Source of the DNA: a virus
Length of the DNA stretch: 38,866 bases
Virus record (IMG/VR): IMGVR_UViG_3300010411_000004
Location: 1-38,866 of that record
Strand: one strand, 5' to 3'
The notes under the pieces were generated by a model. That model was not told the origin of the DNA. It made no database searches and saw only the letters and a program-made list of their open reading frames with translations. Position 1 is the stretch's first letter; each line of letters starts with the position of its first letter. The position numbers were made by a program, and so were the translations under genes. Positions 1 through 38,866 of this stretch are shown here, piece by piece.

Positions 1-99
1 GCTCCGGACGGTGCGGATGTGGCGGAGTGGGTGCAGGATGCGATTGACCGCTATAACATGTTGGATCGCTTTGGCGCGTTCAAATACAAGAAGGCAGCG
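1..99. repeat. Terminal redundancy copy 1, identical to 38768..38866
   Basis: Read directly: gctccggacggtgcggatgtggcggag...caaatacaagaaggcagcg occurs at both window ends. Confidence 0.95.
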
Positions 100-2364
100 G
101 AGCGGGCCGATGCGGTGGGCTGGCTGGAAACCAGGATCGAGACAGAGCTGAAGGAGCAGGAAGAGCGGCGGGCCGCGGTGAAGGCTGAGGCCGAAGAGAT
201 CCAGAAGGCGCTGGATGCGGCGCTTCCGCGCCGCAAGACGGCGGGGCATAATGTGCGTTCAGTGGCCGAACGTTTTGCAGACAGTAATTCGCAGGTGCTT
301 TTCCTCGAACAGCGGTTGCTGGAAATTCCAATGTTTGGAAAAGACGCGGACCGCAAGAAGGCCGAGAAGATGATGAAGGCGCTGGCGTTTGATCTGGCGG
401 CGGCCAATTTCCACAAAAACAACAAGGTGGCGGAAGATAACCGGGCGTTCGGGCAGTCCATCGAGCAGATTTACGGAGTGCGTTTTGCGGAAAACGAGCT
501 GAAGGCACTGATGAAGCCGCTGGATGCGTTCCGGAAGTTCAGTATGGACGGGCAGGCGCTGAGCCGCGCTCAGGTGTTGCAGATGCTTGGGATGCTGGCG
601 CAAGAGGATATTCGCAGTCGGGCGGGCATTCTTCGGGAGATCGAGCAGAAACTTGAAACCGGAAACGTGAAACTTGAAGGCAAGGCGGAGGATATTGCTC
701 AGAGCCTTTGGCAGACGCCGGATGAGTTTATCAAGTACCGTACGTCCAAAGGGGTTGAGCTGAACAGCTATGAGCTGTTGCAGGCCGTGCGCGGGGTGCA
801 GGATGGGAGCAAACTGGCGCGCCGGTTGGAGTTGGAACCGGCAATGATTCAGGCGTTGCGCGAAACGAGCCCGGCCGACTTCGAGTTGCTGGATTGGTTC
901 CGGAAATACTATTTCAACAATCGCGCCGCGCTGAGCGAGGTGAATAAGCAGGTGACCGGCTTTGTGATTCAGCCGCCGGATGCGCTTTATATTCCGTCGA
1001 AGGTCGATTTCCGCCGGTCGCCGATTAAGTCGGTGAACATTTCCATGCCGGTGGTTCCGCCGTCGCTCACGCCGCGCGTGTTCAATACCCGCGATCTGTC
1101 GGAAAGTGCGGACATCATCAGCATTTACATGAGCCGTCTGGAGAGCAACGAGCATTTCATCAACTTTGCAAAACTGCATCAGCGGGTCGCGGGCATCTTC
1201 GGGGATCCGGAATTGACCCGCTCGCTGGAGCTGACGCACGGCAAGCGGTTTTCGGATCAGTTGGGGGTGCATCTGCGCGACGTATTGAGCGGCCAGCCGA
1301 TCACCGGCGGCAAGATGGAAGTGATTGATGGCCTGGTCAACTTCTTTGCGGTAACCCGGCTGGGGTGGAACCTGAGCCTGTTCCCGAAACAGCTCACCTC
1401 TCTACCGTCCTTTGCTATGTATGTTGACAGCCAGGCGTTCTTCTCGCATATCGGCAGCGCCTTTTCTCCGGAAGGAATCGCCGCCATGAAAGAGATTCTG
1501 GCGAGTCCGCACGCAAAAACCCGCATGCGTACTGGGCAGACGCAAGTGGATCGCGACATTCTGAGCGGAATGAATGAAAACGGGATGACGGTTTGGGAGT
1601 TTTATAAACGCTTTGGGCGTTATCCAACCATGGCCGGTGACATCGGGCCGACGCTGGTATTCGGGCAGGGATATTACCGCGCCATGCTGGACGATGCGGC
1701 CAAGCAGGGAATGCGGACGGATGAGGGCAAGGAATGGGCGATGGATCAGCTTTGGCGGCTGGTTGAGATGAGCCAGCAGTCTGGCAGTCTGATCAATATG
1801 GCGGAGTGGCAGCGGCACGGTGGAAGCGCGGGTCGCGCGCTGGGCCAGTTCATTTCAACTCCGTCGCAGTTTTGGGCGAAGCAGGTATTTGACTGGCGCG
1901 ACTGGCGGGCGGCGATTGAGGCGGAAGGCAACGGATCGGATCGCGCGAAAGCGGCGGCCGCTCAGTTGGCAAAAACCACGCTGATCAACCATATTCTGCT
2001 TCCGGGGCTGTATAACGGGGTGCGCATTCTGTGGAACGGCATGCTGGGCGAACCGCCGGACAAGAAAGATGCGCTGGCGCTTTTGAGCAGCGTCCTTGTC
2101 GGGCCGTTTGCTGGAATTGTTGTACTCGGTTCTGTTGTTGAGGGTATTGCGTCCGGTCTTATAACTGGACAAGTGCGTTTCGGCGGAGATGATATGATTC
2201 CAATCTCTGGAATTGCATCGGACGCGCAGACGCTGGCGGCAGCGATGAACGAGCTGTTTAATGGCGACTTTGACGCAACGCTCAAGGATCTGAATCGGAT
2301 ACTGAAGGGAATGGCCCCACCCTACCGCGACGCTTCCAAGGCATGGAAGAACTATAGCGAGTAA
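1..2364 (+). CDS. 3' part of the giant internal virion/ejection protein, continuing from 33086..38866
   Basis: Frame 1 is open from base 1 to the TAA at 2362..2364. Codons 1..99 repeat the last 33 codons of the open frame at the window end (APDGADVAEWVQDAIDRY...). The C-terminus has hydrophobic helices (ALALLSSVLVGPFAGIVVLGSVVEGIASGLITG). The GTG at 19 used by the ORF track is internal. Confidence 0.85.
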   Translation, partial: APDGADVAEWVQDAIDRYNMLDRFGAFKYKKAAERADAVGWLETRIETELKEQEERRAAVKAEAEEIQKALDAALPRRKTAGHNVRSVAERFADSNSQVLFLEQRLLEIPMFGKDADRKKAEKMMKALAFDLAAANFHKNNKVAEDNRAFGQSIEQIYGVRFAENELKALMKPLDAFRKFSMDGQALSRAQVLQMLGMLAQEDIRSRAGILREIEQKLETGNVKLEGKAEDIAQSLWQTPDEFIKYRTSKGVELNSYELLQAVRGVQDGSKLARRLELEPAMIQALRETSPADFELLDWFRKYYFNNRAALSEVNKQVTGFVIQPPDALYIPSKVDFRRSPIKSVNISMPVVPPSLTPRVFNTRDLSESADIISIYMSRLESNEHFINFAKLHQRVAGIFGDPELTRSLELTHGKRFSDQLGVHLRDVLSGQPITGGKMEVIDGLVNFFAVTRLGWNLSLFPKQLTSLPSFAMYVDSQAFFSHIGSAFSPEGIAAMKEILASPHAKTRMRTGQTQVDRDILSGMNENGMTVWEFYKRFGRYPTMAGDIGPTLVFGQGYYRAMLDDAAKQGMRTDEGKEWAMDQLWRLVEMSQQSGSLINMAEWQRHGGSAGRALGQFISTPSQFWAKQVFDWRDWRAAIEAEGNGSDRAKAAAAQLAKTTLINHILLPGLYNGVRILWNGMLGEPPDKKDALALLSSVLVGPFAGIVVLGSVVEGIASGLITGQVRFGGDDMIPISGIASDAQTLAAAMNELFNGDFDATLKDLNRILKGMAPPYRDASKAWKNYSE
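326..340. repeat. TTCCAA-TGT-TTGGAA palindrome, perfect copy
   Basis: Read directly. It lies inside the giant ORF (codons IPMFGK). Confidence 0.9.
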
Positions 2365-2382
2365 ATGCAATCCAGTTCCGCC

Positions 2383-2396
2383 GGTTGCGTACATAG
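2383..2396 (+). promoter_or_regulatory. Conserved 14-mer GGTTGCGTACATAG, copy 1 (candidate late promoter)
   Basis: Identical 14-mers occur at 21491..21504 and 25110..25123. This copy lies 19 nt after the giant ORF stop and 18 nt before the ATG at 2415, with the RBS AAGGAG in between. Confidence 0.5.
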
Positions 2397-2414
2397 GCAG
2401 AAGGAGTTCTGTCT

Positions 2415-2891
2415 ATGAGAAAAATACTTGTCGTTTTGTTTATTGTCGCCGCCTGCTTGGTTGCTCGGGCAGAAACCTGGGTGATGACCATCACCGCCAG
2501 CACGCGCGGGATTCCCTCGCAGAATATCAGCACCAATGATGTTACGGCCTGGACAAATGGGATCAGCGTTTCGGCCGGTGGGTATTATTCCAGCGGCGGC
2601 CGAACCTATATGGCGACATCGGCGGGGACATCAACGAATGCTCCGGCGCAGCGGATGGGCGCGGCAACCGGCGCGGACGGTGTGAGCTGGTTAACCTGTA
2701 TTTCAACCCTTGGAAATAAGGGGGTTGTCGCCTGCGTTCTGAGTGGGGATGAGGTTCATTATAACCGCAATGCTGCCGCAACCACGAACATGCCGTGGAC
2801 GGTTAAGGATGTATTTGATCCATCTCGCGGCGACTGGCGGTTTATTCCAGCTGGCGGCGGTACTTCTACCGTGTCGTTTCTCGAACTATAA
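2415..2891 (+). CDS. Secreted small protein, possible CBM5/12-like carbohydrate-binding motif
   Basis: RBS AAGGAG at 2401..2406. Sec-type signal MRKILVVLFIVAACLVARA/ET. The mature part contains WTNGISVSAGGYYSSGGRTYMATSAGTSTNAP, which resembles the W..G..V..G..Y.A pattern of CBM5/12. Confidence 0.8.
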   Translation: MRKILVVLFIVAACLVARAETWVMTITASTRGIPSQNISTNDVTAWTNGISVSAGGYYSSGGRTYMATSAGTSTNAPAQRMGAATGADGVSWLTCISTLGNKGVVACVLSGDEVHYNRNAAATTNMPWTVKDVFDPSRGDWRFIPAGGGTSTVSFLEL

Positions 2892-2900
2892 GGAGCCTGC

Positions 2901-4247
2901 ATGAAACACTCTATTTTTATCCTGCTGATTGCGGTTTTCTGTTTTGGGCCTTTGCGTCCATGTCCGGCTCAGGTTGAGTCAAAAATAGTTCCGGCCGGCA
3001 ACGTTCCGGTATCGATTCGTCCCGGCCTGCTGGGGGACTCTGGGATGAGTTTGATTGACTTCCAAACCTTGGAAACAAATGCAGTTCTACGCACAGACAT
3101 CGATGGCGGGTGGTTTTATCCGGACTGGTTCGCGTGGAGCTTTACGCAGGTGGCCGCCGATGGCATACCGGACACGACGACAGTCACCACGAATAATGAT
3201 GTCGTCGTCGAAAACAACGTCTATGAAGCTAAGGCTGGAAACTGGAATATCACATATTCATCAATCCGCTCTGCTGATTTTTCTAGCCCAGCCGTTGATT
3301 CATCAACCCCATCTGTGGCCACGGCAACCGTTTCGAAAGTCACCTATGTTTCCAGTGGAACGGCAGAAATAACCGCTACACTCGGTGCCTTCAGCCGCAC
3401 CACCAATCTGGTCATGGAGGTTGTTAGTTCTCTAAGCAATCAGGTTGTTATTGGCTGCGTGAGTGGATCGGCAGTCTGCGCATTTGCGAATGGGATCGAC
3501 AGCCGCTTAACCGATGGAACTGACAAGGCCGTTTATTCCACGCAGGATCACGCCGCCACCAACTATGTGCGTAACGCATCGAGCTGGGTGGCCGACATCG
3601 ATCTAACCTGCGTCAGCCCATGGAATAGCACGGAAGGTCGTTTGCGTGCCGGAACGCTCATCGGATCAGACTGCATAATATTTGCCAACCACTACCAAAT
3701 TGGCGCCGGCGCAACCGTTCGCTTTGTCACCTCAGATAACCGGGTAATCTCGCGCACCCTGGTCTCGAAGATCGGGAGCTACACAGGTGACTGGTGCGTC
3801 GGAAAGCTGTCATCTGCAATCTCAACAAACGATTGCCGCCCGGCGCTATTGCTTCCGGAGGATGAATCGTCTTACATGCCGTATCTTGATTATCGCGGCA
3901 TCCGCGCCGCCCTTTGGGTCGATCAATACGAAAACGCCTACGTCGGCGAGTTGCGCACCACGTCTCATATCGTTTCGTCCACCGACGCAACGAGATCTCT
4001 ATATGCCAAAGCCCCAATCGTCGGTGACTCCGGCAGCCCGGTGCTCCTAATTGCCGACTCTATGGCCGCGCCAATTTTCTGCGGAACGCTTTGGAGTTCG
4101 ATGGGCGGGCTTGGATCAACCGTCAGCTACAACGCCGCCATTCGCGTCGCCGCCGCAACCCTCGGATGCGCCACCAACACCATTGTCGATGTCTACTTTT
4201 CCGCCGCAGGCTTCATTAACTTTAATCCAGGCCCCGGTACACCGTAG
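2901..4247 (+). CDS. Secreted protein with an Ig-like region and a C-terminal trypsin/chymotrypsin-like serine peptidase domain
   Basis: RBS AAGGAG at 2889..2894. Signal MKHSIFILLIAVFCFGPLRPCPA/QV. A Big_2-like stretch reads ATVSKVTYVSSGTAEITATLG. The candidate triad is H264 (FANHY), D297 (GDWCVGKL) and S377 (IVGDSGSPVLL, codon 4029..4031), with S1-like spacing. Confidence 0.8.
   Translation: MKHSIFILLIAVFCFGPLRPCPAQVESKIVPAGNVPVSIRPGLLGDSGMSLIDFQTLETNAVLRTDIDGGWFYPDWFAWSFTQVAADGIPDTTTVTTNNDVVVENNVYEAKAGNWNITYSSIRSADFSSPAVDSSTPSVATATVSKVTYVSSGTAEITATLGAFSRTTNLVMEVVSSLSNQVVIGCVSGSAVCAFANGIDSRLTDGTDKAVYSTQDHAATNYVRNASSWVADIDLTCVSPWNSTEGRLRAGTLIGSDCIIFANHYQIGAGATVRFVTSDNRVISRTLVSKIGSYTGDWCVGKLSSAISTNDCRPALLLPEDESSYMPYLDYRGIRAALWVDQYENAYVGELRTTSHIVSSTDATRSLYAKAPIVGDSGSPVLLIADSMAAPIFCGTLWSSMGGLGSTVSYNAAIRVAAATLGCATNTIVDVYFSAAGFINFNPGPGTP
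3060..3074. repeat. TTCCAA-ACC-TTGGAA palindrome, perfect copy
   Basis: Read directly. It lies inside CDS 2901..4247 (codons FQTLE). Confidence 0.9.
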
Positions 4248-4255
4248 GAGATGCC

Positions 4256-5047
4256 ATGAAAAAAATGATTTTGCCAATAATGATTTTGCCAATGCTATTC
4301 CTATCCGGATTTGCCGCCGACCAGACGATCGCTCCGCTTCCAAAAATGACCGCCGCCGAAGCGTCCGAAACCGTACTCCCAGACGGCGTGATCGTTCGCA
4401 TCACCGATACATCGCCCGCCGATGTGCGCGTCGGCGACGGAGAAACCGCTGGCGGAATTCAAATCGGCGACGGCGAAGGCTGGCAGGAAGGCGACACCCT
4501 CACGCAAGATCTCTACACTGGCGGTCACACCATCCACCTCGGCGACTGGTCGATCCTAACTCTTGGCGGATGGGGCGCTATTGCGGGCGGCTCTGAATCG
4601 GTCTCTAACGACGGGACAATGCAATTCTCTGTGCTCGGCAGCATCCTCTTTGAGCTATCCAGCGAAAGCTCGCTCGTCAACATTAGCTCATTCGTCTGGG
4701 TCTCTCCGTACTTTGAAATAACAACGCTGCGCGGCGAAGTGCAACCCACCATCATGTTTTCCAGCAACCTCGTCTCCGGCGCTTGGGCTGAGGCTACCGT
4801 CGCGGAAGTTGTCACCAACGAAACCACCTTTGTTTTTAAAGTCGAAGCTCCAACGTCATACGGCTACTTCCGCGCCACCATCCCCAGCGGAAGCGGATCT
4901 ATGGCGAATTTTACAGCAACGATCCGGCAGAACGGAGAGCCGGTTGTAACAACTGGCACGGTGAATCTTTCCGGCCGACTTTTTGATGATGGGACAAATC
5001 TATTTGTAGTCGTTGGATCAGTGACAAATCAGCTTACAAGCAATTAA
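4256..5047 (+). CDS. Secreted protein with a tail-fibre-like Mtd_N-type motif
   Basis: RBS AGGAG lies 5 nt upstream. Signal MKKMILPIMILPMLFLSGFA/AD. VIVRITDTSPADVRVGDGETAGG resembles the ..DT......DG.T.GG N-terminal motif of BPP-1 Mtd and fibre proteins. Confidence 0.8.
   Translation: MKKMILPIMILPMLFLSGFAADQTIAPLPKMTAAEASETVLPDGVIVRITDTSPADVRVGDGETAGGIQIGDGEGWQEGDTLTQDLYTGGHTIHLGDWSILTLGGWGAIAGGSESVSNDGTMQFSVLGSILFELSSESSLVNISSFVWVSPYFEITTLRGEVQPTIMFSSNLVSGAWAEATVAEVVTNETTFVFKVEAPTSYGYFRATIPSGSGSMANFTATIRQNGEPVVTTGTVNLSGRLFDDGTNLFVVVGSVTNQLTSN
4265..4294 (+). repeat. 15-bp tandem duplication (atgattttgccaata / atgattttgccaatg)
   Basis: Read directly, 14 of 15 bases identical. It duplicates MILPI/MILPM in the hydrophobic core of the signal peptide. 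Confidence 0.9.
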
Positions 5048-5090
5048 CGGCGAAAGCCAGCCCTAACGGGTCGATGAAAGGAATAGCGGG

Positions 5091-5381
5091 ATGACATCTG
5101 AACAGAAGGAAATTGTCAAAGAAGGCGAGGGTTTAGAGGAGGAGCTGAAAGGCGGCAAGCCGGATGCTGTTCCGCGGTCAATCGCATTTTTAATCCGCCA
5201 GCAGCGCGTTCAGATGTTTTCGGAATTTGTAACGGACAAAGAGTGCAGAAACCGGATGTTGTTGTGTCCGGGAGCAAAGCCTCCTCCGGTTCAAAAGCCG
5301 CCGTTTACTTGGGCGGCCGCTTTCGCAACGGTCAGTTCTATTGCGATTTTTTGCGGAACTCTATTTGCAATTTTTCATTAA
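5091..5381 (+). CDS. Tail-anchored membrane protein (possible holin or lysis accessory)
   Basis: 96-aa ORF with a single C-terminal TM segment, WAAAFATVSSIAIFCGTLFAIF. It sits just upstream of the spanin pair. Confidence 0.55.
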   Translation: MTSEQKEIVKEGEGLEEELKGGKPDAVPRSIAFLIRQQRVQMFSEFVTDKECRNRMLLCPGAKPPPVQKPPFTWAAAFATVSSIAIFCGTLFAIFH

Positions 5382-5420
5382 CAATTTGCCGGAATGGTTC
5401 CGGCGGAAAAGGAGAACATC

Positions 5421-5651
5421 ATGGGTAAGGAAATTCTTAAAGCCGCCGTCGGGATGCTCCCGATGTTGGCGCGCGTAGTCAGCCCGACGCTGATTCGCAA
5501 GGCAACAAGTGCCTTCATTGAAGTAATCGAAGACGGTTGCCGCAAGTCTGAAAACAAGATCGACGACGCTTTGGTATTGCCGATCTGCGCCAATATTCGT
5601 TCTGCACTGAATCTACCGGACGAAGACGGCGATAACGGTGCTGAGGAGTAA
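5421..5651 (+). CDS. Hypothetical small protein in the lysis region
   Basis: ATG at 5421 is preceded by AAGGAG (5409..5414). The product is 76 aa. I prefer this start over the 5394 start in the ORF track. Confidence 0.55.
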   Translation: MGKEILKAAVGMLPMLARVVSPTLIRKATSAFIEVIEDGCRKSENKIDDALVLPICANIRSALNLPDEDGDNGAEE

Positions 5652-5654
5652 GCA

Positions 5655-5864
5655 ATGCCTGTCTGGGGAACCATCCTAATTGGAATCATTGGGCTGGTTC
5701 TCCGGCTTATTTACAAGGCGTATCGGCAAAAGGAGCAAGATGATCGCGTTGTTAAAAAAGGGGTTGCCAGTCCTGATTTGCGGAATACTGCTGTTAAGCG
5801 GTTGCGTCAGCAAAAAGCCAAACACTCTGCCGGTGAAGGATCAGGCGGATCTCCTTCCCCCTGA
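5655..5864 (+). CDS. Type II membrane protein, candidate i-spanin or holin-like
   Basis: RBS GAGGAG at 5644..5649. N-terminal TM WGTILIGIIGLVLRLIY is followed by a charged region. The 3' end overlaps the lipoprotein ORF in another frame. Confidence 0.5.
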   Translation: MPVWGTILIGIIGLVLRLIYKAYRQKEQDDRVVKKGVASPDLRNTAVKRLRQQKAKHSAGEGSGGSPSP

Positions 5865-5982
5865 AGGGCATATTTTCAAAAAGAACGAAATCCTTCAGCT
5901 TGGAGTAGATGGTGAGTGGCGCCGGAATGATGCGCCGGTTTTCTGGCGTGGTGGGTCTATTATAACCGGGCCAGAAGAATGA
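5740..5982 (+). CDS. Outer-membrane lipoprotein, candidate o-spanin
   Basis: The internal ATG at 5740 is preceded by AAAGGAG. The signal MIALLKKGLPVLICGILLLSG/C has an L-S-G-C lipobox. The mature part is short and Pro-rich. It overlaps the upstream TM protein, which is the overlapped spanin architecture. Confidence 0.7.
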   Translation: MIALLKKGLPVLICGILLLSGCVSKKPNTLPVKDQADLLPPEGHIFKKNEILQLGVDGEWRRNDAPVFWRGGSIITGPEE

Positions 5983-6239
5983 AAAATATAGACGCACAGG
6001 CAATGCTGGACAAACACTGCTCTCAACTCATGGAACATTTCGATTGTGTTCAAATTCTTGTTACGAACGAGAATAAATAGGCCGGAACATTTTCAGGAGT
6101 ATATCGTGGTCGGGGCAACTGGTTCGGAAGGCAGGGAATGGCGCGGGATTTCATTCAATTGGATCAAGCTCATATTCAGGCAAATGAAATCGCCGGAGCA
6201 ATATTAGATGATGATCCTGGAAATGAGTGGAAAGAATGA
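5979..6239 (+). other. 87-codon reading frame interrupted by a single in-frame TAG (6078..6080)
   Basis: ATG 5979 overlaps the o-spanin stop (ATGA). It encodes MKNIDAQAMLDKHCSQLMEHFDCVQILVTNENK, then TAG. The same frame continues as AGTFSGVYRGRGNWFGRQGMARDFIQLDQAHIQANEIAGAILDDDPGNEWKE and ends at TGA 6237..6239. Confidence 0.3.
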
Positions 6240-6270
6240 CCCGCACGCTGTCAGGTCTATGGCAGAGAAT

Positions 6271-6303
6271 CCGCATCCTTGCACGGGATGCGGTTTATTT
6301 TTT
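6271..6303 (+). terminator. Rho-independent terminator at the end of the late/lysis operon
   Basis: Stem ccgcatcc, loop ttgcacg, stem ggatgcgg, followed by tttatttttt. Confidence 0.75.
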
Positions 6304-6354
6304 CCGTGATTGGTGGAACGAGTCGGAAAATCCCAATCAGGATACCTTTGAGGA

Positions 6355-7872
6355 TTAAGCCGCAACGCCAAACACTGTAAAGCGTTCCGTTTCAAAGAGC
6401 ATCATGGGTTCGTCTAAAATCGGTTTGGGTCGCCATTCTGGCACATTAGACGAACCGGGCAGGTTCACCGTTAATTCCCAACGATTTGCAGAGCGGTGTA
6501 TTCCTTTGACGTAGGTGGTGATGAGCTGTCGCTGGTCTTTCGGATTCCCTTCTGCCGCGTCGATGAGTTTGCTGATGTTTTTGAGGCGGAGGGCAAAGCC
6601 GATGATTTCTTCTTCTACTTCTTTGGATGGGCCGCAACAGCTCTCGGCGGCTGCCAGCTGGCCGGTGAGCCGGTTGGTTTCTGCGGTGGCCTGTGCCAGT
6701 TCTTTGTTCATGAGATCGGCGTTGTCCGCCGTGATGAGTCCGTCGATGAACATGCGGGTGAGCCGTTCTTTTTTGCTTTTCGCGCGGGTGAGCGCCCGGC
6801 GCAGATCGGGAGCTTCCGGCTGGGCGGTGCGGCGTTTTTCGGCGGCAAGGCGGATGCTGTCGACAATGCGGTCGATGTCGGCTTCTTCAAGACGGATGGA
6901 GCGCAGGATGGCGAGCACTTCGGTTTCGAGTTCCGGAGCGGAGGTGCGGGAGCAGCAGGTTTCGCGGTCGGTGCACTGGTAGTAATGATAACGCTGTGTG
7001 CGGCCGTGGGCTGAGGCGGGTGTCATGGCGCGGCCGCAATCGCAGGTGATGAGGCCGGTGAGCAGGTAGGGATATTTCTGCATGGAGGGTCGCGGGGCGT
7101 GGCCGTGTTCGGGGATGATGCGCTGGCAGCTGGCAAATAGATCGGGACTGATGAGCGGTTCGTGCTGCCCTTTGTGTTCCTGACCGGCATAGGGAAGCCT
7201 GCCGAGATAAATGCGGTTGCGCAGGATGTAGAGGACGGTGTTGGTTGCCAGTCCGTAGCTGCGGGCGAGTTCGCGCGGGCCGGTTCCGCCGGCAGAACGG
7301 AGGAATATTTCCCGGACGTGTTCCGCCTTTTCAGGATCCGGAATTAGCCGGTTGTCGCGTTTTCCGGCGCGTTTATAGCCGTAGGGCAGAACCCCGACCG
7401 GCCAGAGCCCTTTGGCGGCGATGGAGTTCATCTTCATGCGGGTGCGTTCGGCGCAGAATTCGCGCTCCATCTGGGCGATGGAGAGCAGGATGTTGATGAC
7501 GCCTCTGCCGGATGGTGTCGAGCTGTTGAGCCCCTGCGCGGTGGCAAGGAGGTGCTTTCCGTTGGCATGGAAGAGTTCGAGGGCATTAACGGCATCGGAG
7601 ATTGAGCGGCTGAAGCGGTCGAGGTGGCGCACCACCAGAGCGTCCCATGTGGCGGAGCCGGATTTGACATCGGCAATGATCTGCATCCATCCGGGGCGTT
7701 TAGACGAACCGCCGCTTTCAAACTCATCAGTGACTACGCCAAGAACCTCCCCTTCCGGATCGGTGGCAAGGACGAAGGCGCGGCACTGTGCGGCCTGATC
7801 GGTGACGGTGGTTTCGCCGCCCGTCCAGCTGGAGCCTTTTGGTGATACTCGGGTGTAGATGAGATATTTCAT
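6355..7872 (-). CDS. Large serine recombinase (integrase)
   Basis: MKYLIYTRVS contains the catalytic Ser motif. VVRHLDRFSRS is present. A recombinase domain is followed by a Cys-rich zinc ribbon (CDCG...YYQC) and a C-terminal coiled coil. The ATG at 7872 is preferred over the 7926 start in the ORF track. Confidence 0.92.
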   Translation of the reverse strand: MKYLIYTRVSPKGSSWTGGETTVTDQAAQCRAFVLATDPEGEVLGVVTDEFESGGSSKRPGWMQIIADVKSGSATWDALVVRHLDRFSRSISDAVNALELFHANGKHLLATAQGLNSSTPSGRGVINILLSIAQMEREFCAERTRMKMNSIAAKGLWPVGVLPYGYKRAGKRDNRLIPDPEKAEHVREIFLRSAGGTGPRELARSYGLATNTVLYILRNRIYLGRLPYAGQEHKGQHEPLISPDLFASCQRIIPEHGHAPRPSMQKYPYLLTGLITCDCGRAMTPASAHGRTQRYHYYQCTDRETCCSRTSAPELETEVLAILRSIRLEEADIDRIVDSIRLAAEKRRTAQPEAPDLRRALTRAKSKKERLTRMFIDGLITADNADLMNKELAQATAETNRLTGQLAAAESCCGPSKEVEEEIIGFALRLKNISKLIDAAEGNPKDQRQLITTYVKGIHRSANRWELTVNLPGSSNVPEWRPKPILDEPMMLFETERFTVFGVAA

Positions 7873-7889
7873 AGGGAAGACCTTAGACT

Positions 7890-8213
7890 TTAGGCTGTAG
7901 GCTTGAGGGTGGAGTTTTTGCCACAAAAAACACGATAGGACACGAAAAGAAGCAGTCCGGCGGTGAAGGGGTCAATGACGGCCCACAGCTCCCGGTCGAG
8001 GTGGATGGGAAGCAGTGGGTTGAACAGGACGGACGTTCCGATTAGAACGGAACGTATCCAGCGCGGCTGAAAGTTCCAATCTTTGGAAAACAGCAGCCAG
8101 AGGGCGCAGGCGGTGACGGCGATGCGCAGCAACTGGTAATAGCCGTAGGGCATGGGTGCCCAGGCCAGCAGAAGCGCGGCGGCTGTGGCGATGGATGGAA
8201 GATGTTTTTTCAC
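7890..8213 (-). CDS. Small polytopic membrane protein
   Basis: The GTG start overlaps the upstream stop (GTGA). It has 3-4 hydrophobic helices and the motif PYGYYQLLRIAV. It is co-oriented with the integrase. Confidence 0.65.
   Translation of the reverse strand: MKKHLPSIATAAALLLAWAPMPYGYYQLLRIAVTACALWLLFSKDWNFQPRWIRSVLIGTSVLFNPLLPIHLDRELWAVIDPFTAGLLLFVSYRVFCGKNSTLKPTA
8074..8088. repeat. TTCCAA-TCT-TTGGAA palindrome, perfect copy
   Basis: Read directly. It lies inside the minus-strand CDS 7890..8213. Confidence 0.9.
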
Positions 8214-8602
8214 GGACGGATTCCGATTCGTTTGAGAATTGCCGGAATAAAGGCGATGAAGCCGACGGTGAGAGACAAGATCATTGCAAGTGCGATTGGA
8301 GCGCCAGCGCAGGCGGCCGACTTGCGGCAGCTGTTAAACCACGGAATGATCAGGATGGCCGGAATGATGAAAAATCCGGGACTGATCGCAAAGGCCGCAG
8401 CAGTTGAAAGCAGTCCGATCTGCCCGAAAATTGATGCGTTGTCTGAATGATAAACACCAGGATCTTCAAATTGCATAAGTTTCTCTATAGGTGATTTTGC
8501 TTCAGGTTTTTTACGATATTTTTCTGGAACAGGTTTCCCGCGGCAGTCTTCGCATTGAGTTCCGAAAAGGATCAGGCATCCGCAATTTTTGCAGTACAAC
8601 AT
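8210..8602 (-). CDS. Zinc-ribbon protein with two C-terminal TM helices
   Basis: ATG at 8602 lies 8 nt after AGGAG on the minus strand. The N-terminus is MLYCKNCGCLILFGTQCEDCRG (CxxC...CxxC), followed by hydrophobic helices. Confidence 0.65.
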   Translation of the reverse strand: MLYCKNCGCLILFGTQCEDCRGKPVPEKYRKKPEAKSPIEKLMQFEDPGVYHSDNASIFGQIGLLSTAAAFAISPGFFIIPAILIIPWFNSCRKSAACAGAPIALAMILSLTVGFIAFIPAILKRIGIRP

Positions 8603-8616
8603 CAGAACGGCTCCTG

Positions 8617-8817
8617 TTATTTCCAAAGTTTGGATAGTTTGCCGCCCGGTGTAATTTGCAAGACGAGCCTTCTGTAGTTGTTACAGCATGGATAGTTAAG
8701 TCCTTTTTGATAGTCCAGAACTTGCATCGTGGCCGTAGCTCCGCAATTTACGCAAGGAGTGGTTCGGGTTGGTTCGCTTGCGCCGCACTTTTTAAACATT
8801 CGAATTATCCAGTTCAC
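8617..8817 (-). CDS. Small Cys-rich (zinc-ribbon-like) protein, first gene of the leftward operon
   Basis: The ORF contains CVNCG...CC. The start is uncertain (GTG 8817 or ATG 8799) and no strong RBS is present. Confidence 0.4.
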   Translation of the reverse strand: MNWIIRMFKKCGASEPTRTTPCVNCGATATMQVLDYQKGLNYPCCNNYRRLVLQITPGGKLSKLWK

Positions 8818-8876
8818 GCGGGCAGAATAACAGACGGTAAAAAAAATGAAAATACATGTTGCGTTGTTTTAACAAG

Positions 8877-8889
8877 GGTGTTAAACACC
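8877..8889. promoter_or_regulatory. Operator-like palindrome GGTGTT-A-AACACC, copy 1
   Basis: Read directly. It lies 18 nt upstream of the first RHH gene, in the divergent intergenic region. Confidence 0.6.
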
Positions 8890-8906
8890 TATTCGAAGGT
8901 AAAGAT

Positions 8907-9083
8907 ATGAGTAACAAGCGGGCAGATAATAAACGAATGCTGGGTGCGTGGATTGATGGTGATTTGAAGCGCCAACTTCGTGCTTTGGCCAAAGAAAAAG
9001 GCGTGTCTATGTCCGAGCTTGCTACTCAAATAATCGAAGAGCAATTAGCGATTCGGAAGGGTAAAAATCATGAAGAAAAATAA
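8907..9083 (+). CDS. Ribbon-helix-helix (CopG/Arc/Mnt-like) DNA-binding protein
   Basis: The 58-aa product contains KRMLGAWIDGDLKRQLRALAKEKGVSMSELATQIIEEQL, a beta-strand followed by two helices as in RHH proteins. Confidence 0.8.
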   Translation: MSNKRADNKRMLGAWIDGDLKRQLRALAKEKGVSMSELATQIIEEQLAIRKGKNHEEK

Positions 9084-9237
9084 GAGATTTCTCGGCGTTA
9101 GAGTCGATGAGAAGCTCTACCAACAAGTCGCAGCCGAGGCTGAGTTGGAAGATCGTTCAATTAATTATGTGGTTGAGCGTTTTTTAAGAGAGGGTGTTAA
9201 ACACCTTGATCCGAAGCGCGATCTACAACCTGCATAA
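9070..9237 (+). CDS. Second ribbon-helix-helix DNA-binding protein
   Basis: The 55-aa ORF is below the ORF-track cutoff. It contains KRFLGVRVDEKLYQQVAAEAELEDRSINYVVERFLREG and overlaps the previous gene by 14 nt. Confidence 0.75.
   Translation: MKKNKRFLGVRVDEKLYQQVAAEAELEDRSINYVVERFLREGVKHLDPKRDLQPA
9193..9205. promoter_or_regulatory. Operator-like palindrome GGTGTT-A-AACACC, copy 2
   Basis: Read directly. It lies inside the 3' end of the second RHH gene. Confidence 0.55.
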
Positions 9238-9251
9238 ATTTTTTTGATATT

Positions 9252-9266
9252 GGGTGTTAAACACCC
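9252..9266. promoter_or_regulatory. Operator-like palindrome GGGTGTT-A-AACACCC, copy 3 (7-bp arms)
   Basis: Read directly. It lies 12 nt upstream of the ATG at 9278 and 60 bp from copy 2. Confidence 0.6.
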
Positions 9267-9277
9267 GAAAGGAATCC

Positions 9278-9445
9278 ATGAGCACGATAGACCGGATGGA
9301 GATTATTGCGGAGATCGAGACGGCGGCGGAAAGCCTCGGGATGGAAAACATGACCGTGTTGGGCCGGTTGGATGATCTGGAAGATAACGATCTGGTGCGC
9401 TTGCAGTTTGCGCTGAATGAACTGGTCGAGATTTCGGAAGACTGA
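9278..9445 (+). CDS. Hypothetical acidic small protein
   Basis: ATG 9278 follows GAAAGGA. The 55-aa product has helical, acidic composition. Confidence 0.55.
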   Translation: MSTIDRMEIIAEIETAAESLGMENMTVLGRLDDLEDNDLVRLQFALNELVEISED

Positions 9446-9447
9446 AA

Positions 9448-9696
9448 ATGGAAAAAAAACCAACAGCGGGCACCAAAGCGAAGCGCAAGGCAGGCGGAAA
9501 CCGTCGGCGGGGTGCGCGGGTGTTTTCGGGGCCGGTGGTGGTTGCCGGGGTGGTTTCTGAGCGTCCGGCGTTTCGAGGGCCAGATGTGGGCGAGATGATT
9601 TTTAGCTGGTTCTACCGCGAAGCGGATGCGGCCGATCCGGCGGCGCAGATGGCTTACTGCAAGGGTCAAATGGCGGGGGTCGAGTGTCGGGCGTGA
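9448..9696 (+). CDS. Hypothetical protein with a basic N-terminus
   Basis: 82-aa ORF that abuts the previous stop. Confidence 0.5.
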   Translation: MEKKPTAGTKAKRKAGGNRRRGARVFSGPVVVAGVVSERPAFRGPDVGEMIFSWFYREADAADPAAQMAYCKGQMAGVECRA

Positions 9697-9851
9697 ATTA
9701 CAGCAAGAGTCCGGCTCCGGCGGGGGCTTGCCCGGTGTGCTGGCACCGTTACGGAAAGATGATCAGCGATTTGAACTGCGATCTCCACACGGATGATGAG
9801 CGGCTGTTTATCAGGGAGAAGGAAAAAGAAGGCTTTGGGCCACAGGCTTGA
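9693..9851 (+). CDS. Hypothetical small Cys/His protein
   Basis: The GTG start overlaps the previous stop (GTGA). The 52-aa product contains CPVCWH...C..H. Confidence 0.35.
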   Translation: MNYSKSPAPAGACPVCWHRYGKMISDLNCDLHTDDERLFIREKEKEGFGPQA

Positions 9852-9894
9852 GGCTTGAGTTGAAACAAGAAACCAAAAACAGGGAGAAAAAACC

Positions 9895-10353
9895 ATGTGC
9901 AAGGTGACGATTCATGAAGTGAAGAAGGCGAAGACTCCAGTAAAAAGCCCTCCGGGCGTGAAGCCGTGGACGCTGTTCATTATGGAGTGCGTAATTTCGG
10001 TCGATTCCAATACCAAGACCGACGTTCGGACGGTGAAGACGTTCGAGCAGGATATTTATCAGCAGATCCACACGATGCAGGCGGGAACCACGCTGACATT
10101 TGAGGCGGAGAAGAAGCCGGACGGGTCGGTATTCGAGTACACGATTAAGAGCCAGAAGGCGTCCGGCTATCGCACCCAGCATGGACGGGGCGGGACGGAG
10201 CCGTTCGGCCCGACGAATCGGCAGTGCTGCCTGAAGGTGGCGGTGGATCTGGAGCGGGCACGTTCCGGAGAGTCCGGAGAGATTCCGACTACTCTAAAAA
10301 TTCTTGAAACCGCTGAGGTACTTTTGCAGTGGCTGGAAGGCGGTGCCAAATGA
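9895..10353 (+). CDS. Hypothetical protein
   Basis: 152-aa ORF with a GGGAG RBS. The N-terminal half is beta-rich. No family recognised. Confidence 0.65.
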   Translation: MCKVTIHEVKKAKTPVKSPPGVKPWTLFIMECVISVDSNTKTDVRTVKTFEQDIYQQIHTMQAGTTLTFEAEKKPDGSVFEYTIKSQKASGYRTQHGRGGTEPFGPTNRQCCLKVAVDLERARSGESGEIPTTLKILETAEVLLQWLEGGAK

Positions 10354-10781
10354 GTGGGCTGTCTTTGGTGAGTCGGGTGAAGCTGACGGCAGATGGCCAG
10401 ACAGAACAGCGGATTCTGGATTATCTGAATGAGAATGCTTCCGCCGTATTGGCTGAGAAGATCAACGCGGGCAAGAAGACGCTGGCTGGTGCGGTGAAGT
10501 ATGCGACGGATGAGGCGCGTAAGCTGTCCAAGGGCGGCGGATGCGTTTGTGTGGATGATGCGACGGTGTTCGGTTGGATCGTTCATTTCTTCGAAGAGGA
10601 TGAGATTCAGGAGCCGAAAAAACAGACTCGCGGCACTGTCCGTACTCCCGGAGGAGTGAAAGCCAGAGGTCAGAAGAAAGAAAAGGCGGAGAAGCCTGCG
10701 AAACCGGCAGCGCCGGAGAAACCCAAAGGCCCGATTTTTATGGAGCTGTTTTCAGCTGAGGAGATGGGGGTTAAATCGTGA
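10350..10781 (+). CDS. PcfK-like protein (the family that includes anti-CRISPR AcrIIA9)
   Basis: ATGA overlap start. ILDYLNENASAVLAEKI...KKTLAGAVKYATDEARKL...CVCVDDATVFGWIVHFFEEDEI matches my memory of the PcfK-like pattern, followed by a Lys/Pro-rich tail. Confidence 0.75.
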   Translation: MSGLSLVSRVKLTADGQTEQRILDYLNENASAVLAEKINAGKKTLAGAVKYATDEARKLSKGGGCVCVDDATVFGWIVHFFEEDEIQEPKKQTRGTVRTPGGVKARGQKKEKAEKPAKPAAPEKPKGPIFMELFSAEEMGVKS

Positions 10782-12094
10782 GCCGCTTTGCATCTCCTGA
10801 ATATGCGCCGCTTTCTACTGCGGCGGTGAAAAGGATTCTGGCGTTTGATGCGTCGCAGGGTTTCGGCCCGGGTGGAGAGCAGCCGAACCGCAACCGGTTT
10901 TACCACTATCTGACGCAGAGCGGGTCTGATGTGCAGCTCCGGACGGTGGCGGTGAAGGCGCGCAAACGTAATGAGGTTCCGCTGGTGAAAGAGGTTGTAC
11001 GCTCCAGCGTGGATGATCCGTGGATTCATGTGCATGACGTGGCCTGCATGTCGATTTCCGGTTATGTGCCGGACTGGTCGCCGGAGGGGCTGGGGATGAA
11101 GCCGTATTGGAGTTATGGCCGCCGATGGGAAAAAGATGCGTATGCTCCGCGCTGCCGCTGGAAGATCAATGCGCCGGTGGTGAATCCTGAATTATTGAAG
11201 CGGACGCGCCGCTTCCGTTGGTCAGCATGGGAGTCTGCGAACGGCCACTTGCTGGATTACCTGAAAGTTTATCGGGTGCATCCGGAAATTGAGTTTCTGT
11301 CGAAAAGCGGATTGGGCTTTTTCTGCACGAAGGTTTCGCTGGTGAAGCGGTTGAAAAAGGATAAGGCGTTCCGCCAGTTTTTTAGCCGGAATCTTGAAGC
11401 GATCCGCGACGGACGTTTTGGTCTGGATGTGATTCAGCGGGCATACAAACAGGGTGTTTCGCTGGATGACGCCTGGCGCGAGATCAATGCTCACAGGGAG
11501 TTCCGCGACTACAGGCTTCCGCGCGAAGTTTGTGCGGTGAAGGCGCTGAAATACATCACCAGACGGAAAATTCCAAAGTTCTCTTATGGCGACTATATGC
11601 GGGACTGCGTGAAGGCGGGACTCGATCTTTCTGACACGAAGGTTTGTTTCCCGCGCAATTATGCGGCTCGCATTGCGGAGGTGCATGAAATGGCCGAGCT
11701 GGTGCGGCGGCGGGAGAATGCAGAACAGCTGGCCGAGATGAACAGGACGCTGGAAGCGATTGCCGAAAAGTGGATTCGTCTGGCGGGCAAACGCGGGGCT
11801 TATCAGGTTGTGGTTCCTCACTCTGATCTTGAGTTTATCGCCGAGGGCAAGGCGATGGGCAACTGCCTGTCGCAGTATGCCGCCAAGGTTGCGCGCGGGG
11901 AGTGCGTGGTGGTGTTTGTCCGGCAGAAGATCAACCCGGACGCGGCGTTTGTGGCGGCGGCCTATGATCCGAAGCGGAAACTCGTGACGCAGTGCTACGG
12001 CGTGAAGAACAGCAAGCCACCGAAGCGGGCAATGGAGTTTGTGCAGACGGTTTTTAATGGAAGCGCAACGGAAAAACTGAAGGTGGCGGCATGA
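10778..12094 (+). CDS. PcfJ-like protein
   Basis: It lies immediately downstream of the PcfK-like gene with a GTGA overlap. The C-terminal LEFIAEGKAMGNCLSQYAAKVARGECVVVFVR matches the EG..M.(H/N)C...Y......G........R signature of PcfJ. Confidence 0.75.
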   Translation: MSRFASPEYAPLSTAAVKRILAFDASQGFGPGGEQPNRNRFYHYLTQSGSDVQLRTVAVKARKRNEVPLVKEVVRSSVDDPWIHVHDVACMSISGYVPDWSPEGLGMKPYWSYGRRWEKDAYAPRCRWKINAPVVNPELLKRTRRFRWSAWESANGHLLDYLKVYRVHPEIEFLSKSGLGFFCTKVSLVKRLKKDKAFRQFFSRNLEAIRDGRFGLDVIQRAYKQGVSLDDAWREINAHREFRDYRLPREVCAVKALKYITRRKIPKFSYGDYMRDCVKAGLDLSDTKVCFPRNYAARIAEVHEMAELVRRRENAEQLAEMNRTLEAIAEKWIRLAGKRGAYQVVVPHSDLEFIAEGKAMGNCLSQYAAKVARGECVVVFVRQKINPDAAFVAAAYDPKRKLVTQCYGVKNSKPPKRAMEFVQTVFNGSATEKLKVAA

Positions 12095-12354
12095 CCTTTA
12101 CAGATGATCAGGTTGTAGCCGCGCTGGATGGGGTTGTTCCTGAAAAGAAAATCCGTGAATTGCTTTCCGGGCGGATTGAAGGCGGATTCGGTCGGAGGTT
12201 TTTTCTAGTGGAGCGCACTTGGCCGGGTGGTTTTAAGAGTTATCACCTGCGGAAGCGTCCGGACGGCGGACGGGTGCGGATGGGGTACAGGAATTTTACA
12301 GAGCGGGTTGCGCAGTTGCCGGCATTAGGAGAGTTGCTGTGGAGGAAGCTATGA
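12091..12354 (+). CDS. Hypothetical protein
   Basis: 87-aa ORF, translationally coupled by an ATGA overlap. Confidence 0.6.
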   Translation: MTFTDDQVVAALDGVVPEKKIRELLSGRIEGGFGRRFFLVERTWPGGFKSYHLRKRPDGGRVRMGYRNFTERVAQLPALGELLWRKL

Positions 12355-12788
12355 AAGAGCTGATGGTCGACGAGGGGATTCAGTGTGTGGATTTGCGGAG
12401 GCTGTGCCTTGAGAGTCCGCGGGCCAAGCAGGTGCTAAAGGCAGGCTGTGAAAAATGCGCGGAACATCAGTGGATTGTGCGGATGATTAAGAATTTTGGC
12501 CAGGCCGGCTCTTTTGCCGGTGAGTGCCGCGTCGGTGCGTCGAAGGTGGGTCTAGCTGCCAGCCTTCGGCGCGCCGTCGCTTTTTTGCTTTCCGGCATGA
12601 AGCCGGGAACGGGGCGGAGCGGGGTGGTTCCTGAATCAATAGTCCCGCGCCGCTCTGGATTATTTCAGGGCGTGATTCATCGCGCCCGTACGGGGTGGCT
12701 GCGTTTGTGGCGCGGTTGCTGGGTGGTGAGCTGGGATGAGGGGATTGGCAAGACGCGGGTTTTTTGGAGTTGGGGCGCATCGGACTGA
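12351..12788 (+). CDS. Hypothetical protein with a doubtful C-terminal half
   Basis: This is the only open frame here. The first 60 aa or so look protein-like. The remainder is R/W/G-rich and coincides with many small GC hairpins. Confidence 0.4.
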   Translation: MKELMVDEGIQCVDLRRLCLESPRAKQVLKAGCEKCAEHQWIVRMIKNFGQAGSFAGECRVGASKVGLAASLRRAVAFLLSGMKPGTGRSGVVPESIVPRRSGLFQGVIHRARTGWLRLWRGCWVVSWDEGIGKTRVFWSWGASD

Positions 12789-12815
12789 TCGGACGTATCA
12801 GACAAGGAGTAAACC

Positions 12816-13127
12816 ATGACTGAACAGATGACAATGGATTACCGGAACGATGTGTGTTCCGGACGGCACGGCGGGAACGCGAACAGCGCGGCGGCCAACG
12901 CGCGGGCTGGTCTGCATAAGCATTCTGACCGGGCGCAGATTCTGGAGCTGATCCGCCAGGCTCCGGACGGGATGACGCTGAAGGAACTCTGTTCGGCGCT
13001 GAAGCGGTTGCCGAATGAGATTTCCGGCCGGTTGACCGAGTTGAAGACGGGCCGGTTTAAGAATGGGCGGATTTATATCCGGGTGAACGGAAACCGGAAC
13101 GGGTGCGGGGTGCATTACGCGGTTTGA
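12816..13127 (+). CDS. Winged-helix-like DNA-binding protein
   Basis: RBS AAGGAG. ILELIRQAPDGMTLKELCSALKRLPNEISGRLTELKTGRF resembles a wHTH recognition unit. Confidence 0.65.
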   Translation: MTEQMTMDYRNDVCSGRHGGNANSAAANARAGLHKHSDRAQILELIRQAPDGMTLKELCSALKRLPNEISGRLTELKTGRFKNGRIYIRVNGNRNGCGVHYAV

Positions 13128-13182
13128 GATTTATTCACCGCGAAGGAACGCAGAGAACGCAAAAAACAAAAGGAGGAATGGG

Positions 13183-13575
13183 ATGAGAAAGCTACAGGGT
13201 CACAAAGTGAATCCGGCGAATGATCGGCTGGAAATTGAAGTGATGGATGCGCCAGGTGCCGGAGGTGCAAATCATGTTTATCGAGTAACCGGATTTGATG
13301 CTCCAGCCCCAAAGCGTGAAGAAATTCCGGCGGCTGATGGATCGGCAGACATTATTTTTCAGGATGGTCCTATTCCTGAAAATGGCGTGAATGGGTTGAC
13401 GCAGGAAGTTCTGTTGGAAATCTGCGCGGATCGCCTTCGCTCGTTTCAGGCCGGGCCGTTTGCCTGCCGTGAAAATGCGCTGGCACTGACGAAGATCGAA
13501 GAGGCGCAGATGTGGCTTCAGAAGCGTACGCGTGACCGCATGGCTCGTAACGTCGAAGGCACTCACAAGCTGTAA
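13183..13575 (+). CDS. Conserved phage protein of unknown function
   Basis: RBS AAAGGAGG. The motifs GAGGANHVYRV and NGLTQEVLLEICADRLRSFQAGPFACRENALALTKIEEAQMWL...RNVEGTHK recur in many phage hypothetical proteins, from memory. Confidence 0.8.
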   Translation: MRKLQGHKVNPANDRLEIEVMDAPGAGGANHVYRVTGFDAPAPKREEIPAADGSADIIFQDGPIPENGVNGLTQEVLLEICADRLRSFQAGPFACRENALALTKIEEAQMWLQKRTRDRMARNVEGTHKL

Positions 13576-13581
13576 TCAATT

Positions 13582-13627
13582 TTCTAACCCTTGGAAATTT
13601 CCAGACGGATTTTTCCAAGGGTTGGAA
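13582..13627. promoter_or_regulatory. Intergenic pair of TTCCAA-N3-TTGGAA-type palindromes forming a 12-bp inverted repeat
   Basis: TTCTAA-CCC-TTGGAA is at 13582..13596 and TTCCAA-GGG-TTGGAA is at 13613..13627. AACCCTTGGAAA (13586..13597) is the reverse complement of 13612..13623. Confidence 0.6.
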
Positions 13628-13661
13628 TGGTGCAACGATTTTAACGCGAATGGAGATTCCA

Positions 13662-14036
13662 ATGTTCAGAAGAAAAAAGCGGGCGACAGTGGATGCGGAG
13701 CAGTTGCAGGCCGTGGTGAATCTTATTCCGGAGTATGTGGACGCCCTGATTGAGGAACGCCGTACCCGGACGGCGGCGGCGAACGGGTTGGATGCGCGCG
13801 AAACGCACGGTCCAGCAGAGCGCAAACTAAAGAAGGTGGAAGCGCGTATTCATGAACTGCTTGGAAGCAAACCACGGAATACACCGAATACACGGAAAGA
13901 AGGTCTGACGTGCGCTCAGCAGCGGCGGTTTTTTCTATTTGGAACGTCTCGCCATGGCGCAAAGGCGCAGCGAGGGAATGTTGTTTTCGGGGATTGCGCC
14001 GGGCGTGACCTGATTAAGCCCGAGGTGCGGTCATGA
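13662..14036 (+). CDS. Hypothetical protein
   Basis: ATG 13662 lies 6 nt after GGAG. The N-terminal half is helical. The C-terminal half has odd composition and overlaps several palindromes. Confidence 0.45.
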   Translation: MFRRKKRATVDAEQLQAVVNLIPEYVDALIEERRTRTAAANGLDARETHGPAERKLKKVEARIHELLGSKPRNTPNTRKEGLTCAQQRRFFLFGTSRHGAKAQRGNVVFGDCAGRDLIKPEVRS

Positions 14037-14389
14037 GAGAAGACATTGATGATTTCAATTTTGTGACTTCGTTTCGCGATCTTCAGCACGATGTTCATGC
14101 GGTGGCGCAGTCGAAGGGCTGGTACGAAAAACCGGAAGCAAAAAACGACGGCGAGATGATTGCGCTGATGCACAGCGAGCTTTCAGAAGCTCTGGAAGCT
14201 CTGCGGCATGGGAATCCGCCTGACGATAAGGTTCCTGAATTTTCAGGCGTTGAGGCCGAACTGGCCGATGTGGTGATCCGGATTATGGATTACGCGCAGT
14301 TCCGGAAGTTGCGAGTGGCCGAAGCGATTGTTGCCAAACATGCGATGAATCAAACGAGGTCGCATCGGCATGGCGGGAAGCGGTTTTAA
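14033..14389 (+). CDS. MazG-like nucleoside triphosphate pyrophosphohydrolase
   Basis: MIALMHSELSEALEALRHG...GVEAELADVVIRIMDYA matches the E..E/E..D metal-binding helix pattern of the all-alpha NTP-PPase family. Confidence 0.85.
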   Translation: MREDIDDFNFVTSFRDLQHDVHAVAQSKGWYEKPEAKNDGEMIALMHSELSEALEALRHGNPPDDKVPEFSGVEAELADVVIRIMDYAQFRKLRVAEAIVAKHAMNQTRSHRHGGKRF

Positions 14390-14395
14390 CCACGG

Positions 14396-14623
14396 ATGAC
14401 ACAGATGGACGCGGATCGACCAATCATTTTTGAGGGAAATCCGGGGCTGTGTTGGCATTGCGGGTTTGGAGAGTTGGTGAGTTCAGAGTTCAGGGTTTTG
14501 GGGAAGGAGTGCGGGCAGTGGAAAGCGACAAGGCCGGTGGCGGTTCCGGATTGCCGGGTGTTTTTGGAGATGGGCGGGCATGAAGCCGAGCCCGAACAAG
14601 GGAAGGAAATAGAAAATGGCTAA
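14396..14623 (+). CDS. Hypothetical small protein
   Basis: 75-aa ORF with a weak RBS. Confidence 0.45.
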   Translation: MTQMDADRPIIFEGNPGLCWHCGFGELVSSEFRVLGKECGQWKATRPVAVPDCRVFLEMGGHEAEPEQGKEIENG

Positions 14624-15464
14624 GAAAAAAGCAGAAGTGGCAGAAGAACAGCCTGTAGAACAGCGGGCTCCGGTTTCGAGCCGGTTTGTGGATGTGCTGG
14701 TGGATGAGCGTCCGGTTCCGGTGCGGCTGAGAGATGAGCGGTTGCTGGAGATCGCGGATGAAGCGTGCCAGAAGCACCGGGCGATTGCCGATCTGAAGGC
14801 GGAGATCAAGGCGTTCGCTGATGCGCGCAAGGATCACATCAAGGGGTTGGCGCAGGAAGCGGCGGCCTTGGATGATCAATTCTATCAGAAGACGGAGATG
14901 GTGACGCTGGAAGTGCGCATCGTGAAGGATTTCGCGGTCGGCCGACTTCGCGTGGAGGTGGTGGAAACCGGCGAGGTGGTAGAAGACCGTGAGATGACCG
15001 CGAATGAGCACCAGCGGGAGTTTGCCTCCATGCTGGAGGCTGACCCGAGCGATCAGTTGTTGCAGCGGGCAGCCGATATTGTCCGGATGCAGCTGGAGCA
15101 GGAAATTGATCCAACGGAGTTTCCGGCGGTGATTGCGCAGACGCTGGGCGTTTCGCTGGCGTTCGGTGAGCGCATGGTTGAGCTGCTGAAGTGGAAGGAT
15201 GTTCTGACCGGAGAAGGAACGGAAAGCGATCCTTTCCGCATCGAGGATCCGGATCGCGGATGCGGAGCCTGTCGGCGTGAAGAGGTGTGCGGCACAGTCG
15301 AAGAGTGCCAGGAATGCCAGTATGTGACCGGATTCCCTAATTTTGAGAAGCCGGAGAAGTGCGACGGTTGCAAATTCAAGCGGCAGATGTGCGCGTTTGA
15401 GCCGTGTGCCAGTTGCGATCCGGTTGAGGATGCATCTGGGTTTGTGGCGCTGGATATGGAGTGA
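14616..15464 (+). CDS. Hypothetical protein with a C-terminal 4x CxxC zinc-finger cluster
   Basis: 282-aa ORF with a coiled-coil-like N-terminal half. The C-terminus contains CGAC, CQEC, CDGC and CASC. Confidence 0.7.
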   Translation: MAKKKAEVAEEQPVEQRAPVSSRFVDVLVDERPVPVRLRDERLLEIADEACQKHRAIADLKAEIKAFADARKDHIKGLAQEAAALDDQFYQKTEMVTLEVRIVKDFAVGRLRVEVVETGEVVEDREMTANEHQREFASMLEADPSDQLLQRAADIVRMQLEQEIDPTEFPAVIAQTLGVSLAFGERMVELLKWKDVLTGEGTESDPFRIEDPDRGCGACRREEVCGTVEECQECQYVTGFPNFEKPEKCDGCKFKRQMCAFEPCASCDPVEDASGFVALDME

Positions 15465-15531
15465 TCCGGGCGGGGCGGTGCGGCTGGCTTTGCCGGTCGC
15501 GCCGCTGCGCCGGACGGATGGGAGGTGTGAA

Positions 15532-15789
15532 ATGAAGAGCTTGGGATTGCTGGAATATCCGGATGTTGTGGTGGAGCGTTTCAATGGTGGTTCCGGAGAA
15601 GTGGTTTTGAAATTGTCAGATCGTGGAAAGAGCGTGCGCATCCGGATGAGCGTTTTCTGCGTGAAGAAGATGATGAAAACAGCGCATGAAATTGTTGGAA
15701 AACAGCGGGCATTTGCCCTGAGTGAATTGGAGATTTACGAAGATTTGCGCCAGGCGACAGGATTTAAAGAGCCTGATAGGGAGAACTGA
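15532..15789 (+). CDS. Hypothetical protein
   Basis: ATG 15532 follows the RBS GGAGGTG (15521..15527). The upstream extension in the ORF track is R/W-rich and unlikely to be real. Confidence 0.6.
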   Translation: MKSLGLLEYPDVVVERFNGGSGEVVLKLSDRGKSVRIRMSVFCVKKMMKTAHEIVGKQRAFALSELEIYEDLRQATGFKEPDREN

Positions 15790-15790
15790 A

Positions 15791-16492
15791 ATGGGACTGA
15801 ATAAGTGCAAGGGGAATATGTATGACTGGATCACGCACACGCATACCCATTTGGCCGGGCGGTGTCCGCATGAGTGCGTGTATTGCTCCATTCAGGATTT
15901 GCAGAAGCGTTTTCCCAATCTGCCGTACAGCGGGCCGCTGCGGCTGAAGGAAAAAGAGTTCGCCGTGCAGTATGGCACCGGCAAGACGATTTTTGTTGAG
16001 AACTGTAACGATCTGTTTGCCGATGCGGTGCCGCTGGCGTGGATTGATCGGATTCTTGATCATTGTAGCGCGTGGCCCAAGAACGAATATATCTTTCAGA
16101 CGAAGAATCCGCATCGGCTTGCGGCAGGAATTTGGGTTTTTCCTCCCCGCTGCCTGATAGGGATAACGGTTGAGACAAACCGGGATAATGATTTAGGCAA
16201 CGCTCCATCTCGGCCTGATCGGCTTCGTTCGTTTATCCACATTGATTCTGAGTTTAAGACGTTCATCACGATCGAGCCGATTATGGATTTCGATCTGGAT
16301 GAGTTTGTCCGGCTGCTGATTGCGGCACAGCCTGATTTTGTGAACATCGGGGCGGATTCTAAAGGGCACGGGTTGCCGGAGCCTTCGTTCGAGAAGGTGA
16401 TACAGCTGGTGGACGCGCTGAAGGCCGCGGGCATTGAGGTGCGCGAAAAGCGGAATTTGGAGCGGCTCGGTTCGTCTAAACAACCGGCTTGA
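15791..16492 (+). CDS. DUF5131 (phage Gp37/Gp68)-like protein with a CX3CX2C radical-SAM-type motif
   Basis: GRCPHECVYCS is the Cys motif. IFVENCNDLFADAVPLAWIDRIL...IFQTKNPHRL...ITIEPIMD...DFVNIGADS follows the DUF5131 block order as I recall it. Confidence 0.75.
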   Translation: MGLNKCKGNMYDWITHTHTHLAGRCPHECVYCSIQDLQKRFPNLPYSGPLRLKEKEFAVQYGTGKTIFVENCNDLFADAVPLAWIDRILDHCSAWPKNEYIFQTKNPHRLAAGIWVFPPRCLIGITVETNRDNDLGNAPSRPDRLRSFIHIDSEFKTFITIEPIMDFDLDEFVRLLIAAQPDFVNIGADSKGHGLPEPSFEKVIQLVDALKAAGIEVREKRNLERLGSSKQPA

Positions 16493-16523
16493 TTTGTCTT
16501 TCCTTATAGAAGGGTGGTTTTTT

Positions 16524-17738
16524 GTGAGCAACGGACGGTTTCGCGGGCATTTTTTTCAACAGCTGAATCATCAGCGGGTGGGTTTGATGGCGCAAGGGCT
16601 TCCGGCCGTGGAGAGCGCCGTTTTTTTGAAGGCGTTGCTGCTGGTTGGGCTTTCCCGCCAGCAGTTTGATTTTACGGATGGCAGCTTGTCGGTGTCCGGT
16701 AAGCGGATGACGGCGGATGAGTTTGCGGGGTGGATTGCCGGTGTGACTCCCCAGGTTACGGCGGCGCGGGCATTGAAGGCGCTGGAGGTGCTTTGCGGGG
16801 CCGGGCTTCTCTCTATTAAAGGAAAGGGGCATTACGTCCGGATTGTGGATTGGGCGAAGGATCAAGGGGGAGCCCCGACGGCCGGGGCAGACCGGATGCG
16901 CAAGATGCGAGATGAGAACCGGCTGGCGGATGCCCGCGGCGCGTTGTCGAAATTCGACGGTACCGTGTTCGAGGCGGATGACCTGATTTATCAGATTCAG
17001 AGTGCGCTGAAGTGCAAACGGCAAATTGCGGGAAAAATTTTAGACGCTTTGGGGGATGAGGGTTTTGTTATGCCCGCCGAGGGTGGAAGGCTGTGCTTGC
17101 GTGTGGGTGTTTCGCCTAAGCCTGCCGCGCCTTCGGCGCTGCATCCCCCCCATGAGAGTGAGGGCGCAATAGCGCGTGAAAGTGAGGGTCACATGATGCG
17201 CCCTGCGGGCGTCACATGTGACAATCATTATCATAATCATAATCACAAGAGAGATGTGAATACATCTCATGATCATGATAGGCGCGCGCCCGGATACGAG
17301 CGCGGCCATGAGAAGAGCGAACCGCCTGCCGGATCGCTTCGCTCTCCGGCAGGTTCCGGGTTCGATGAGAATGATGGGGGGGGATGCAGCGCCGAAGGCG
17401 CGGGGTACCGCGCAGATCGTGCAGACCGCTCAACTGACGGTAAGCGCGGGTTGGATATTTTTTCTGTTCCTGATTCCGATCTGCCTGAGGCGGCCTGCCG
17501 GATTTGCCGTCCGAGCGATTTCGCAAAGTCGAAGGGAATTCTGACTTCGAAGATGATGGGTTTGAGGCGTGTGTTCGGACCGCAGAAGGCGCGGCAGATT
17601 TTTTGCGAAGAAACGGCCGCCGTGCAGACGGATATTCTCTGTCCCGGTGCGCGGGAGTTGCGAGAACCGGCGCGGGAGCTGTGCGCCAGGCTAAACGAGC
17701 GGATGGGTCAACCGCGAAGAAAGGAACGGGTGGCGTGA
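16524..17738 (+). CDS. Replisome-organiser / replication-initiator-like protein
   Basis: GTG 16524 follows AAGGGTGG. The N-terminal winged-helix-like region reads FFQQL...AVFLKALLLVG...VLCGAGLLSIKG. The middle is low-complexity and overlaps an AT-rich repeat island. Confidence 0.6.
   Translation: MSNGRFRGHFFQQLNHQRVGLMAQGLPAVESAVFLKALLLVGLSRQQFDFTDGSLSVSGKRMTADEFAGWIAGVTPQVTAARALKALEVLCGAGLLSIKGKGHYVRIVDWAKDQGGAPTAGADRMRKMRDENRLADARGALSKFDGTVFEADDLIYQIQSALKCKRQIAGKILDALGDEGFVMPAEGGRLCLRVGVSPKPAAPSALHPPHESEGAIARESEGHMMRPAGVTCDNHYHNHNHKRDVNTSHDHDRRAPGYERGHEKSEPPAGSLRSPAGSGFDENDGGGCSAEGAGYRADRADRSTDGKRGLDIFSVPDSDLPEAACRICRPSDFAKSKGILTSKMMGLRRVFGPQKARQIFCEETAAVQTDILCPGARELREPARELCARLNERMGQPRRKERVA
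17157..17290. other. Candidate origin of replication inside the initiator gene
   Basis: Direct repeats AGTGAGGG at 17157 and 17181. 12-bp palindrome GTCACATGTGAC at 17211..17222. Four hexamer repeats (ATCATT ATCATA ATCATA ATCACA) at 17224..17247. Inverted repeat GAGATGT/ACATCTC, then ATGATCAT, then GGCGCGCGCC. The region is locally AT-rich in a GC-rich gene. Confidence 0.4.
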
Positions 17739-18091
17739 TGGTTTGCAAGCAGGAGTTGAAAGCAGAGCTGGAGAAATCGCTGGCGGCCGGTGTGATGACG
17801 GATCGTTTTGCGGTGCTGGCTGAGGAGATTGTGGCCGGCTATTTCAGCCAGCGGAGCATGAAGGGCTTTTCTGCCGGAGTGCGTGAGGAGTTTATGGGGT
17901 TTTTCCGGATGAGGCTGGTGCGGTATTGGCAGAAGCTGGATCCGGAGCGCAATCCGCATTCTGCGATTACCCAGCAGGGGCGCTGGGCGGTTCTGGATTC
18001 AGAACGGAAGTTTAAGCAGCGCAAGCGGCTGATGGAGCGGATGCGTGAGAATGGCAGTTTTGATGAGGCGCTGGGAGAAACCGCACTATGA
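17738..18091 (+). CDS. T4 gp55-like late sigma factor candidate
   Basis: ATG overlaps the previous stop. FAVLAEEIVAGYFSQRSMKGFS...FMGFFRMRLVRYWQKLDPERNPHSAITQQGRWAVLDSERKFKQRK aligns by eye with T4 gp55 (...FNFSGYT...[34 protein letters not shown], recalled from memory). Confidence 0.55.
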   Translation: MVCKQELKAELEKSLAAGVMTDRFAVLAEEIVAGYFSQRSMKGFSAGVREEFMGFFRMRLVRYWQKLDPERNPHSAITQQGRWAVLDSERKFKQRKRLMERMRENGSFDEALGETAL

Positions 18092-18288
18092 GTTATTCGA
18101 AGGGCGGGCGGAAGGTAATGGAGCGGGTTTCTGATGTTCCGAGCTGGGTGGGTTTGCCTGAGATTTCTCGGGATGCTGACTTTGTGACGTTCAAGACGCG
18201 GCGCGGCCGCAAGCAGGTTCCGGTTGGGGATGTGGAGCGATGGGAACGGTTCCGCTGTAGCGGAAGAGAACGAAGAAAGGGAAAATGA
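18088..18288 (+). CDS. Hypothetical small basic protein
   Basis: 66-aa ORF with an ATGA overlap. Confidence 0.5.
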   Translation: MSYSKGGRKVMERVSDVPSWVGLPEISRDADFVTFKTRRGRKQVPVGDVERWERFRCSGRERRKGK

Positions 18289-18554
18289 TGAGCAAGAACA
18301 ATGAGTTGAGAAAGGCGCGGCGGCTGGAGGTTCGCCGGAAAGTCGCAAGACGGACGGCGCTGAATGTGTTTTTGAAGATGCAGAGTCTTTCGTTGCGCGA
18401 GCGACTGAAGCTTGCGCGGTTGCTGGTTTGGCAGAGTGATTTGAAGTTTGAGGCGCGCAAGCAGGGGAAGAGTGTTTCCGTGCTGATTGGTGAGATGAAT
18501 AAGCCGAACAGTCGCGGCAGCGGAGCTGACCGCGTTGGTTCGGCTGGATGTTGA
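18285..18554 (+). CDS. Hypothetical basic protein
   Basis: 89-aa ORF with an ATGA overlap. Confidence 0.5.
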   Translation: MMSKNNELRKARRLEVRRKVARRTALNVFLKMQSLSLRERLKLARLLVWQSDLKFEARKQGKSVSVLIGEMNKPNSRGSGADRVGSAGC

Positions 18555-18608
18555 TTTTTTGGGCGGGGATGAACCCAGCCCGTACAGCAAAATGAGAGGG
18601 AGATGGTT

Positions 18609-18875
18609 ATGGGAATCAAGTTGTTTGGAAAAACGGTGATGGTTGAGCCGGTGATGAAAGAGCAGAAGATGAAGCTGATTATTCCGGATTCGGCCAAAGA
18701 GAAGGCGGAGTGTGATGTGGTGGTTAGAGCAGTTGGGCCGGAGGTGAAAACCGTGAAGCCTGGGGATACCGTGGTTTGTCGGGCGGGTGATGGAAAGCCG
18801 CTCAAGTTTGACAATGGCGACGGGGTGAAGCTCTACAGCTTTTTCGAGGAGAAGGATATTCTCGGCCGCTTTTAA
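18609..18875 (+). CDS. GroES/Cpn10-like co-chaperonin
   Basis: IKLFGKTVMVEPV...KLIIPDSAKEKAECDVVVRAVGPEVKTVKPGDTVV...EEKDILGRF follows the Cpn10 pattern (PLGDRVLV..., IIP..AKEK, V.AVG.G, GD.V, DIL). ATG 18609 lies 6 nt after GGGAG. Confidence 0.8.
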   Translation: MGIKLFGKTVMVEPVMKEQKMKLIIPDSAKEKAECDVVVRAVGPEVKTVKPGDTVVCRAGDGKPLKFDNGDGVKLYSFFEEKDILGRF

Positions 18876-18883
18876 TTATTACC

Positions 18884-18944
18884 CCGCTACGCGCGCTCGT
18901 GCGCGAATTTGTGTGCGCATGCGCGCGCGTCCTATAACCGCTAC
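18884..18944. promoter_or_regulatory. GC-rich imperfect palindrome flanked by CCGCTAC direct repeats, upstream of terS
   Basis: ACGCGCGCTCGTGCGCGA (18889..18906) faces TGTGCGCATGCGCGCGCGT (18912..18930). CCGCTAC occurs at 18884..18890 and 18938..18944. TerS ATG is at 18965. Confidence 0.5.
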
Positions 18945-18964
18945 AGACAAAACGGACTGAACTG

Positions 18965-19612
18965 ATGGCCGGAAAAACGACGAAAACCAGAGGACAGAGG
19001 ACAGGGGACAGAGGTCAGAAACCGACTTCTGTCGACAAAAAATCTGTCGTGAAAAATGCTCCGAAAAATGCTCCGAAAAAGGCGGGTAATGTTCGCGCTG
19101 TAGCGCGAAAGAACCACAAAAAAACAGTGCGCAAAGTTGGGCGTCCAGACGGGTTTTCGTGGCCGGTTGCGGAGCGGATTCTGGATTCAATTGCTGGTGG
19201 TGAAAGCCTGACGAATGCCTGTGAGAAGGACGGGTTGCCGACGCGTAAGACGGTGAGTGGCTGGGTGCGCAAAGGGGCTCTTGGGGTGGATGTGGATCTG
19301 CGCTCGTTTGCGGAGGGGTTTGTGCTGGCCTGCCGGGTGCGGGTGGCGCTGCTGGAGGATGATTTTGTGGAGCTGATTCGCAAGATCCGGACGGCCTCAA
19401 AGGAAGAGTTTACGGAGATGGTGGCGGTACGCTTCAAACTGGAGATGGATGGGCTGAAGTGGTACCTCGGAAAGTTCCGTGTGGGTGCTCAGCTGGACGG
19501 GGTGGATGAGGCGCTGGCGCGATTGAAAGCGGATTGCGGTGACGGGGAAGAGGATGGACGGATTACCGGTTTCCGTCTGGTGGTTCATCGCGGAGAGAGT
19601 GATGAAGCTTAA
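18965..19612 (+). CDS. Terminase small subunit (putative)
   Basis: It lies immediately upstream of TerL and overlaps it. It has a basic N-terminus, then GRPDGFSWPVAERILDSIAGGESLTNACEKDGLPTRKTVSGWV (HTH-like), then a helical C-terminus. Confidence 0.65.
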   Translation: MAGKTTKTRGQRTGDRGQKPTSVDKKSVVKNAPKNAPKKAGNVRAVARKNHKKTVRKVGRPDGFSWPVAERILDSIAGGESLTNACEKDGLPTRKTVSGWVRKGALGVDVDLRSFAEGFVLACRVRVALLEDDFVELIRKIRTASKEEFTEMVAVRFKLEMDGLKWYLGKFRVGAQLDGVDEALARLKADCGDGEEDGRITGFRLVVHRGESDEA

Positions 19613-21008
19613 AGATATTTCTGTGACGGTGAATCTGGAGCGTCTGGCGGACAGTACGTTTCCGGCTTATTCGGGTTGGATCAATCGGGGGACAGGAAGC
19701 CTGCTTGAGTCGGCGAGCCGGCTTGGTGGTTGGACTGAGCCGGGGGAAAAGTACCGGGCGACGCGCAAGCGCTATGCGGTTCTGGAGGGTTCTTCCGGCT
19801 CTTCGAAGACAATCAGCATTTTACAGTATTTGATTCAGTATCATTTGCTTCAGCGCAAGGTGAAGGTGGACTGTTTTCGGCACGATCAGGCGACGTGTAA
19901 CGATTCGGTGATTGAGGATTTCCGGTTCGTTATGGGGCCGGATCAGTTCGATTTGTGGGATGACAAGTGCTGGAATGAGCAGCGCAAGGAGTACCGGTTT
20001 AAGAACGGGGCAATGCTGCGGTTTCGCGGATGCCAGAAGCCTGGCAAGCTGCACGGTCCGCGCCGCGATATTGCGTGGCTGAATGAGGTTACGGAAATTT
20101 CGTATGAGGCGTTCCGGCAGATTAACGCCCGCACGAATGATTTTATCATCATGGACTTTAACCCGAGCATTTCGGTGCATTGGGTGTTTGAGCGCGTTCT
20201 GAAGCAGGGGGCTGAGCGGGTGGATTATTTCCATTCGACGTTCCGGGACAATCCGTTTATTTCGCCGGAGGCGCGCGGGGATATTCTGAGCTGGCAACCG
20301 ACCCCGGCCAACATTCTGGCGGGCACGGCGGATAAGTGGAGCTGGGAGGTGTACGGCCTCGGGAAGCGGGCCCGGCGAGAAGGGGCGATTTTCGACAACT
20401 GGCATGTGTTGGAAGATGAGCAGTGGCCGAAAGAACTCTATGCGGCGCAGCGCGATGGGCATTTTGTGGATTTTGGTTTTTCTCAGGATCCCACGGCGGT
20501 CGGTCGGGCCTTCCTGCTGCGTGACCGGCTGTATGTGCGCGAGGTGGTGTATGAGACGGGGCTGATTACGACGGTGAACCAGAGCAATCCGGACAAACCG
20601 AGTCTGGAGCTGCGGTTGCGTGAGGCGGCGGAGTGCGGCCAGTTTATTCCCAGCCTGCTGATGGTTGGGGATGCAGCGGCGGCGGAAGCGCTGGCGGATT
20701 TGGCGGCGAGCGGTTTTCTGGTTGAGGCGTGCGAGAAGGGGGCCGGAAGCATTCAGTACGGCATTAACCTGCTGAAGCAATTTACGATCTACGTCCACCG
20801 GGACAGCAACAATTTTCAGGCGGAGCTGGAGAATTATGCGTGGAAGAAGCAGCCGGACGGCCATTTTTCGGATGAGCCGGAAGATCGGTTTAACCATTTG
20901 CTGGACGGTTTGCGGTATTGGGCGAAGCGGAATTTGAAGCCTCGGGCATTGAATGTGAATGCGAACCGGGGTCGCGGGCGGGTTGTTAAAAAACTGAGGA
21001 GATACTGA
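19602..21008 (+). CDS. Terminase large subunit
   Basis: Walker A-like LEGSSGSSKT. FHSTFRDNPFISPEA is typical of PBSX-type TerL. The C-terminal nuclease block is FGFSQDPTA...DGLRY. ATG 19602 overlaps the TerS end. Confidence 0.9.
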   Translation: MKLKDISVTVNLERLADSTFPAYSGWINRGTGSLLESASRLGGWTEPGEKYRATRKRYAVLEGSSGSSKTISILQYLIQYHLLQRKVKVDCFRHDQATCNDSVIEDFRFVMGPDQFDLWDDKCWNEQRKEYRFKNGAMLRFRGCQKPGKLHGPRRDIAWLNEVTEISYEAFRQINARTNDFIIMDFNPSISVHWVFERVLKQGAERVDYFHSTFRDNPFISPEARGDILSWQPTPANILAGTADKWSWEVYGLGKRARREGAIFDNWHVLEDEQWPKELYAAQRDGHFVDFGFSQDPTAVGRAFLLRDRLYVREVVYETGLITTVNQSNPDKPSLELRLREAAECGQFIPSLLMVGDAAAAEALADLAASGFLVEACEKGAGSIQYGINLLKQFTIYVHRDSNNFQAELENYAWKKQPDGHFSDEPEDRFNHLLDGLRYWAKRNLKPRALNVNANRGRGRVVKKLRRY

Positions 21009-21013
21009 TCTAA

Positions 21014-21676
21014 ATGAATGCAGAGTGTCGAGTGTTGGGTGGCGGAGAGAATCAAGAGAATGTGTTTATTCATTTGAAGCCGACGGCGGAAGAGGTGCGC
21101 GGGGTCTATCTGGAGATGGCGGCGGCCGATACGCTGAAGCACCTGCCGGAGTTCATCCGCGATGTGAAGGACTGGATGGAATATTTTCTTCCGAAACCGA
21201 AAAAGCCGCGGGCGATTGCATTTTGTCCGGTGGTAATCGAGGTGGATGGACGCTATCCGGCGATGATTTATCTGACGGACTGGCGGGAGCGCGGGCAGAG
21301 CGCGCAGGTTCATTTTGCGGCGCATGCGCAGTTCCGGCCAAAGACGGTTTTTTGTGCCTGCCGATTGGCGGTGGAGATGATTTTGCGCAGCAAAGAGGTG
21401 GATTTGCTGGATGTTTGCTGCACAGAGGACAACGTGCGATCCATCAAAATGGCGGCAGCGATGGGGTTTGTTGAGACGGCGCGTGCGGCTGGTTGCGTAC
21501 ATAGCTCGAAAACACTCAAAGGGGAGATTTATGACGCCAAAGGCAAAGAAGCTAGACGATCCGACGAAGGCGGCCGCTCCGGTTACGCCGGAAAACGCGG
21601 ATGTGCAGGCAGCCGGAGAAGCGGAGCGTCGCAGGCTTCAGCAACAGCAGGGGAGGCAGACCACCTACCGGGTTAA
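21014..21676 (+). CDS. GNAT-like acetyltransferase (putative) with an unusual 3' extension
   Basis: NVRSIKMAAAMGFVE resembles the GNAT motif. The last 45 or so codons are low-complexity and overlap the next gene and the conserved 14-mer. Confidence 0.5.
   Translation: MNAECRVLGGGENQENVFIHLKPTAEEVRGVYLEMAAADTLKHLPEFIRDVKDWMEYFLPKPKKPRAIAFCPVVIEVDGRYPAMIYLTDWRERGQSAQVHFAAHAQFRPKTVFCACRLAVEMILRSKEVDLLDVCCTEDNVRSIKMAAAMGFVETARAAGCVHSSKTLKGEIYDAKGKEARRSDEGGRSGYAGKRGCAGSRRSGASQASATAGEADHLPG
21491..21504 (+). promoter_or_regulatory. Conserved 14-mer GGTTGCGTACATAG, copy 2
   Basis: Identical to copies at 2383 and 25110. It ends 26 nt upstream of the ATG at 21531. Confidence 0.5.
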
Positions 21677-21731
21677 TCCGATGGAGGGCGGGCAGTTTGC
21701 GAATATGCTGAAAACCAGAACGGGCGACTAA
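21531..21731 (+). CDS. Small virion-module protein
   Basis: RBS GGGGAG. The 66-aa product contains QQQQGRQTTYRV. It lies between the GNAT-like gene and the portal gene. Confidence 0.55.
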   Translation: MTPKAKKLDDPTKAAAPVTPENADVQAAGEAERRRLQQQQGRQTTYRVNPMEGGQFANMLKTRTGD

Positions 21732-21786
21732 GGGATTGCGGATTGAAGATTTACGATTGCTGATTTCAGCCTGAAGAAAGAGAATT

Positions 21787-23463
21787 ATGGCGAAGACGAT
21801 TGCCGAAAAGATCATCAAAACGCGCGACACGCTGAAAAGCAAGCGGTCGACGTATAAGACGGTTTGCGATGATGTGTGCCGTCTGTTTAATCCGGAACTG
21901 GAGGATCTGCTGGAGGCTCCGGAAGGTTCTGAGGTTCTTCAGCCGATTATTTCGACGGGGATTCTGGCGCAGGAACGGATGACGTCGGGTCTATTTTCGA
22001 ACACGATGAGCATGGGCCGCGGGAACATCATCGACCAGGACCCGAAGAAGATGAAGCAGCCGGAGGTGACGCGGTTCTATACGGCGCTGAGTAAATCAAC
22101 CCACCGGCGGATCCAGCAGAGCCCGTTTCCTGAATCGTACAACGAGATGTTGACCGGGTTCGGTGCGCGCGGTGAAGGGTGTTTCTATGTCGATTTCAAT
22201 GAAAAGACGCTTCAGCACGAGTTTTTGGTGTATCCGTCGACGAAGGTCTTTCCGGTGCGGGATGCGCGCGGGAATCTGATTGAGGTCTATCGGGAATACG
22301 AATTGAGCGCGGCGGAAGCGGTGGCGGAGTTTGGTCTGGATGAGGTGACCGATGAGATCCGCAAGGCGTACGAGAAAGAGGATCACGATAAAAACTTTGA
22401 GTTTGTGCATGTGCTGCGCCGCAGGCGTGAGCGCAACACCAAGCGGCGCGACAGCAAAAACATGCCGTTTGAGAGTATCCATGTGGAGGTTTCGAAGAAG
22501 GCCAAGGTGAAAGAGTCCGGCACGCACCGGATGCGCTATTTGATGCCGCGCTTTTATGTGCGCGACGGGGAGCTTTCGGGTCGATCCCCGGCGATGAAGG
22601 CGCTGCCGGTGGCGCGCACGCTGATGAAGGTGGTGAGCGACCACATGGACGGCGTGGAATTGCAGATTGGCCCGCCTATTTTTCTACCGGACAAGGATGC
22701 GGTGGAGTCTGCCGTGCTGGAAGCTTTCGGGGTGAACTATTGCGATACGAGCAAGGGGCAGATTTTCACCTATAACGGCAGTGGAAACCTTCAGCTGAGT
22801 GCCGATTTTATTGAGTTTTTGAAGGATGAGCTGAACAAGCTGCATTATGTTGATCTGTTCACAATGCTTGAGCAGATCAAAAACAGCGCCAAGACGGCGT
22901 TTGAAATTTCCCAGCTGGTGGCGGAGCGCATTCAGGCGATCAGCCCGGTGATTAACCGCCTGAGCAGCGGATTTTTTGCGCCGCTGTATGAAATCGTGGC
23001 GGAAGACATTCTAGCCTTCAACCTTCTGAATGAGCAGATTCCGGCGGTGCTTCTGCAGGACAGCGGTGACGGGCAGGGCAGCGGGTTCAATGTGCAGTAC
23101 ACGAGCCGTCTGGATGTGCAATTGTCGGATCTGGAGCTGTCGAGTCTGGCGCAGGCTGTGATGCAGGCCGGTGAGATGGTGGCCGCAATTAAACAGAATC
23201 CGTATCTGGATGCTGCGCTGAAGTGTGATGTCTTGATCCGCAAAATTTTCGAGGCGAAGAACGTCGACACGGAAATGATGTACACGGATCAGGAATATAA
23301 AGACAACGTGAAGGCCTTTTTGGAGGCGCAGGCCAAGCAGGCGCAGCAGGAGGCTCTGGCGAGTGCCGTGAAGCCGATTGATGCCCAGCGGAAGTCTGAG
23401 CCGGGCAGTCCGATTGAAGCTGTGGGTGAGGCACAGAAGCAGAACCAAACGGTGGCAATTTGA
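21787..23463 (+). CDS. Portal protein (T7 gp8-type head-to-tail connector)
   Basis: 558 aa, positioned after the terminase genes. RFYVRDGELSGRSPAMKALPVARTLMKV parallels T7 gp8 MVRLDGESYGRSYIEEYLGDLRSLENL. Confidence 0.88.
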   Translation: MAKTIAEKIIKTRDTLKSKRSTYKTVCDDVCRLFNPELEDLLEAPEGSEVLQPIISTGILAQERMTSGLFSNTMSMGRGNIIDQDPKKMKQPEVTRFYTALSKSTHRRIQQSPFPESYNEMLTGFGARGEGCFYVDFNEKTLQHEFLVYPSTKVFPVRDARGNLIEVYREYELSAAEAVAEFGLDEVTDEIRKAYEKEDHDKNFEFVHVLRRRRERNTKRRDSKNMPFESIHVEVSKKAKVKESGTHRMRYLMPRFYVRDGELSGRSPAMKALPVARTLMKVVSDHMDGVELQIGPPIFLPDKDAVESAVLEAFGVNYCDTSKGQIFTYNGSGNLQLSADFIEFLKDELNKLHYVDLFTMLEQIKNSAKTAFEISQLVAERIQAISPVINRLSSGFFAPLYEIVAEDILAFNLLNEQIPAVLLQDSGDGQGSGFNVQYTSRLDVQLSDLELSSLAQAVMQAGEMVAAIKQNPYLDAALKCDVLIRKIFEAKNVDTEMMYTDQEYKDNVKAFLEAQAKQAQQEALASAVKPIDAQRKSEPGSPIEAVGEAQKQNQTVAI

Positions 23464-23717
23464 AAACGGGCCGAACCAAAAGGGCTTTAGCGGGTGATTC
23501 TCAGGCGAAACGGTCTGCACGGTTTCGCAAGGTGTTTGGCACGGTGGACGGGAAGCGGGTGCTCGAGGATCTGATTGAAGAGTCTGGGATGAACGGAAAG
23601 CTGTTTGCTCCGGATGCGCGGGTGCAGGAACACAAAGTGGCCCGCAATGATTTTATGGTTTGGGTTTTGGATCAGATAAACTGGAAGCCGCAAGGCAAAG
23701 GAGGAAGTGATGAGTAA
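23460..23717 (+). CDS. Small conserved protein after the portal, Bbp19-like by memory
   Basis: The TTG start overlaps the portal stop. It contains FRKVFGTVDGKRVLEDL...ARNDFMVWVL. Confidence 0.5.
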   Translation: MKTGRTKRALAGDSQAKRSARFRKVFGTVDGKRVLEDLIEESGMNGKLFAPDARVQEHKVARNDFMVWVLDQINWKPQGKGGSDE

Positions 23718-24084
23718 GGTTGTGCTGACAAGTGCCCTGCTGTTGGGCGGAAAAGTGGACGTGAAGGCCGTTACTGCCAAGGATCTGGCAGACTTCATCG
23801 AGGCCGAAAAGCTGGATGTGAAGGCCGAAGGGCAGAAGAAGGACGTTTTGAATGCTATTTGCGATGCGCTGGAAGCGCGCGGCGATGAGCCTCCTGAAGA
23901 GGATGATGCCGATGCCGTTACCGGTGATCCGGGAGTTCAGCAGTCGAACTATCTGAAGCGGCGGGCAAAAAAGATTGCGGCCGGACGCGGCGAGCTGGAT
24001 AAGATCGGCTCGAATCTGGAAGAGGAGTCGAAGAAAAGCTCCTACATTGCCCGGCGTTTCAAAAAAATGAATCCGAAACGGTAA
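23710..24084 (+). CDS. Hypothetical head-module protein
   Basis: ATG 23710 lies 5 nt after AAAGGAGG. The product is 124 aa, first acidic then basic. Confidence 0.6.
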   Translation: MSKVVLTSALLLGGKVDVKAVTAKDLADFIEAEKLDVKAEGQKKDVLNAICDALEARGDEPPEEDDADAVTGDPGVQQSNYLKRRAKKIAAGRGELDKIGSNLEEESKKSSYIARRFKKMNPKR

Positions 24085-24093
24085 GGAGCGCTG

Positions 24094-25095
24094 ATGCTTA
24101 AATTTATTCTTGCGATGTTTTTTCCGCTGTTGCTTGGTTCGGTTCGCTATGTTGGCGAAGACGGAGGTGGTGATGGCGGCGGTGACGGCGGAGCTGGTGG
24201 TGATGGTTCCGGTGACGGCGGCGGATCTGGGGGTGATGGTGGCGACGGTTCTGGTGGCGTGATTAATCATGGCGGTGGAGCGCATAGCCGGGAGCTGAAT
24301 CCGGACGGTGATCGCAAACCTGCCGGTGGCGACGGCGCAAAGCCGTGGTATGAGACGGCCGGGCTTCCAGCTGAATTACTGACGGACAAGGACAAGGAAT
24401 ATAAAACACTGCCTGATTTCGTGAAGGGGGCCCAGAGCGCCCGCCAGCTGGCGGCATCCAAAGGGATTCCATTGCCTCCGAAAGACGCTACGCCCGAACA
24501 GCAGGCGGCCTTCAAGGCGGAAGTGATGAAGCATTTTCCGGATCTGCCGATGGCGCCGGAAAGCGCGGACAAGTATGAAATTCCGATGTTCAAGGATTCC
24601 GGTCTGGCGGAGGGTCGGCAGAAGGCGATTAAAGAATCGTTCCATAAGGCCGGTCTGAGCAATGCGCACGCGGCGGCGGTGATGGATGTGTATTCCGAGC
24701 AGGTTGCTCAAGACATTGCTGAAATTCAGGCGCAGGTTGCCGAGCAGCGCAAGGTGACGGAAGCCGAGTTGAAGCAGGCATGGGGTGCTGAATATGCAGA
24801 CCGCAAGGCCGGGATCGACCGGATCGGCGCGCGCTATCCTGAACTGATGGAAGTCATGAAAGCGTCCGGTCTGGATGGCCGCAAGGACTTCAATGAGATG
24901 ATGGATGAAGTGGCACGCAGTGTTCGGGAGGATCATCCCGGCGGATCGGGTCGCGAAAGTGCGGAGTCGGTAGACGGGCAGATTAAGGATCTGCGCGAAA
25001 AAATCAAGAAGACGGAAAACTCGCACGAGCGCAGTAAGCTGATTGAGCAGCAGGGTGCTTTATATAAAAAGCGCGAAAAACTGCGCGGGCGATAA
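24094..25095 (+). CDS. Scaffolding protein (putative)
   Basis: RBS TAAGGAG. It lies between the portal and capsid genes. It has a Gly/Asp low-complexity tract and a long helical, charged C-terminus. The N-terminus is hydrophobic (MLKFILAMFFPLLLGSV). Confidence 0.7.
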   Translation: MLKFILAMFFPLLLGSVRYVGEDGGGDGGGDGGAGGDGSGDGGGSGGDGGDGSGGVINHGGGAHSRELNPDGDRKPAGGDGAKPWYETAGLPAELLTDKDKEYKTLPDFVKGAQSARQLAASKGIPLPPKDATPEQQAAFKAEVMKHFPDLPMAPESADKYEIPMFKDSGLAEGRQKAIKESFHKAGLSNAHAAAVMDVYSEQVAQDIAEIQAQVAEQRKVTEAELKQAWGAEYADRKAGIDRIGARYPELMEVMKASGLDGRKDFNEMMDEVARSVREDHPGGSGRESAESVDGQIKDLREKIKKTENSHERSKLIEQQGALYKKREKLRGR

Positions 25096-25109
25096 ATCCG
25101 CAACATTCT

Positions 25110-25123
25110 GGTTGCGTACATAG
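25110..25123 (+). promoter_or_regulatory. Conserved 14-mer GGTTGCGTACATAG, copy 3
   Basis: Identical to the other two copies. It lies 15 nt after the scaffold stop and upstream of the capsid gene. Confidence 0.5.
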
Positions 25124-25152
25124 GGCGAGGGAACACCTCGCCCTTCTTTTTT
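25123..25152 (+). terminator. Terminator-like hairpin, or 5' leader stem-loop, between the scaffold and capsid genes
   Basis: Stem gggcgagg, loop gaaca, stem cctcgccc, followed by ttctttttt. Confidence 0.6.
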
Positions 25153-25290
25153 GGGCAAGCCCCTCCATCCGCGTGGATCGCGGCGGGTGGCGGCGAAACC
25201 GCAAGCAAGCCCCCTCCTTCGGAGGAACACGGTGAGCGAGTTGGGAGAAATCCCGGTTTGTTGACTGAAAAATTAACTGAAGGAGTGAAA

Positions 25291-26358
25291 ATGAATATGT
25301 TTCTCAAAGTGTTTATGGGACAGGCGAGCGCATTGGCCGCTCTGCTGTCGTTTTTTCTTGCGCCGGTGATTCGCTTTGCCTCGCAGGACACGCATATGTT
25401 CGAGCAGTTCACGGATAACGTGCAGGATCTGCTGGGCGAACATCCGGCGCATTCGATTCTCGCGCACATGTGCGAAGAAGAATCCGGTGCCGGTAAAGGT
25501 AAATGGATCAACGGCATGAGCGCTGCGGACAGCGATGACGCAACGAGCAAAGTATTGACCGAAAAAGACACGCTGAAAGAATATCAGCAGTTGGCCTCTG
25601 AAAACCAGACCTGGGCGAACTTCCAGAAGACGCTGACTCCGTTCAATGACGTGAGCAAGATGGTCACCTGGTCGGCTCCGCAGCTGGTGGAGTGGGGTCA
25701 TTCGTTCGATGAAGATGAAGAGTGGCAGCATTTGGCCGATCCGAAGGGTTCGGTTGTGAATACCGGTATCCGCAAAATCTTCAAAGAGCGCGACGCGATG
25801 TTCTTGGCCGGCGTAACGGCCGCCACGGTCAGCCGCAAAGAAACCGACAATGAAACGCTGCATTCTGTTGCACTTCCGGCCTCTCAGACGCTGGATGACA
25901 TGACGTATGCGGATGTGGATGTGGACAGTCTGCCGAGCATGATCTGCGAAAAATTCGACAATGTTTGGTATGCCAAGGGCGCACCGATCTATTGCGCGAT
26001 TTCCGCCACGCTGGCACGGCACTTCCGCAAGAACAGCCGCGATCAGATTCATAGTCAGGACTTTGTTCGAAGCTATGAACACTTCATGCAGGGAACCATT
26101 CCGGACATCGACGGGGTGACCTTCGTGGTGCTTCCGCAGTCGATGATGAACTCCATCGTTGGCGAGGGTGCGGTTGATTCCTATGTGGCGTGGGTGCCGC
26201 AGGCGATCAAGCGGGTGATGTACAGCGGATTCAAGACCAGCACCTCGACGCAGGGACTGCTGCGCGATACGCAACTCGTTTATATGCGCGAAAAAGAAGA
26301 CTTCAAGCGCATCGATGATCTCGGCGTTGTGGTCGGTGACATCGTAGCGGCTCAGTAA
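25291..26358 (+). CDS. Major capsid protein (T7 gp10-like)
   Basis: RBS AAGGAG lies 6 nt before ATG 25291. The N-terminal MFLKVFMGQ parallels T7 gp10 LFLKVFGGE. The product is 355 aa and follows the scaffold gene. Confidence 0.88.
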   Translation: MNMFLKVFMGQASALAALLSFFLAPVIRFASQDTHMFEQFTDNVQDLLGEHPAHSILAHMCEEESGAGKGKWINGMSAADSDDATSKVLTEKDTLKEYQQLASENQTWANFQKTLTPFNDVSKMVTWSAPQLVEWGHSFDEDEEWQHLADPKGSVVNTGIRKIFKERDAMFLAGVTAATVSRKETDNETLHSVALPASQTLDDMTYADVDVDSLPSMICEKFDNVWYAKGAPIYCAISATLARHFRKNSRDQIHSQDFVRSYEHFMQGTIPDIDGVTFVVLPQSMMNSIVGEGAVDSYVAWVPQAIKRVMYSGFKTSTSTQGLLRDTQLVYMREKEDFKRIDDLGVVVGDIVAAQ

Positions 26359-26365
26359 GCCCAAA

Positions 26366-26395
26366 CCGCCCCGCTGGTAACGGGGCGGACTTTTT
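26366..26395 (+). terminator. Rho-independent terminator after the capsid gene
   Basis: Stem ccgccccg, loop ctggtaa, stem cggggcgg, followed by acttttt. Confidence 0.75.
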
Positions 26396-26413
26396 AACGA
26401 ACAAGGAGAAGCG

Positions 26414-26836
26414 ATGAAAAAAGCAATCATGATTCTGATGGTGGCGGTGATGGCGCTGGGTGCGCAGGCGGAGAAGTATATCAGCCGGGCCTATCAGCCG
26501 GATACGAACAATGTGGCAACGATCACGCAGGACTTCGCGGCTTCGGCTGTTCCGCTGCTGATCTATACGGAGTTGACCGGAACCACCACCAATGCGGTGG
26601 CGGTGACGTTTGCGCCGGATCTGGAAACCAACGCAACTGACTACGCAGCCAGTTACCGCATCGGTTCGTTTTCGACCGTTGGCGGCGCGGAGGCTCCGAT
26701 TGTGCTGAATACGCCTGAAAACACCAATAGCATCACGACCGGGCCGATTGTGCGCGATGATGCACTGGTGCTTACCGGTGGCGGCGGAACGGCCAGTTCG
26801 AACGTGTTGTATCGGGTGCTGTTTAAAGTGGACTGA
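26414..26836 (+). CDS. Secreted beta-rich small protein
   Basis: RBS AAGGAG. Sec signal MKKAIMILMVAVMALGAQA/EK. The gene is flanked by two terminators. Confidence 0.75.
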   Translation: MKKAIMILMVAVMALGAQAEKYISRAYQPDTNNVATITQDFAASAVPLLIYTELTGTTTNAVAVTFAPDLETNATDYAASYRIGSFSTVGGAEAPIVLNTPENTNSITTGPIVRDDALVLTGGGGTASSNVLYRVLFKVD

Positions 26837-26860
26837 GCACCCCGCGACGCATTGAACCCG

Positions 26861-26894
26861 AAAGGCGGGACGGGGAGCCGTTCCGCCTTTTTTG
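26861..26894 (+). terminator. Rho-independent terminator
   Basis: aaaggcgg...ccgccttt stem followed by a T-run. Confidence 0.75.
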
Positions 26895-26964
26895 CAGGAT
26901 GAGCCTGCACCCTTATTGGCCATACAGGAGCCGGAACTGAATCGGATAGAACAGGGAGAATAAG

Positions 26965-28215
26965 ATGCCCGTACATGAAAATTTTGTAGATTCGCTGGAA
27001 CAAGTGGCCAATTTGGCGGTTGGAAAAGTAGGCGAAAAAAAGACATTCGCTAACATCGAAACGGATACGGGCACGGTGGCCGACAAAGTGCGGCTTTTTA
27101 TCTATCAGATCATCCGGGAGGTTCAGAGTGAATTCCGGTGGGGAGAGCTGACGGCCTCGGTCGAGCTGGAAATTCCGATGGCGGAGAACGGGGATACGTA
27201 TCAGTACACTCTGCCGAGTGATTTTTTACGGCCGGCCAGCAATCGGGACCAGAGCTATGTGATTGAAAACGGCTATCTATTCACCGATGTGAGCGAAAAT
27301 TTCCCGTTGCGGTACATCCGGTATTCGGAGAATCCGGCGGAGTGGAGCGGCTTGCTGGTGAAATGTGTTTATTTCCGGCTGGCACTGGAAATATGCATGC
27401 CGCTAACGGAAAACATCCAGCGCTATAACGGTCTGCTGGAAGAGTATGAAAAGGTGGTTTTCCCGCGGGCACAGAAAGTCGGGAGTTTTGATAATGAGAA
27501 TCCGCGCACGCGCATCGCACGTGGAACCTACAGCCGGACGCGCAGCGGGCTGGTTTCAGCGGCTAAGGATGCGTTCAACCGGGTGATCGGGGTGATTGCT
27601 CCGGGGCATAACCACGACGCAGACTATAGTGCAATTAATCACAATCATGATGACAGGTATGACGCAAGGTATTCCTTAATCGACCATATACACATGGGCG
27701 TTTATGCCTTGATCGATCATCTGCACACGGGCGTTTATGCCTTGATCGACCATCTGCATGACAGCAGATATTCGCAACTGGGACATAATCACGACTTAGC
27801 GTATGCACCGCTTGAAAGCATTGGAGCTTTCACAATCTGGGCTCCGACCATTTCGCAGGGCGCTTCGACAAATATTTCAAAGACGGTGAACTACGCAAAA
27901 TACATAAAGATTGGGAATCAAGTTACTGCGAGGCTGTCCTGTACTGTTACAGGAACGGGTACAGGAGGAAATACAATTACTATATCCGGACTTCCAGCAA
28001 TGGCGTTTTATTCCTCAGAAATTGCGATTGGATCGGGGGTTATTGTTGATGCAGGGGTGTCAGATTATCCAGGCGTTGTAATTCCATCATCAGCCACATC
28101 GGTTGTAATTTATAATCAACAATCTTCTGTTCAAGCCATCGGACAAAACCCGAATTTTGCATTAGCAAATACAGATCGAATCAGCTTCACGATAATTTAT
28201 GAGGCGGCTGAATGA
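26965..28215 (+). CDS. Tail tubular protein A (T7 gp11-like adaptor) fused to an HxH-repeat fibre-like C-terminal domain
   Basis: The N-terminal 190 aa or so follow the gp11 pattern (LEQVANLAVGKVGE...REVQSEFRWGEL...YQYTLPSDFLR...LRYIRY...YFRLALEICMPL). Six HxH motifs at roughly 11-residue spacing follow (GHNHD, NHNHD, DHIH, DHLH, DHLH, GHNHD), then a beta-rich tip. Confidence 0.85.
   Translation: MPVHENFVDSLEQVANLAVGKVGEKKTFANIETDTGTVADKVRLFIYQIIREVQSEFRWGELTASVELEIPMAENGDTYQYTLPSDFLRPASNRDQSYVIENGYLFTDVSENFPLRYIRYSENPAEWSGLLVKCVYFRLALEICMPLTENIQRYNGLLEEYEKVVFPRAQKVGSFDNENPRTRIARGTYSRTRSGLVSAAKDAFNRVIGVIAPGHNHDADYSAINHNHDDRYDARYSLIDHIHMGVYALIDHLHTGVYALIDHLHDSRYSQLGHNHDLAYAPLESIGAFTIWAPTISQGASTNISKTVNYAKYIKIGNQVTARLSCTVTGTGTGGNTITISGLPAMAFYSSEIAIGSGVIVDAGVSDYPGVVIPSSATSVVIYNQQSSVQAIGQNPNFALANTDRISFTIIYEAAE
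27680..27765 (+). repeat. 33-bp tandem repeat, about 2.6 units, encoding IDH(I/L)H.GVYAL
   Basis: atcgaccatatacacatgggcgtttatgccttg / atcgatcatctgcacacgggcgtttatgccttg / atcgaccatctgcatgac... Confidence 0.85.
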
Positions 28216-30797
28216 GAGTTTTCCGGCATAATCTGAGTGGCGGTGTGCTTGGAGCGGACCTGCATTACCGGTCTGATCTGGAGCATTACCACAAGGGAAA
28301 TCTGGTGCAGGAAAATTTCCTACCGACGCCCTATGGCGGTGTGATGCGCCGTCCTCCGTCTGAAAAGTTGATGGAGCACGGACAGGTTACGGTTGAGGCG
28401 GTGGTTTATTCTCCAGAAGCGATTCGTTATTTTGACTTCATTTATGACCGGGATGCGCAGTATGTGGCGGCTCTGATCAGTTATGCGGCGGACGGGCATG
28501 ATTCATGGAGCCGGTTTGAAATTTTTGATACGGAAGGCACGCTAAAAGACACGGTGGATTGCGACTATGCAGCGCTGAACTTTCATGAACTTGCCGCCAA
28601 ACAGCTAAACGATGTGATGTATCTGTCGCACAACGGCTATCCGTTGAAGAAGCTGGTGCGTAACGGGGATGATAATTGGGGGATTGAAGATGCGGTGATG
28701 AAAGGCGGTCCGTTTCTTCCATGGAATGTGGATGAGACCACGCTATACGTCGAAAAAGAGGCATATGATGCTGGAGTGACGTATGCGGCAGGCGATGTGG
28801 TTCATTCAGGTGTAGATGATGTTTCTGTAACTGCCGCCGCTTATGTATTTTGGTATAGCGTACGCTTTGGATCAAGAGATCGTTACACCCGGTCGTTTTA
28901 CTTTCTTCGTCTAACCATTGGAGTTCATACTATTTTAGTGGGAGATGTTGTAAAAGTTTCAGGATTTTCCGGAGAAGCGTATCCAATTAATGGCATATAT
29001 TCGGTAGAGCGCATTGGTACTGGCTATATTGAAGTAAACACAGGAAGATCAACCGATAATCAAACCTATACATGGGTTAATGATTACCCACTTCCAACAT
29101 CGTTTTCAGATGAATCAGTTGGAAAAAATGGCGGGGATCAGTTTTTTGTTTCTATAAAAAATGCCAACACTGGCAATGCGCTTCCTGTGGCTCCGGCCAT
29201 TGAAACAGATTGGTGGCGCAGGACATCGAATCCCGGCGAACTAACGCTGAAATCGTCTGATGATCTATTCACCTCGGACAATATCGGGCAGAAGCTTTTT
29301 TGCGCGGTAAATATTGCGCAGACGTATGATGGGGTTTTTGATGCTGTTGGAGAAAATTCCGACCCAGTTGCGTATAGCAATGGGGCGGTTACGTTGCGCA
29401 CGGAAGGCGGTGTTTGGGGCGGGATTTTGGCCCTGCAGAAGAGTGTGGACGGCGGGGTGACATGGGAAACCATTGGTGTGATCAATGGCGGCGGCGGCAA
29501 TCACAACGGAGAGATTACGCGAGATATTGAAGAGCCGCTGGTTGTGCTGCGCGTGCTGATGCAGACGTATGAGACGGTGACAGGCGGAACAAATTGTAAG
29601 TGGCAACTGGAGTTTCCGCAAGGCACTCCGTTTATTGGAACCATCACGGCGGTAACGGATGAGCGGACGGTCACAGTGAGTCCTGAAACGGCGCTGACGA
29701 AGCTTTTCCAGACAAAGAACTGGAAGCTTGGGGCATTCAATGAGGCCAACGGTTATCCGGGCGTTGTTTGCATCCATGATGAGCGGTTGATTTTGGGTGG
29801 ATCAAAGCTCCAGCCGTTCATGGTCTGGGGCTCTGCCGTGAATGGATGGGATAATTTCGCGGATGGCGTGCTGGAAACCTCTCCGATTGCCATTCAGGCC
29901 AATGCTGACCGGGCAACGCGGCTCTGCTGGCTGGCGAGCAAAGGGGAGCTGCTGTTCGGAACGGACTTCAATGAGTATTCCGCCGGGTCGCGCGATTCAG
30001 ATACCATCATGAGCGGGGTGAATCCTCCGAAAATTCAGGTGCAGAACTCCTACAGCTCCGCACCGTTGCAGGCGCTGCTGATTGGTGAAGATGTAATTTT
30101 TGTGCAGAGCGACTATAAGACGCTGCGAAGCATGGCCTTCAGTGATGCGAAATGGGGTTATGCCGGTCAGAACATGACGATTTTCAGTCCGGACATTGCG
30201 GGCAGCGGCTTCCGCTGGCTGGCGGTGCAGAAGAGCCCGTTCCCGGTCATTTGGGCGGGCACGGAAGATGATGATCTGATTTCGTTCACCTACGACAAAG
30301 AAAGCAACATTATGGGCTGGGCGAAGCATCCGCTGGCCGGTGCGGATGTGGTGAGCGGCTGCATTATTCCAACCCTTGGAAACGACACGCTGTTTATTTG
30401 CACAAAGCGCGGAGACACGTTCCAGATGGAACGGCTTTCGTATGACAACCAGGTGTTCGCGGATGATCAGGGCGGCACGGATGAAACTCTGACTTCTTTG
30501 ATTCAGCCGACCAGTCTGGTGCAGGGGCCGAATGCGCTGGAGGATCCGCGCTATCGGATCACGAAGGTTTATCTGTACGTCAAGGATTCGCAGGGCGGGG
30601 AGGTGAGTCTGGATGAAGGCGAAAACTGGACGCCGATTGAATATGATGATGATGCGCTGTTCACCGGTAAGCGGGAGGTGTTGATTCAGTCCGGCACTAC
30701 CGAAAAGGCCCCTTTGCAAATCCGCACCTCTGGAACGAAACCCTTTAACCTGCTGGCGGTCGGGATCGATATTGACCGTCAAACCACAAAGGATTGA
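28212..30797 (+). CDS. Tail tubular protein B (T7 gp12-like nozzle)
   Basis: 861 aa, positioned after the tubular A gene with an ATGA overlap. The N-terminal LSGGVLGADL...NFLPTPYGGVMRRPPSE parallels gp12 LKGGISQQP...NGWSSETEGLQKRPP. Confidence 0.82.
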   Translation: MRVFRHNLSGGVLGADLHYRSDLEHYHKGNLVQENFLPTPYGGVMRRPPSEKLMEHGQVTVEAVVYSPEAIRYFDFIYDRDAQYVAALISYAADGHDSWSRFEIFDTEGTLKDTVDCDYAALNFHELAAKQLNDVMYLSHNGYPLKKLVRNGDDNWGIEDAVMKGGPFLPWNVDETTLYVEKEAYDAGVTYAAGDVVHSGVDDVSVTAAAYVFWYSVRFGSRDRYTRSFYFLRLTIGVHTILVGDVVKVSGFSGEAYPINGIYSVERIGTGYIEVNTGRSTDNQTYTWVNDYPLPTSFSDESVGKNGGDQFFVSIKNANTGNALPVAPAIETDWWRRTSNPGELTLKSSDDLFTSDNIGQKLFCAVNIAQTYDGVFDAVGENSDPVAYSNGAVTLRTEGGVWGGILALQKSVDGGVTWETIGVINGGGGNHNGEITRDIEEPLVVLRVLMQTYETVTGGTNCKWQLEFPQGTPFIGTITAVTDERTVTVSPETALTKLFQTKNWKLGAFNEANGYPGVVCIHDERLILGGSKLQPFMVWGSAVNGWDNFADGVLETSPIAIQANADRATRLCWLASKGELLFGTDFNEYSAGSRDSDTIMSGVNPPKIQVQNSYSSAPLQALLIGEDVIFVQSDYKTLRSMAFSDAKWGYAGQNMTIFSPDIAGSGFRWLAVQKSPFPVIWAGTEDDDLISFTYDKESNIMGWAKHPLAGADVVSGCIIPTLGNDTLFICTKRGDTFQMERLSYDNQVFADDQGGTDETLTSLIQPTSLVQGPNALEDPRYRITKVYLYVKDSQGGEVSLDEGENWTPIEYDDDALFTGKREVLIQSGTTEKAPLQIRTSGTKPFNLLAVGIDIDRQTTKD
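30367..30381. repeat. TTCCAA-CCC-TTGGAA palindrome, perfect copy
   Basis: Read directly. It lies inside CDS 28212..30797 (codons IPTLGN). Confidence 0.9.
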
Positions 30798-30798
30798 T

Positions 30799-31461
30799 AT
30801 GGGACTCTTTTCTTTATTTCTGAATCCGTTTCTCCATTTGGGTGTGTTCGTTATTGATGATGCAATCATTATCGGGCTGATGATTGCGGCGGCGGCCGCA
30901 ACGGCCGCATCGACCGCGATGAGTTATATGGCGCAGAAGGAGGCCGGTAAGCAGGCCGGATATAATGCAGAGTATAACGCCAAGCTTGAAGAGATGAAGG
31001 CCGAAGAGGAAGCGGCCCGTCGTGCGCAGCAGGAACGGCAGGAACGCAAAAAATCACGGATGCAGCGGGCCTCCATCGAAGCGGAGTTTGCAAACAGCGG
31101 TCTGCTGATGACCGGAACGCCCACTTTTCTGCTGGAAGAGCAGGCCAAGGTGGATGAACTCAACACACTGGAAGGAAACCGGATTGTTGAGACCGGCTTT
31201 ATGCGGTCGATGGAGCGGGCTTCTCTAATCCGCCAGCAGGGTCAGTTTGATAAAGAGATGGCTAACTATGGCGCCACAACGACGCTGGTAAAAGGAGCCG
31301 GATCGTTGGCGATGTCGGCGGCCTCGTTTGGGGCGGCGGGCGGATTTGGAAGCGGAGCCTCTGCCGGTGGATCCGGAGGAACGGTTGTTTCCGGCGGCGG
31401 TGGTGGAGCCGGGATTAACAATGCGTCGTTTGGCGGGAATTCTCTGTTTGCAGTGGCTTAA
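30799..31461 (+). CDS. Internal virion protein (first of three)
   Basis: ATG 30799 lies 1 nt after the previous stop. It has a hydrophobic N-terminus, a coiled-coil region and a Gly-rich C-terminus. The position corresponds to T7 gp13/14. Confidence 0.7.
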   Translation: MGLFSLFLNPFLHLGVFVIDDAIIIGLMIAAAAATAASTAMSYMAQKEAGKQAGYNAEYNAKLEEMKAEEEAARRAQQERQERKKSRMQRASIEAEFANSGLLMTGTPTFLLEEQAKVDELNTLEGNRIVETGFMRSMERASLIRQQGQFDKEMANYGATTTLVKGAGSLAMSAASFGAAGGFGSGASAGGSGGTVVSGGGGGAGINNASFGGNSLFAVA

Positions 31462-31475
31462 TTGGGGGTGAGTTT

Positions 31476-33053
31476 ATGGGCCGGATACCGATTGATTTGA
31501 GAGTGGACTACAGCCAGCGCAATCCGGAACCGACTTCGGTACCGGGTGATTTTGGCATGGGGCGTTTCCGGGCGGTGCAGGAACGAGCGGCGGTGATTGG
31601 CAAGATCGGCGGGCAGGTGGCGGACATTGCCACGGAGTATGCCGCCAAAAACAAGCAGGCCGATCTGCGGGCGGATAATCTGGCGTTCAATACGCAGTTG
31701 CAGTCCATCCAGTCCGATGCGTCTCAGCGGGCATCCCAAACCGATGATCCGAATGAAATCCGGCAGATTTGGGACGAAGCGCACAGCCGGATTGGCAGCT
31801 GGATAAGCGGTAAGAATGAAAAGGGTGTGCCAAATATCCGCTGGAACGATCAGCGCGGCGAGATGATCAGCGCCGGGGATGCACTCAAGAGCGGATTCCA
31901 AACGTCGGCCGAGCGGCGTATTGCCGAGGTGGGAAAGCGCAACAGCAACGCCAAAGCGATGCAGGCGCGTTATGACGGAAAAATGAGCGGGAATCCTGAC
32001 GGGATTATTCAGGGCGTCACCGTCATGCGGGAAAACGGAACCTATACGGCGGAAGAGGCTAAAATTCAGATGCAGGCCGATTTTGTTGAAATGGATATGA
32101 CGGTTGCCAAAAACAACATCGTTGCCATTGAGGGGATGGAGCCTGCCAAGGCGCTGGCGGCTTCGCTGGCGTTTGAAAAAGCCATGACCGTTAAAGAGAA
32201 AGACGGGAAGTGGAGCGCGTTTGAACACCTTCCGGATGGAAAGCGGTCTGATTTTGTGAATCAGGCGAAGAAAGCGGCGGCTGACTCACAGACGCGGTTT
32301 AAAGCGCAGCAGGCGGCTGCGCAGGCGCAGAGCAATGGGGCGGTGGTGGACTTCTTTGTGCAGAACGGCAGGGCTCCTACAGCATCGGAGCGCGCCGGTA
32401 TGGGATTGACGGCAGAAACAGTCCAGAGTTTGGAAAGCGGGCAGATTGAAAAGATCAGTCCGGAGCTGGAAGAACCGGCGGCGCTTCAGTTGCGGCAGGA
32501 AATGCTTGGATATAATCCGGCGGAGGATGTCGGGCGGGCGCAGCAGTTGGGTTGGGCGCGGCGGATTGAAGGATTTACTGATCCAGGCGTTAAGAAATTT
32601 CTGCGGGATAATTTGGAGCGCGCAACCACGACGGATGCAAATGATGTTGATAGTCGGGTAAAAACGCAGATTGAGGATGCGCTGGGGAAGGACTTTAAAA
32701 CCGGATGGGGGCATGGCTGGAGCAAAGACGAAAAGCTTATTCAAATTGATCTAGAGAAGTCGGTCTATGATCAGTGGGTAAAGAAAAATGATCCTTCTCC
32801 TGTTGAGCGTCTGCAATATACCACGACGGGGCGGTTTGCTGATTTAAAGAGAACGGATGATCTTCAGCGGTTCAAAACGACGCTTCAGCGGTCGTTTGCG
32901 GCTCCGGCGGAGTCTGGCATTGAGTCGGTGCGGCAGAAGGCGCAGGGGCAATATTCGCGCGGAATCATCCGGCAGATTGTCGGGGTTCGTCGGGTGAATG
33001 GCGTAGTGGTCGAGCGGGTGTATGACGACGGCACGCGCGAAGCGGTAAAGTGA
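31476..33053 (+). CDS. Internal virion protein (second, gp15-position)
   Basis: 525-aa helical protein between the first internal protein and the giant ORF. Confidence 0.7.
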   Translation: MGRIPIDLRVDYSQRNPEPTSVPGDFGMGRFRAVQERAAVIGKIGGQVADIATEYAAKNKQADLRADNLAFNTQLQSIQSDASQRASQTDDPNEIRQIWDEAHSRIGSWISGKNEKGVPNIRWNDQRGEMISAGDALKSGFQTSAERRIAEVGKRNSNAKAMQARYDGKMSGNPDGIIQGVTVMRENGTYTAEEAKIQMQADFVEMDMTVAKNNIVAIEGMEPAKALAASLAFEKAMTVKEKDGKWSAFEHLPDGKRSDFVNQAKKAAADSQTRFKAQQAAAQAQSNGAVVDFFVQNGRAPTASERAGMGLTAETVQSLESGQIEKISPELEEPAALQLRQEMLGYNPAEDVGRAQQLGWARRIEGFTDPGVKKFLRDNLERATTTDANDVDSRVKTQIEDALGKDFKTGWGHGWSKDEKLIQIDLEKSVYDQWVKKNDPSPVERLQYTTTGRFADLKRTDDLQRFKTTLQRSFAAPAESGIESVRQKAQGQYSRGIIRQIVGVRRVNGVVVERVYDDGTREAVK

Positions 33054-33056
33054 TTT

Positions 33057-33071
33057 TTCCAAACCTTGGAA
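33057..33071. repeat. TTCCAA-ACC-TTGGAA palindrome, perfect copy, intergenic
   Basis: Read directly. It lies between the stop at 33053 and the giant ORF ATG at 33086, and abuts the RBS region. Confidence 0.9.
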
Positions 33072-33085
33072 ACGGAGATTGAGGC

Positions 33086-36000
33086 ATGAAATTACCCGAA
33101 GGATTTGAGCCCGTTGTTTTACCCAAAGGATTTGAACCGGCGACGGCGGTGGATCAGCCCGATAGCAGTCCGGTTCCAGTGGCGGGCTGGGAGCATTTCT
33201 ACAAGTACGCCAAAAGCGGAAAGTATAATCCGGCGGAAGAGCGCAGCGGGTTTGTGCTGGGCGCGATTGAGGCGATGGGGATTGATGTGGGCGGTGTGCA
33301 GGATTGGACTCCGGAGCAATACAAAGAGCGCGATGCGCTAGAGATTGGAAGCCAGTTCACTCCTGGCGCGCCGCGGGCAGTCAGTCCGTTTGAGCAGATT
33401 TCAAAGACGGCTTTCGGGCGCTCGATGAGCATGGAGGATGCGGAGAAGGAACTGCTTGGGCGCATGGCGAAGATTTATGATGAAACACCCTTGCAGGAAT
33501 TCAACCGGCAGGATGTGCAGACGCAGCAGGATCAGGCGGCAAAAAGCGAAAACAAGCGCCGCAAATTTGGCCGGCAGACGGATGCCGGTCTGGGAACCAA
33601 TGAGCCTCGCCTGAATATGCCGGGGGTGGACTATACGCAGTTCACGAAGGATCAGCTTCCGCTTCAGCCTGCCGATCAGCCGGGCATGGCCGATGCGGTG
33701 GAGCGCGAGCGGATCGATCTGCTGCAGAAGTCGAACGGCGATTTATTCAAGCTGGCGCAGGGACAGCTGACGCGCAAAGAAGAGATGATTGGTCAAAGCA
33801 TGATCAATGCGGCGCGGGTCGGAAATGACGCCCTGCAGGATGTTGTGAATGCGCATGCGGATACCCTGCTTGAAATGGATTCGGATAGCTGGAGCTGGAT
33901 GCGGACGTATGTGATGACACAGATTCCGGCAGAGCAGGCAAACTTTGCACAGCGCATTCTTCCGTCGGCCACAGCGCAGCTTTCCAATCGTTGGAAAAAT
34001 ACCATTTATTCAGCCAAAACGCTGGGTGTAGACATGCTCGGACTGTCGAGCGATGCGGAGCGGATCGGGCGGGAGTCTGAAAGCCGTTTCCAAGGTTTGG
34101 AACTTTTTGACGAAGCGGGCAAGGTGCTGCCTGATCATGAGGAGAAGTTGCGCGAGATCATTCGCAAAGAGGTGGATGCAAATCGGATTGAGGGCGGGCT
34201 GGACAAAGCCTCGCGGCAGAAGATCGAGGATTATTATTTTCAGAACTTTTCAACGGTCATTTCTCCAGCGATGCGGCAGGCGAAGCTCGACCGGCTGAAA
34301 TACGGAGCCAAGGCGCTGGCGGATCCGCAGTATAATCAGCTTGACGGGTGGCAGGAATTAACGCTTTCGGCGATTGGTACCACGGTGGACATGGCAGCGC
34401 TGGCGCTGGTGTCGCGGATTCCAGTGGTCGGGTTTGGTCTGACGGTCGCCAGCACCTATGGCAGTTTTCAGGGTGATCTGGAGCAGAGGCTGGTGTATCA
34501 GAACGACATGCCGCTCTCTCAGGCGCGTCTGCTTTCCGGAATTGCGGCGGTTCCGTATGCGATGACGGAATACTCGCAGGCGTTCCATTTGGGTAAGGCA
34601 CCGAGTCTGCTGCCGTTCATCGGCGAAAAGAACGCCCCGCGCATCTTTATGCAGGCATTTGGCAACTATTATCGCCGGGCGGTCTGGCCGGAACTGCGCG
34701 AAGAGTACATTCAGGCGGGCATTGAATTTGCGGCCATGGAAACCGCGCGTGTTTTTTGCGATTCCAAAGGGATCACTTTTGATCAGAATATCAAAAGCGC
34801 GGTCAACGATGCGGTGCAGGCGACGTTTATTATGCCATTTGTAACAGGATTTGGTGGATTTGGTGTTAGTGCTGGCAAAGCAATCGGAGATGGGTCTTTG
34901 CGGTCGTTTATTCCTGAAGAACTGCGGCAGGCTGTGCGCGATGTACGCAGTCCGGTAGATGTCTATGAATCGGCGCAGAAGGCGCGGCGGGCGGTGCGGG
35001 CAATGGATGAGCTGGGAACGCGGCCAAATCAGTATCCGGCGAAGCTGACGGAAGCCGTCCGGCTTCTTGAACAGCAGGGGGAAGGAACGAAACCCGGCCA
35101 ATCGGTCATCACTCCGAAGCAGAATCCAGACGGGACTTGGGTGGATGTTGCTGAAAACTCTGAAGCACAGCTGATGAAGACGCTGGCGGAAGAGGGCTAT
35201 GAAGATCCGGCGAATGCGTTGGATGGTATTCGGGCGCAGATTCAGCTGGAGGATGCGGTGCAGGAACGGATTCAGGCCGGGGTGAAGCAGTACCAGGATC
35301 AGCTTTCTGCGCAGCTCGATCAGAATGATGACACGGATGTATCCGTTGGCCCGAAGATGGGGCTGGTGCAGGGGGCCATGCAGACCTATGGCGATGCGCT
35401 GGGTGTCAACACAGAGGTTTACAGCACGCAGGAAGAAGCGCTGGCGGCGCATCCGGAGCTGAAGGTTGCCAATGGTGAGAAAATCAAGGCCGTCAATCTA
35501 GATGGACGGCGGATTGTGATGGTGGAAGAGAATTTGACGGATTCCAAAGATGCTATGAGCCAGTGGTGGCACGAGGCGGGCGGGCATCGCGGTCTGGACA
35601 TTAACCCGAAGGCGCAGCGCTTCCTGGACGGTGTGAAGGATGAGCTGGGGATTGACTTCATCAAAAGCCAGATTCCGGCGTTTTATCACAATCAGTCGGA
35701 TGCTGAGATGGTGGGTGAATATCTCTCGCGGCTGGTGGGGCGTGCCGGGCAGAGCGGCGAGCTGGGCGCAACGGAGCAGGAAAAGGGCGTTTGGCAGCGT
35801 TTTAAGGATTGGGCGGGCACAGAGCTGGGGCTGGATATGCAAGAGAACGTGGCGGCGCGTAGCGTGGCGCGCACGGCCAAAGACATTCTGGCCTATGCCA
35901 AGGGGTTCGACGGACGTTATCCGGACGGTATGACCGTCAAGCTGGAGCGCAAAGCCTACACGCGGCAGGGCGGGCAGTGGGTCAACGAAAAGGGCCGGGC

Positions 36001-38866
36001 GGTCAAAGATGCTGGACTGGTCGAAACGATCCAAGCGGAAGCGGATGCGGCCGCGCAGAAGACGGAAGACAGAAGACGGAAGGCGGCAAAGGTAGAGGCC
36101 GATAAGCGGATTCAGGCGATGGCCGATTCCGATCCGATTATCAAGATGGTTTTGGAAGAGGGCGGAGTGCAGATGCCGGAAATGAAACCCGGCCAGCCGC
36201 TTCCGGACGAATATGCGGCGATTCCGCAACGCTTTCGCGGGAAGAAAGGGGCCGGGTTGGCGCTTGATGAGCTGGCCGATCAGGTCGCCGCGCTCAGCGG
36301 GCAAACGGCGGATTATTCCACGGATGAACTGCGGGCATATCTGGAAGCCTTCGAAACAAAGGCTGAAAAAATCATCAATCAGCAATCGTCGGCCGGAAAT
36401 TCCAGCGAGGAACAGCTGTTGGCTGACCAGCTGGAGCGCGGTGAGATTTCAGAGTCTGAGTTTCATGCGGCCATGAATGAGCTGACAAGGTTCTCGGTGG
36501 AAGAGATGGCCCAAATCGGACCGGATAAATTTAATGAGCTTCTGGCTGATCCGCGCTATTCCATCGCGTGGGCTAGTGATCGATGGCAGGATGCAGTCCG
36601 CAATAGTATTGCCTTTGAAGATAAGCGGGTGCGGGTGTATAACGTCGACCGTGAAGGGGACGCACTCTATGAAACCCAAATCAAAAAATCTGGCAAGTGG
36701 GCGACCGTCCAATACGCGGACAATCTCGACGAAGCCAAAAACCCGGAGCCGCAAGTTACCGGATTTATCAATACCCTTGCCGACTACATCCAAGCCAAAA
36801 AGACCCTCGGAAAAGAGTGGTACGGCTCACAAGTCGCCGCCGGTTTATCCGACAACGACATTTTCGGGCTGGTTGACGGAATAGATCCTGCATCCGTTCG
36901 CATCAACTTCATTCCTCCGCCAACGTATGGCGACACGCCCACGCGCGGAGTTCAACGTGACGGTAAAATCATTGATATTTCTGAGGGGCGAAGTTCCTCC
37001 CATCTTTTAGCGGCCGAAGGTGACGTGCGGTTTTCTGTTACGCGGGAACAGTATTCCGCTCTGAGTCCGATTAAGTTGACCGGCAATGAAATCGGGGAAT
37101 TCAGCAACACCGGTAAAAAGTTTTCGGAACTGTTTGCCACAGTTGAGCAATGGGGAACAGAAAACGGACTGTTCGGTGCGCATCCTACGCCAGCACTTGG
37201 ACATGATGTGACCATTTCCAGAAACCATCTGCGCGGGAGCCTATCCAAAGGCGGCGCCGTCAATAAATTCCAGATGGTGGCGGCTCTTTCGGAGCTGTTG
37301 CAACATGCGATTTTATTGGAAGAGATGCCGAATTATAAAAACCCGACCACAACGGATTACATTCTTGCGGCAAAGGCAGATGTTGCCGGTGTTGTTTACA
37401 CGGTCGGGCTGGTGGTTCAAAAAAATTCAGGCGGACGGTATTTTTACAACCACGAGATGGCTGTAGAAGAAAAGGACGGCCAATCTCCGCCCGATCTCCC
37501 AAGAATCTCAACAAGGAATCTGACAGCGGAGGGCCGTCCAGAAGTCAATAAGATACTCCAGAAGCATCTGGGTGTCAACCGGGACAATACGATCCGTTTT
37601 TCGGTAGAGCAGGCGGAGGATCCGTATCAGGCAACGGCGGTTCATATTGCCTATCGGATTTTCAATGGCGATTTTCAGGTGAAACGGATTGCCAAGGGGA
37701 AGAACAAGGGGCAGATGGTGGCCCGCACGGAAGAAGAGCAGGCGGCTGAGGTATCGGCATTGCTGAAGAGTCAGGGGCTTTCTCCGTCGAAACCGGCGGT
37801 TCAGCAGGTGCTGGAGGATGCGCGGGCAGTAGCGCAGCAGGCGATTGTTCGTAAGCAGAGCCTGAAGACAAATCAGAGCGTTTCGAAGTTTATCCGCGAT
37901 GAGTCAACCCGGCAGTGGTTTAACCGGCAGGTGGAGGGGATCTACCGCGAAGGGCAAACCGGCGGTGCGCTGGCGCAGCAGGCGTTTGATGAAATTCGCC
38001 GCCAGCAGGAACGGGCGATGCAGACGCTTTTGACGACGCGCCCCGGCATGGGAACCGATGAGCTGCGTGAGTACAATCTGGATGTGCGCCGTCTTCTGGA
38101 CAAATTGGAACTGGAAGAAACGAAGCGGACGGTGAAGCCGAAACCGCTGACGGATCAGGAATTTGAGCAGGCGGTGGACGCGGGCACGCTTCCGGATTTT
38201 GGGGTGGATGGTTCGACCGGCACGATCTACAAGGCGGAAGTGGACGATTTCCTTTTCCGCATGAAGACAGCCGTGGTGCGTAAGCTGACTAAAGAGGGGG
38301 TTTTGGATCCCAAAAAAGACCTTCTCAAGTCGATGCGCTCGCCGGTGGCCGTGGCGGAATACCGCAAGACGCTGCAGAACGTGCTGGGGCATACCGCCTC
38401 TGAGCTTTCGTATGGATTCCGGCGCGATGTGCTGGAGCGCAAGATTCGCGGTCTGGATGATGCGAAGCTGATGAGCACATTGGATTCCAAGGCCGGAACG
38501 ATGTTGCAGCAGATGTTTGACGCGCGCGATCAGGAAACGCTGGATACGCAGGTAGAAAAGGTTTTCGAACTGACGAAACAGTTTGCCGGCCGCCTGAAGT
38601 ATCGGCTGGCGGAAACTTCGCAGGCGGTGCAGGTGCGGGCACTTAAGATGTTCCGGCAGATTCGTGGGGAAGCCTCTGGCAAGTCCGGCGTGCTTTTGAT
38701 GGAGCCGGATGCGGTGCAGGAGGAAATGGAACAGCTTCGCAAGGCGTTCGATGAGCCGGAGCGCTATGCTCCGGACGGTGCGGATGTGGCGGAGTGGGTG
38801 CAGGATGCGATTGACCGCTATAACATGTTGGATCGCTTTGGCGCGTTCAAATACAAGAAGGCAGCG
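33086..38866 (+). CDS. 5' part of the giant internal virion/ejection protein (about 2,681 aa in total with 100..2364)
   Basis: ATG 33086 follows GGAG. I translated the frame by hand and found 1,927 codons with no stop up to the window end. It is absent from the ORF track because it has no stop in the window. It contains a duplicated N-terminal LPEGFEP/LPKGFEP, TM-like helices near 34360..34870, and many coiled-coil regions. Confidence 0.9.
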   Translation, partial: MKLPEGFEPVVLPKGFEPATAVDQPDSSPVPVAGWEHFYKYAKSGKYNPAEERSGFVLGAIEAMGIDVGGVQDWTPEQYKERDALEIGSQFTPGAPRAVSPFEQISKTAFGRSMSMEDAEKELLGRMAKIYDETPLQEFNRQDVQTQQDQAAKSENKRRKFGRQTDAGLGTNEPRLNMPGVDYTQFTKDQLPLQPADQPGMADAVERERIDLLQKSNGDLFKLAQGQLTRKEEMIGQSMINAARVGNDALQDVVNAHADTLLEMDSDSWSWMRTYVMTQIPAEQANFAQRILPSATAQLSNRWKNTIYSAKTLGVDMLGLSSDAERIGRESESRFQGLELFDEAGKVLPDHEEKLREIIRKEVDANRIEGGLDKASRQKIEDYYFQNFSTVISPAMRQAKLDRLKYGAKALADPQYNQLDGWQELTLSAIGTTVDMAALALVSRIPVVGFGLTVASTYGSFQGDLEQRLVYQNDMPLSQARLLSGIAAVPYAMTEYSQAFHLGKAPSLLPFIGEKNAPRIFMQAFGNYYRRAVWPELREEYIQAGIEFAAMETARVFCDSKGITFDQNIKSAVNDAVQATFIMPFVTGFGGFGVSAGKAIGDGSLRSFIPEELRQAVRDVRSPVDVYESAQKARRAVRAMDELGTRPNQYPAKLTEAVRLLEQQGEGTKPGQSVITPKQNPDGTWVDVAENSEAQLMKTLAEEGYEDPANALDGIRAQIQLEDAVQERIQAGVKQYQDQLSAQLDQNDDTDVSVGPKMGLVQGAMQTYGDALGVNTEVYSTQEEALAAHPELKVANGEKIKAVNLDGRRIVMVEENLTDSKDAMSQWWHEAGGHRGLDINPKAQRFLDGVKDELGIDFIKSQIPAFYHNQSDAEMVGEYLSRLVGRAGQSGELGATEQEKGVWQRFKDWAGTELGLDMQENVAARSVARTAKDILAYAKGFDGRYPDGMTVKLERKAYTRQGGQWVNEKGRAVKDAGLVETIQAEADAAAQKTEDRRRKAAKVEADKRIQAMADSDPIIKMVLEEGGVQMPEMKPGQPLPDEYAAIPQRFRGKKGAGLALDELADQVAALSGQTADYSTDELRAYLEAFETKAEKIINQQSSAGNSSEEQLLADQLERGEISESEFHAAMNELTRFSVEEMAQIGPDKFNELLADPRYSIAWASDRWQDAVRNSIAFEDKRVRVYNVDREGDALYETQIKKSGKWATVQYADNLDEAKNPEPQVTGFINTLADYIQAKKTLGKEWYGSQVAAGLSDNDIFGLVDGIDPASVRINFIPPPTYGDTPTRGVQRDGKIIDISEGRSSSHLLAAEGDVRFSVTREQYSALSPIKLTGNEIGEFSNTGKKFSELFATVEQWGTENGLFGAHPTPALGHDVTISRNHLRGSLSKGGAVNKFQMVAALSELLQHAILLEEMPNYKNPTTTDYILAAKADVAGVVYTVGLVVQKNSGGRYFYNHEMAVEEKDGQSPPDLPRISTRNLTAEGRPEVNKILQKHLGVNRDNTIRFSVEQAEDPYQATAVHIAYRIFNGDFQVKRIAKGKNKGQMVARTEEEQAAEVSALLKSQGLSPSKPAVQQVLEDARAVAQQAIVRKQSLKTNQSVSKFIRDESTRQWFNRQVEGIYREGQTGGALAQQAFDEIRRQQERAMQTLLTTRPGMGTDELREYNLDVRRLLDKLELEETKRTVKPKPLTDQEFEQAVDAGTLPDFGVDGSTGTIYKAEVDDFLFRMKTAVVRKLTKEGVLDPKKDLLKSMRSPVAVAEYRKTLQNVLGHTASELSYGFRRDVLERKIRGLDDAKLMSTLDSKAGTMLQQMFDARDQETLDTQVEKVFELTKQFAGRLKYRLAETSQAVQVRALKMFRQIRGEASGKSGVLLMEPDAVQEEMEQLRKAFDEPERYAPDGADVAEWVQDAIDRYNMLDRFGAFKYKKAA
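33982..33996. repeat. TTCCAA-TCG-TTGGAA palindrome, perfect copy
   Basis: Read directly. It lies inside the giant ORF (codons LSNRWK). Confidence 0.9.
34088..34102. repeat. TTCCAA-GGT-TTGGAA palindrome, perfect copy
   Basis: Read directly. It lies inside the giant ORF (codons FQGLE). With flanks it is the reverse complement of the 33057 copy over 19 nt (TTCCAAACCTTGGAAACGG). Confidence 0.9.
38768..38866. repeat. Terminal redundancy copy 2, identical to 1..99
   Basis: Same 99-mer as 1..99. It lies in frame inside the giant ORF. Confidence 0.95.

Follow-up and report, generated by a model that had tools for sequence, protein, structure and literature searches.

The stretch of viral DNA analysed here (38,866 nucleotides, hereafter the window) carries the circular 38,767-bp genome of a temperate, T7-like podovirus. 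Its genes include one for a serine integrase and one, which we call the giant gene (start ATG at 33086, last base of the stop codon at 2364), for a polyvalent virion protein of 2,681 aa. Adjoining the integrase gene is a minus-strand gene (7890..8213) with a Pfam match to DUF6804 (E 6e-22), and a zinc-ribbon membrane ORF, DUF6804 and integrase make up a leftward, minus-strand lysogeny operon that opens at ATG 8602. Farther along lie a winged-helix ORF (12816..13127) and an Acb2/Tad1-like gene (13183..13575).

Scattered through these genes and the gaps between them is the 15-bp palindrome TTCCAA-N3-TTGGAA, for which we recovered all eight perfect and all five one-mismatch copies listed by the initial annotation (Table 1), along with just two sites bearing two mismatches (13657 and 32421), so that the copies concentrate tightly on the consensus. 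The over-representation claimed for these copies is borne out, as dinucleotide shuffles gave means of 0.01 perfect sites and 0.09 sites with at most one mismatch, and the observed counts were never attained. When synonymous codons were shuffled inside genes and intergenic DNA was kept intact, a mean of 2.19 perfect sites remained. Two of these are intergenic and hence unaffected by the shuffle, which leaves an expectation of about 0.19 perfect sites in genes, where 6 are observed. With this excess at fixed codon usage and with in-gene copies spanning three codon phases (FQTLE, IPTLGN, IPMFGK, SNRWK), we concur that the palindrome is a signal at the DNA (or RNA) level, tolerated by coding sequence, and not a peptide repeat. 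The window has 21 perfect palindromes of 6-N3-6 form, and in 8 of them the arm is TTCCAA. The TTGGAAA-type flank noticed earlier is present, as TTGGAA followed by A or TTCCAA preceded by T, at 11 of the 13 sites, and sites 33057 and 34088 do have 19 nt in common (TTCCAAACCTTGGAAACGG) in opposite orientations; to this we add that the centre base of N3 is G or C at every site in the window. Sites 13582 and 13613, whose starts are 31 nt apart, are the window's single phased pair, and the two-mismatch site at 13657 may belong to this intergenic cluster as a degenerate third copy.

Table 1. Copies of the TTCCAA-N3-TTGGAA palindrome in the window and their gene context.
Site	Coordinates	Strand	Sequence	Context
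Perfect	326..340	.	TTCCAATGTTTGGAA	in giant virion-protein gene, read IPMFGK
One mismatch	2198..2212	.	TTCCAATCTCTGGAA	in giant gene; mismatch at innermost arm position
One mismatch	2334..2348	.	TTCCAAGGCATGGAA	ends 16 nt before last base of giant gene stop codon (2364)
One mismatch	2701..2715	.	TTTCAACCCTTGGAA	in ORF 2415..2891
Perfect	3060..3074	.	TTCCAAACCTTGGAA	in ORF 2901..4247, read FQTLE
Perfect	8074..8088	.		in minus-strand DUF6804 gene (7890..8213)
One mismatch, intergenic	8621..8635	.		19 nt upstream of leftward operon ATG (8602, minus strand)
One mismatch, intergenic	13582..13596	.		starts 7 nt past stop of Acb2/Tad1-like gene (13183..13575)
Perfect, intergenic	13613..13627	.		ends 22 nt before ATG of ORF 13650..14036
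Two mismatches	13657..13671	.	TTCCAATGTTCAGAA	44 nt after site 13613
Perfect	30367..30381	.		in tail tubular protein B gene, read IPTLGN
Perfect, intergenic, 7-bp arms	33057..33071	.	TTTCCAAACCTTGGAAA	between ORF 31476..33053 (starts 4 nt past its stop) and giant gene (ends 14 nt before ATG 33086)
Perfect	33982..33996	.		in giant gene, read SNRWK
Perfect	34088..34102	.		in giant gene, read FQGLE

Site content varies widely among related phages, one of which has zero sites in 22.5 kb, and of the five in-gene sites that can be aligned to relatives, 30367 alone is conserved. There, TTCCAACCGTTGGAA is kept in relatives L253 and L255 though the protein at that position is IPTVGS, and the site is absent from L254 and from L256, the latter encoding IPTLG with other codons. 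At site 326 the homologous codons of L253 are ATTCCGATGTACGGA, with three differences and no indel, and the positions in L253 aligned with sites 33982 and 34088 are TTTCGAACCGCTTCAGG and TTCCGGGGTGTGGAA, respectively. Sites in window genes and non-sites in relatives align free of gaps, codon choice making or breaking the site at 30367; the in-gene phage sites originated by point substitution.

Scanning contigs of 185,579 species genomes (596 Gb) for pairs of perfect sites separated by 10-40 nt returned at least 120 matches, against about 0.07 expected by chance in 596 Gb (an arithmetic estimate). Among the 80 matches listed, of which many contigs derive from the same MAG, those classified below phylum belong to Kiritimatiellia, Kiritimatiellales, Pontiella or Tichowtungia, and the others have PVC labels or are unclassified, the exception being one rumen MAG labelled Prevotellaceae (L169). 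Host loci totalling 867 kb contain 397 perfect and 86 one-mismatch sites, and the density of sites in the phage falls within the host range. TTCCAA is the sole over-represented 6-N3-6 palindrome in these loci (396 copies in this count, where any other arm has at most 10) and its arms stay constant across loci of 47-67% GC, which argues that a sequence is recognised and not only a structure. The extended consensus is tTTTCCAA-nSn-TTGGAAAa (S = G or C), with a centre base that is invariably G or C in host sites, A and T tracts that flank it in phase and symmetrically, an innermost arm pair that is the least conserved position, and centre-triplet "dialects" that vary from MAG to MAG. We found no published description of this motif. 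Many unrelated viral contigs have the same consensus and the same 31/32 spacing, and we detected no protein common to them and the window in the contig parts compared. The initial view of the palindrome as a phage signal is therefore not supported: since it also fills Kiritimatiellota genomes and unrelated phages, the phage carries the host lineage's own signal. Phage genes also score positive under codon usage trained on host loci.

In host loci as many as seven sites line up in an array, with a quantised start-to-start spacing of 21/22 (n=19), 31/32 (n=211), 42/43 (n=12) or 52 nt (n=1) and almost nothing between, the first three classes equalling 2, 3 and 4 helical turns and the most frequent, at 31 nt, being that of the window pair. 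Choosing these loci for two sites with 10-40 nt between them introduces an ascertainment bias into the surplus of pairs and into the 25-55 nt range, but not into the empty intervals inside that range or into the 21/22 class, which falls outside it. With genes called by our own codon-model caller, multi-site clusters are intergenic in 124 cases and in genes in 32, in loci that are 88.5% coding, and their median distance is 28 nt to the stop codon before them and 69 nt to the start codon after them. Most arrays sit directly 3' of stop codons (e.g., 1-20 nt past the stop), and convergent gaps of 54-67 nt are each filled by one pair. Divergent gaps carry arrays about as often as convergent ones do (22 versus 21), a pattern that matches neither a simple promoter nor a simple terminator, and sites past stop codons are not biased in orientation relative to transcription (C 84 : G 66). 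The neighbouring genes are unrelated housekeeping genes, in-gene host sites are spread over the codon phases (29/24/23), and phased pairs also occur within Mur ligase, AroB, MnmE, SufB/D and GreA-like genes. The initial annotation had reasoned that a motif equally frequent in the host and lacking positional conservation in related phages would be a compositional feature of the host; the motif is indeed host-wide and kept at one of five alignable sites, but it is not a mere compositional feature, because the host copies form helically phased arrays at gene ends.

The reading we favour, and to which we give about an even chance, is that the palindromes are copies of a Kiritimatiellota-wide DNA element to which an abundant dimeric host protein binds, and that the phage has acquired them. 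From the site geometry alone we infer that the ligand is a protein on duplex DNA, and the effect of its binding is likewise a matter of interpretation. Such an abundant, conserved protein would bind double-stranded DNA as a symmetric dimer and would oligomerise along one helix face where sites are 2, 3 or 4 turns apart. In host chromosomes the sites mark gene ends. This temperate phage gained its sites via point substitutions, to a density within the host range and with host-like placement (the phased pair past the Acb2-like gene, the single site between the gp15-like and giant genes, the single site upstream of the lysogeny operon), additionally bearing isolated in-gene copies, and its DNA would thereby be handled like host DNA by the host protein. 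Possible roles include insulation of transcription units and nucleoid or topological organisation; the effect would presumably not be simple termination, because a protein roadblock within essential genes would be costly. Dimeric protein binding, as first proposed, thus survives as the best mechanism, but the phage winged-helix ORF is not supported as the binder, given the host-wide motif and an HTH_20 match that is sub-threshold (E 0.007, 16.8 bits versus a cut-off of 27).

The main rival, possible though we doubt it, is a REP/REPIN-like hairpin functioning as a stem-loop in RNA or ssDNA, be it a 3' mRNA decay block or an attenuator at gene ends, or the substrate of a hairpin-specific enzyme such as a RAYT-type transposase or an Ssn-type nuclease; single hairpins would be weak, neighbouring sites would join into a 15-16-bp stem, and phage copies would serve the phage's own transcripts likewise. 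Arrays 1-20 nt past stop codons and filled convergent gaps would suit this, as would the folding of the window pair past the Acb2-like gene (region 13575-13635), where sites 13582 and 13613 can pair mutually because their centre triplets, CCC and GGG, are complementary, giving a 16-bp stem of -30.7 kcal/mol as RNA (z -6.1) and -16.1 kcal/mol as DNA. Any two sites can form a long hairpin, a typical host pair folding at -19 kcal/mol, and mirrored complementary changes in 3 of 6 two-mismatch phased partners are consistent with base pairing. Precedents are the regular spacing of palindromes in BIME clusters (PMC2817692) and the Neisseria NTS/dRS3, hairpin repeats that are sequence-specific and have an enzyme of their own (PMC11893778). 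However, single sites fold at merely -4 to -5 kcal/mol, not clearly beyond shuffles (-4.8 kcal/mol, z -0.5 at 33057), and adjacent sites have identical centre triplets in 67 cases but complementary ones in 40, a balance that does not favour perfect long stems. Hairpin loops give no reason for spacing steps of ~10.5 nt, the stem has no T-run behind it and its flanks are symmetric, and canonical GC-rich terminators coexist with host arrays (31/119 versus 59/306) and are used by the phage 3' of its capsid genes. REP families typically differ between species, unlike these phylum-wide constant arms; no recurrent, site-flanked transposase-like (RAYT-like) gene was found among 612 host genes, and copies lie within genes too.

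Molecular drive, in which a motif that resembles uptake signals (DUS, USS) or results from biased repair or methylation (a proposal made for HIP1) accumulates in any DNA resident in these hosts, prophage included, and phage copies are passive, seems to us improbable. It would account for in-gene copies at all codon phases in host housekeeping genes and phage, for the dialects, and for the differing site content of related phages, and this phage, being temperate, spends part of its time as host DNA; yet drive alone explains neither the helically phased arrays nor the strong gene-end preference, the intergenic phage sites are positioned exactly like the host's, and site 30367 persists in L253 and L255 although the surrounding amino acids have changed there. 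We give very little credence to a phage operator set bound by a phage dimer, the winged-helix ORF or an RHH-like ORF (~8908..9083): the phage has small DNA-binding-like ORFs, and some of its sites look regulatory by position (ahead of the lysogeny operon, between genes, before the giant gene), but the motif also lies beside unrelated chromosomal genes in many Kiritimatiellota MAGs and in viral contigs whose compared parts encode nothing homologous to the window's proteins, most sites are absent from phage relatives, and the HTH match is below threshold. Least credible of all, close to negligible, are N4-like hairpin promoters for a virion-delivered RNA polymerase, with the giant protein as the polymerase. 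Early promoters of phage N4 have a 5-7-bp stem and a 3-nt loop, with which the geometry here (6-7-bp stem, 3-nt loop) agrees, and the genome encodes a virion protein of 2,681 aa; but Pfam, PHROGs and PDB sequence searches found no RNA polymerase domain in it, its only domain match being a weak LPD3 polyvalent-protein domain, and the sites are symmetric, orientation-free, in genes and host-wide.

Several known systems resemble the element in part. HIP1 of cyanobacteria (GCGATCGC) is likewise a palindrome in strong lineage-wide excess within and between genes, but it is 8 bp long and is not known to be arranged in phased arrays or concentrated at gene ends. The DUS of Neisseria and USS of Pasteurellaceae share with it a lineage-wide motif with dialects, presence in genes in all frames, (inverted) pairs after genes and copies in phages, resident prophages in their case, but are asymmetric 9-12-mers not known to form helically phased arrays. 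Operator arrays of the Lrp/AsnC type (E. coli Lrp at pap and ilvIH; archaeal Ss-LrpB boxes) match its 15-bp dyad sites of 6-3-6 layout set whole helical turns apart (~31-32 bp), where binding is cooperative and DNA is wrapped; they are, however, promoter-proximal, number tens to a few hundred and have a degenerate consensus, in contrast to the near-invariant consensus, gene-end preference and in-gene copies seen here. The Neisseria dRS3/NTS (ATTCCC-N8-GGGAAT; SsnA nuclease) is also a palindromic repeat, perfectly conserved over hundreds of copies, recognised by sequence and structure and linked to phage biology (PMC11893778), but NTS is oriented by non-palindromic flanks where the flanks here are symmetric, and helical phasing is not reported for it. 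The REP/BIME elements of Gammaproteobacteria and REPINs are short palindromes numbering in the hundreds per genome, bound by host proteins, mostly extragenic at gene ends and regularly spaced in clusters (PMC2817692). The element described here differs from them in that no RAYT-like gene was seen among the host genes compared, in direct orientation being commoner than alternating, in spacers that are not conserved, in AT-rich arms of 6-8 bp that are phylum-constant rather than species-specific, and in having copies in genes and phages.

Evaluating the window for copies of TTCCAANNNTTGGAA, we recovered all eight perfect and five one-mismatch sites that the initial annotation had reported, each in its reported place, along with just two sites at two mismatches. 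Dinucleotide-preserving shuffles of the window gave means of 0.01 perfect sites and 0.09 sites with up to one mismatch. With synonymous codons permuted within every gene, ~0.19 perfect in-gene sites were expected versus 6 observed, and the motif is therefore explained neither by codon usage nor by protein sequence. Finer details of that annotation held as well: the A/T flank was seen at 11 of the 13 sites, sites 33057 and 34088 (sites are named by start coordinate) have 19 nt in common in inverted orientation, and the in-gene copies use all three codon phases. To this description we add that the spacer has G or C at its middle position without exception. Nine of the 13 sites lie in genes and four within the 4.8% of the phage genome that is non-coding (p 0.003), with six inside or just before the gene for a giant virion protein and none across the packaging and head genes (13.7–30.3 kb).

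A scan for two perfect sites 10–40 nt apart, run on one genome per species for 185,579 species, returned at least 120 matches versus about 0.07 expected by chance. Among the matches listed, which carry taxonomic labels as submitted, in many cases share one metagenome-assembled genome (MAG) and are not a census, the records classified below phylum were Kiritimatiellia, Kiritimatiellales, Pontiella or Tichowtungia, bar one rumen MAG labelled Prevotellaceae (contig L169); the remaining matches listed bore PVC labels (Lentisphaerae, Verrucomicrobiota, Spartobacteria) or were unclassified. Our 867 kb of host loci (Kiritimatiellota-type contigs selected by the pair pattern) held 397 perfect and 86 one-mismatch sites, TTCCAA being the only over-represented arm among 6-N3-6 palindromes (396 copies versus at most 10 for any other). 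The arms were invariant across loci of 47% to 67% GC, and the host consensus extends to tTTTCCAA-nSn-TTGGAAAa. Centre triplets vary by MAG, with TCA/TGA in many and GCC, CCC or ACC in others; those of the window are of the GCC/CCC/ACC kind, like MAGs of similar GC (e.g., the source of L134, L135 and L138), and a codon model fitted to the host loci scored the phage genes positive. The motif assigns the phage host to Kiritimatiellota, for which there are, to our knowledge, few phages or genetic tools. Cluster density in the window (about one per 3.5 kb) is inside the range of motif-rich MAGs and higher than the fetched-loci average of roughly one additional cluster per 9 kb with the ascertaining pair discounted.

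Host arrays contained up to seven sites, and their start-to-start spacings fell at 21/22 nt (19 cases), 30–33 nt (222 cases, 211 of them at 31/32), 41–43 nt (14 cases) and 52 nt (1 case), with almost none between these classes, such that the steps of ~10.5 nt correspond to 2, 3, 4 and 5 helical turns. The scan pattern confined pairs to 25–55 nt, and can produce neither the gaps within that range nor the 21/22-nt class beyond it. Spacer sequences vary among copies, even in one MAG, A and T tracts recur in phase with the site spacing, and the use of 31 or 32 nt is independent of site orientation; judged by centre base, neighbours were direct in 65 cases at spacing 31 and 41 at spacing 32, and inverted in 29 and 32, respectively.

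Using gene calls from our own codon-model caller (88.5% of the loci coding), we found 124 multi-site clusters in intergenic DNA versus 32 in genes (about 20% of the 156 classified); of the single sites, 29 of the 48 that could be classified fell in called genes. Arrays in tandem contexts sit at a median of 28 nt past the upstream stop and 69 nt ahead of the next start, some of the convergent gaps, 54–67 nt long, contain one 46–47-nt pair and little else, and divergent gaps held 22 arrays versus 21 in convergent ones. After stop codons, site orientation is unbiased relative to transcription. The neighbours of arrays are unrelated housekeeping genes, and about a third of all genes in the loci are touched by a site. 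Within host genes the sites divide 29/24/23 by codon phase. Pairs of perfect sites 31–43 nt apart also occur inside well-supported housekeeping genes, namely Mur ligases, AroB, MnmE, SufB/D and a GreA-domain protein; their spacing is not a multiple of 3, which implies a DNA-level constraint inside essential coding sequence.

The intergenic phage sites are positioned as in the host. The only phased pair in the window, 13582/13613, lies directly 3' of an Acb2/Tad1-like gene, beginning 7 nt past its stop; site 33057 starts 4 nt past a stop and ends 14 nt short of the giant gene; and site 8621 precedes the leftward lysogeny operon by 19 nt. In four relatives (L253–L256), tail tubular protein B is 69–78% identical at the amino-acid level. 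This comparison does not support a set of phage repressor or regulator operators found only in this phage and related ones at fixed regulatory positions, since the motif is host-wide, positional conservation extends to a single one of the five in-gene sites that can be aligned (30367, in L253 and L255) and L254 lacks any site in 22.5 kb. L253 and L255 keep site 30367 though their protein reads IPTVGS rather than IPTLGN, and L256 encodes IPTLG there via other codons and has no site. The L253 sequences aligned to sites 326, 33982 and 34088 differ from them at 3–5 positions and show no indels; such indel-free alignment of in-gene sites led us to reject a small mobile element inserted into genes and, together with poor conservation, indicates that the sites arise by substitution rather than insertion and turn over rapidly. 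A phage is thus able to converge on a host genomic signal via synonymous and near-synonymous substitutions. Sites of its own occur elsewhere in L256, including two pairs at 22-nt spacing that are separated by 2.6 kb and probably both lie inside its giant gene; their similar local sequence (…CGGAAGAAAAT[C/G]TTCCA…) suggests a duplicated segment. The remaining assemblies of this phage show 100% identity to it and are thus uninformative on population variation.

Strict conservation of the arms, two-fold symmetry extending into the flanks, indifference to transcription direction and, above all, whole-turn spacing point to a symmetric cooperative dimer on duplex DNA as the ligand of the sites. Such a protein would read the duplex, cooperating along one helix face and possibly wrapping the DNA, and its binding might insulate transcription units or contribute to topological or nucleoid organisation. 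The winged-helix ORF of the phage, named in the initial annotation as a candidate binder, has a helix-turn-helix match below threshold and is unnecessary to explain the sites. The chief competing reading gives the sites a hairpin role: two neighbouring sites are able to fold together (-30.7 kcal/mol and z -6.1 for the window pair) and three of six double mismatches are compensatory, but loop lengths have no cause for helical-turn quantisation and neighbouring centre triplets are identical oftener than complementary. Further, a single site folds weakly (-4 to -5 kcal/mol) and its stem is followed by no U-run, which, with the A-rich 3' flanks and the separate existence of canonical terminators in host and phage, also led us to reject an intrinsic terminator.

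Canonical GC-rich terminators show no depletion in the host where arrays occur, and GC-rich hairpins with T-runs in the phage indicate that ordinary terminators are used alongside the palindromic motif. We likewise rejected TTGGAA-N16/17-TTCCAA, formed between adjacent sites, as a -35/-10 promoter, as the arrays are closer to upstream stops than to downstream starts and convergent gaps are filled by them. Hairpin promoters of the N4 type, an idea raised by the giant ORF, were set aside since no polymerase domain was found in the 2,681-aa protein by Pfam, PHROGs or PDB sequence search and the motif is host-wide. An Rfam scan at gathering thresholds of the window and eight motif-rich loci returned nothing but an unrelated cobalamin riboswitch in L165.

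Compared with known systems, the motif is closest in distribution to REP/BIME, Neisseria dRS3/NTS and DUS or USS, with copies genome-wide, in and between genes and across the whole lineage as for DUS/USS. Its geometry resembles Lrp-type phased operators, with dyad-symmetric sites of ~15 bp at whole-turn spacings (here 21/22, 31/32, 42/43 and 52 nt), as in cooperative operator arrays of the Lrp/AsnC-like type. However, REP/BIME are extragenic only, whereas the Kiritimatiellota and phage motif also lies inside genes, and they are spaced regularly in alternating orientation, whereas here the spacing is regular (31/32 nt) but direct pairs outnumber inverted ones. Among 612 genes in the 867 kb, no recurrent small family was flanked by sites on both sides as a RAYT-type or transposase-like gene would be. 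Overall, the motif fails defining features of each family for which these could be tested, and we found it described neither in Kiritimatiellota nor elsewhere in open-access papers and bioRxiv preprints. We rate the element as a lineage-wide interspersed palindromic repeat, with the phage copies representing carriage of a host signal. A bolder and, to us, rather doubtful proposal is an undescribed genome-wide system of Kiritimatiellota, in which a conserved protein would occupy thousands of near-invariant 15–19-bp palindromes, in helically phased arrays at gene ends and inside essential genes, as a sequence-programmed, nucleosome-like or insulator-like chromosome layer; phages would acquire matching sites through point mutation, and their DNA would thereby be organised or tolerated as self. 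A phylum-wide, strictly conserved and helically phased element points to a putative abundant DNA-binding factor, which is directly testable with a 19-bp duplex probe.

Among the matches listed, scanning IMG/VR for TTCCAANCCTTGGAA revealed several contigs of 52–58% GC with 3–6 sites each and the same extended consensus. Two perfect sites 10–40 nt apart occurred in 15 viral stretches from 14 contigs, with the 31- or 32-nt start-to-start spacing of the window pair recurring among them. In the parts fetched, the motif-bearing viral contigs had no detectable homologue of any window protein, and a search for a binder common to them (33 window proteins queried by tblastn against every fetched locus) gave one distant portal match only. 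In one unrelated viral contig (L130), an ORF with HExxH-type and JAB/RadC-like motifs has a phased site pair inside it. Another (L131) carries six perfect sites at 7607–7832 within an ORF that has no Pfam match; these read as the repeated peptide GVPKFGT(P/S)S at spacings of 60, 42, 36, 42 and 45, all multiples of 3, and may represent either a repeat at the peptide level or intragenic iterons.

Features of the window, its relatives, other viral contigs and host loci (window coordinates unless a contig is named)
Feature	Coordinates	Strand	Remarks
Giant ORF	33086..38866 joined in frame to 1..2364	plus	single 2,681-aa protein, 3' of internal virion protein genes
Small (Sf6-like) and large terminase			
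Portal and capsid			T7-type
Tail tubular proteins A and B			
Internal virion proteins			ahead of giant gene
PcfK/PcfJ-like proteins			
Lysogeny-type module	6355-8602	minus	large serine integrase, DUF6804 membrane protein, zinc-ribbon membrane ORF
Small ORF opposite lysogeny module	about 8908-9083	plus	N-terminus MSNKRADNKRMLGAWIDGDLKRQLRALAKEK resembles ribbon-helix-helix protein
Acb2/Tad1-like protein	13183-13575		130 aa; Pfam hairpin domain E 3e-6, 27.7 bits vs cut-off 27; phrog_2428 E 1e-33
Cpn10 (GroES-like co-chaperonin)	18603-18875		90 aa; precomputed Pfam hit of identical contig (L257 6817-7089)
GC-rich hairpin + T-run	6271-6293		convergent junction by integrase gene
GC-rich hairpin + T-run	25122-25144		just 3' of scaffold-position gene (24094..25095)
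GC-rich hairpin + T-run	26366-26388		just 3' of capsid gene
GC-rich hairpin + T-run	26871-26885		just 3' of 140-aa gene; conserved in relative L256
Site pair in relative	L256 16709-16745		
Site pair in relative	L256 19355-19391		
ORF of unrelated viral contig	L130 1366..9015	minus	2,549 aa
ORF of unrelated viral contig	L131 7251-8342	minus	363 aa
Host gene with internal pair	L138 1179-2585		
Host gene with internal pair	L138 4029-5324		
Host gene with internal pair	L183 2031-3320		
Host gene with internal pair	L191 3031-4956		
Host gene with internal pair	L230 389-1762		
Host gene with internal pair	L238 603-1685		

We identify the phage as a temperate T7-like podovirus. The window begins and ends with the same 99 bases (1–99 = 38768–38866, an exact direct repeat), from which we conclude that the assembly is circular, with a length of 38,767 bp; the overlap duplicates 33 residues of the giant ORF. 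The giant protein occupies what we take to be the position of gp16 in T7, and its sole domain match is a weak LPD3 (polyvalent protein) among precomputed hits; searches of Pfam, PHROG and PDB sequences gave none. When the deposited phage collection was queried by megablast with the first 20 kb of the window, nothing matched, and the portal protein has distant T7-like and pelagiphage matches only (23–28% identity); by these searches, deposited phages include no close relative. A search of the window for tRNAs was negative. The 130-aa Acb2/Tad1-like protein may be a nucleotide sponge directed against CBASS or Thoeris. Nearly all window genes are carried on the plus strand, and GC skew in 2-kb windows is positive in all but one (3001–5000), reaching a maximum of about +0.33.

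Follow-up and report, generated by a model that had tools for sequence, protein, structure and literature searches.

The phage genome and its repeated 14-mer

The window (the whole stretch of DNA that was analysed, 38,866 nucleotides) is the circular, ~38.8 kb genome of a temperate podovirus with a T7-like head module. It contains no tRNA genes and has no close phage relative in GenBank. Two scans of genome contigs for host identification returned no prophage, and the sole hint of a host is one relative binned as Verrucomicrobiota. A 2682-aa virion-protein ORF, with an LPD3 domain as its sole Pfam/PHROG match, spans the junction of the circular genome and ends at a stop at 2364. The features discussed below are as follows:

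2383..2396, + strand, motif copy 1, candidate late promoter P-L3, predicted start ~2402-2403
6271..6303, + strand, terminator-like hairpin closing the + strand block of late and lysis genes
17738..18091, + strand, gp55-like sigma factor gene, 117 aa, with profile, PDB and fold matches
21491..21504, + strand, motif copy 2, candidate late promoter P-L1, predicted start ~21510-21511
25110..25123, + strand, motif copy 3, candidate late promoter P-L2 (capsid), predicted start ~25129-25130
25122..25153, + strand, intrinsic terminator-like hairpin (AGGGCGAGG GAACA CCTCGCCCT) with T-run, kept in relatives
25154..25290, + strand, multi-hairpin capsid mRNA leader, conserved, matching no known RNA family
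26366..26398, + strand, strong terminator-like hairpin directly 3' of the capsid gene

As originally described, the 14-mer GGTTGCGTACATAG is present in exactly three copies, all on the + strand, and their positions relative to genes were likewise re-found. Copy 1 lies 19 nt past the stop of the giant ORF and 18 nt ahead of the ATG at 2415, which belongs to the first gene of a block coding for signal-peptide and lysis proteins. Copy 2 lies 26 nt upstream of a 66-aa gene (21531-21731), itself ahead of the portal gene (21787-23463), and in addition falls within the 3' part of ORF 21014-21676. Copy 3 is placed 15 nt past the scaffold stop and ~165 nt ahead of the capsid ATG at 25291. The motif is missing from the early and lysogeny region.

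Chance had been regarded as a negligible source of these copies, and the counts agree: the degenerate 11-mer TGCGTAYATWG has three perfect matches, against 0.03 expected per genome. With one mismatch, three matches were observed against 1.3 expected, and with two mismatches 20 against 19. Since the mismatched copies are at chance level, the genome holds three sharply defined sites without a degenerate family around them. The near-copy pointed out at ~29367 did not hold up; it most likely arose by chance, as it lies inside a coding region and its 11-mer occurs in no other examined locus. Degenerate extra copies, this one included, were set aside.

The motif is kept at late-gene boundaries of related phages

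The original prediction had proposed looking for the motif upstream of orthologous genes in related phages, and it is indeed kept at their orthologous late-gene sites. Across 24 loci from ~15 related genomes, the core GCGTAYAT(A/T)(G/C) occurs on the coding strand only, where fewer than 0.3 matches are expected in each locus. All copies except one additional match in L019 fall at the same boundaries: before the small gene upstream of portal, between scaffold and capsid, and after the giant virion-protein gene. The orthologue of copy 2 is found in every relative with sequence covering the site and is intergenic in L021, L025 and L029, and the orthologues of copy 1 (GATGCGTATATAG) stand 16-19 nt ahead of the equivalent ATG in L008 and L009. 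In the distant relative L023 the motif precedes terS, the ATG of which begins exactly 6 nt after it. A more divergent family member, L027, has no GCGTATATAG, and its three + strand GTAYATAA words are too weak to interpret.

The flanking intergenic sequence diverges between relatives while the motif stays. Copies within one genome carry the same variant, i.e. they vary in concert: C at the Y position is found in the phage genome and in L028 (sigma 94% identical), and T at position 9 in L006 and L007 (TATATT). Everywhere, the motif is followed by five bases and then a purine run. Upstream, in 19 aligned instances searched for a -35 element, nothing is kept beyond the 2-3 bases adjoining the core. 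The C(C/T) said to precede each 14-mer is present in the phage genome and is lost in relatives, the closest included, as is the GGT prefix of the 14-mer itself. The functional core is accordingly a 10-11-mer, (T)GCGTAYAT(A/T)(G/C), rather than the whole 14-mer, and the single-element reading stands. On the strength of these comparisons, the motif retains its proposed role as a probable late promoter: it is strand-specific, heads late gene blocks and lacks a conserved -35.

A sigma-54 promoter with GG/GC elements 10 bp apart (-24/-12) was also considered and rejected, as GG directly adjoins TTGC and no conserved sequence lies 10 bp upstream.

A gp55 homologue reduced to region 2

The product of the gene at 17738, originally called gp55-like, is a genuine gp55 homologue. 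Its family profile aligns to the gp55 profile with an hhalign probability of 97.8% (E 7e-13), and the best PDB sequence match in a profile search is T4 gp55 (7d7c_F, E 2.3e-7). The same structure is the top Foldseek match of the predicted model (pLDDT 92), with probability 1.00, TM 0.72 and rmsd 2.6 A. PHROG 234, "late sigma transcription factor", is matched by 24 of the 81 family members; searched as a single protein, the 117-aa sigma has no Pfam or PHROG match. The protein consists of a short N-terminal segment and a region-2 homology domain, and ends at about residue 125 of gp55, without the C-terminal clamp-binding part.

We compared the residues of gp55 by which the flipped bases at -12, -9 and -8 are held (N13, L54, R57, F86, H95, Y97 and T99). 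H95 and T99 are retained as H74 and T78, F86 is replaced by Leu67, and the alignment leaves N13, L54 and R57 ambiguous. The gp55 tyrosine that stacks on the flipped -12 adenine, Y97, is replaced by Ala76, and by Ala in the clade. No simple residue-to-base covariation was seen: S, Q and V at the T99-equivalent position all go with the same motif. The Ala at the Y97 position and the lack of a simple pattern count against our preferred reading of the motif. The T78N change that accompanies the A-to-T motif variant in L006 was rejected as covariation, and we make no covariation claim, because S, Q and V at that position go with the standard motif.

A sigma homologue is encoded on every relative contig with sequence covering that region, and the motif is kept in relatives whose sigma identity is 47% (L021), 33% (L025) and ~26% (L023). 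The co-occurrence of sigma and motif is partly by construction, many relatives having been retrieved via the sigma gene. Longer versions of the sigma occur in podoviruses related to this phage, of which one was binned with a Verrucomicrobiota genome; L023 combines a 186-aa sigma with a DNA_pol3_beta gene, and some other family members carry a C-terminal helix-turn-helix domain. A separate sigma region-4-like partner, encoded by L025, was discarded as a candidate since its homologue is absent from the phage genome.

The alternative that the motif is a promoter for a primary or alternative host sigma, of a strong extended -10 type and possibly helped by a phage activator, with the gp55-like protein serving another target or role, appears unlikely to us. 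With a start 6-7 nt downstream, TAYATA (TATATT in L006 and L007) would occupy the place of a -10 hexamer; that this core could serve the host primary sigma counts against our preferred reading. A motif almost unchanged while the phage sigmas diverge to ~26% identity would also be natural for a conserved host factor. Against this, there is neither a -35 nor a TGn at the right spacing, and no copy is present in the early and lysogeny region, which must have promoters for the host sigma. Its variants are moreover concerted within genomes, a dedicated gp55-type sigma gene closely precedes the late genes wherever that region is covered, and the gp55 family is defined by -35-independent single-element promoters.

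A terminator at the capsid promoter candidate

The terminator-like hairpin at 25122..25153 begins within motif copy 3, sharing its final two bases, and shows compensatory changes in relatives. The predicted start of copy 3 falls within its 5' arm, and in an RNA begun at 25129 the terminator hairpin cannot form. With the start inside the terminator stem, bypass at copy 3 would need no antiterminator. Copy 3 and the hairpin at 26366..26398 together would make the capsid gene its own bracketed unit. Another hairpin, formed by pairing of the copy 3 motif with upstream sequence (CGCAAC...GTTGCG), was rejected as it is not kept in relatives.

The terminator directly after copy 3 recalls lambda PR'-tR', in which an intrinsic terminator comes directly after a late promoter, and several small uncharacterised ORFs (18088-18554) adjoin the sigma gene. 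These features are compatible with the motif being the site of another phage regulator, for instance an activator of late genes, or an antiterminator of the Q type that works at this terminator. We regard this as improbable: the arrangement is confined to copy 3, the other two copies having no terminator, and no Q-like or activator family was matched among the scanned ORFs of the phage genome. The motif is also asymmetric and strand-specific, unlike typical dimer operators, and the orthologues of copy 1 and the terS copy of L023 lie too near the start codon for a separate downstream promoter.

Strand specificity, a position between cistrons and, at copies 1 and 2, proximity to ribosome-binding sites could instead point to a signal acting in the RNA of a long polycistronic late transcript, where it would either be cut by an endonuclease or govern stability or translation. 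This is very unlikely, as copy 3 lies upstream of a terminator and would hence be cut off from the capsid mRNA, and the distance to the start codon varies from 5 nt (L023 terS) to ~165 nt (capsid copy). The copies share no secondary structure, Rfam gave no relevant match at or around the motif even at E <= 1, so that a known RNA family was rejected, and conservation of an exact DNA word between diverging flanks fits recognition of DNA by a protein more typically.

Discussion

We suggest that the three motif copies are late promoters, and that they are probably read by the host core RNA polymerase together with the 117-aa gp55-like sigma of the phage. Like T4 gp55, the sigma would bind the beta-prime clamp helices; it would recognise (T)GCGTAYAT(A/T)(G/C) as a single -10-like element, with no contact at -35, and transcription would begin at a purine 6-7 nt downstream. 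The sigma gene ends the early and replication operon, so the protein could build up before the late switch-on. Three units would then be turned on, one with the small gene, portal and scaffold, a second with the capsid, and a third with the genes for signal-peptide proteins and lysis. At copy 3, transcripts reading through from upstream would end at the terminator, and promoter-initiated RNA, which would be free of the hairpin, would run on into the structured leader and the capsid gene.

T4 late promoters have no -35 and consist of a single TATA box of 8 bp, which lies roughly one helical turn ahead of the start (PMC2988020), and C-terminally truncated gp55 still gives open complexes and basal transcription (PMC7892883). 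The 117-aa protein shares with gp55 a common region-2 homology by sequence and predicted fold, and the promoter candidates are alike in having just one short element of the -10 type, with TA(T/C)A at its core, no -35, and a place before structural genes. The differences are also considerable. T4 gp55 has 185 aa and a sliding-clamp-binding C-terminus, which the 117-aa protein lacks; T4 further uses gp33 and the clamp, and neither gene was matched among the scanned ORFs here. The T4 late consensus, TATAAATA, has only the TAYA.A core in common with GCGTAYAT(A/T)(G/C), and the AT-rich sequence between box and start in T4 contrasts with G+C-rich spacers here (e.g. GGCGA, GCAGA, CTCGA). The GCG of the motif's 5' half and this G+C-rich stretch before the start, being unlike T4 late promoters, weigh against our preferred reading. 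T4 is a myovirus with ~40 late promoters; here a temperate podovirus with a T7-like head module has three sites.

The placement of the copies resembles that of T7 class III promoters: phi10 precedes capsid gene 10, which is followed by terminator T-phi, and phi17 comes after gene 16, as a promoter candidate here comes after the giant virion-protein gene. T7-type promoters end in CTATAG, and the present motif also ends in ATAG. A T7-type promoter, suggested by the ...CATAG ending and by this placement, was rejected since Pfam and PHROGs identified no RNA polymerase gene among the scanned ORFs of the phage genome. Only two ORFs are large enough for a T7-like RNA polymerase, the 2682-aa virion protein and an 861-aa tail-module ORF (28212-30797), which has no Pfam match. 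T7 promoters are also conserved over 23 bp, against ~10 bp here, and in place of the single-subunit polymerase of T7 a sigma-type factor is encoded. Phage sigmas such as phiEco32 gp36 and SPO1 gp28 and gp33/34 likewise steer the host core polymerase to middle or late promoters that have a consensus of their own; however, the sigmas of these phages have regions 2 and 4 and use bipartite -35/-10 promoters, in contrast to the region-2-only protein and single element here.

Whether a single region-2 domain of 117 aa, with no region 4, gp33 or clamp, is enough to give the host core polymerase a 10-bp promoter specificity is a closer call, to which we give slightly less than an even chance. If true, this would be the smallest working sigma known, and gp55-type late transcription would reach beyond T4-like phages. 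The lineage unites a T7-like head module, a temperate lifestyle and a stripped-down gp55 homologue, and its sigma forms (117-aa, 186-aa with a beta-clamp gene, and helix-turn-helix) offer a natural series from minimal to clamp-coupled. If confirmed, this minimal pairing of a 117-aa sigma with a 10-bp promoter would be a test bed for DNA melting and recognition by a lone region-2 domain, and possibly a compact orthogonal expression switch. Placing a promoter inside a terminator, as proposed for the capsid gene, would be an economical means of halting upstream transcription and restarting it at one spot. A word found in three exact copies in one phage can thus be a genuine regulatory signal, and here the promoter word was readable straight from comparative genomics; if confirmed, it would provide a ready rule for late-operon annotation in this uncultured phage group.

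Candidate late-promoter motif in the genome

The window spans one complete, circular genome, whose bases 1-99 recur at 38768-38866; this 99-nt terminal duplication marks the contig as circular or terminally redundant. Nearly all genes lie on the plus strand, and a short minus-strand block (6355-8817) includes a large serine recombinase, suggesting a temperate lifestyle. The structural genes form a T7-like module (portal (PF12236), scaffold, capsid, then tail and internal-protein genes) that ends with a 2682-aa ORF wrapping from 33086 to 2364. This virion protein (33086..38767 joined to 1..2364) carries an LPD3 domain, and the ORF listed as 19-2364 is its C-terminus. Gene 26965-28215, of the tail module, contains three tandem 33-nt units (27670-27768), giving its protein an 11-aa repeat.

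An exact search of the window bore out the three plus-strand occurrences of the 14-mer GGTTGCGTACATAG from which the original prediction of a late promoter started:

2383-2396, plus strand: copy 1, downstream of the giant 2682-aa ORF and upstream of three genes with signal-peptide-like N-termini and lysis-size small genes
21491-21504, plus strand: copy 2, 26 nt upstream of a 66-aa gene, which in turn precedes the portal gene
25110-25123, plus strand: copy 3, 15 nt downstream of the scaffold stop

The degenerate core TGCGTAYATWG has three perfect matches versus 0.03 expected per genome, and its one- and two-mismatch copies occur at chance level; the motif consists of three sharp sites with no fuzzy family behind them. 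The 14-mer stands as three exact copies; the predicted functional unit is a core of 10-11 bp. A near-copy proposed at 29367 is most likely a chance match, as it lies inside a coding region and its 11-mer is absent from all other loci compared.

In the window's clade, ORF 21014-21676 runs through copy 2, and its last 146 nt are shared, in a different frame, with the 66-aa gene (21531-21731). In the related loci L021, L025 and L029 its equivalent ends just upstream of the motif, and the L025 orthologue weakly matches the acetyltransferase family Acetyltransf_3.

Conservation in related phages

No close relative was found among sequenced phages (the nucleotide search was empty, and identity of the portal protein does not exceed 28%); relatives were metagenomic and viral contigs, retrieved through the capsid, giant protein and sigma gene. 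In the resulting 24 loci (about 15 distinct genomes; fewer than 0.3 core matches expected per locus), GCGTAYAT(A/T)(G/C) is found in every one, on the plus strand only, and is kept at the same gene boundaries upstream of orthologous genes, with a single extra match in L019. The recurrent sites lie upstream of the small pre-portal gene and in the scaffold/capsid gap; L008 and L009 carry the core after the giant ORF, and L023, binned with a Verrucomicrobiota MAG (GCA_030673825.1, Verrucomicrobiota bacterium JB024 MAG), directly upstream of terS.

The motif flanks diverge freely between relatives. L028, the closest relative by sigma identity (94%), has the GGT of the 14-mer replaced by GGG or GGA and shares with the window a C as sixth core base, while the ninth core base is T in L006 and L007. 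Within a genome, all copies share one variant, a pattern expected from a common trans-acting reader. A promoter for a host sigma fits poorly, since the alignment of motif sites across relatives contains no conserved -35-like element, the motif is absent from the early region and its variants are concerted within genomes.

The motif is followed by five bases, after which a purine run begins (AGGAG, GGGAA or AAAC). In L023, 5 nt separate the motif from the ATG of terS, which begins exactly six bases after it. Both spacings fit a transcription start 6-7 nt downstream, and the latter implies a leaderless mRNA. The binding site of another regulator fits less well, because the motif is asymmetric and some start codons lie very close to it.

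The sigma factor encoded at 17738

Taken alone, the protein encoded by 17738-18091 (117 aa) matches nothing in Pfam or PHROG, and its only named tblastn matches, all weak, are cyanophage gp55 proteins. An exhaustive profile search gathered about 100 cluster representatives of its family, the profile of which aligned to that of gp55 with an hhalign probability of 97.8% (E 7e-13) and had T4 gp55 as best PDB match (chain 7d7c_F, E 2.3e-7); PHROG 234 ('late sigma transcription factor') was matched by 24/81 members. The top structural match of the AlphaFold model (pLDDT 92.4) was gp55 in the late open complex (prob 1.00, TM 0.72, rmsd 2.6 Å), followed by region-2 domains of other sigmas. Profile, PDB match and fold agree with the gp55-like assignment first made from the sequence.

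The alignment to gp55 spans residues about 3-125, and the C-terminal part of T4 gp55 with its sliding-clamp-binding motif is missing. Residues of gp55 that hold flipped promoter bases include H95, T99 and Y97 (PMC7892883); H95 and T99 are conserved in the 17738 protein, and Y97 is alanine in the window's clade. No clamp, gp33-like or RNA polymerase genes were detected among the window ORFs scanned. On these comparisons, the protein is a minimal gp55 homologue that lacks the apparatus for clamp coupling. A T7-type polymerase promoter was ruled out, no polymerase gene having been detected among the ORFs scanned.

Some family members (P0026, P0043, P0048 and P0062) carry a C-terminal helix-turn-helix domain, so that the family spans region-2-only and two-domain forms; PHROG matches to transposase-type and helix-turn-helix families stem from these tails. 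The distant relative L023 (features of interest at 1065-2159, 9525-10085 and 10947) encodes a 186-aa sigma version and also a DNA polymerase III beta-clamp of its own. Here the system may be coupled to the clamp, although the C-terminus of that sigma showed no identifiable clamp-binding motif.

Directly upstream of the sigma gene, inside ORF 16434-17738, lies a perfect 27-nt inverted repeat (17125-17403; arms CCGCGCCTTCGGCGCTGCATCCCCCCC and its complement, enclosing 225 nt). A repeat of 23-31 nt, perfect or nearly so, occupies the same place in each of the seven relatives examined, in nearly all of them with C-runs and G-runs at the inner arm ends; arm sequences vary between genomes while complementarity is kept. 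The enclosed segment is of two unrelated types. Short direct repeats and palindromes abound in both types, which also have an AT-rich run; in the window and L021 at least, no stop codon interrupts the reading frame across the segment. The region looks like a candidate replication origin inside the gene of an initiator, comparable to lambda ori within gene O. That the segment inverts is less likely, given the same orientation in all genomes of each type.

The proposed capsid unit and other candidate regulatory elements

Strong terminator-like hairpins occur at three positions:

25122: at copy 3
26366: directly after the capsid gene
6271: a third hairpin

At copy 3, the last motif bases open a conserved hairpin followed by a T-run. 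A start at ~25129 would leave just two 5'-arm bases in the RNA, so that transcripts from the copy 3 promoter would be unable to form the terminator; RNA arriving from upstream could form it. We infer that the terminator is bypassed at this site. An RNA-level signal fits the motif less well, as this terminator stands between copy 3 and the capsid gene. With the late promoter so placed, the capsid gene would be a unit bracketed by the copy 3 terminator/promoter and the terminator right after the gene, much as phi10 and T-phi bracket the capsid gene of T7.

The capsid 5' leader (25154-25290) shows roughly the same conservation across relatives as neighbouring coding DNA and contains several hairpins, some with compensatory changes; it has no Rfam family match, and may stabilise the most abundant late mRNA or act in its translation.

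The palindrome GGGTGTTAAACACC has three copies (8876-8889, 9192-9205 and 9252-9265) surrounding two ribbon-helix-helix genes where the plus-strand early operon begins; these are probably operators of a lysis-lysogeny switch. The palindromic word TTCCAA-N3-TTGGAA occurs ~9 times (2194, 2697, 3056, 13578, 13609, 30363, 33053, 33976 and 34084). Two of these copies lie side by side in the intergenic gap at 13575-13650, and another lies where gene 31476-33053 ends; the word could be a small hairpin or dimer-binding site.

Proposed mechanism

In T4, a late promoter has no -35 and consists of just one 8-bp TATA box, placed roughly a helical turn before the start (PMC2988020). When gp55 is truncated at the C-terminus, open complexes still form and basal transcription persists (PMC7892883). 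Given these precedents, the most economical reading is that the 17738 sigma and core polymerase would read the motif as a late promoter, and the sequence evidence supports the original interpretation; from it we infer the start positions and timing of late transcription. The 17738 protein would direct the host core polymerase to GCGTAYATAG, and recognition of the motif would turn on three late units.

Follow-up and report, generated by a model that had tools for sequence, protein, structure and literature searches.

The window analysed here, the whole 38,866-nucleotide (nt) stretch of an IMG/VR virus record, carries a T7-type structural module in the order terminase, portal (PF12236), capsid (Phage_capsid_2), tail tubular proteins A and B, a gp14-like internal virion protein, an open reading frame (ORF) of 525 amino acids (aa) and a giant ORF that reaches the window end. 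The gp14-like gene (30772..31461; plus strand, as are the 525-aa ORF and all parts of the giant ORF) belongs to phrog_418 and resembles T7_gp14, and its orthologous neighbours in relatives match PF24072 (T7_gp14). The 525-aa ORF (31476..33053) occupies the gp15 position and has no family match. A 333-aa ORF in the interval between portal and capsid (24094–25095) looks like a scaffold protein, and a serine integrase is encoded at 6355–7926. The phage is temperate and short-tailed (a podovirus).

The same gene order was seen again in seven loci, taken from six other relatives. The succession of a gp14-like gene, a gene of ~520–630 aa and a giant gene occurs in close relatives (L001 and L002) and in distant ones (L011, L012 and L010); T7_gp14 matches were found at L001, L002, L011 and L012, and the order at L010 is similar. 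No similarity was detected between the 525-aa ORF and the gene upstream of the giant gene in the relative P0067.

A giant open reading frame across the circular junction

The giant ORF starts at ATG 33086, behind an in-frame stop at 33080, with a GGAG 8 nt upstream and the previous gene ending at 33053. Its 5′ part (33086..38866, aa 1–1927), the start of which is shared with homologues, is open to the last base of the window. Comparison of the window ends showed that bases 1..99 are identical to bases 38768..38866, which gives a circle of 38,767 bp. This 99-nt terminal overlap, a feature without strand, lies inside the giant ORF and marks circular closure; its intragenic position and its length of exactly 99 nt speak for an overlap left by the assembler on a circular or permuted genome rather than for a physical terminal repeat. 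Joined once through the overlap, the frame continues along the 3′ part (100..2364, aa 1928–2681 and the stop codon) to a TAA at 2362–2364, for a total of 8,046 nt, 2,681 aa and 20.8% of the genome. An initial annotation had proposed this frame, with its extent, its share of about 21% of the genome and the exact 99-base end repeat, and all were re-derived here. As it also stated, the ORF listing has only antisense shadow ORFs and an ORF at 19..2364 with a spurious GTG start in this region; the giant ORF is omitted because its frame runs off the window end. One fifth of the coding capacity had been hidden by the window boundary, and the annotation of the genome is now corrected.

The giant ORF and its junction are real. 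A run of 2,681 open codons in DNA of 55% GC cannot have arisen by chance. Homologues have the same termini, starting with MKL(P/A)EGFEP and ending with ...YRD.SKA..NY.E, and BLASTP alignments to four of them (P0001–P0004) pass through aa 1895–1927 unbroken. The independent IMG/VR contig L003 is colinear over the junction, aligning to the window in a single 4,141-bp DNA high-scoring pair that runs from 37578 through the window end to 2896. The ORF does exist only if both window ends are joined, as would be expected of a chimeric circular join or of a gene that is truly split by a stop codon or frameshift lost in assembly. Against such an artefact, however, stand five independent full-length homologues from other samples (P0001–P0004 and L003), uninterrupted, colinear at the junction and conserved at their termini, and we consider it exceedingly improbable.

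Conserved frames at both ends of the protein

The protein comprises two conserved frames that flank a central slot. The N-frame (aa 1–1138; 33086..36499) is 49–52% identical to P0001–P0003, 40% to P0004 and 65% to L003. Membrane segments were assigned solely by a Kyte–Doolittle hydropathy scan, which outlined a conserved, hydrophobic, Gly-rich region (aa 425–597; 34358..34876) with peaks at aa 425–454 (1.81 at aa 436–454) and at aa 576–597, a conserved Gly-rich hydrophobic stretch. The module around this region is present in 74 of 111 family proteins.

Farther along the N-frame lies a zincin-like HExxGH...E domain (aa 768–939; 35387..35902) with the signature residues H829, E830, H834 and E878, which are kept in 91–98% of 47 homologues; both HExxH and HExxGH forms occur. 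It is homologous to a domain of the virion-borne protein gp47 of phage phi24B (domain model versus gp47, E = 1.2e-21), and the polyvalent protein P0006 also has the domain. Pfam searches gave no match for it even at E = 10, neither to MPTase-PolyVal nor to any peptidase family, and a PDB sequence search with the HExxGH region gave no match. Across ten sub-segments of the giant protein, Pfam at E = 10 returned only a weak SHOCT-like match (aa 1108–1133). An AF2 model of aa 740–1520, built from a six-sequence alignment, had a pLDDT of 45.5 and left the cassettes of the slot unmodelled; its Foldseek matches in the PDB are meaningless at that quality.

The C-frame (aa 1508–2681) begins at 37607 (37607..38866 for its first part, aa 1508–1927) and continues beyond the junction. 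It ends in an all-alpha anchor of ~500 aa (aa 2178–2681; 850..2361), a domain that forms the extreme C terminus of proteins of 2–5 thousand aa and contains a strongly hydrophobic helix (aa 2585–2607; 2071..2139; Kyte–Doolittle 2.34), a candidate membrane segment. The initial annotation had placed transmembrane-like helices at both ends of the protein: hydrophobic segments do exist, but they are not at the extreme ends, the first lying within the N-frame (aa 425–454 and 576–597) and the last ~75 aa from the C terminus.

With the C-terminal part of the protein (aa 1928–2681) as the query, 957 representative metagenomic clusters were matched. A model of the C-terminal 512 aa (pLDDT 82.7) matched the terminal chunks of giant proteins of uncultured phages that are annotated with polyvalent domains; against the PDB, Foldseek returned only insignificant membrane-transporter matches (best E = 0.28). 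The anchor belongs to no Pfam or PHROG family, and the whole giant protein matched no PHROG family and gave only noise against NCBIfam. Searching 50,697 GenBank phages by tblastn with both protein halves and with the anchors of two distant relatives gave no match, and a word-indexed homologue search with the anchor gave two. A first scan of GTDB genomes yielded no confirmed relative, and broader alignments held no pattern conserved enough for searching.

A central slot with exchangeable cassettes

Between the frames, the slot holds two cassettes. Cassette A (aa 1139–1314; 36500..37027; GC 0.52) is a near-orphan: similarity is confined to aa 1157–1222 and to a single relative, P0018, and the word-indexed search gave no match. 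It contains an inner RYSI (aa 1157–1160; nt 36554–36565). Cassette B (aa 1319–1503; 37040..37594; GC 0.50) carries an LPD3 domain (PF18798; aa 1365–1454, nt 37178–37447; E = 7.5e-8, 33 bits versus a gathering score of 27), the one polyvalent domain that Pfam recognises in the giant protein itself. A PDB sequence search gave no match for either cassette, and a literature search for the function of LPD3 found nothing.

BLASTP alignments to five relatives are interrupted at aa 1138–1167 (P0004: aa 1141) and pick up again at aa 1262–1503, the point of resumption varying because some relatives share the LPD3 cassette and others do not. The interruption seen with P0001 and L003 has its two edges exactly on RFS motifs, at aa 1138 and 1503. 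The slot of P0001 reads LPD23, MuF_C, ART-PolyVal; that of P0002 and P0003 has a module X, ART-PolyVal and LPD3; P0004 has a single 155-aa module; and L003 has a MuF_C-like module and an ART, while its frames are 65–76% identical to those of the giant protein. The slot has no DNA similarity to L003 and a lower GC content (0.50–0.52 versus 0.57). These comparisons show that the slot holds interchangeable cassettes, exchanged between close relatives. More widely, 13 diverse family members carry ddrB-ParB, ART-PolyVal, LPD1/3/5/23, RadC, PBECR1/5, MuF_C and Zeta toxin domains. The initial annotation had read the extra central modules as cargo or effector domains, and this reading is upheld by an LPD3 match above the gathering score and by ART-PolyVal, MuF_C, LPD23 and LPD3 at the same place in orthologues; its statement that RNA polymerase, methylase and helicase motifs are lacking agrees with Pfam, which found none.

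The protein might instead be purely structural, an ejection or core protein in which the central modules act as spacers or host-envelope adaptors and not as effectors delivered to the cytoplasm. Such a role would suit a gene in the gp16 slot with long, helical frames, and LPD3 and cassette A are without known activity. However, the slots of close relatives hold ART-PolyVal and a MuF_C/PBECR-type nuclease, wider relatives add ddrB-ParB, Zeta toxin and RadC, and these slot enzymes act on cytoplasmic targets. Quick exchange of cassettes between frames that are 65–76% identical is, moreover, typical of conflict genes. We therefore regard a purely structural protein as unlikely.

A short motif at module boundaries

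The cassettes are separated by the motif R-[FY]-S-[VIL], which coincides with the boundaries of homology blocks. The giant protein has three RFSV copies: at the end of the N-frame (aa 1135–1138; 36488..36499), between the cassettes (aa 1315–1318; 37028..37039) and where the C-frame begins (aa 1504–1507; 37595..37606). Across the family, RFS[VIMLA] occurs 104 times, compared with 15.9 in shuffled sequences (a 6.5-fold enrichment). Endpoints of homology blocks lie within 12 aa of a motif in 9.1% of cases versus 2.2% (s.d. 0.34) under random placement, and an endpoint lies that close to 148 of the 168 motifs, whereas random placement gives 73 (maximum 89). Different synonymous codons encode the motif; constraint therefore acts on the protein, and a DNA-level recombination signal at the junctions is ruled out. 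No mention of the motif or of the NPDIR[FY]S junction was found in the literature searched.

A structural boundary element would account for these observations. It could be a short strand or a hinge, serving to close off each module or to help the protein unfold in the tail channel, and the protein would act uncleaved. The motif lies in a linker rich in Gly, Pro, Asn and Asp. It is present in many members with no detectable HE..H domain and rare in the HExxH subgroup (on average 0.35 motifs per protein, versus 2.26 in the HExxxH subgroup and 1.55 where no domain was detected); these counts are confounded by phylogeny, and we do not tie the motif strictly to the HExxxH variant. In phi24B gp47, the zincin-like domain is present and the motif absent. 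No prohead protease is evident in the window: the 333-aa ORF is scaffold-like, and the other virion proteins have only single loose RYL or RYS matches, in the portal and tubular A proteins, so that a prohead protease as the cutter is unsupported. In addition, N4 virion RNA polymerase (vRNAP), ArdC and TraC1 are delivered at full length (Iyer et al., PMC5512222). Nevertheless, a four-residue motif that is constrained at the protein level and follows every module, in the manner of viral polyprotein sites, has a specificity that a linker would not require. A boundary element of this kind is a serious possibility, at somewhat less than even odds.

Zincins usually prefer a hydrophobic P1′ residue. 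The hydrophobic residue that follows the Ser of the motif would fit this preference, which speaks against a mere boundary element, and we tentatively suggest that the cassettes may be freed by a protease, either the embedded zincin-like domain or another one, that cuts after R-[FY]-S. On the fullest form of this idea, which we hold to be rather doubtful, the family would consist of delivery polyproteins that process themselves and follow site rules of their own. The sequence ...N-[GP]-D-[IV]-R-[FY]-S would close each cassette, and the cut, before the next hydrophobic residue, would come from the HExxGH zincin-like domain or from some activity of the conserved C-frame; the frames would remain as a membrane conduit while a phage-specific cocktail of effectors is released into the host cytoplasm. 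If self-processing were true, the ~1,000 clusters that share the anchor would amount to a large class of podovirus ejection proteins that has so far gone unnoticed, with a slot into which cargo can be plugged, and this slot could be reprogrammed for the delivery of chosen proteins.

Probable packaging and ejection, and possible delivery of cargo

The product of the giant gene might not be a virion protein at all. It could be a toxin expressed by the prophage, a factor for superinfection exclusion or a different polyprotein, with nothing more than adjacency to link its gene to the structural genes. The phage is temperate, with its serine integrase, and relatives of the giant ORF lie in bacterial contigs, among them that of P0002, a Kiritimatiellales prophage. 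However, the giant gene and the structural genes share one strand and follow one another closely: the giant gene starts 32 nt past the previous gene, and the next gene 50 nt past its stop codon. Its position between the gp14- and gp15-like genes and downstream genes of 158 aa and 448 aa is kept in distant relatives, and it shares a domain with phi24B gp47, the presence of which in virions is proven. A non-virion product thus seems very improbable.

We favour, with a probability of about 0.68, the reading that the giant ORF encodes a protein that is both the largest internal (ejection) protein and a polyvalent protein with a cargo slot, in a temperate podovirus whose structural module is of the T7 type. 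With phi24B gp47 as an indirect precedent, it is probably packaged in the virion and ejected; the N-frame (aa 1–1138) and C-frame (aa 1508–2681) would together make up its packaged, ejected and membrane-inserted portion. The cassettes, like gp16-C of T7, have a hydrophobic region on each side and for this reason may be delivered to the cytoplasm, for which we see the odds as even. Having travelled into the host along with the DNA, they would target host functions or defences at an early stage, a role that has been put forward for polyvalent proteins generally.

In 2017 polyvalent proteins were predicted to serve as ‘first-strike’ weapons that are injected, and few tests so far have dealt with their construction, packaging and release. 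The family described here has a simple, repeated design of two frames, located where T7-type podoviruses encode an ejection protein, and one slot, with cassettes that are swapped at a short conserved motif, a candidate signal for cleavage or boundary formation. The anchor domain, with the 957 clusters matched by the aa 1928–2681 query, could serve to find such proteins in metagenomes, and LPD3 and cassette A are candidates for new anti-defence or host-takeover activities.

Comparison with known systems

T7 gp16 is internal virion protein D, which forms the inner-membrane and cytoplasmic part of the DNA ejectosome, and the N-terminal lytic transglycosylase of gp16-type proteins is confined to the T7 group and not universal. 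The initial annotation had assigned the giant ORF to the gp16 position; the gene order (after the tubular, gp14-like and gp15-position genes) agrees, but homology to T7 gp16 itself was undetected, and on present comparisons the giant protein appears to be a positional analogue only. Like gp16, it is the largest internal protein at the same place in the gene order, and its large central part has hydrophobic regions on either side, including one close to the C terminus (hydropathy scan here; PMC8954989); C-terminal membrane helices have been described as universal in gp16-like proteins (PMC8954989). Unlike gp16, it is twice the size, has exchangeable cargo modules and has no lytic transglycosylase match in Pfam. 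No sequence or profile similarity was found: a family profile against all PDB chains matched neither gp16 nor any other chain, and hhalign with seven gp16 homologues gave probabilities of 0.5% with the N-frame and 0.2% with the C-frame family alignment. The fold comparison, which covered the model of the C-terminal 512 aa, gave no PDB match below E = 0.28.

The resemblance to polyvalent proteins (Iyer, Burroughs, Anand, de Souza and Aravind 2017; PMC5512222) lies in domains of the polyvalent repertoire (LPD3, and others in relatives) within one very large polypeptide, encoded among virion structural genes, with an embedded HExxH-type domain and extensive mosaicism between relatives. The cargo, however, is not appended to a MuF, N4 RNA polymerase or methylase–helicase core; it occupies one slot between two conserved frames of ~1,100 aa that lie outside Pfam and PHROGs. 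The words ‘ejection’, ‘internal virion’ and ‘transmembrane’ are absent from that study.

The polyvalent protein gp47 of phi24B (vb_24B_48), a phage of the 933W-type Stx podoviruses, has 2,807 aa, was found in virions by proteomics and has been proposed to be an ejection protein (bioRxiv preprint 10.64898/2026.04.10.717836). Both phages are temperate podoviruses with a giant polyvalent protein, and the two proteins share the homologous HExxH...E domain. In gp47, by contrast, the frames are different, there is no anchor match, no R-[FY]-S motif and no strongly hydrophobic segment, and the cargo consists of LPD5, LPD1, MuF_C and LPD38.

N4 vRNAP, counted among the polyvalent proteins that carry an MPTase domain (Iyer et al., PMC5512222), is likewise a giant podovirus protein; it is packaged in the head and injected with the DNA, as is probable for the giant ORF. 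Unlike N4, the phage described here is temperate, with a 38.8-kb genome and a T7-type structural module, and the giant protein has no RNA polymerase match in Pfam, PHROGs or NCBIfam. It also differs from the MuF (SPP1 gp7) polymorphic toxins: Pfam found no MuF domain in the giant protein, and only the MuF_C (PBECR) module occurs, as one cassette, in relatives. Polyvalent proteins themselves are already known; what is new is the arrangement of conserved frames around a swappable polyvalent cargo slot in the position of an ejection protein.

A giant gene spans the ends of a circular genome

Bases 1–99 of the window are identical to the last 99 by direct comparison, so the sequence represents a circle of 38,767 bp. 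On the + strand, a reading frame starts at ATG 33086 (with GGAG 8 nt 5′ of the start, an in-frame stop at 33080 and the preceding gene ending at 33053) and remains without a stop up to the final base. When the ends are joined once through the repeat, the frame closes at TAA 2362–2364, giving a gene of 8,046 nt that encodes 2,681 amino acids and occupies 20.8% of the genome. The mechanical ORF list lacks this gene because the frame runs off the window end; at its site the list holds only a 781-amino-acid remnant, begun at a false GTG (position 19), and antisense shadow ORFs. BLASTP alignments to four full-length homologues (P0001–P0004) are continuous over the junction codons, and an independent IMG/VR contig with a close homologue (L003) aligns in DNA comparison as a single 4,141-bp HSP, from 37578 through the window end to 2896. 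This colinearity confirms the initial annotation, which had described a giant ORF hidden by the window boundary, and chimeric assembly is ruled out as the source of the junction. As the repeat is exactly 99 nt long and lies inside a gene, it probably reflects overlap left by the assembler at the ends of a circular or permuted genome rather than a physical terminal repeat. The extreme N terminus of the protein (amino acids 3–18; 33092–33139) carries a tandem duplicate, LPEGFEP/LPKGFEP. P0001–P0003 and L003 keep this duplicate, which might serve in docking or targeting.

Genomic context

The + strand encodes, in order, small terminase, large terminase, portal (PF12236, T7 gp8 type), a scaffold-like protein, T7-type capsid (Phage_capsid_2), tail tubular A, tail tubular B, a phrog_418 internal virion protein, a 525-amino-acid protein without a family match and the giant protein. 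From its sequence, the Gly/Asp-rich, coiled-coil 333-amino-acid ORF between portal and capsid (24094–25095, +) looks like a scaffold, with a low-complexity run of about 45 Gly, Asp and Ser residues and a C-terminal half that is charged and coiled-coil-like; it also has a weak PHROG ‘protease’ match (phrog_458, E = 2.6 × 10−5). The phrog_418 ORF (30772–31461, +) is gp14-like, with a hydrophobic N terminus and a Gly-rich C-terminal tail; in the ORF list it starts at a TTG and so overlaps the end of tubular B, and translation may really begin at the codon-10 ATG. Two ORFs 3′ of the giant gene (2415–2891, 158 amino acids; 2901–4247, 448 amino acids; both +) have no family match and probably encode tail fibre or spike parts; counterparts occupy the same place in two close-relative loci (161 and 444 amino acids in L001; 161 in L002).

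In L001 and L002, a protein of around 170–190 amino acids that matches PF24072 (T7_gp14) is followed by a 519–538-amino-acid protein and then the giant protein. Relatives in which the C-terminal part is only 29–34% identical have T7_gp14 matches and a 615–629-amino-acid protein (L011 and L012) or a similar arrangement without a Pfam match (L010). The recurrence of this gene order in close and distant relatives indicates that the giant gene occupies the gp16 slot in a broad podovirus clade.

A large serine recombinase/integrase (6355–7926, −; phrog_95, E = 1.6 × 10−81) indicates that the phage is temperate, despite its T7-type structural module. The scanned ORFs include no recognisable RNA polymerase. 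Relatives occur in bacterial contigs, one of them from a Kiritimatiellales MAG (NCBI). The gene for a 4,737-amino-acid relative (P0067; L007 1187–15400) adjoins ftsH, rpsP, rplS and hsp20 and thus sits at a prophage edge in a bacterial chromosome. A SocA_Panacea-domain gene (L012 16146–16763, −) adjoins the gene for a 3,469-amino-acid relative (P0045); this domain is toxin–antitoxin-associated.

Conserved frames flank a slot with exchangeable cassettes

On the basis of BLASTP against homologues, we divided the giant protein into three parts. The N-terminal frame (amino acids 1–1138) is conserved, with 49–52% identity to P0001–P0003, 40% to P0004 and 65% to L003, and the C-terminal frame (from about amino acid 1503 to 2681) is 45–76% identical to relatives. 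Between them, similarity to every relative ends at amino acids 1138–1167 and restarts between 1262 and 1503; the point of restart depends on whether that relative also has the LPD3 cassette. The breaks fall exactly at amino acids 1138 and 1503 for P0001 and L003, on copies of an R-F-S-V motif that occurs at amino acids 1135, 1315 and 1504. Directly before the first copy lies a 26-amino-acid SHOCT-like stretch (amino acids 1108–1133; 36407–36484; E = 1 × 10−3; its 19 bits fall short of the gathering score, 27, in Pfam).

The slot contains two cassettes. Cassette A (amino acids 1139–1314) is a near-orphan, for which a word-indexed search of 5.8 billion proteins found no homologue; only amino acids 1157–1222 match one family member (45% identity), and the match begins at R-[FY]-S in both proteins. 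Cassette B (amino acids 1319–1503) contains LPD3 (PF18798; E = 7.5 × 10−8, above the gathering score). Other slots hold LPD23, MuF_C and ART-PolyVal (P0001); an unnamed module, ART-PolyVal and LPD3 (P0002 and P0003); MuF_C-like and ART domains (L003); or one 155-amino-acid module (P0004). Frames that are 65–76% identical between the window and L003 enclose wholly different cassettes; in DNA comparison the slot shows no similarity to L003, and its GC content is lower (0.50–0.52 versus 0.57). We conclude that cassettes are exchanged horizontally. Thirteen diverse family members carry ddrB-ParB, ART-PolyVal, LPD1/3/5/23, RadC, PBECR1/5, MuF_C, Zeta toxin and PRTase domains.

A peptide motif marks cassette junctions

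Among 110 family proteins with 1,500 amino acids or more, RFS[VIMLA] occurs 104 times, compared with 15.9 in shuffled sequences. Individual tripeptides also stand out: RFS is enriched 4.3-fold, NPD 4.4-fold and RYS 3.1-fold. The consensus is (F-D-x-x)-N-[GP]-D-[IVAP]-R-[FY]-S-[VIL]-[AS], in linker-like surroundings. An all-against-all BLASTP comparison placed a motif within 12 amino acids of 9.1% of homology-block endpoints (2.2%, s.d. 0.34, for random placement); conversely, 148 of the 168 motifs lie that close to an endpoint (73, maximum 89, at random positions). Motif codons differ synonymously (AGG/CGG/CGT/CGA, TTC/TTT and TCG/TCT/TCC), so the constraint acts on the peptide and a DNA recombination site is ruled out as the cause of conservation. 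The L003 copies are degenerate (RFLV, R-SV and RFSM). We found no mention of the motif in the searchable literature.

Proposed role and delivery of cargo

In the best-supported reading, the giant protein has two identities: it is the phage's largest internal (ejection) protein and also a polyvalent protein. Its gp16-slot position, hydropathy and domain repertoire support the earlier suggestion of an ejection protein with cargo domains. The N-terminal frame has conserved hydrophobic Gly-rich segments (amino acids 425–454 and 576–597), a module detectable in 74 of 111 family proteins, and the cassettes sit between two hydrophobic regions. The frames would be the part that is packaged, ejected and inserted into the membrane, and the slot cargo would enter the host along with the DNA. 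The segment of T7 gp16 flanked by TMH I and TMH II is the cytoplasmic hub (PMC8954989); by analogy, the cassettes would finish in the cytoplasm.

Amino acids 768–939 form a zincin-like domain in which H829, E830, H834 and E878 are conserved in 91–98% of 47 homologues (HExxH in some, HExxGH in others), a pattern suggestive of a Glu-zincin peptidase. The domain matches no Pfam family, and its structure model was too poor for fold comparison. An embedded metallopeptidase has been proposed to cut polyvalent proteins into functional units (Iyer et al., PMC5512222). The motif repeated after each cassette is a candidate cut site, as the hydrophobic residue that follows fits the zincin P1′ preference. 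We consider cleavage there doubtful: the motif is common among family members in which no HE..H domain is detectable, and the HExxH subgroup rarely has it, which weakens the link to the peptidase. The same distribution favours a purely structural boundary, a plausible alternative that we hold tentatively.

A large C-terminal anchor

Of 111 family proteins, 108–110 contain the last 1,000 or so amino acids, and the distance to the C terminus is fixed. Exhaustive phmmer with amino acids 1928–2681 found 957 representative clusters (167 at E ≤ 1 × 10−30), and the last 500 or so are almost always the extreme C terminus of proteins of 2,000–5,000 amino acids. AF2 gave a confident all-alpha model (42-sequence alignment; pLDDT 82.7, pTM 0.75) with no significant PDB match and 36 BFVD matches at E ≤ 1 × 10−3. 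Most of these matches are pieces of long proteins from uncultured phages, and several of those proteins have annotated LPD, ART-PolyVal, methylase, helicase or nuclease domains. Amino acids 2585–2607 form a strongly hydrophobic helix. The anchor family is outside Pfam and PHROGs, and tblastn with this anchor and those of two divergent relatives matched no GenBank phage record; the family seems not to have been described in any library or paper that we could search.

Comparison with known systems

Identity as an N4-type virion RNA polymerase or as a MuF toxin was rejected. The giant protein resembles T7 gp16 in gene position and hydropathy but lacks a transglycosylase domain, and homology was not detected by the family profile against PDB or by hhalign against seven gp16 homologues (probability 0.2–0.5%). 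The nearest experimentally supported precedent is gp47 of the Stx phage phi24B (vb_24B_48; L009 29149–37572), a 2,807-amino-acid polyvalent protein with LPD5, LPD1, MuF_C and LPD38 that proteomics detected in virions and that was put forward as an ejection protein (2026 preprint, bioRxiv 10.64898/2026.04.10.717836). The two proteins have one domain in common, whereas their frames differ: the zincin-like domain model matches gp47 (E = 1.2 × 10−21) at an HEIIH...E domain (amino acids 1508–1650) between LPD1 and MuF_C, outside all Pfam families, and gp47 has neither the junction motifs nor the C-terminal anchor. The two-frame, one-slot architecture and a junction motif that marks cassette boundaries family-wide also appear to be undescribed in the sources that we could search. 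By domain repertoire and structural-gene context, the giant protein fits the phage-type polyvalent proteins; as these and giant ejection proteins of podoviruses have been described before, it does not represent a categorically new kind.
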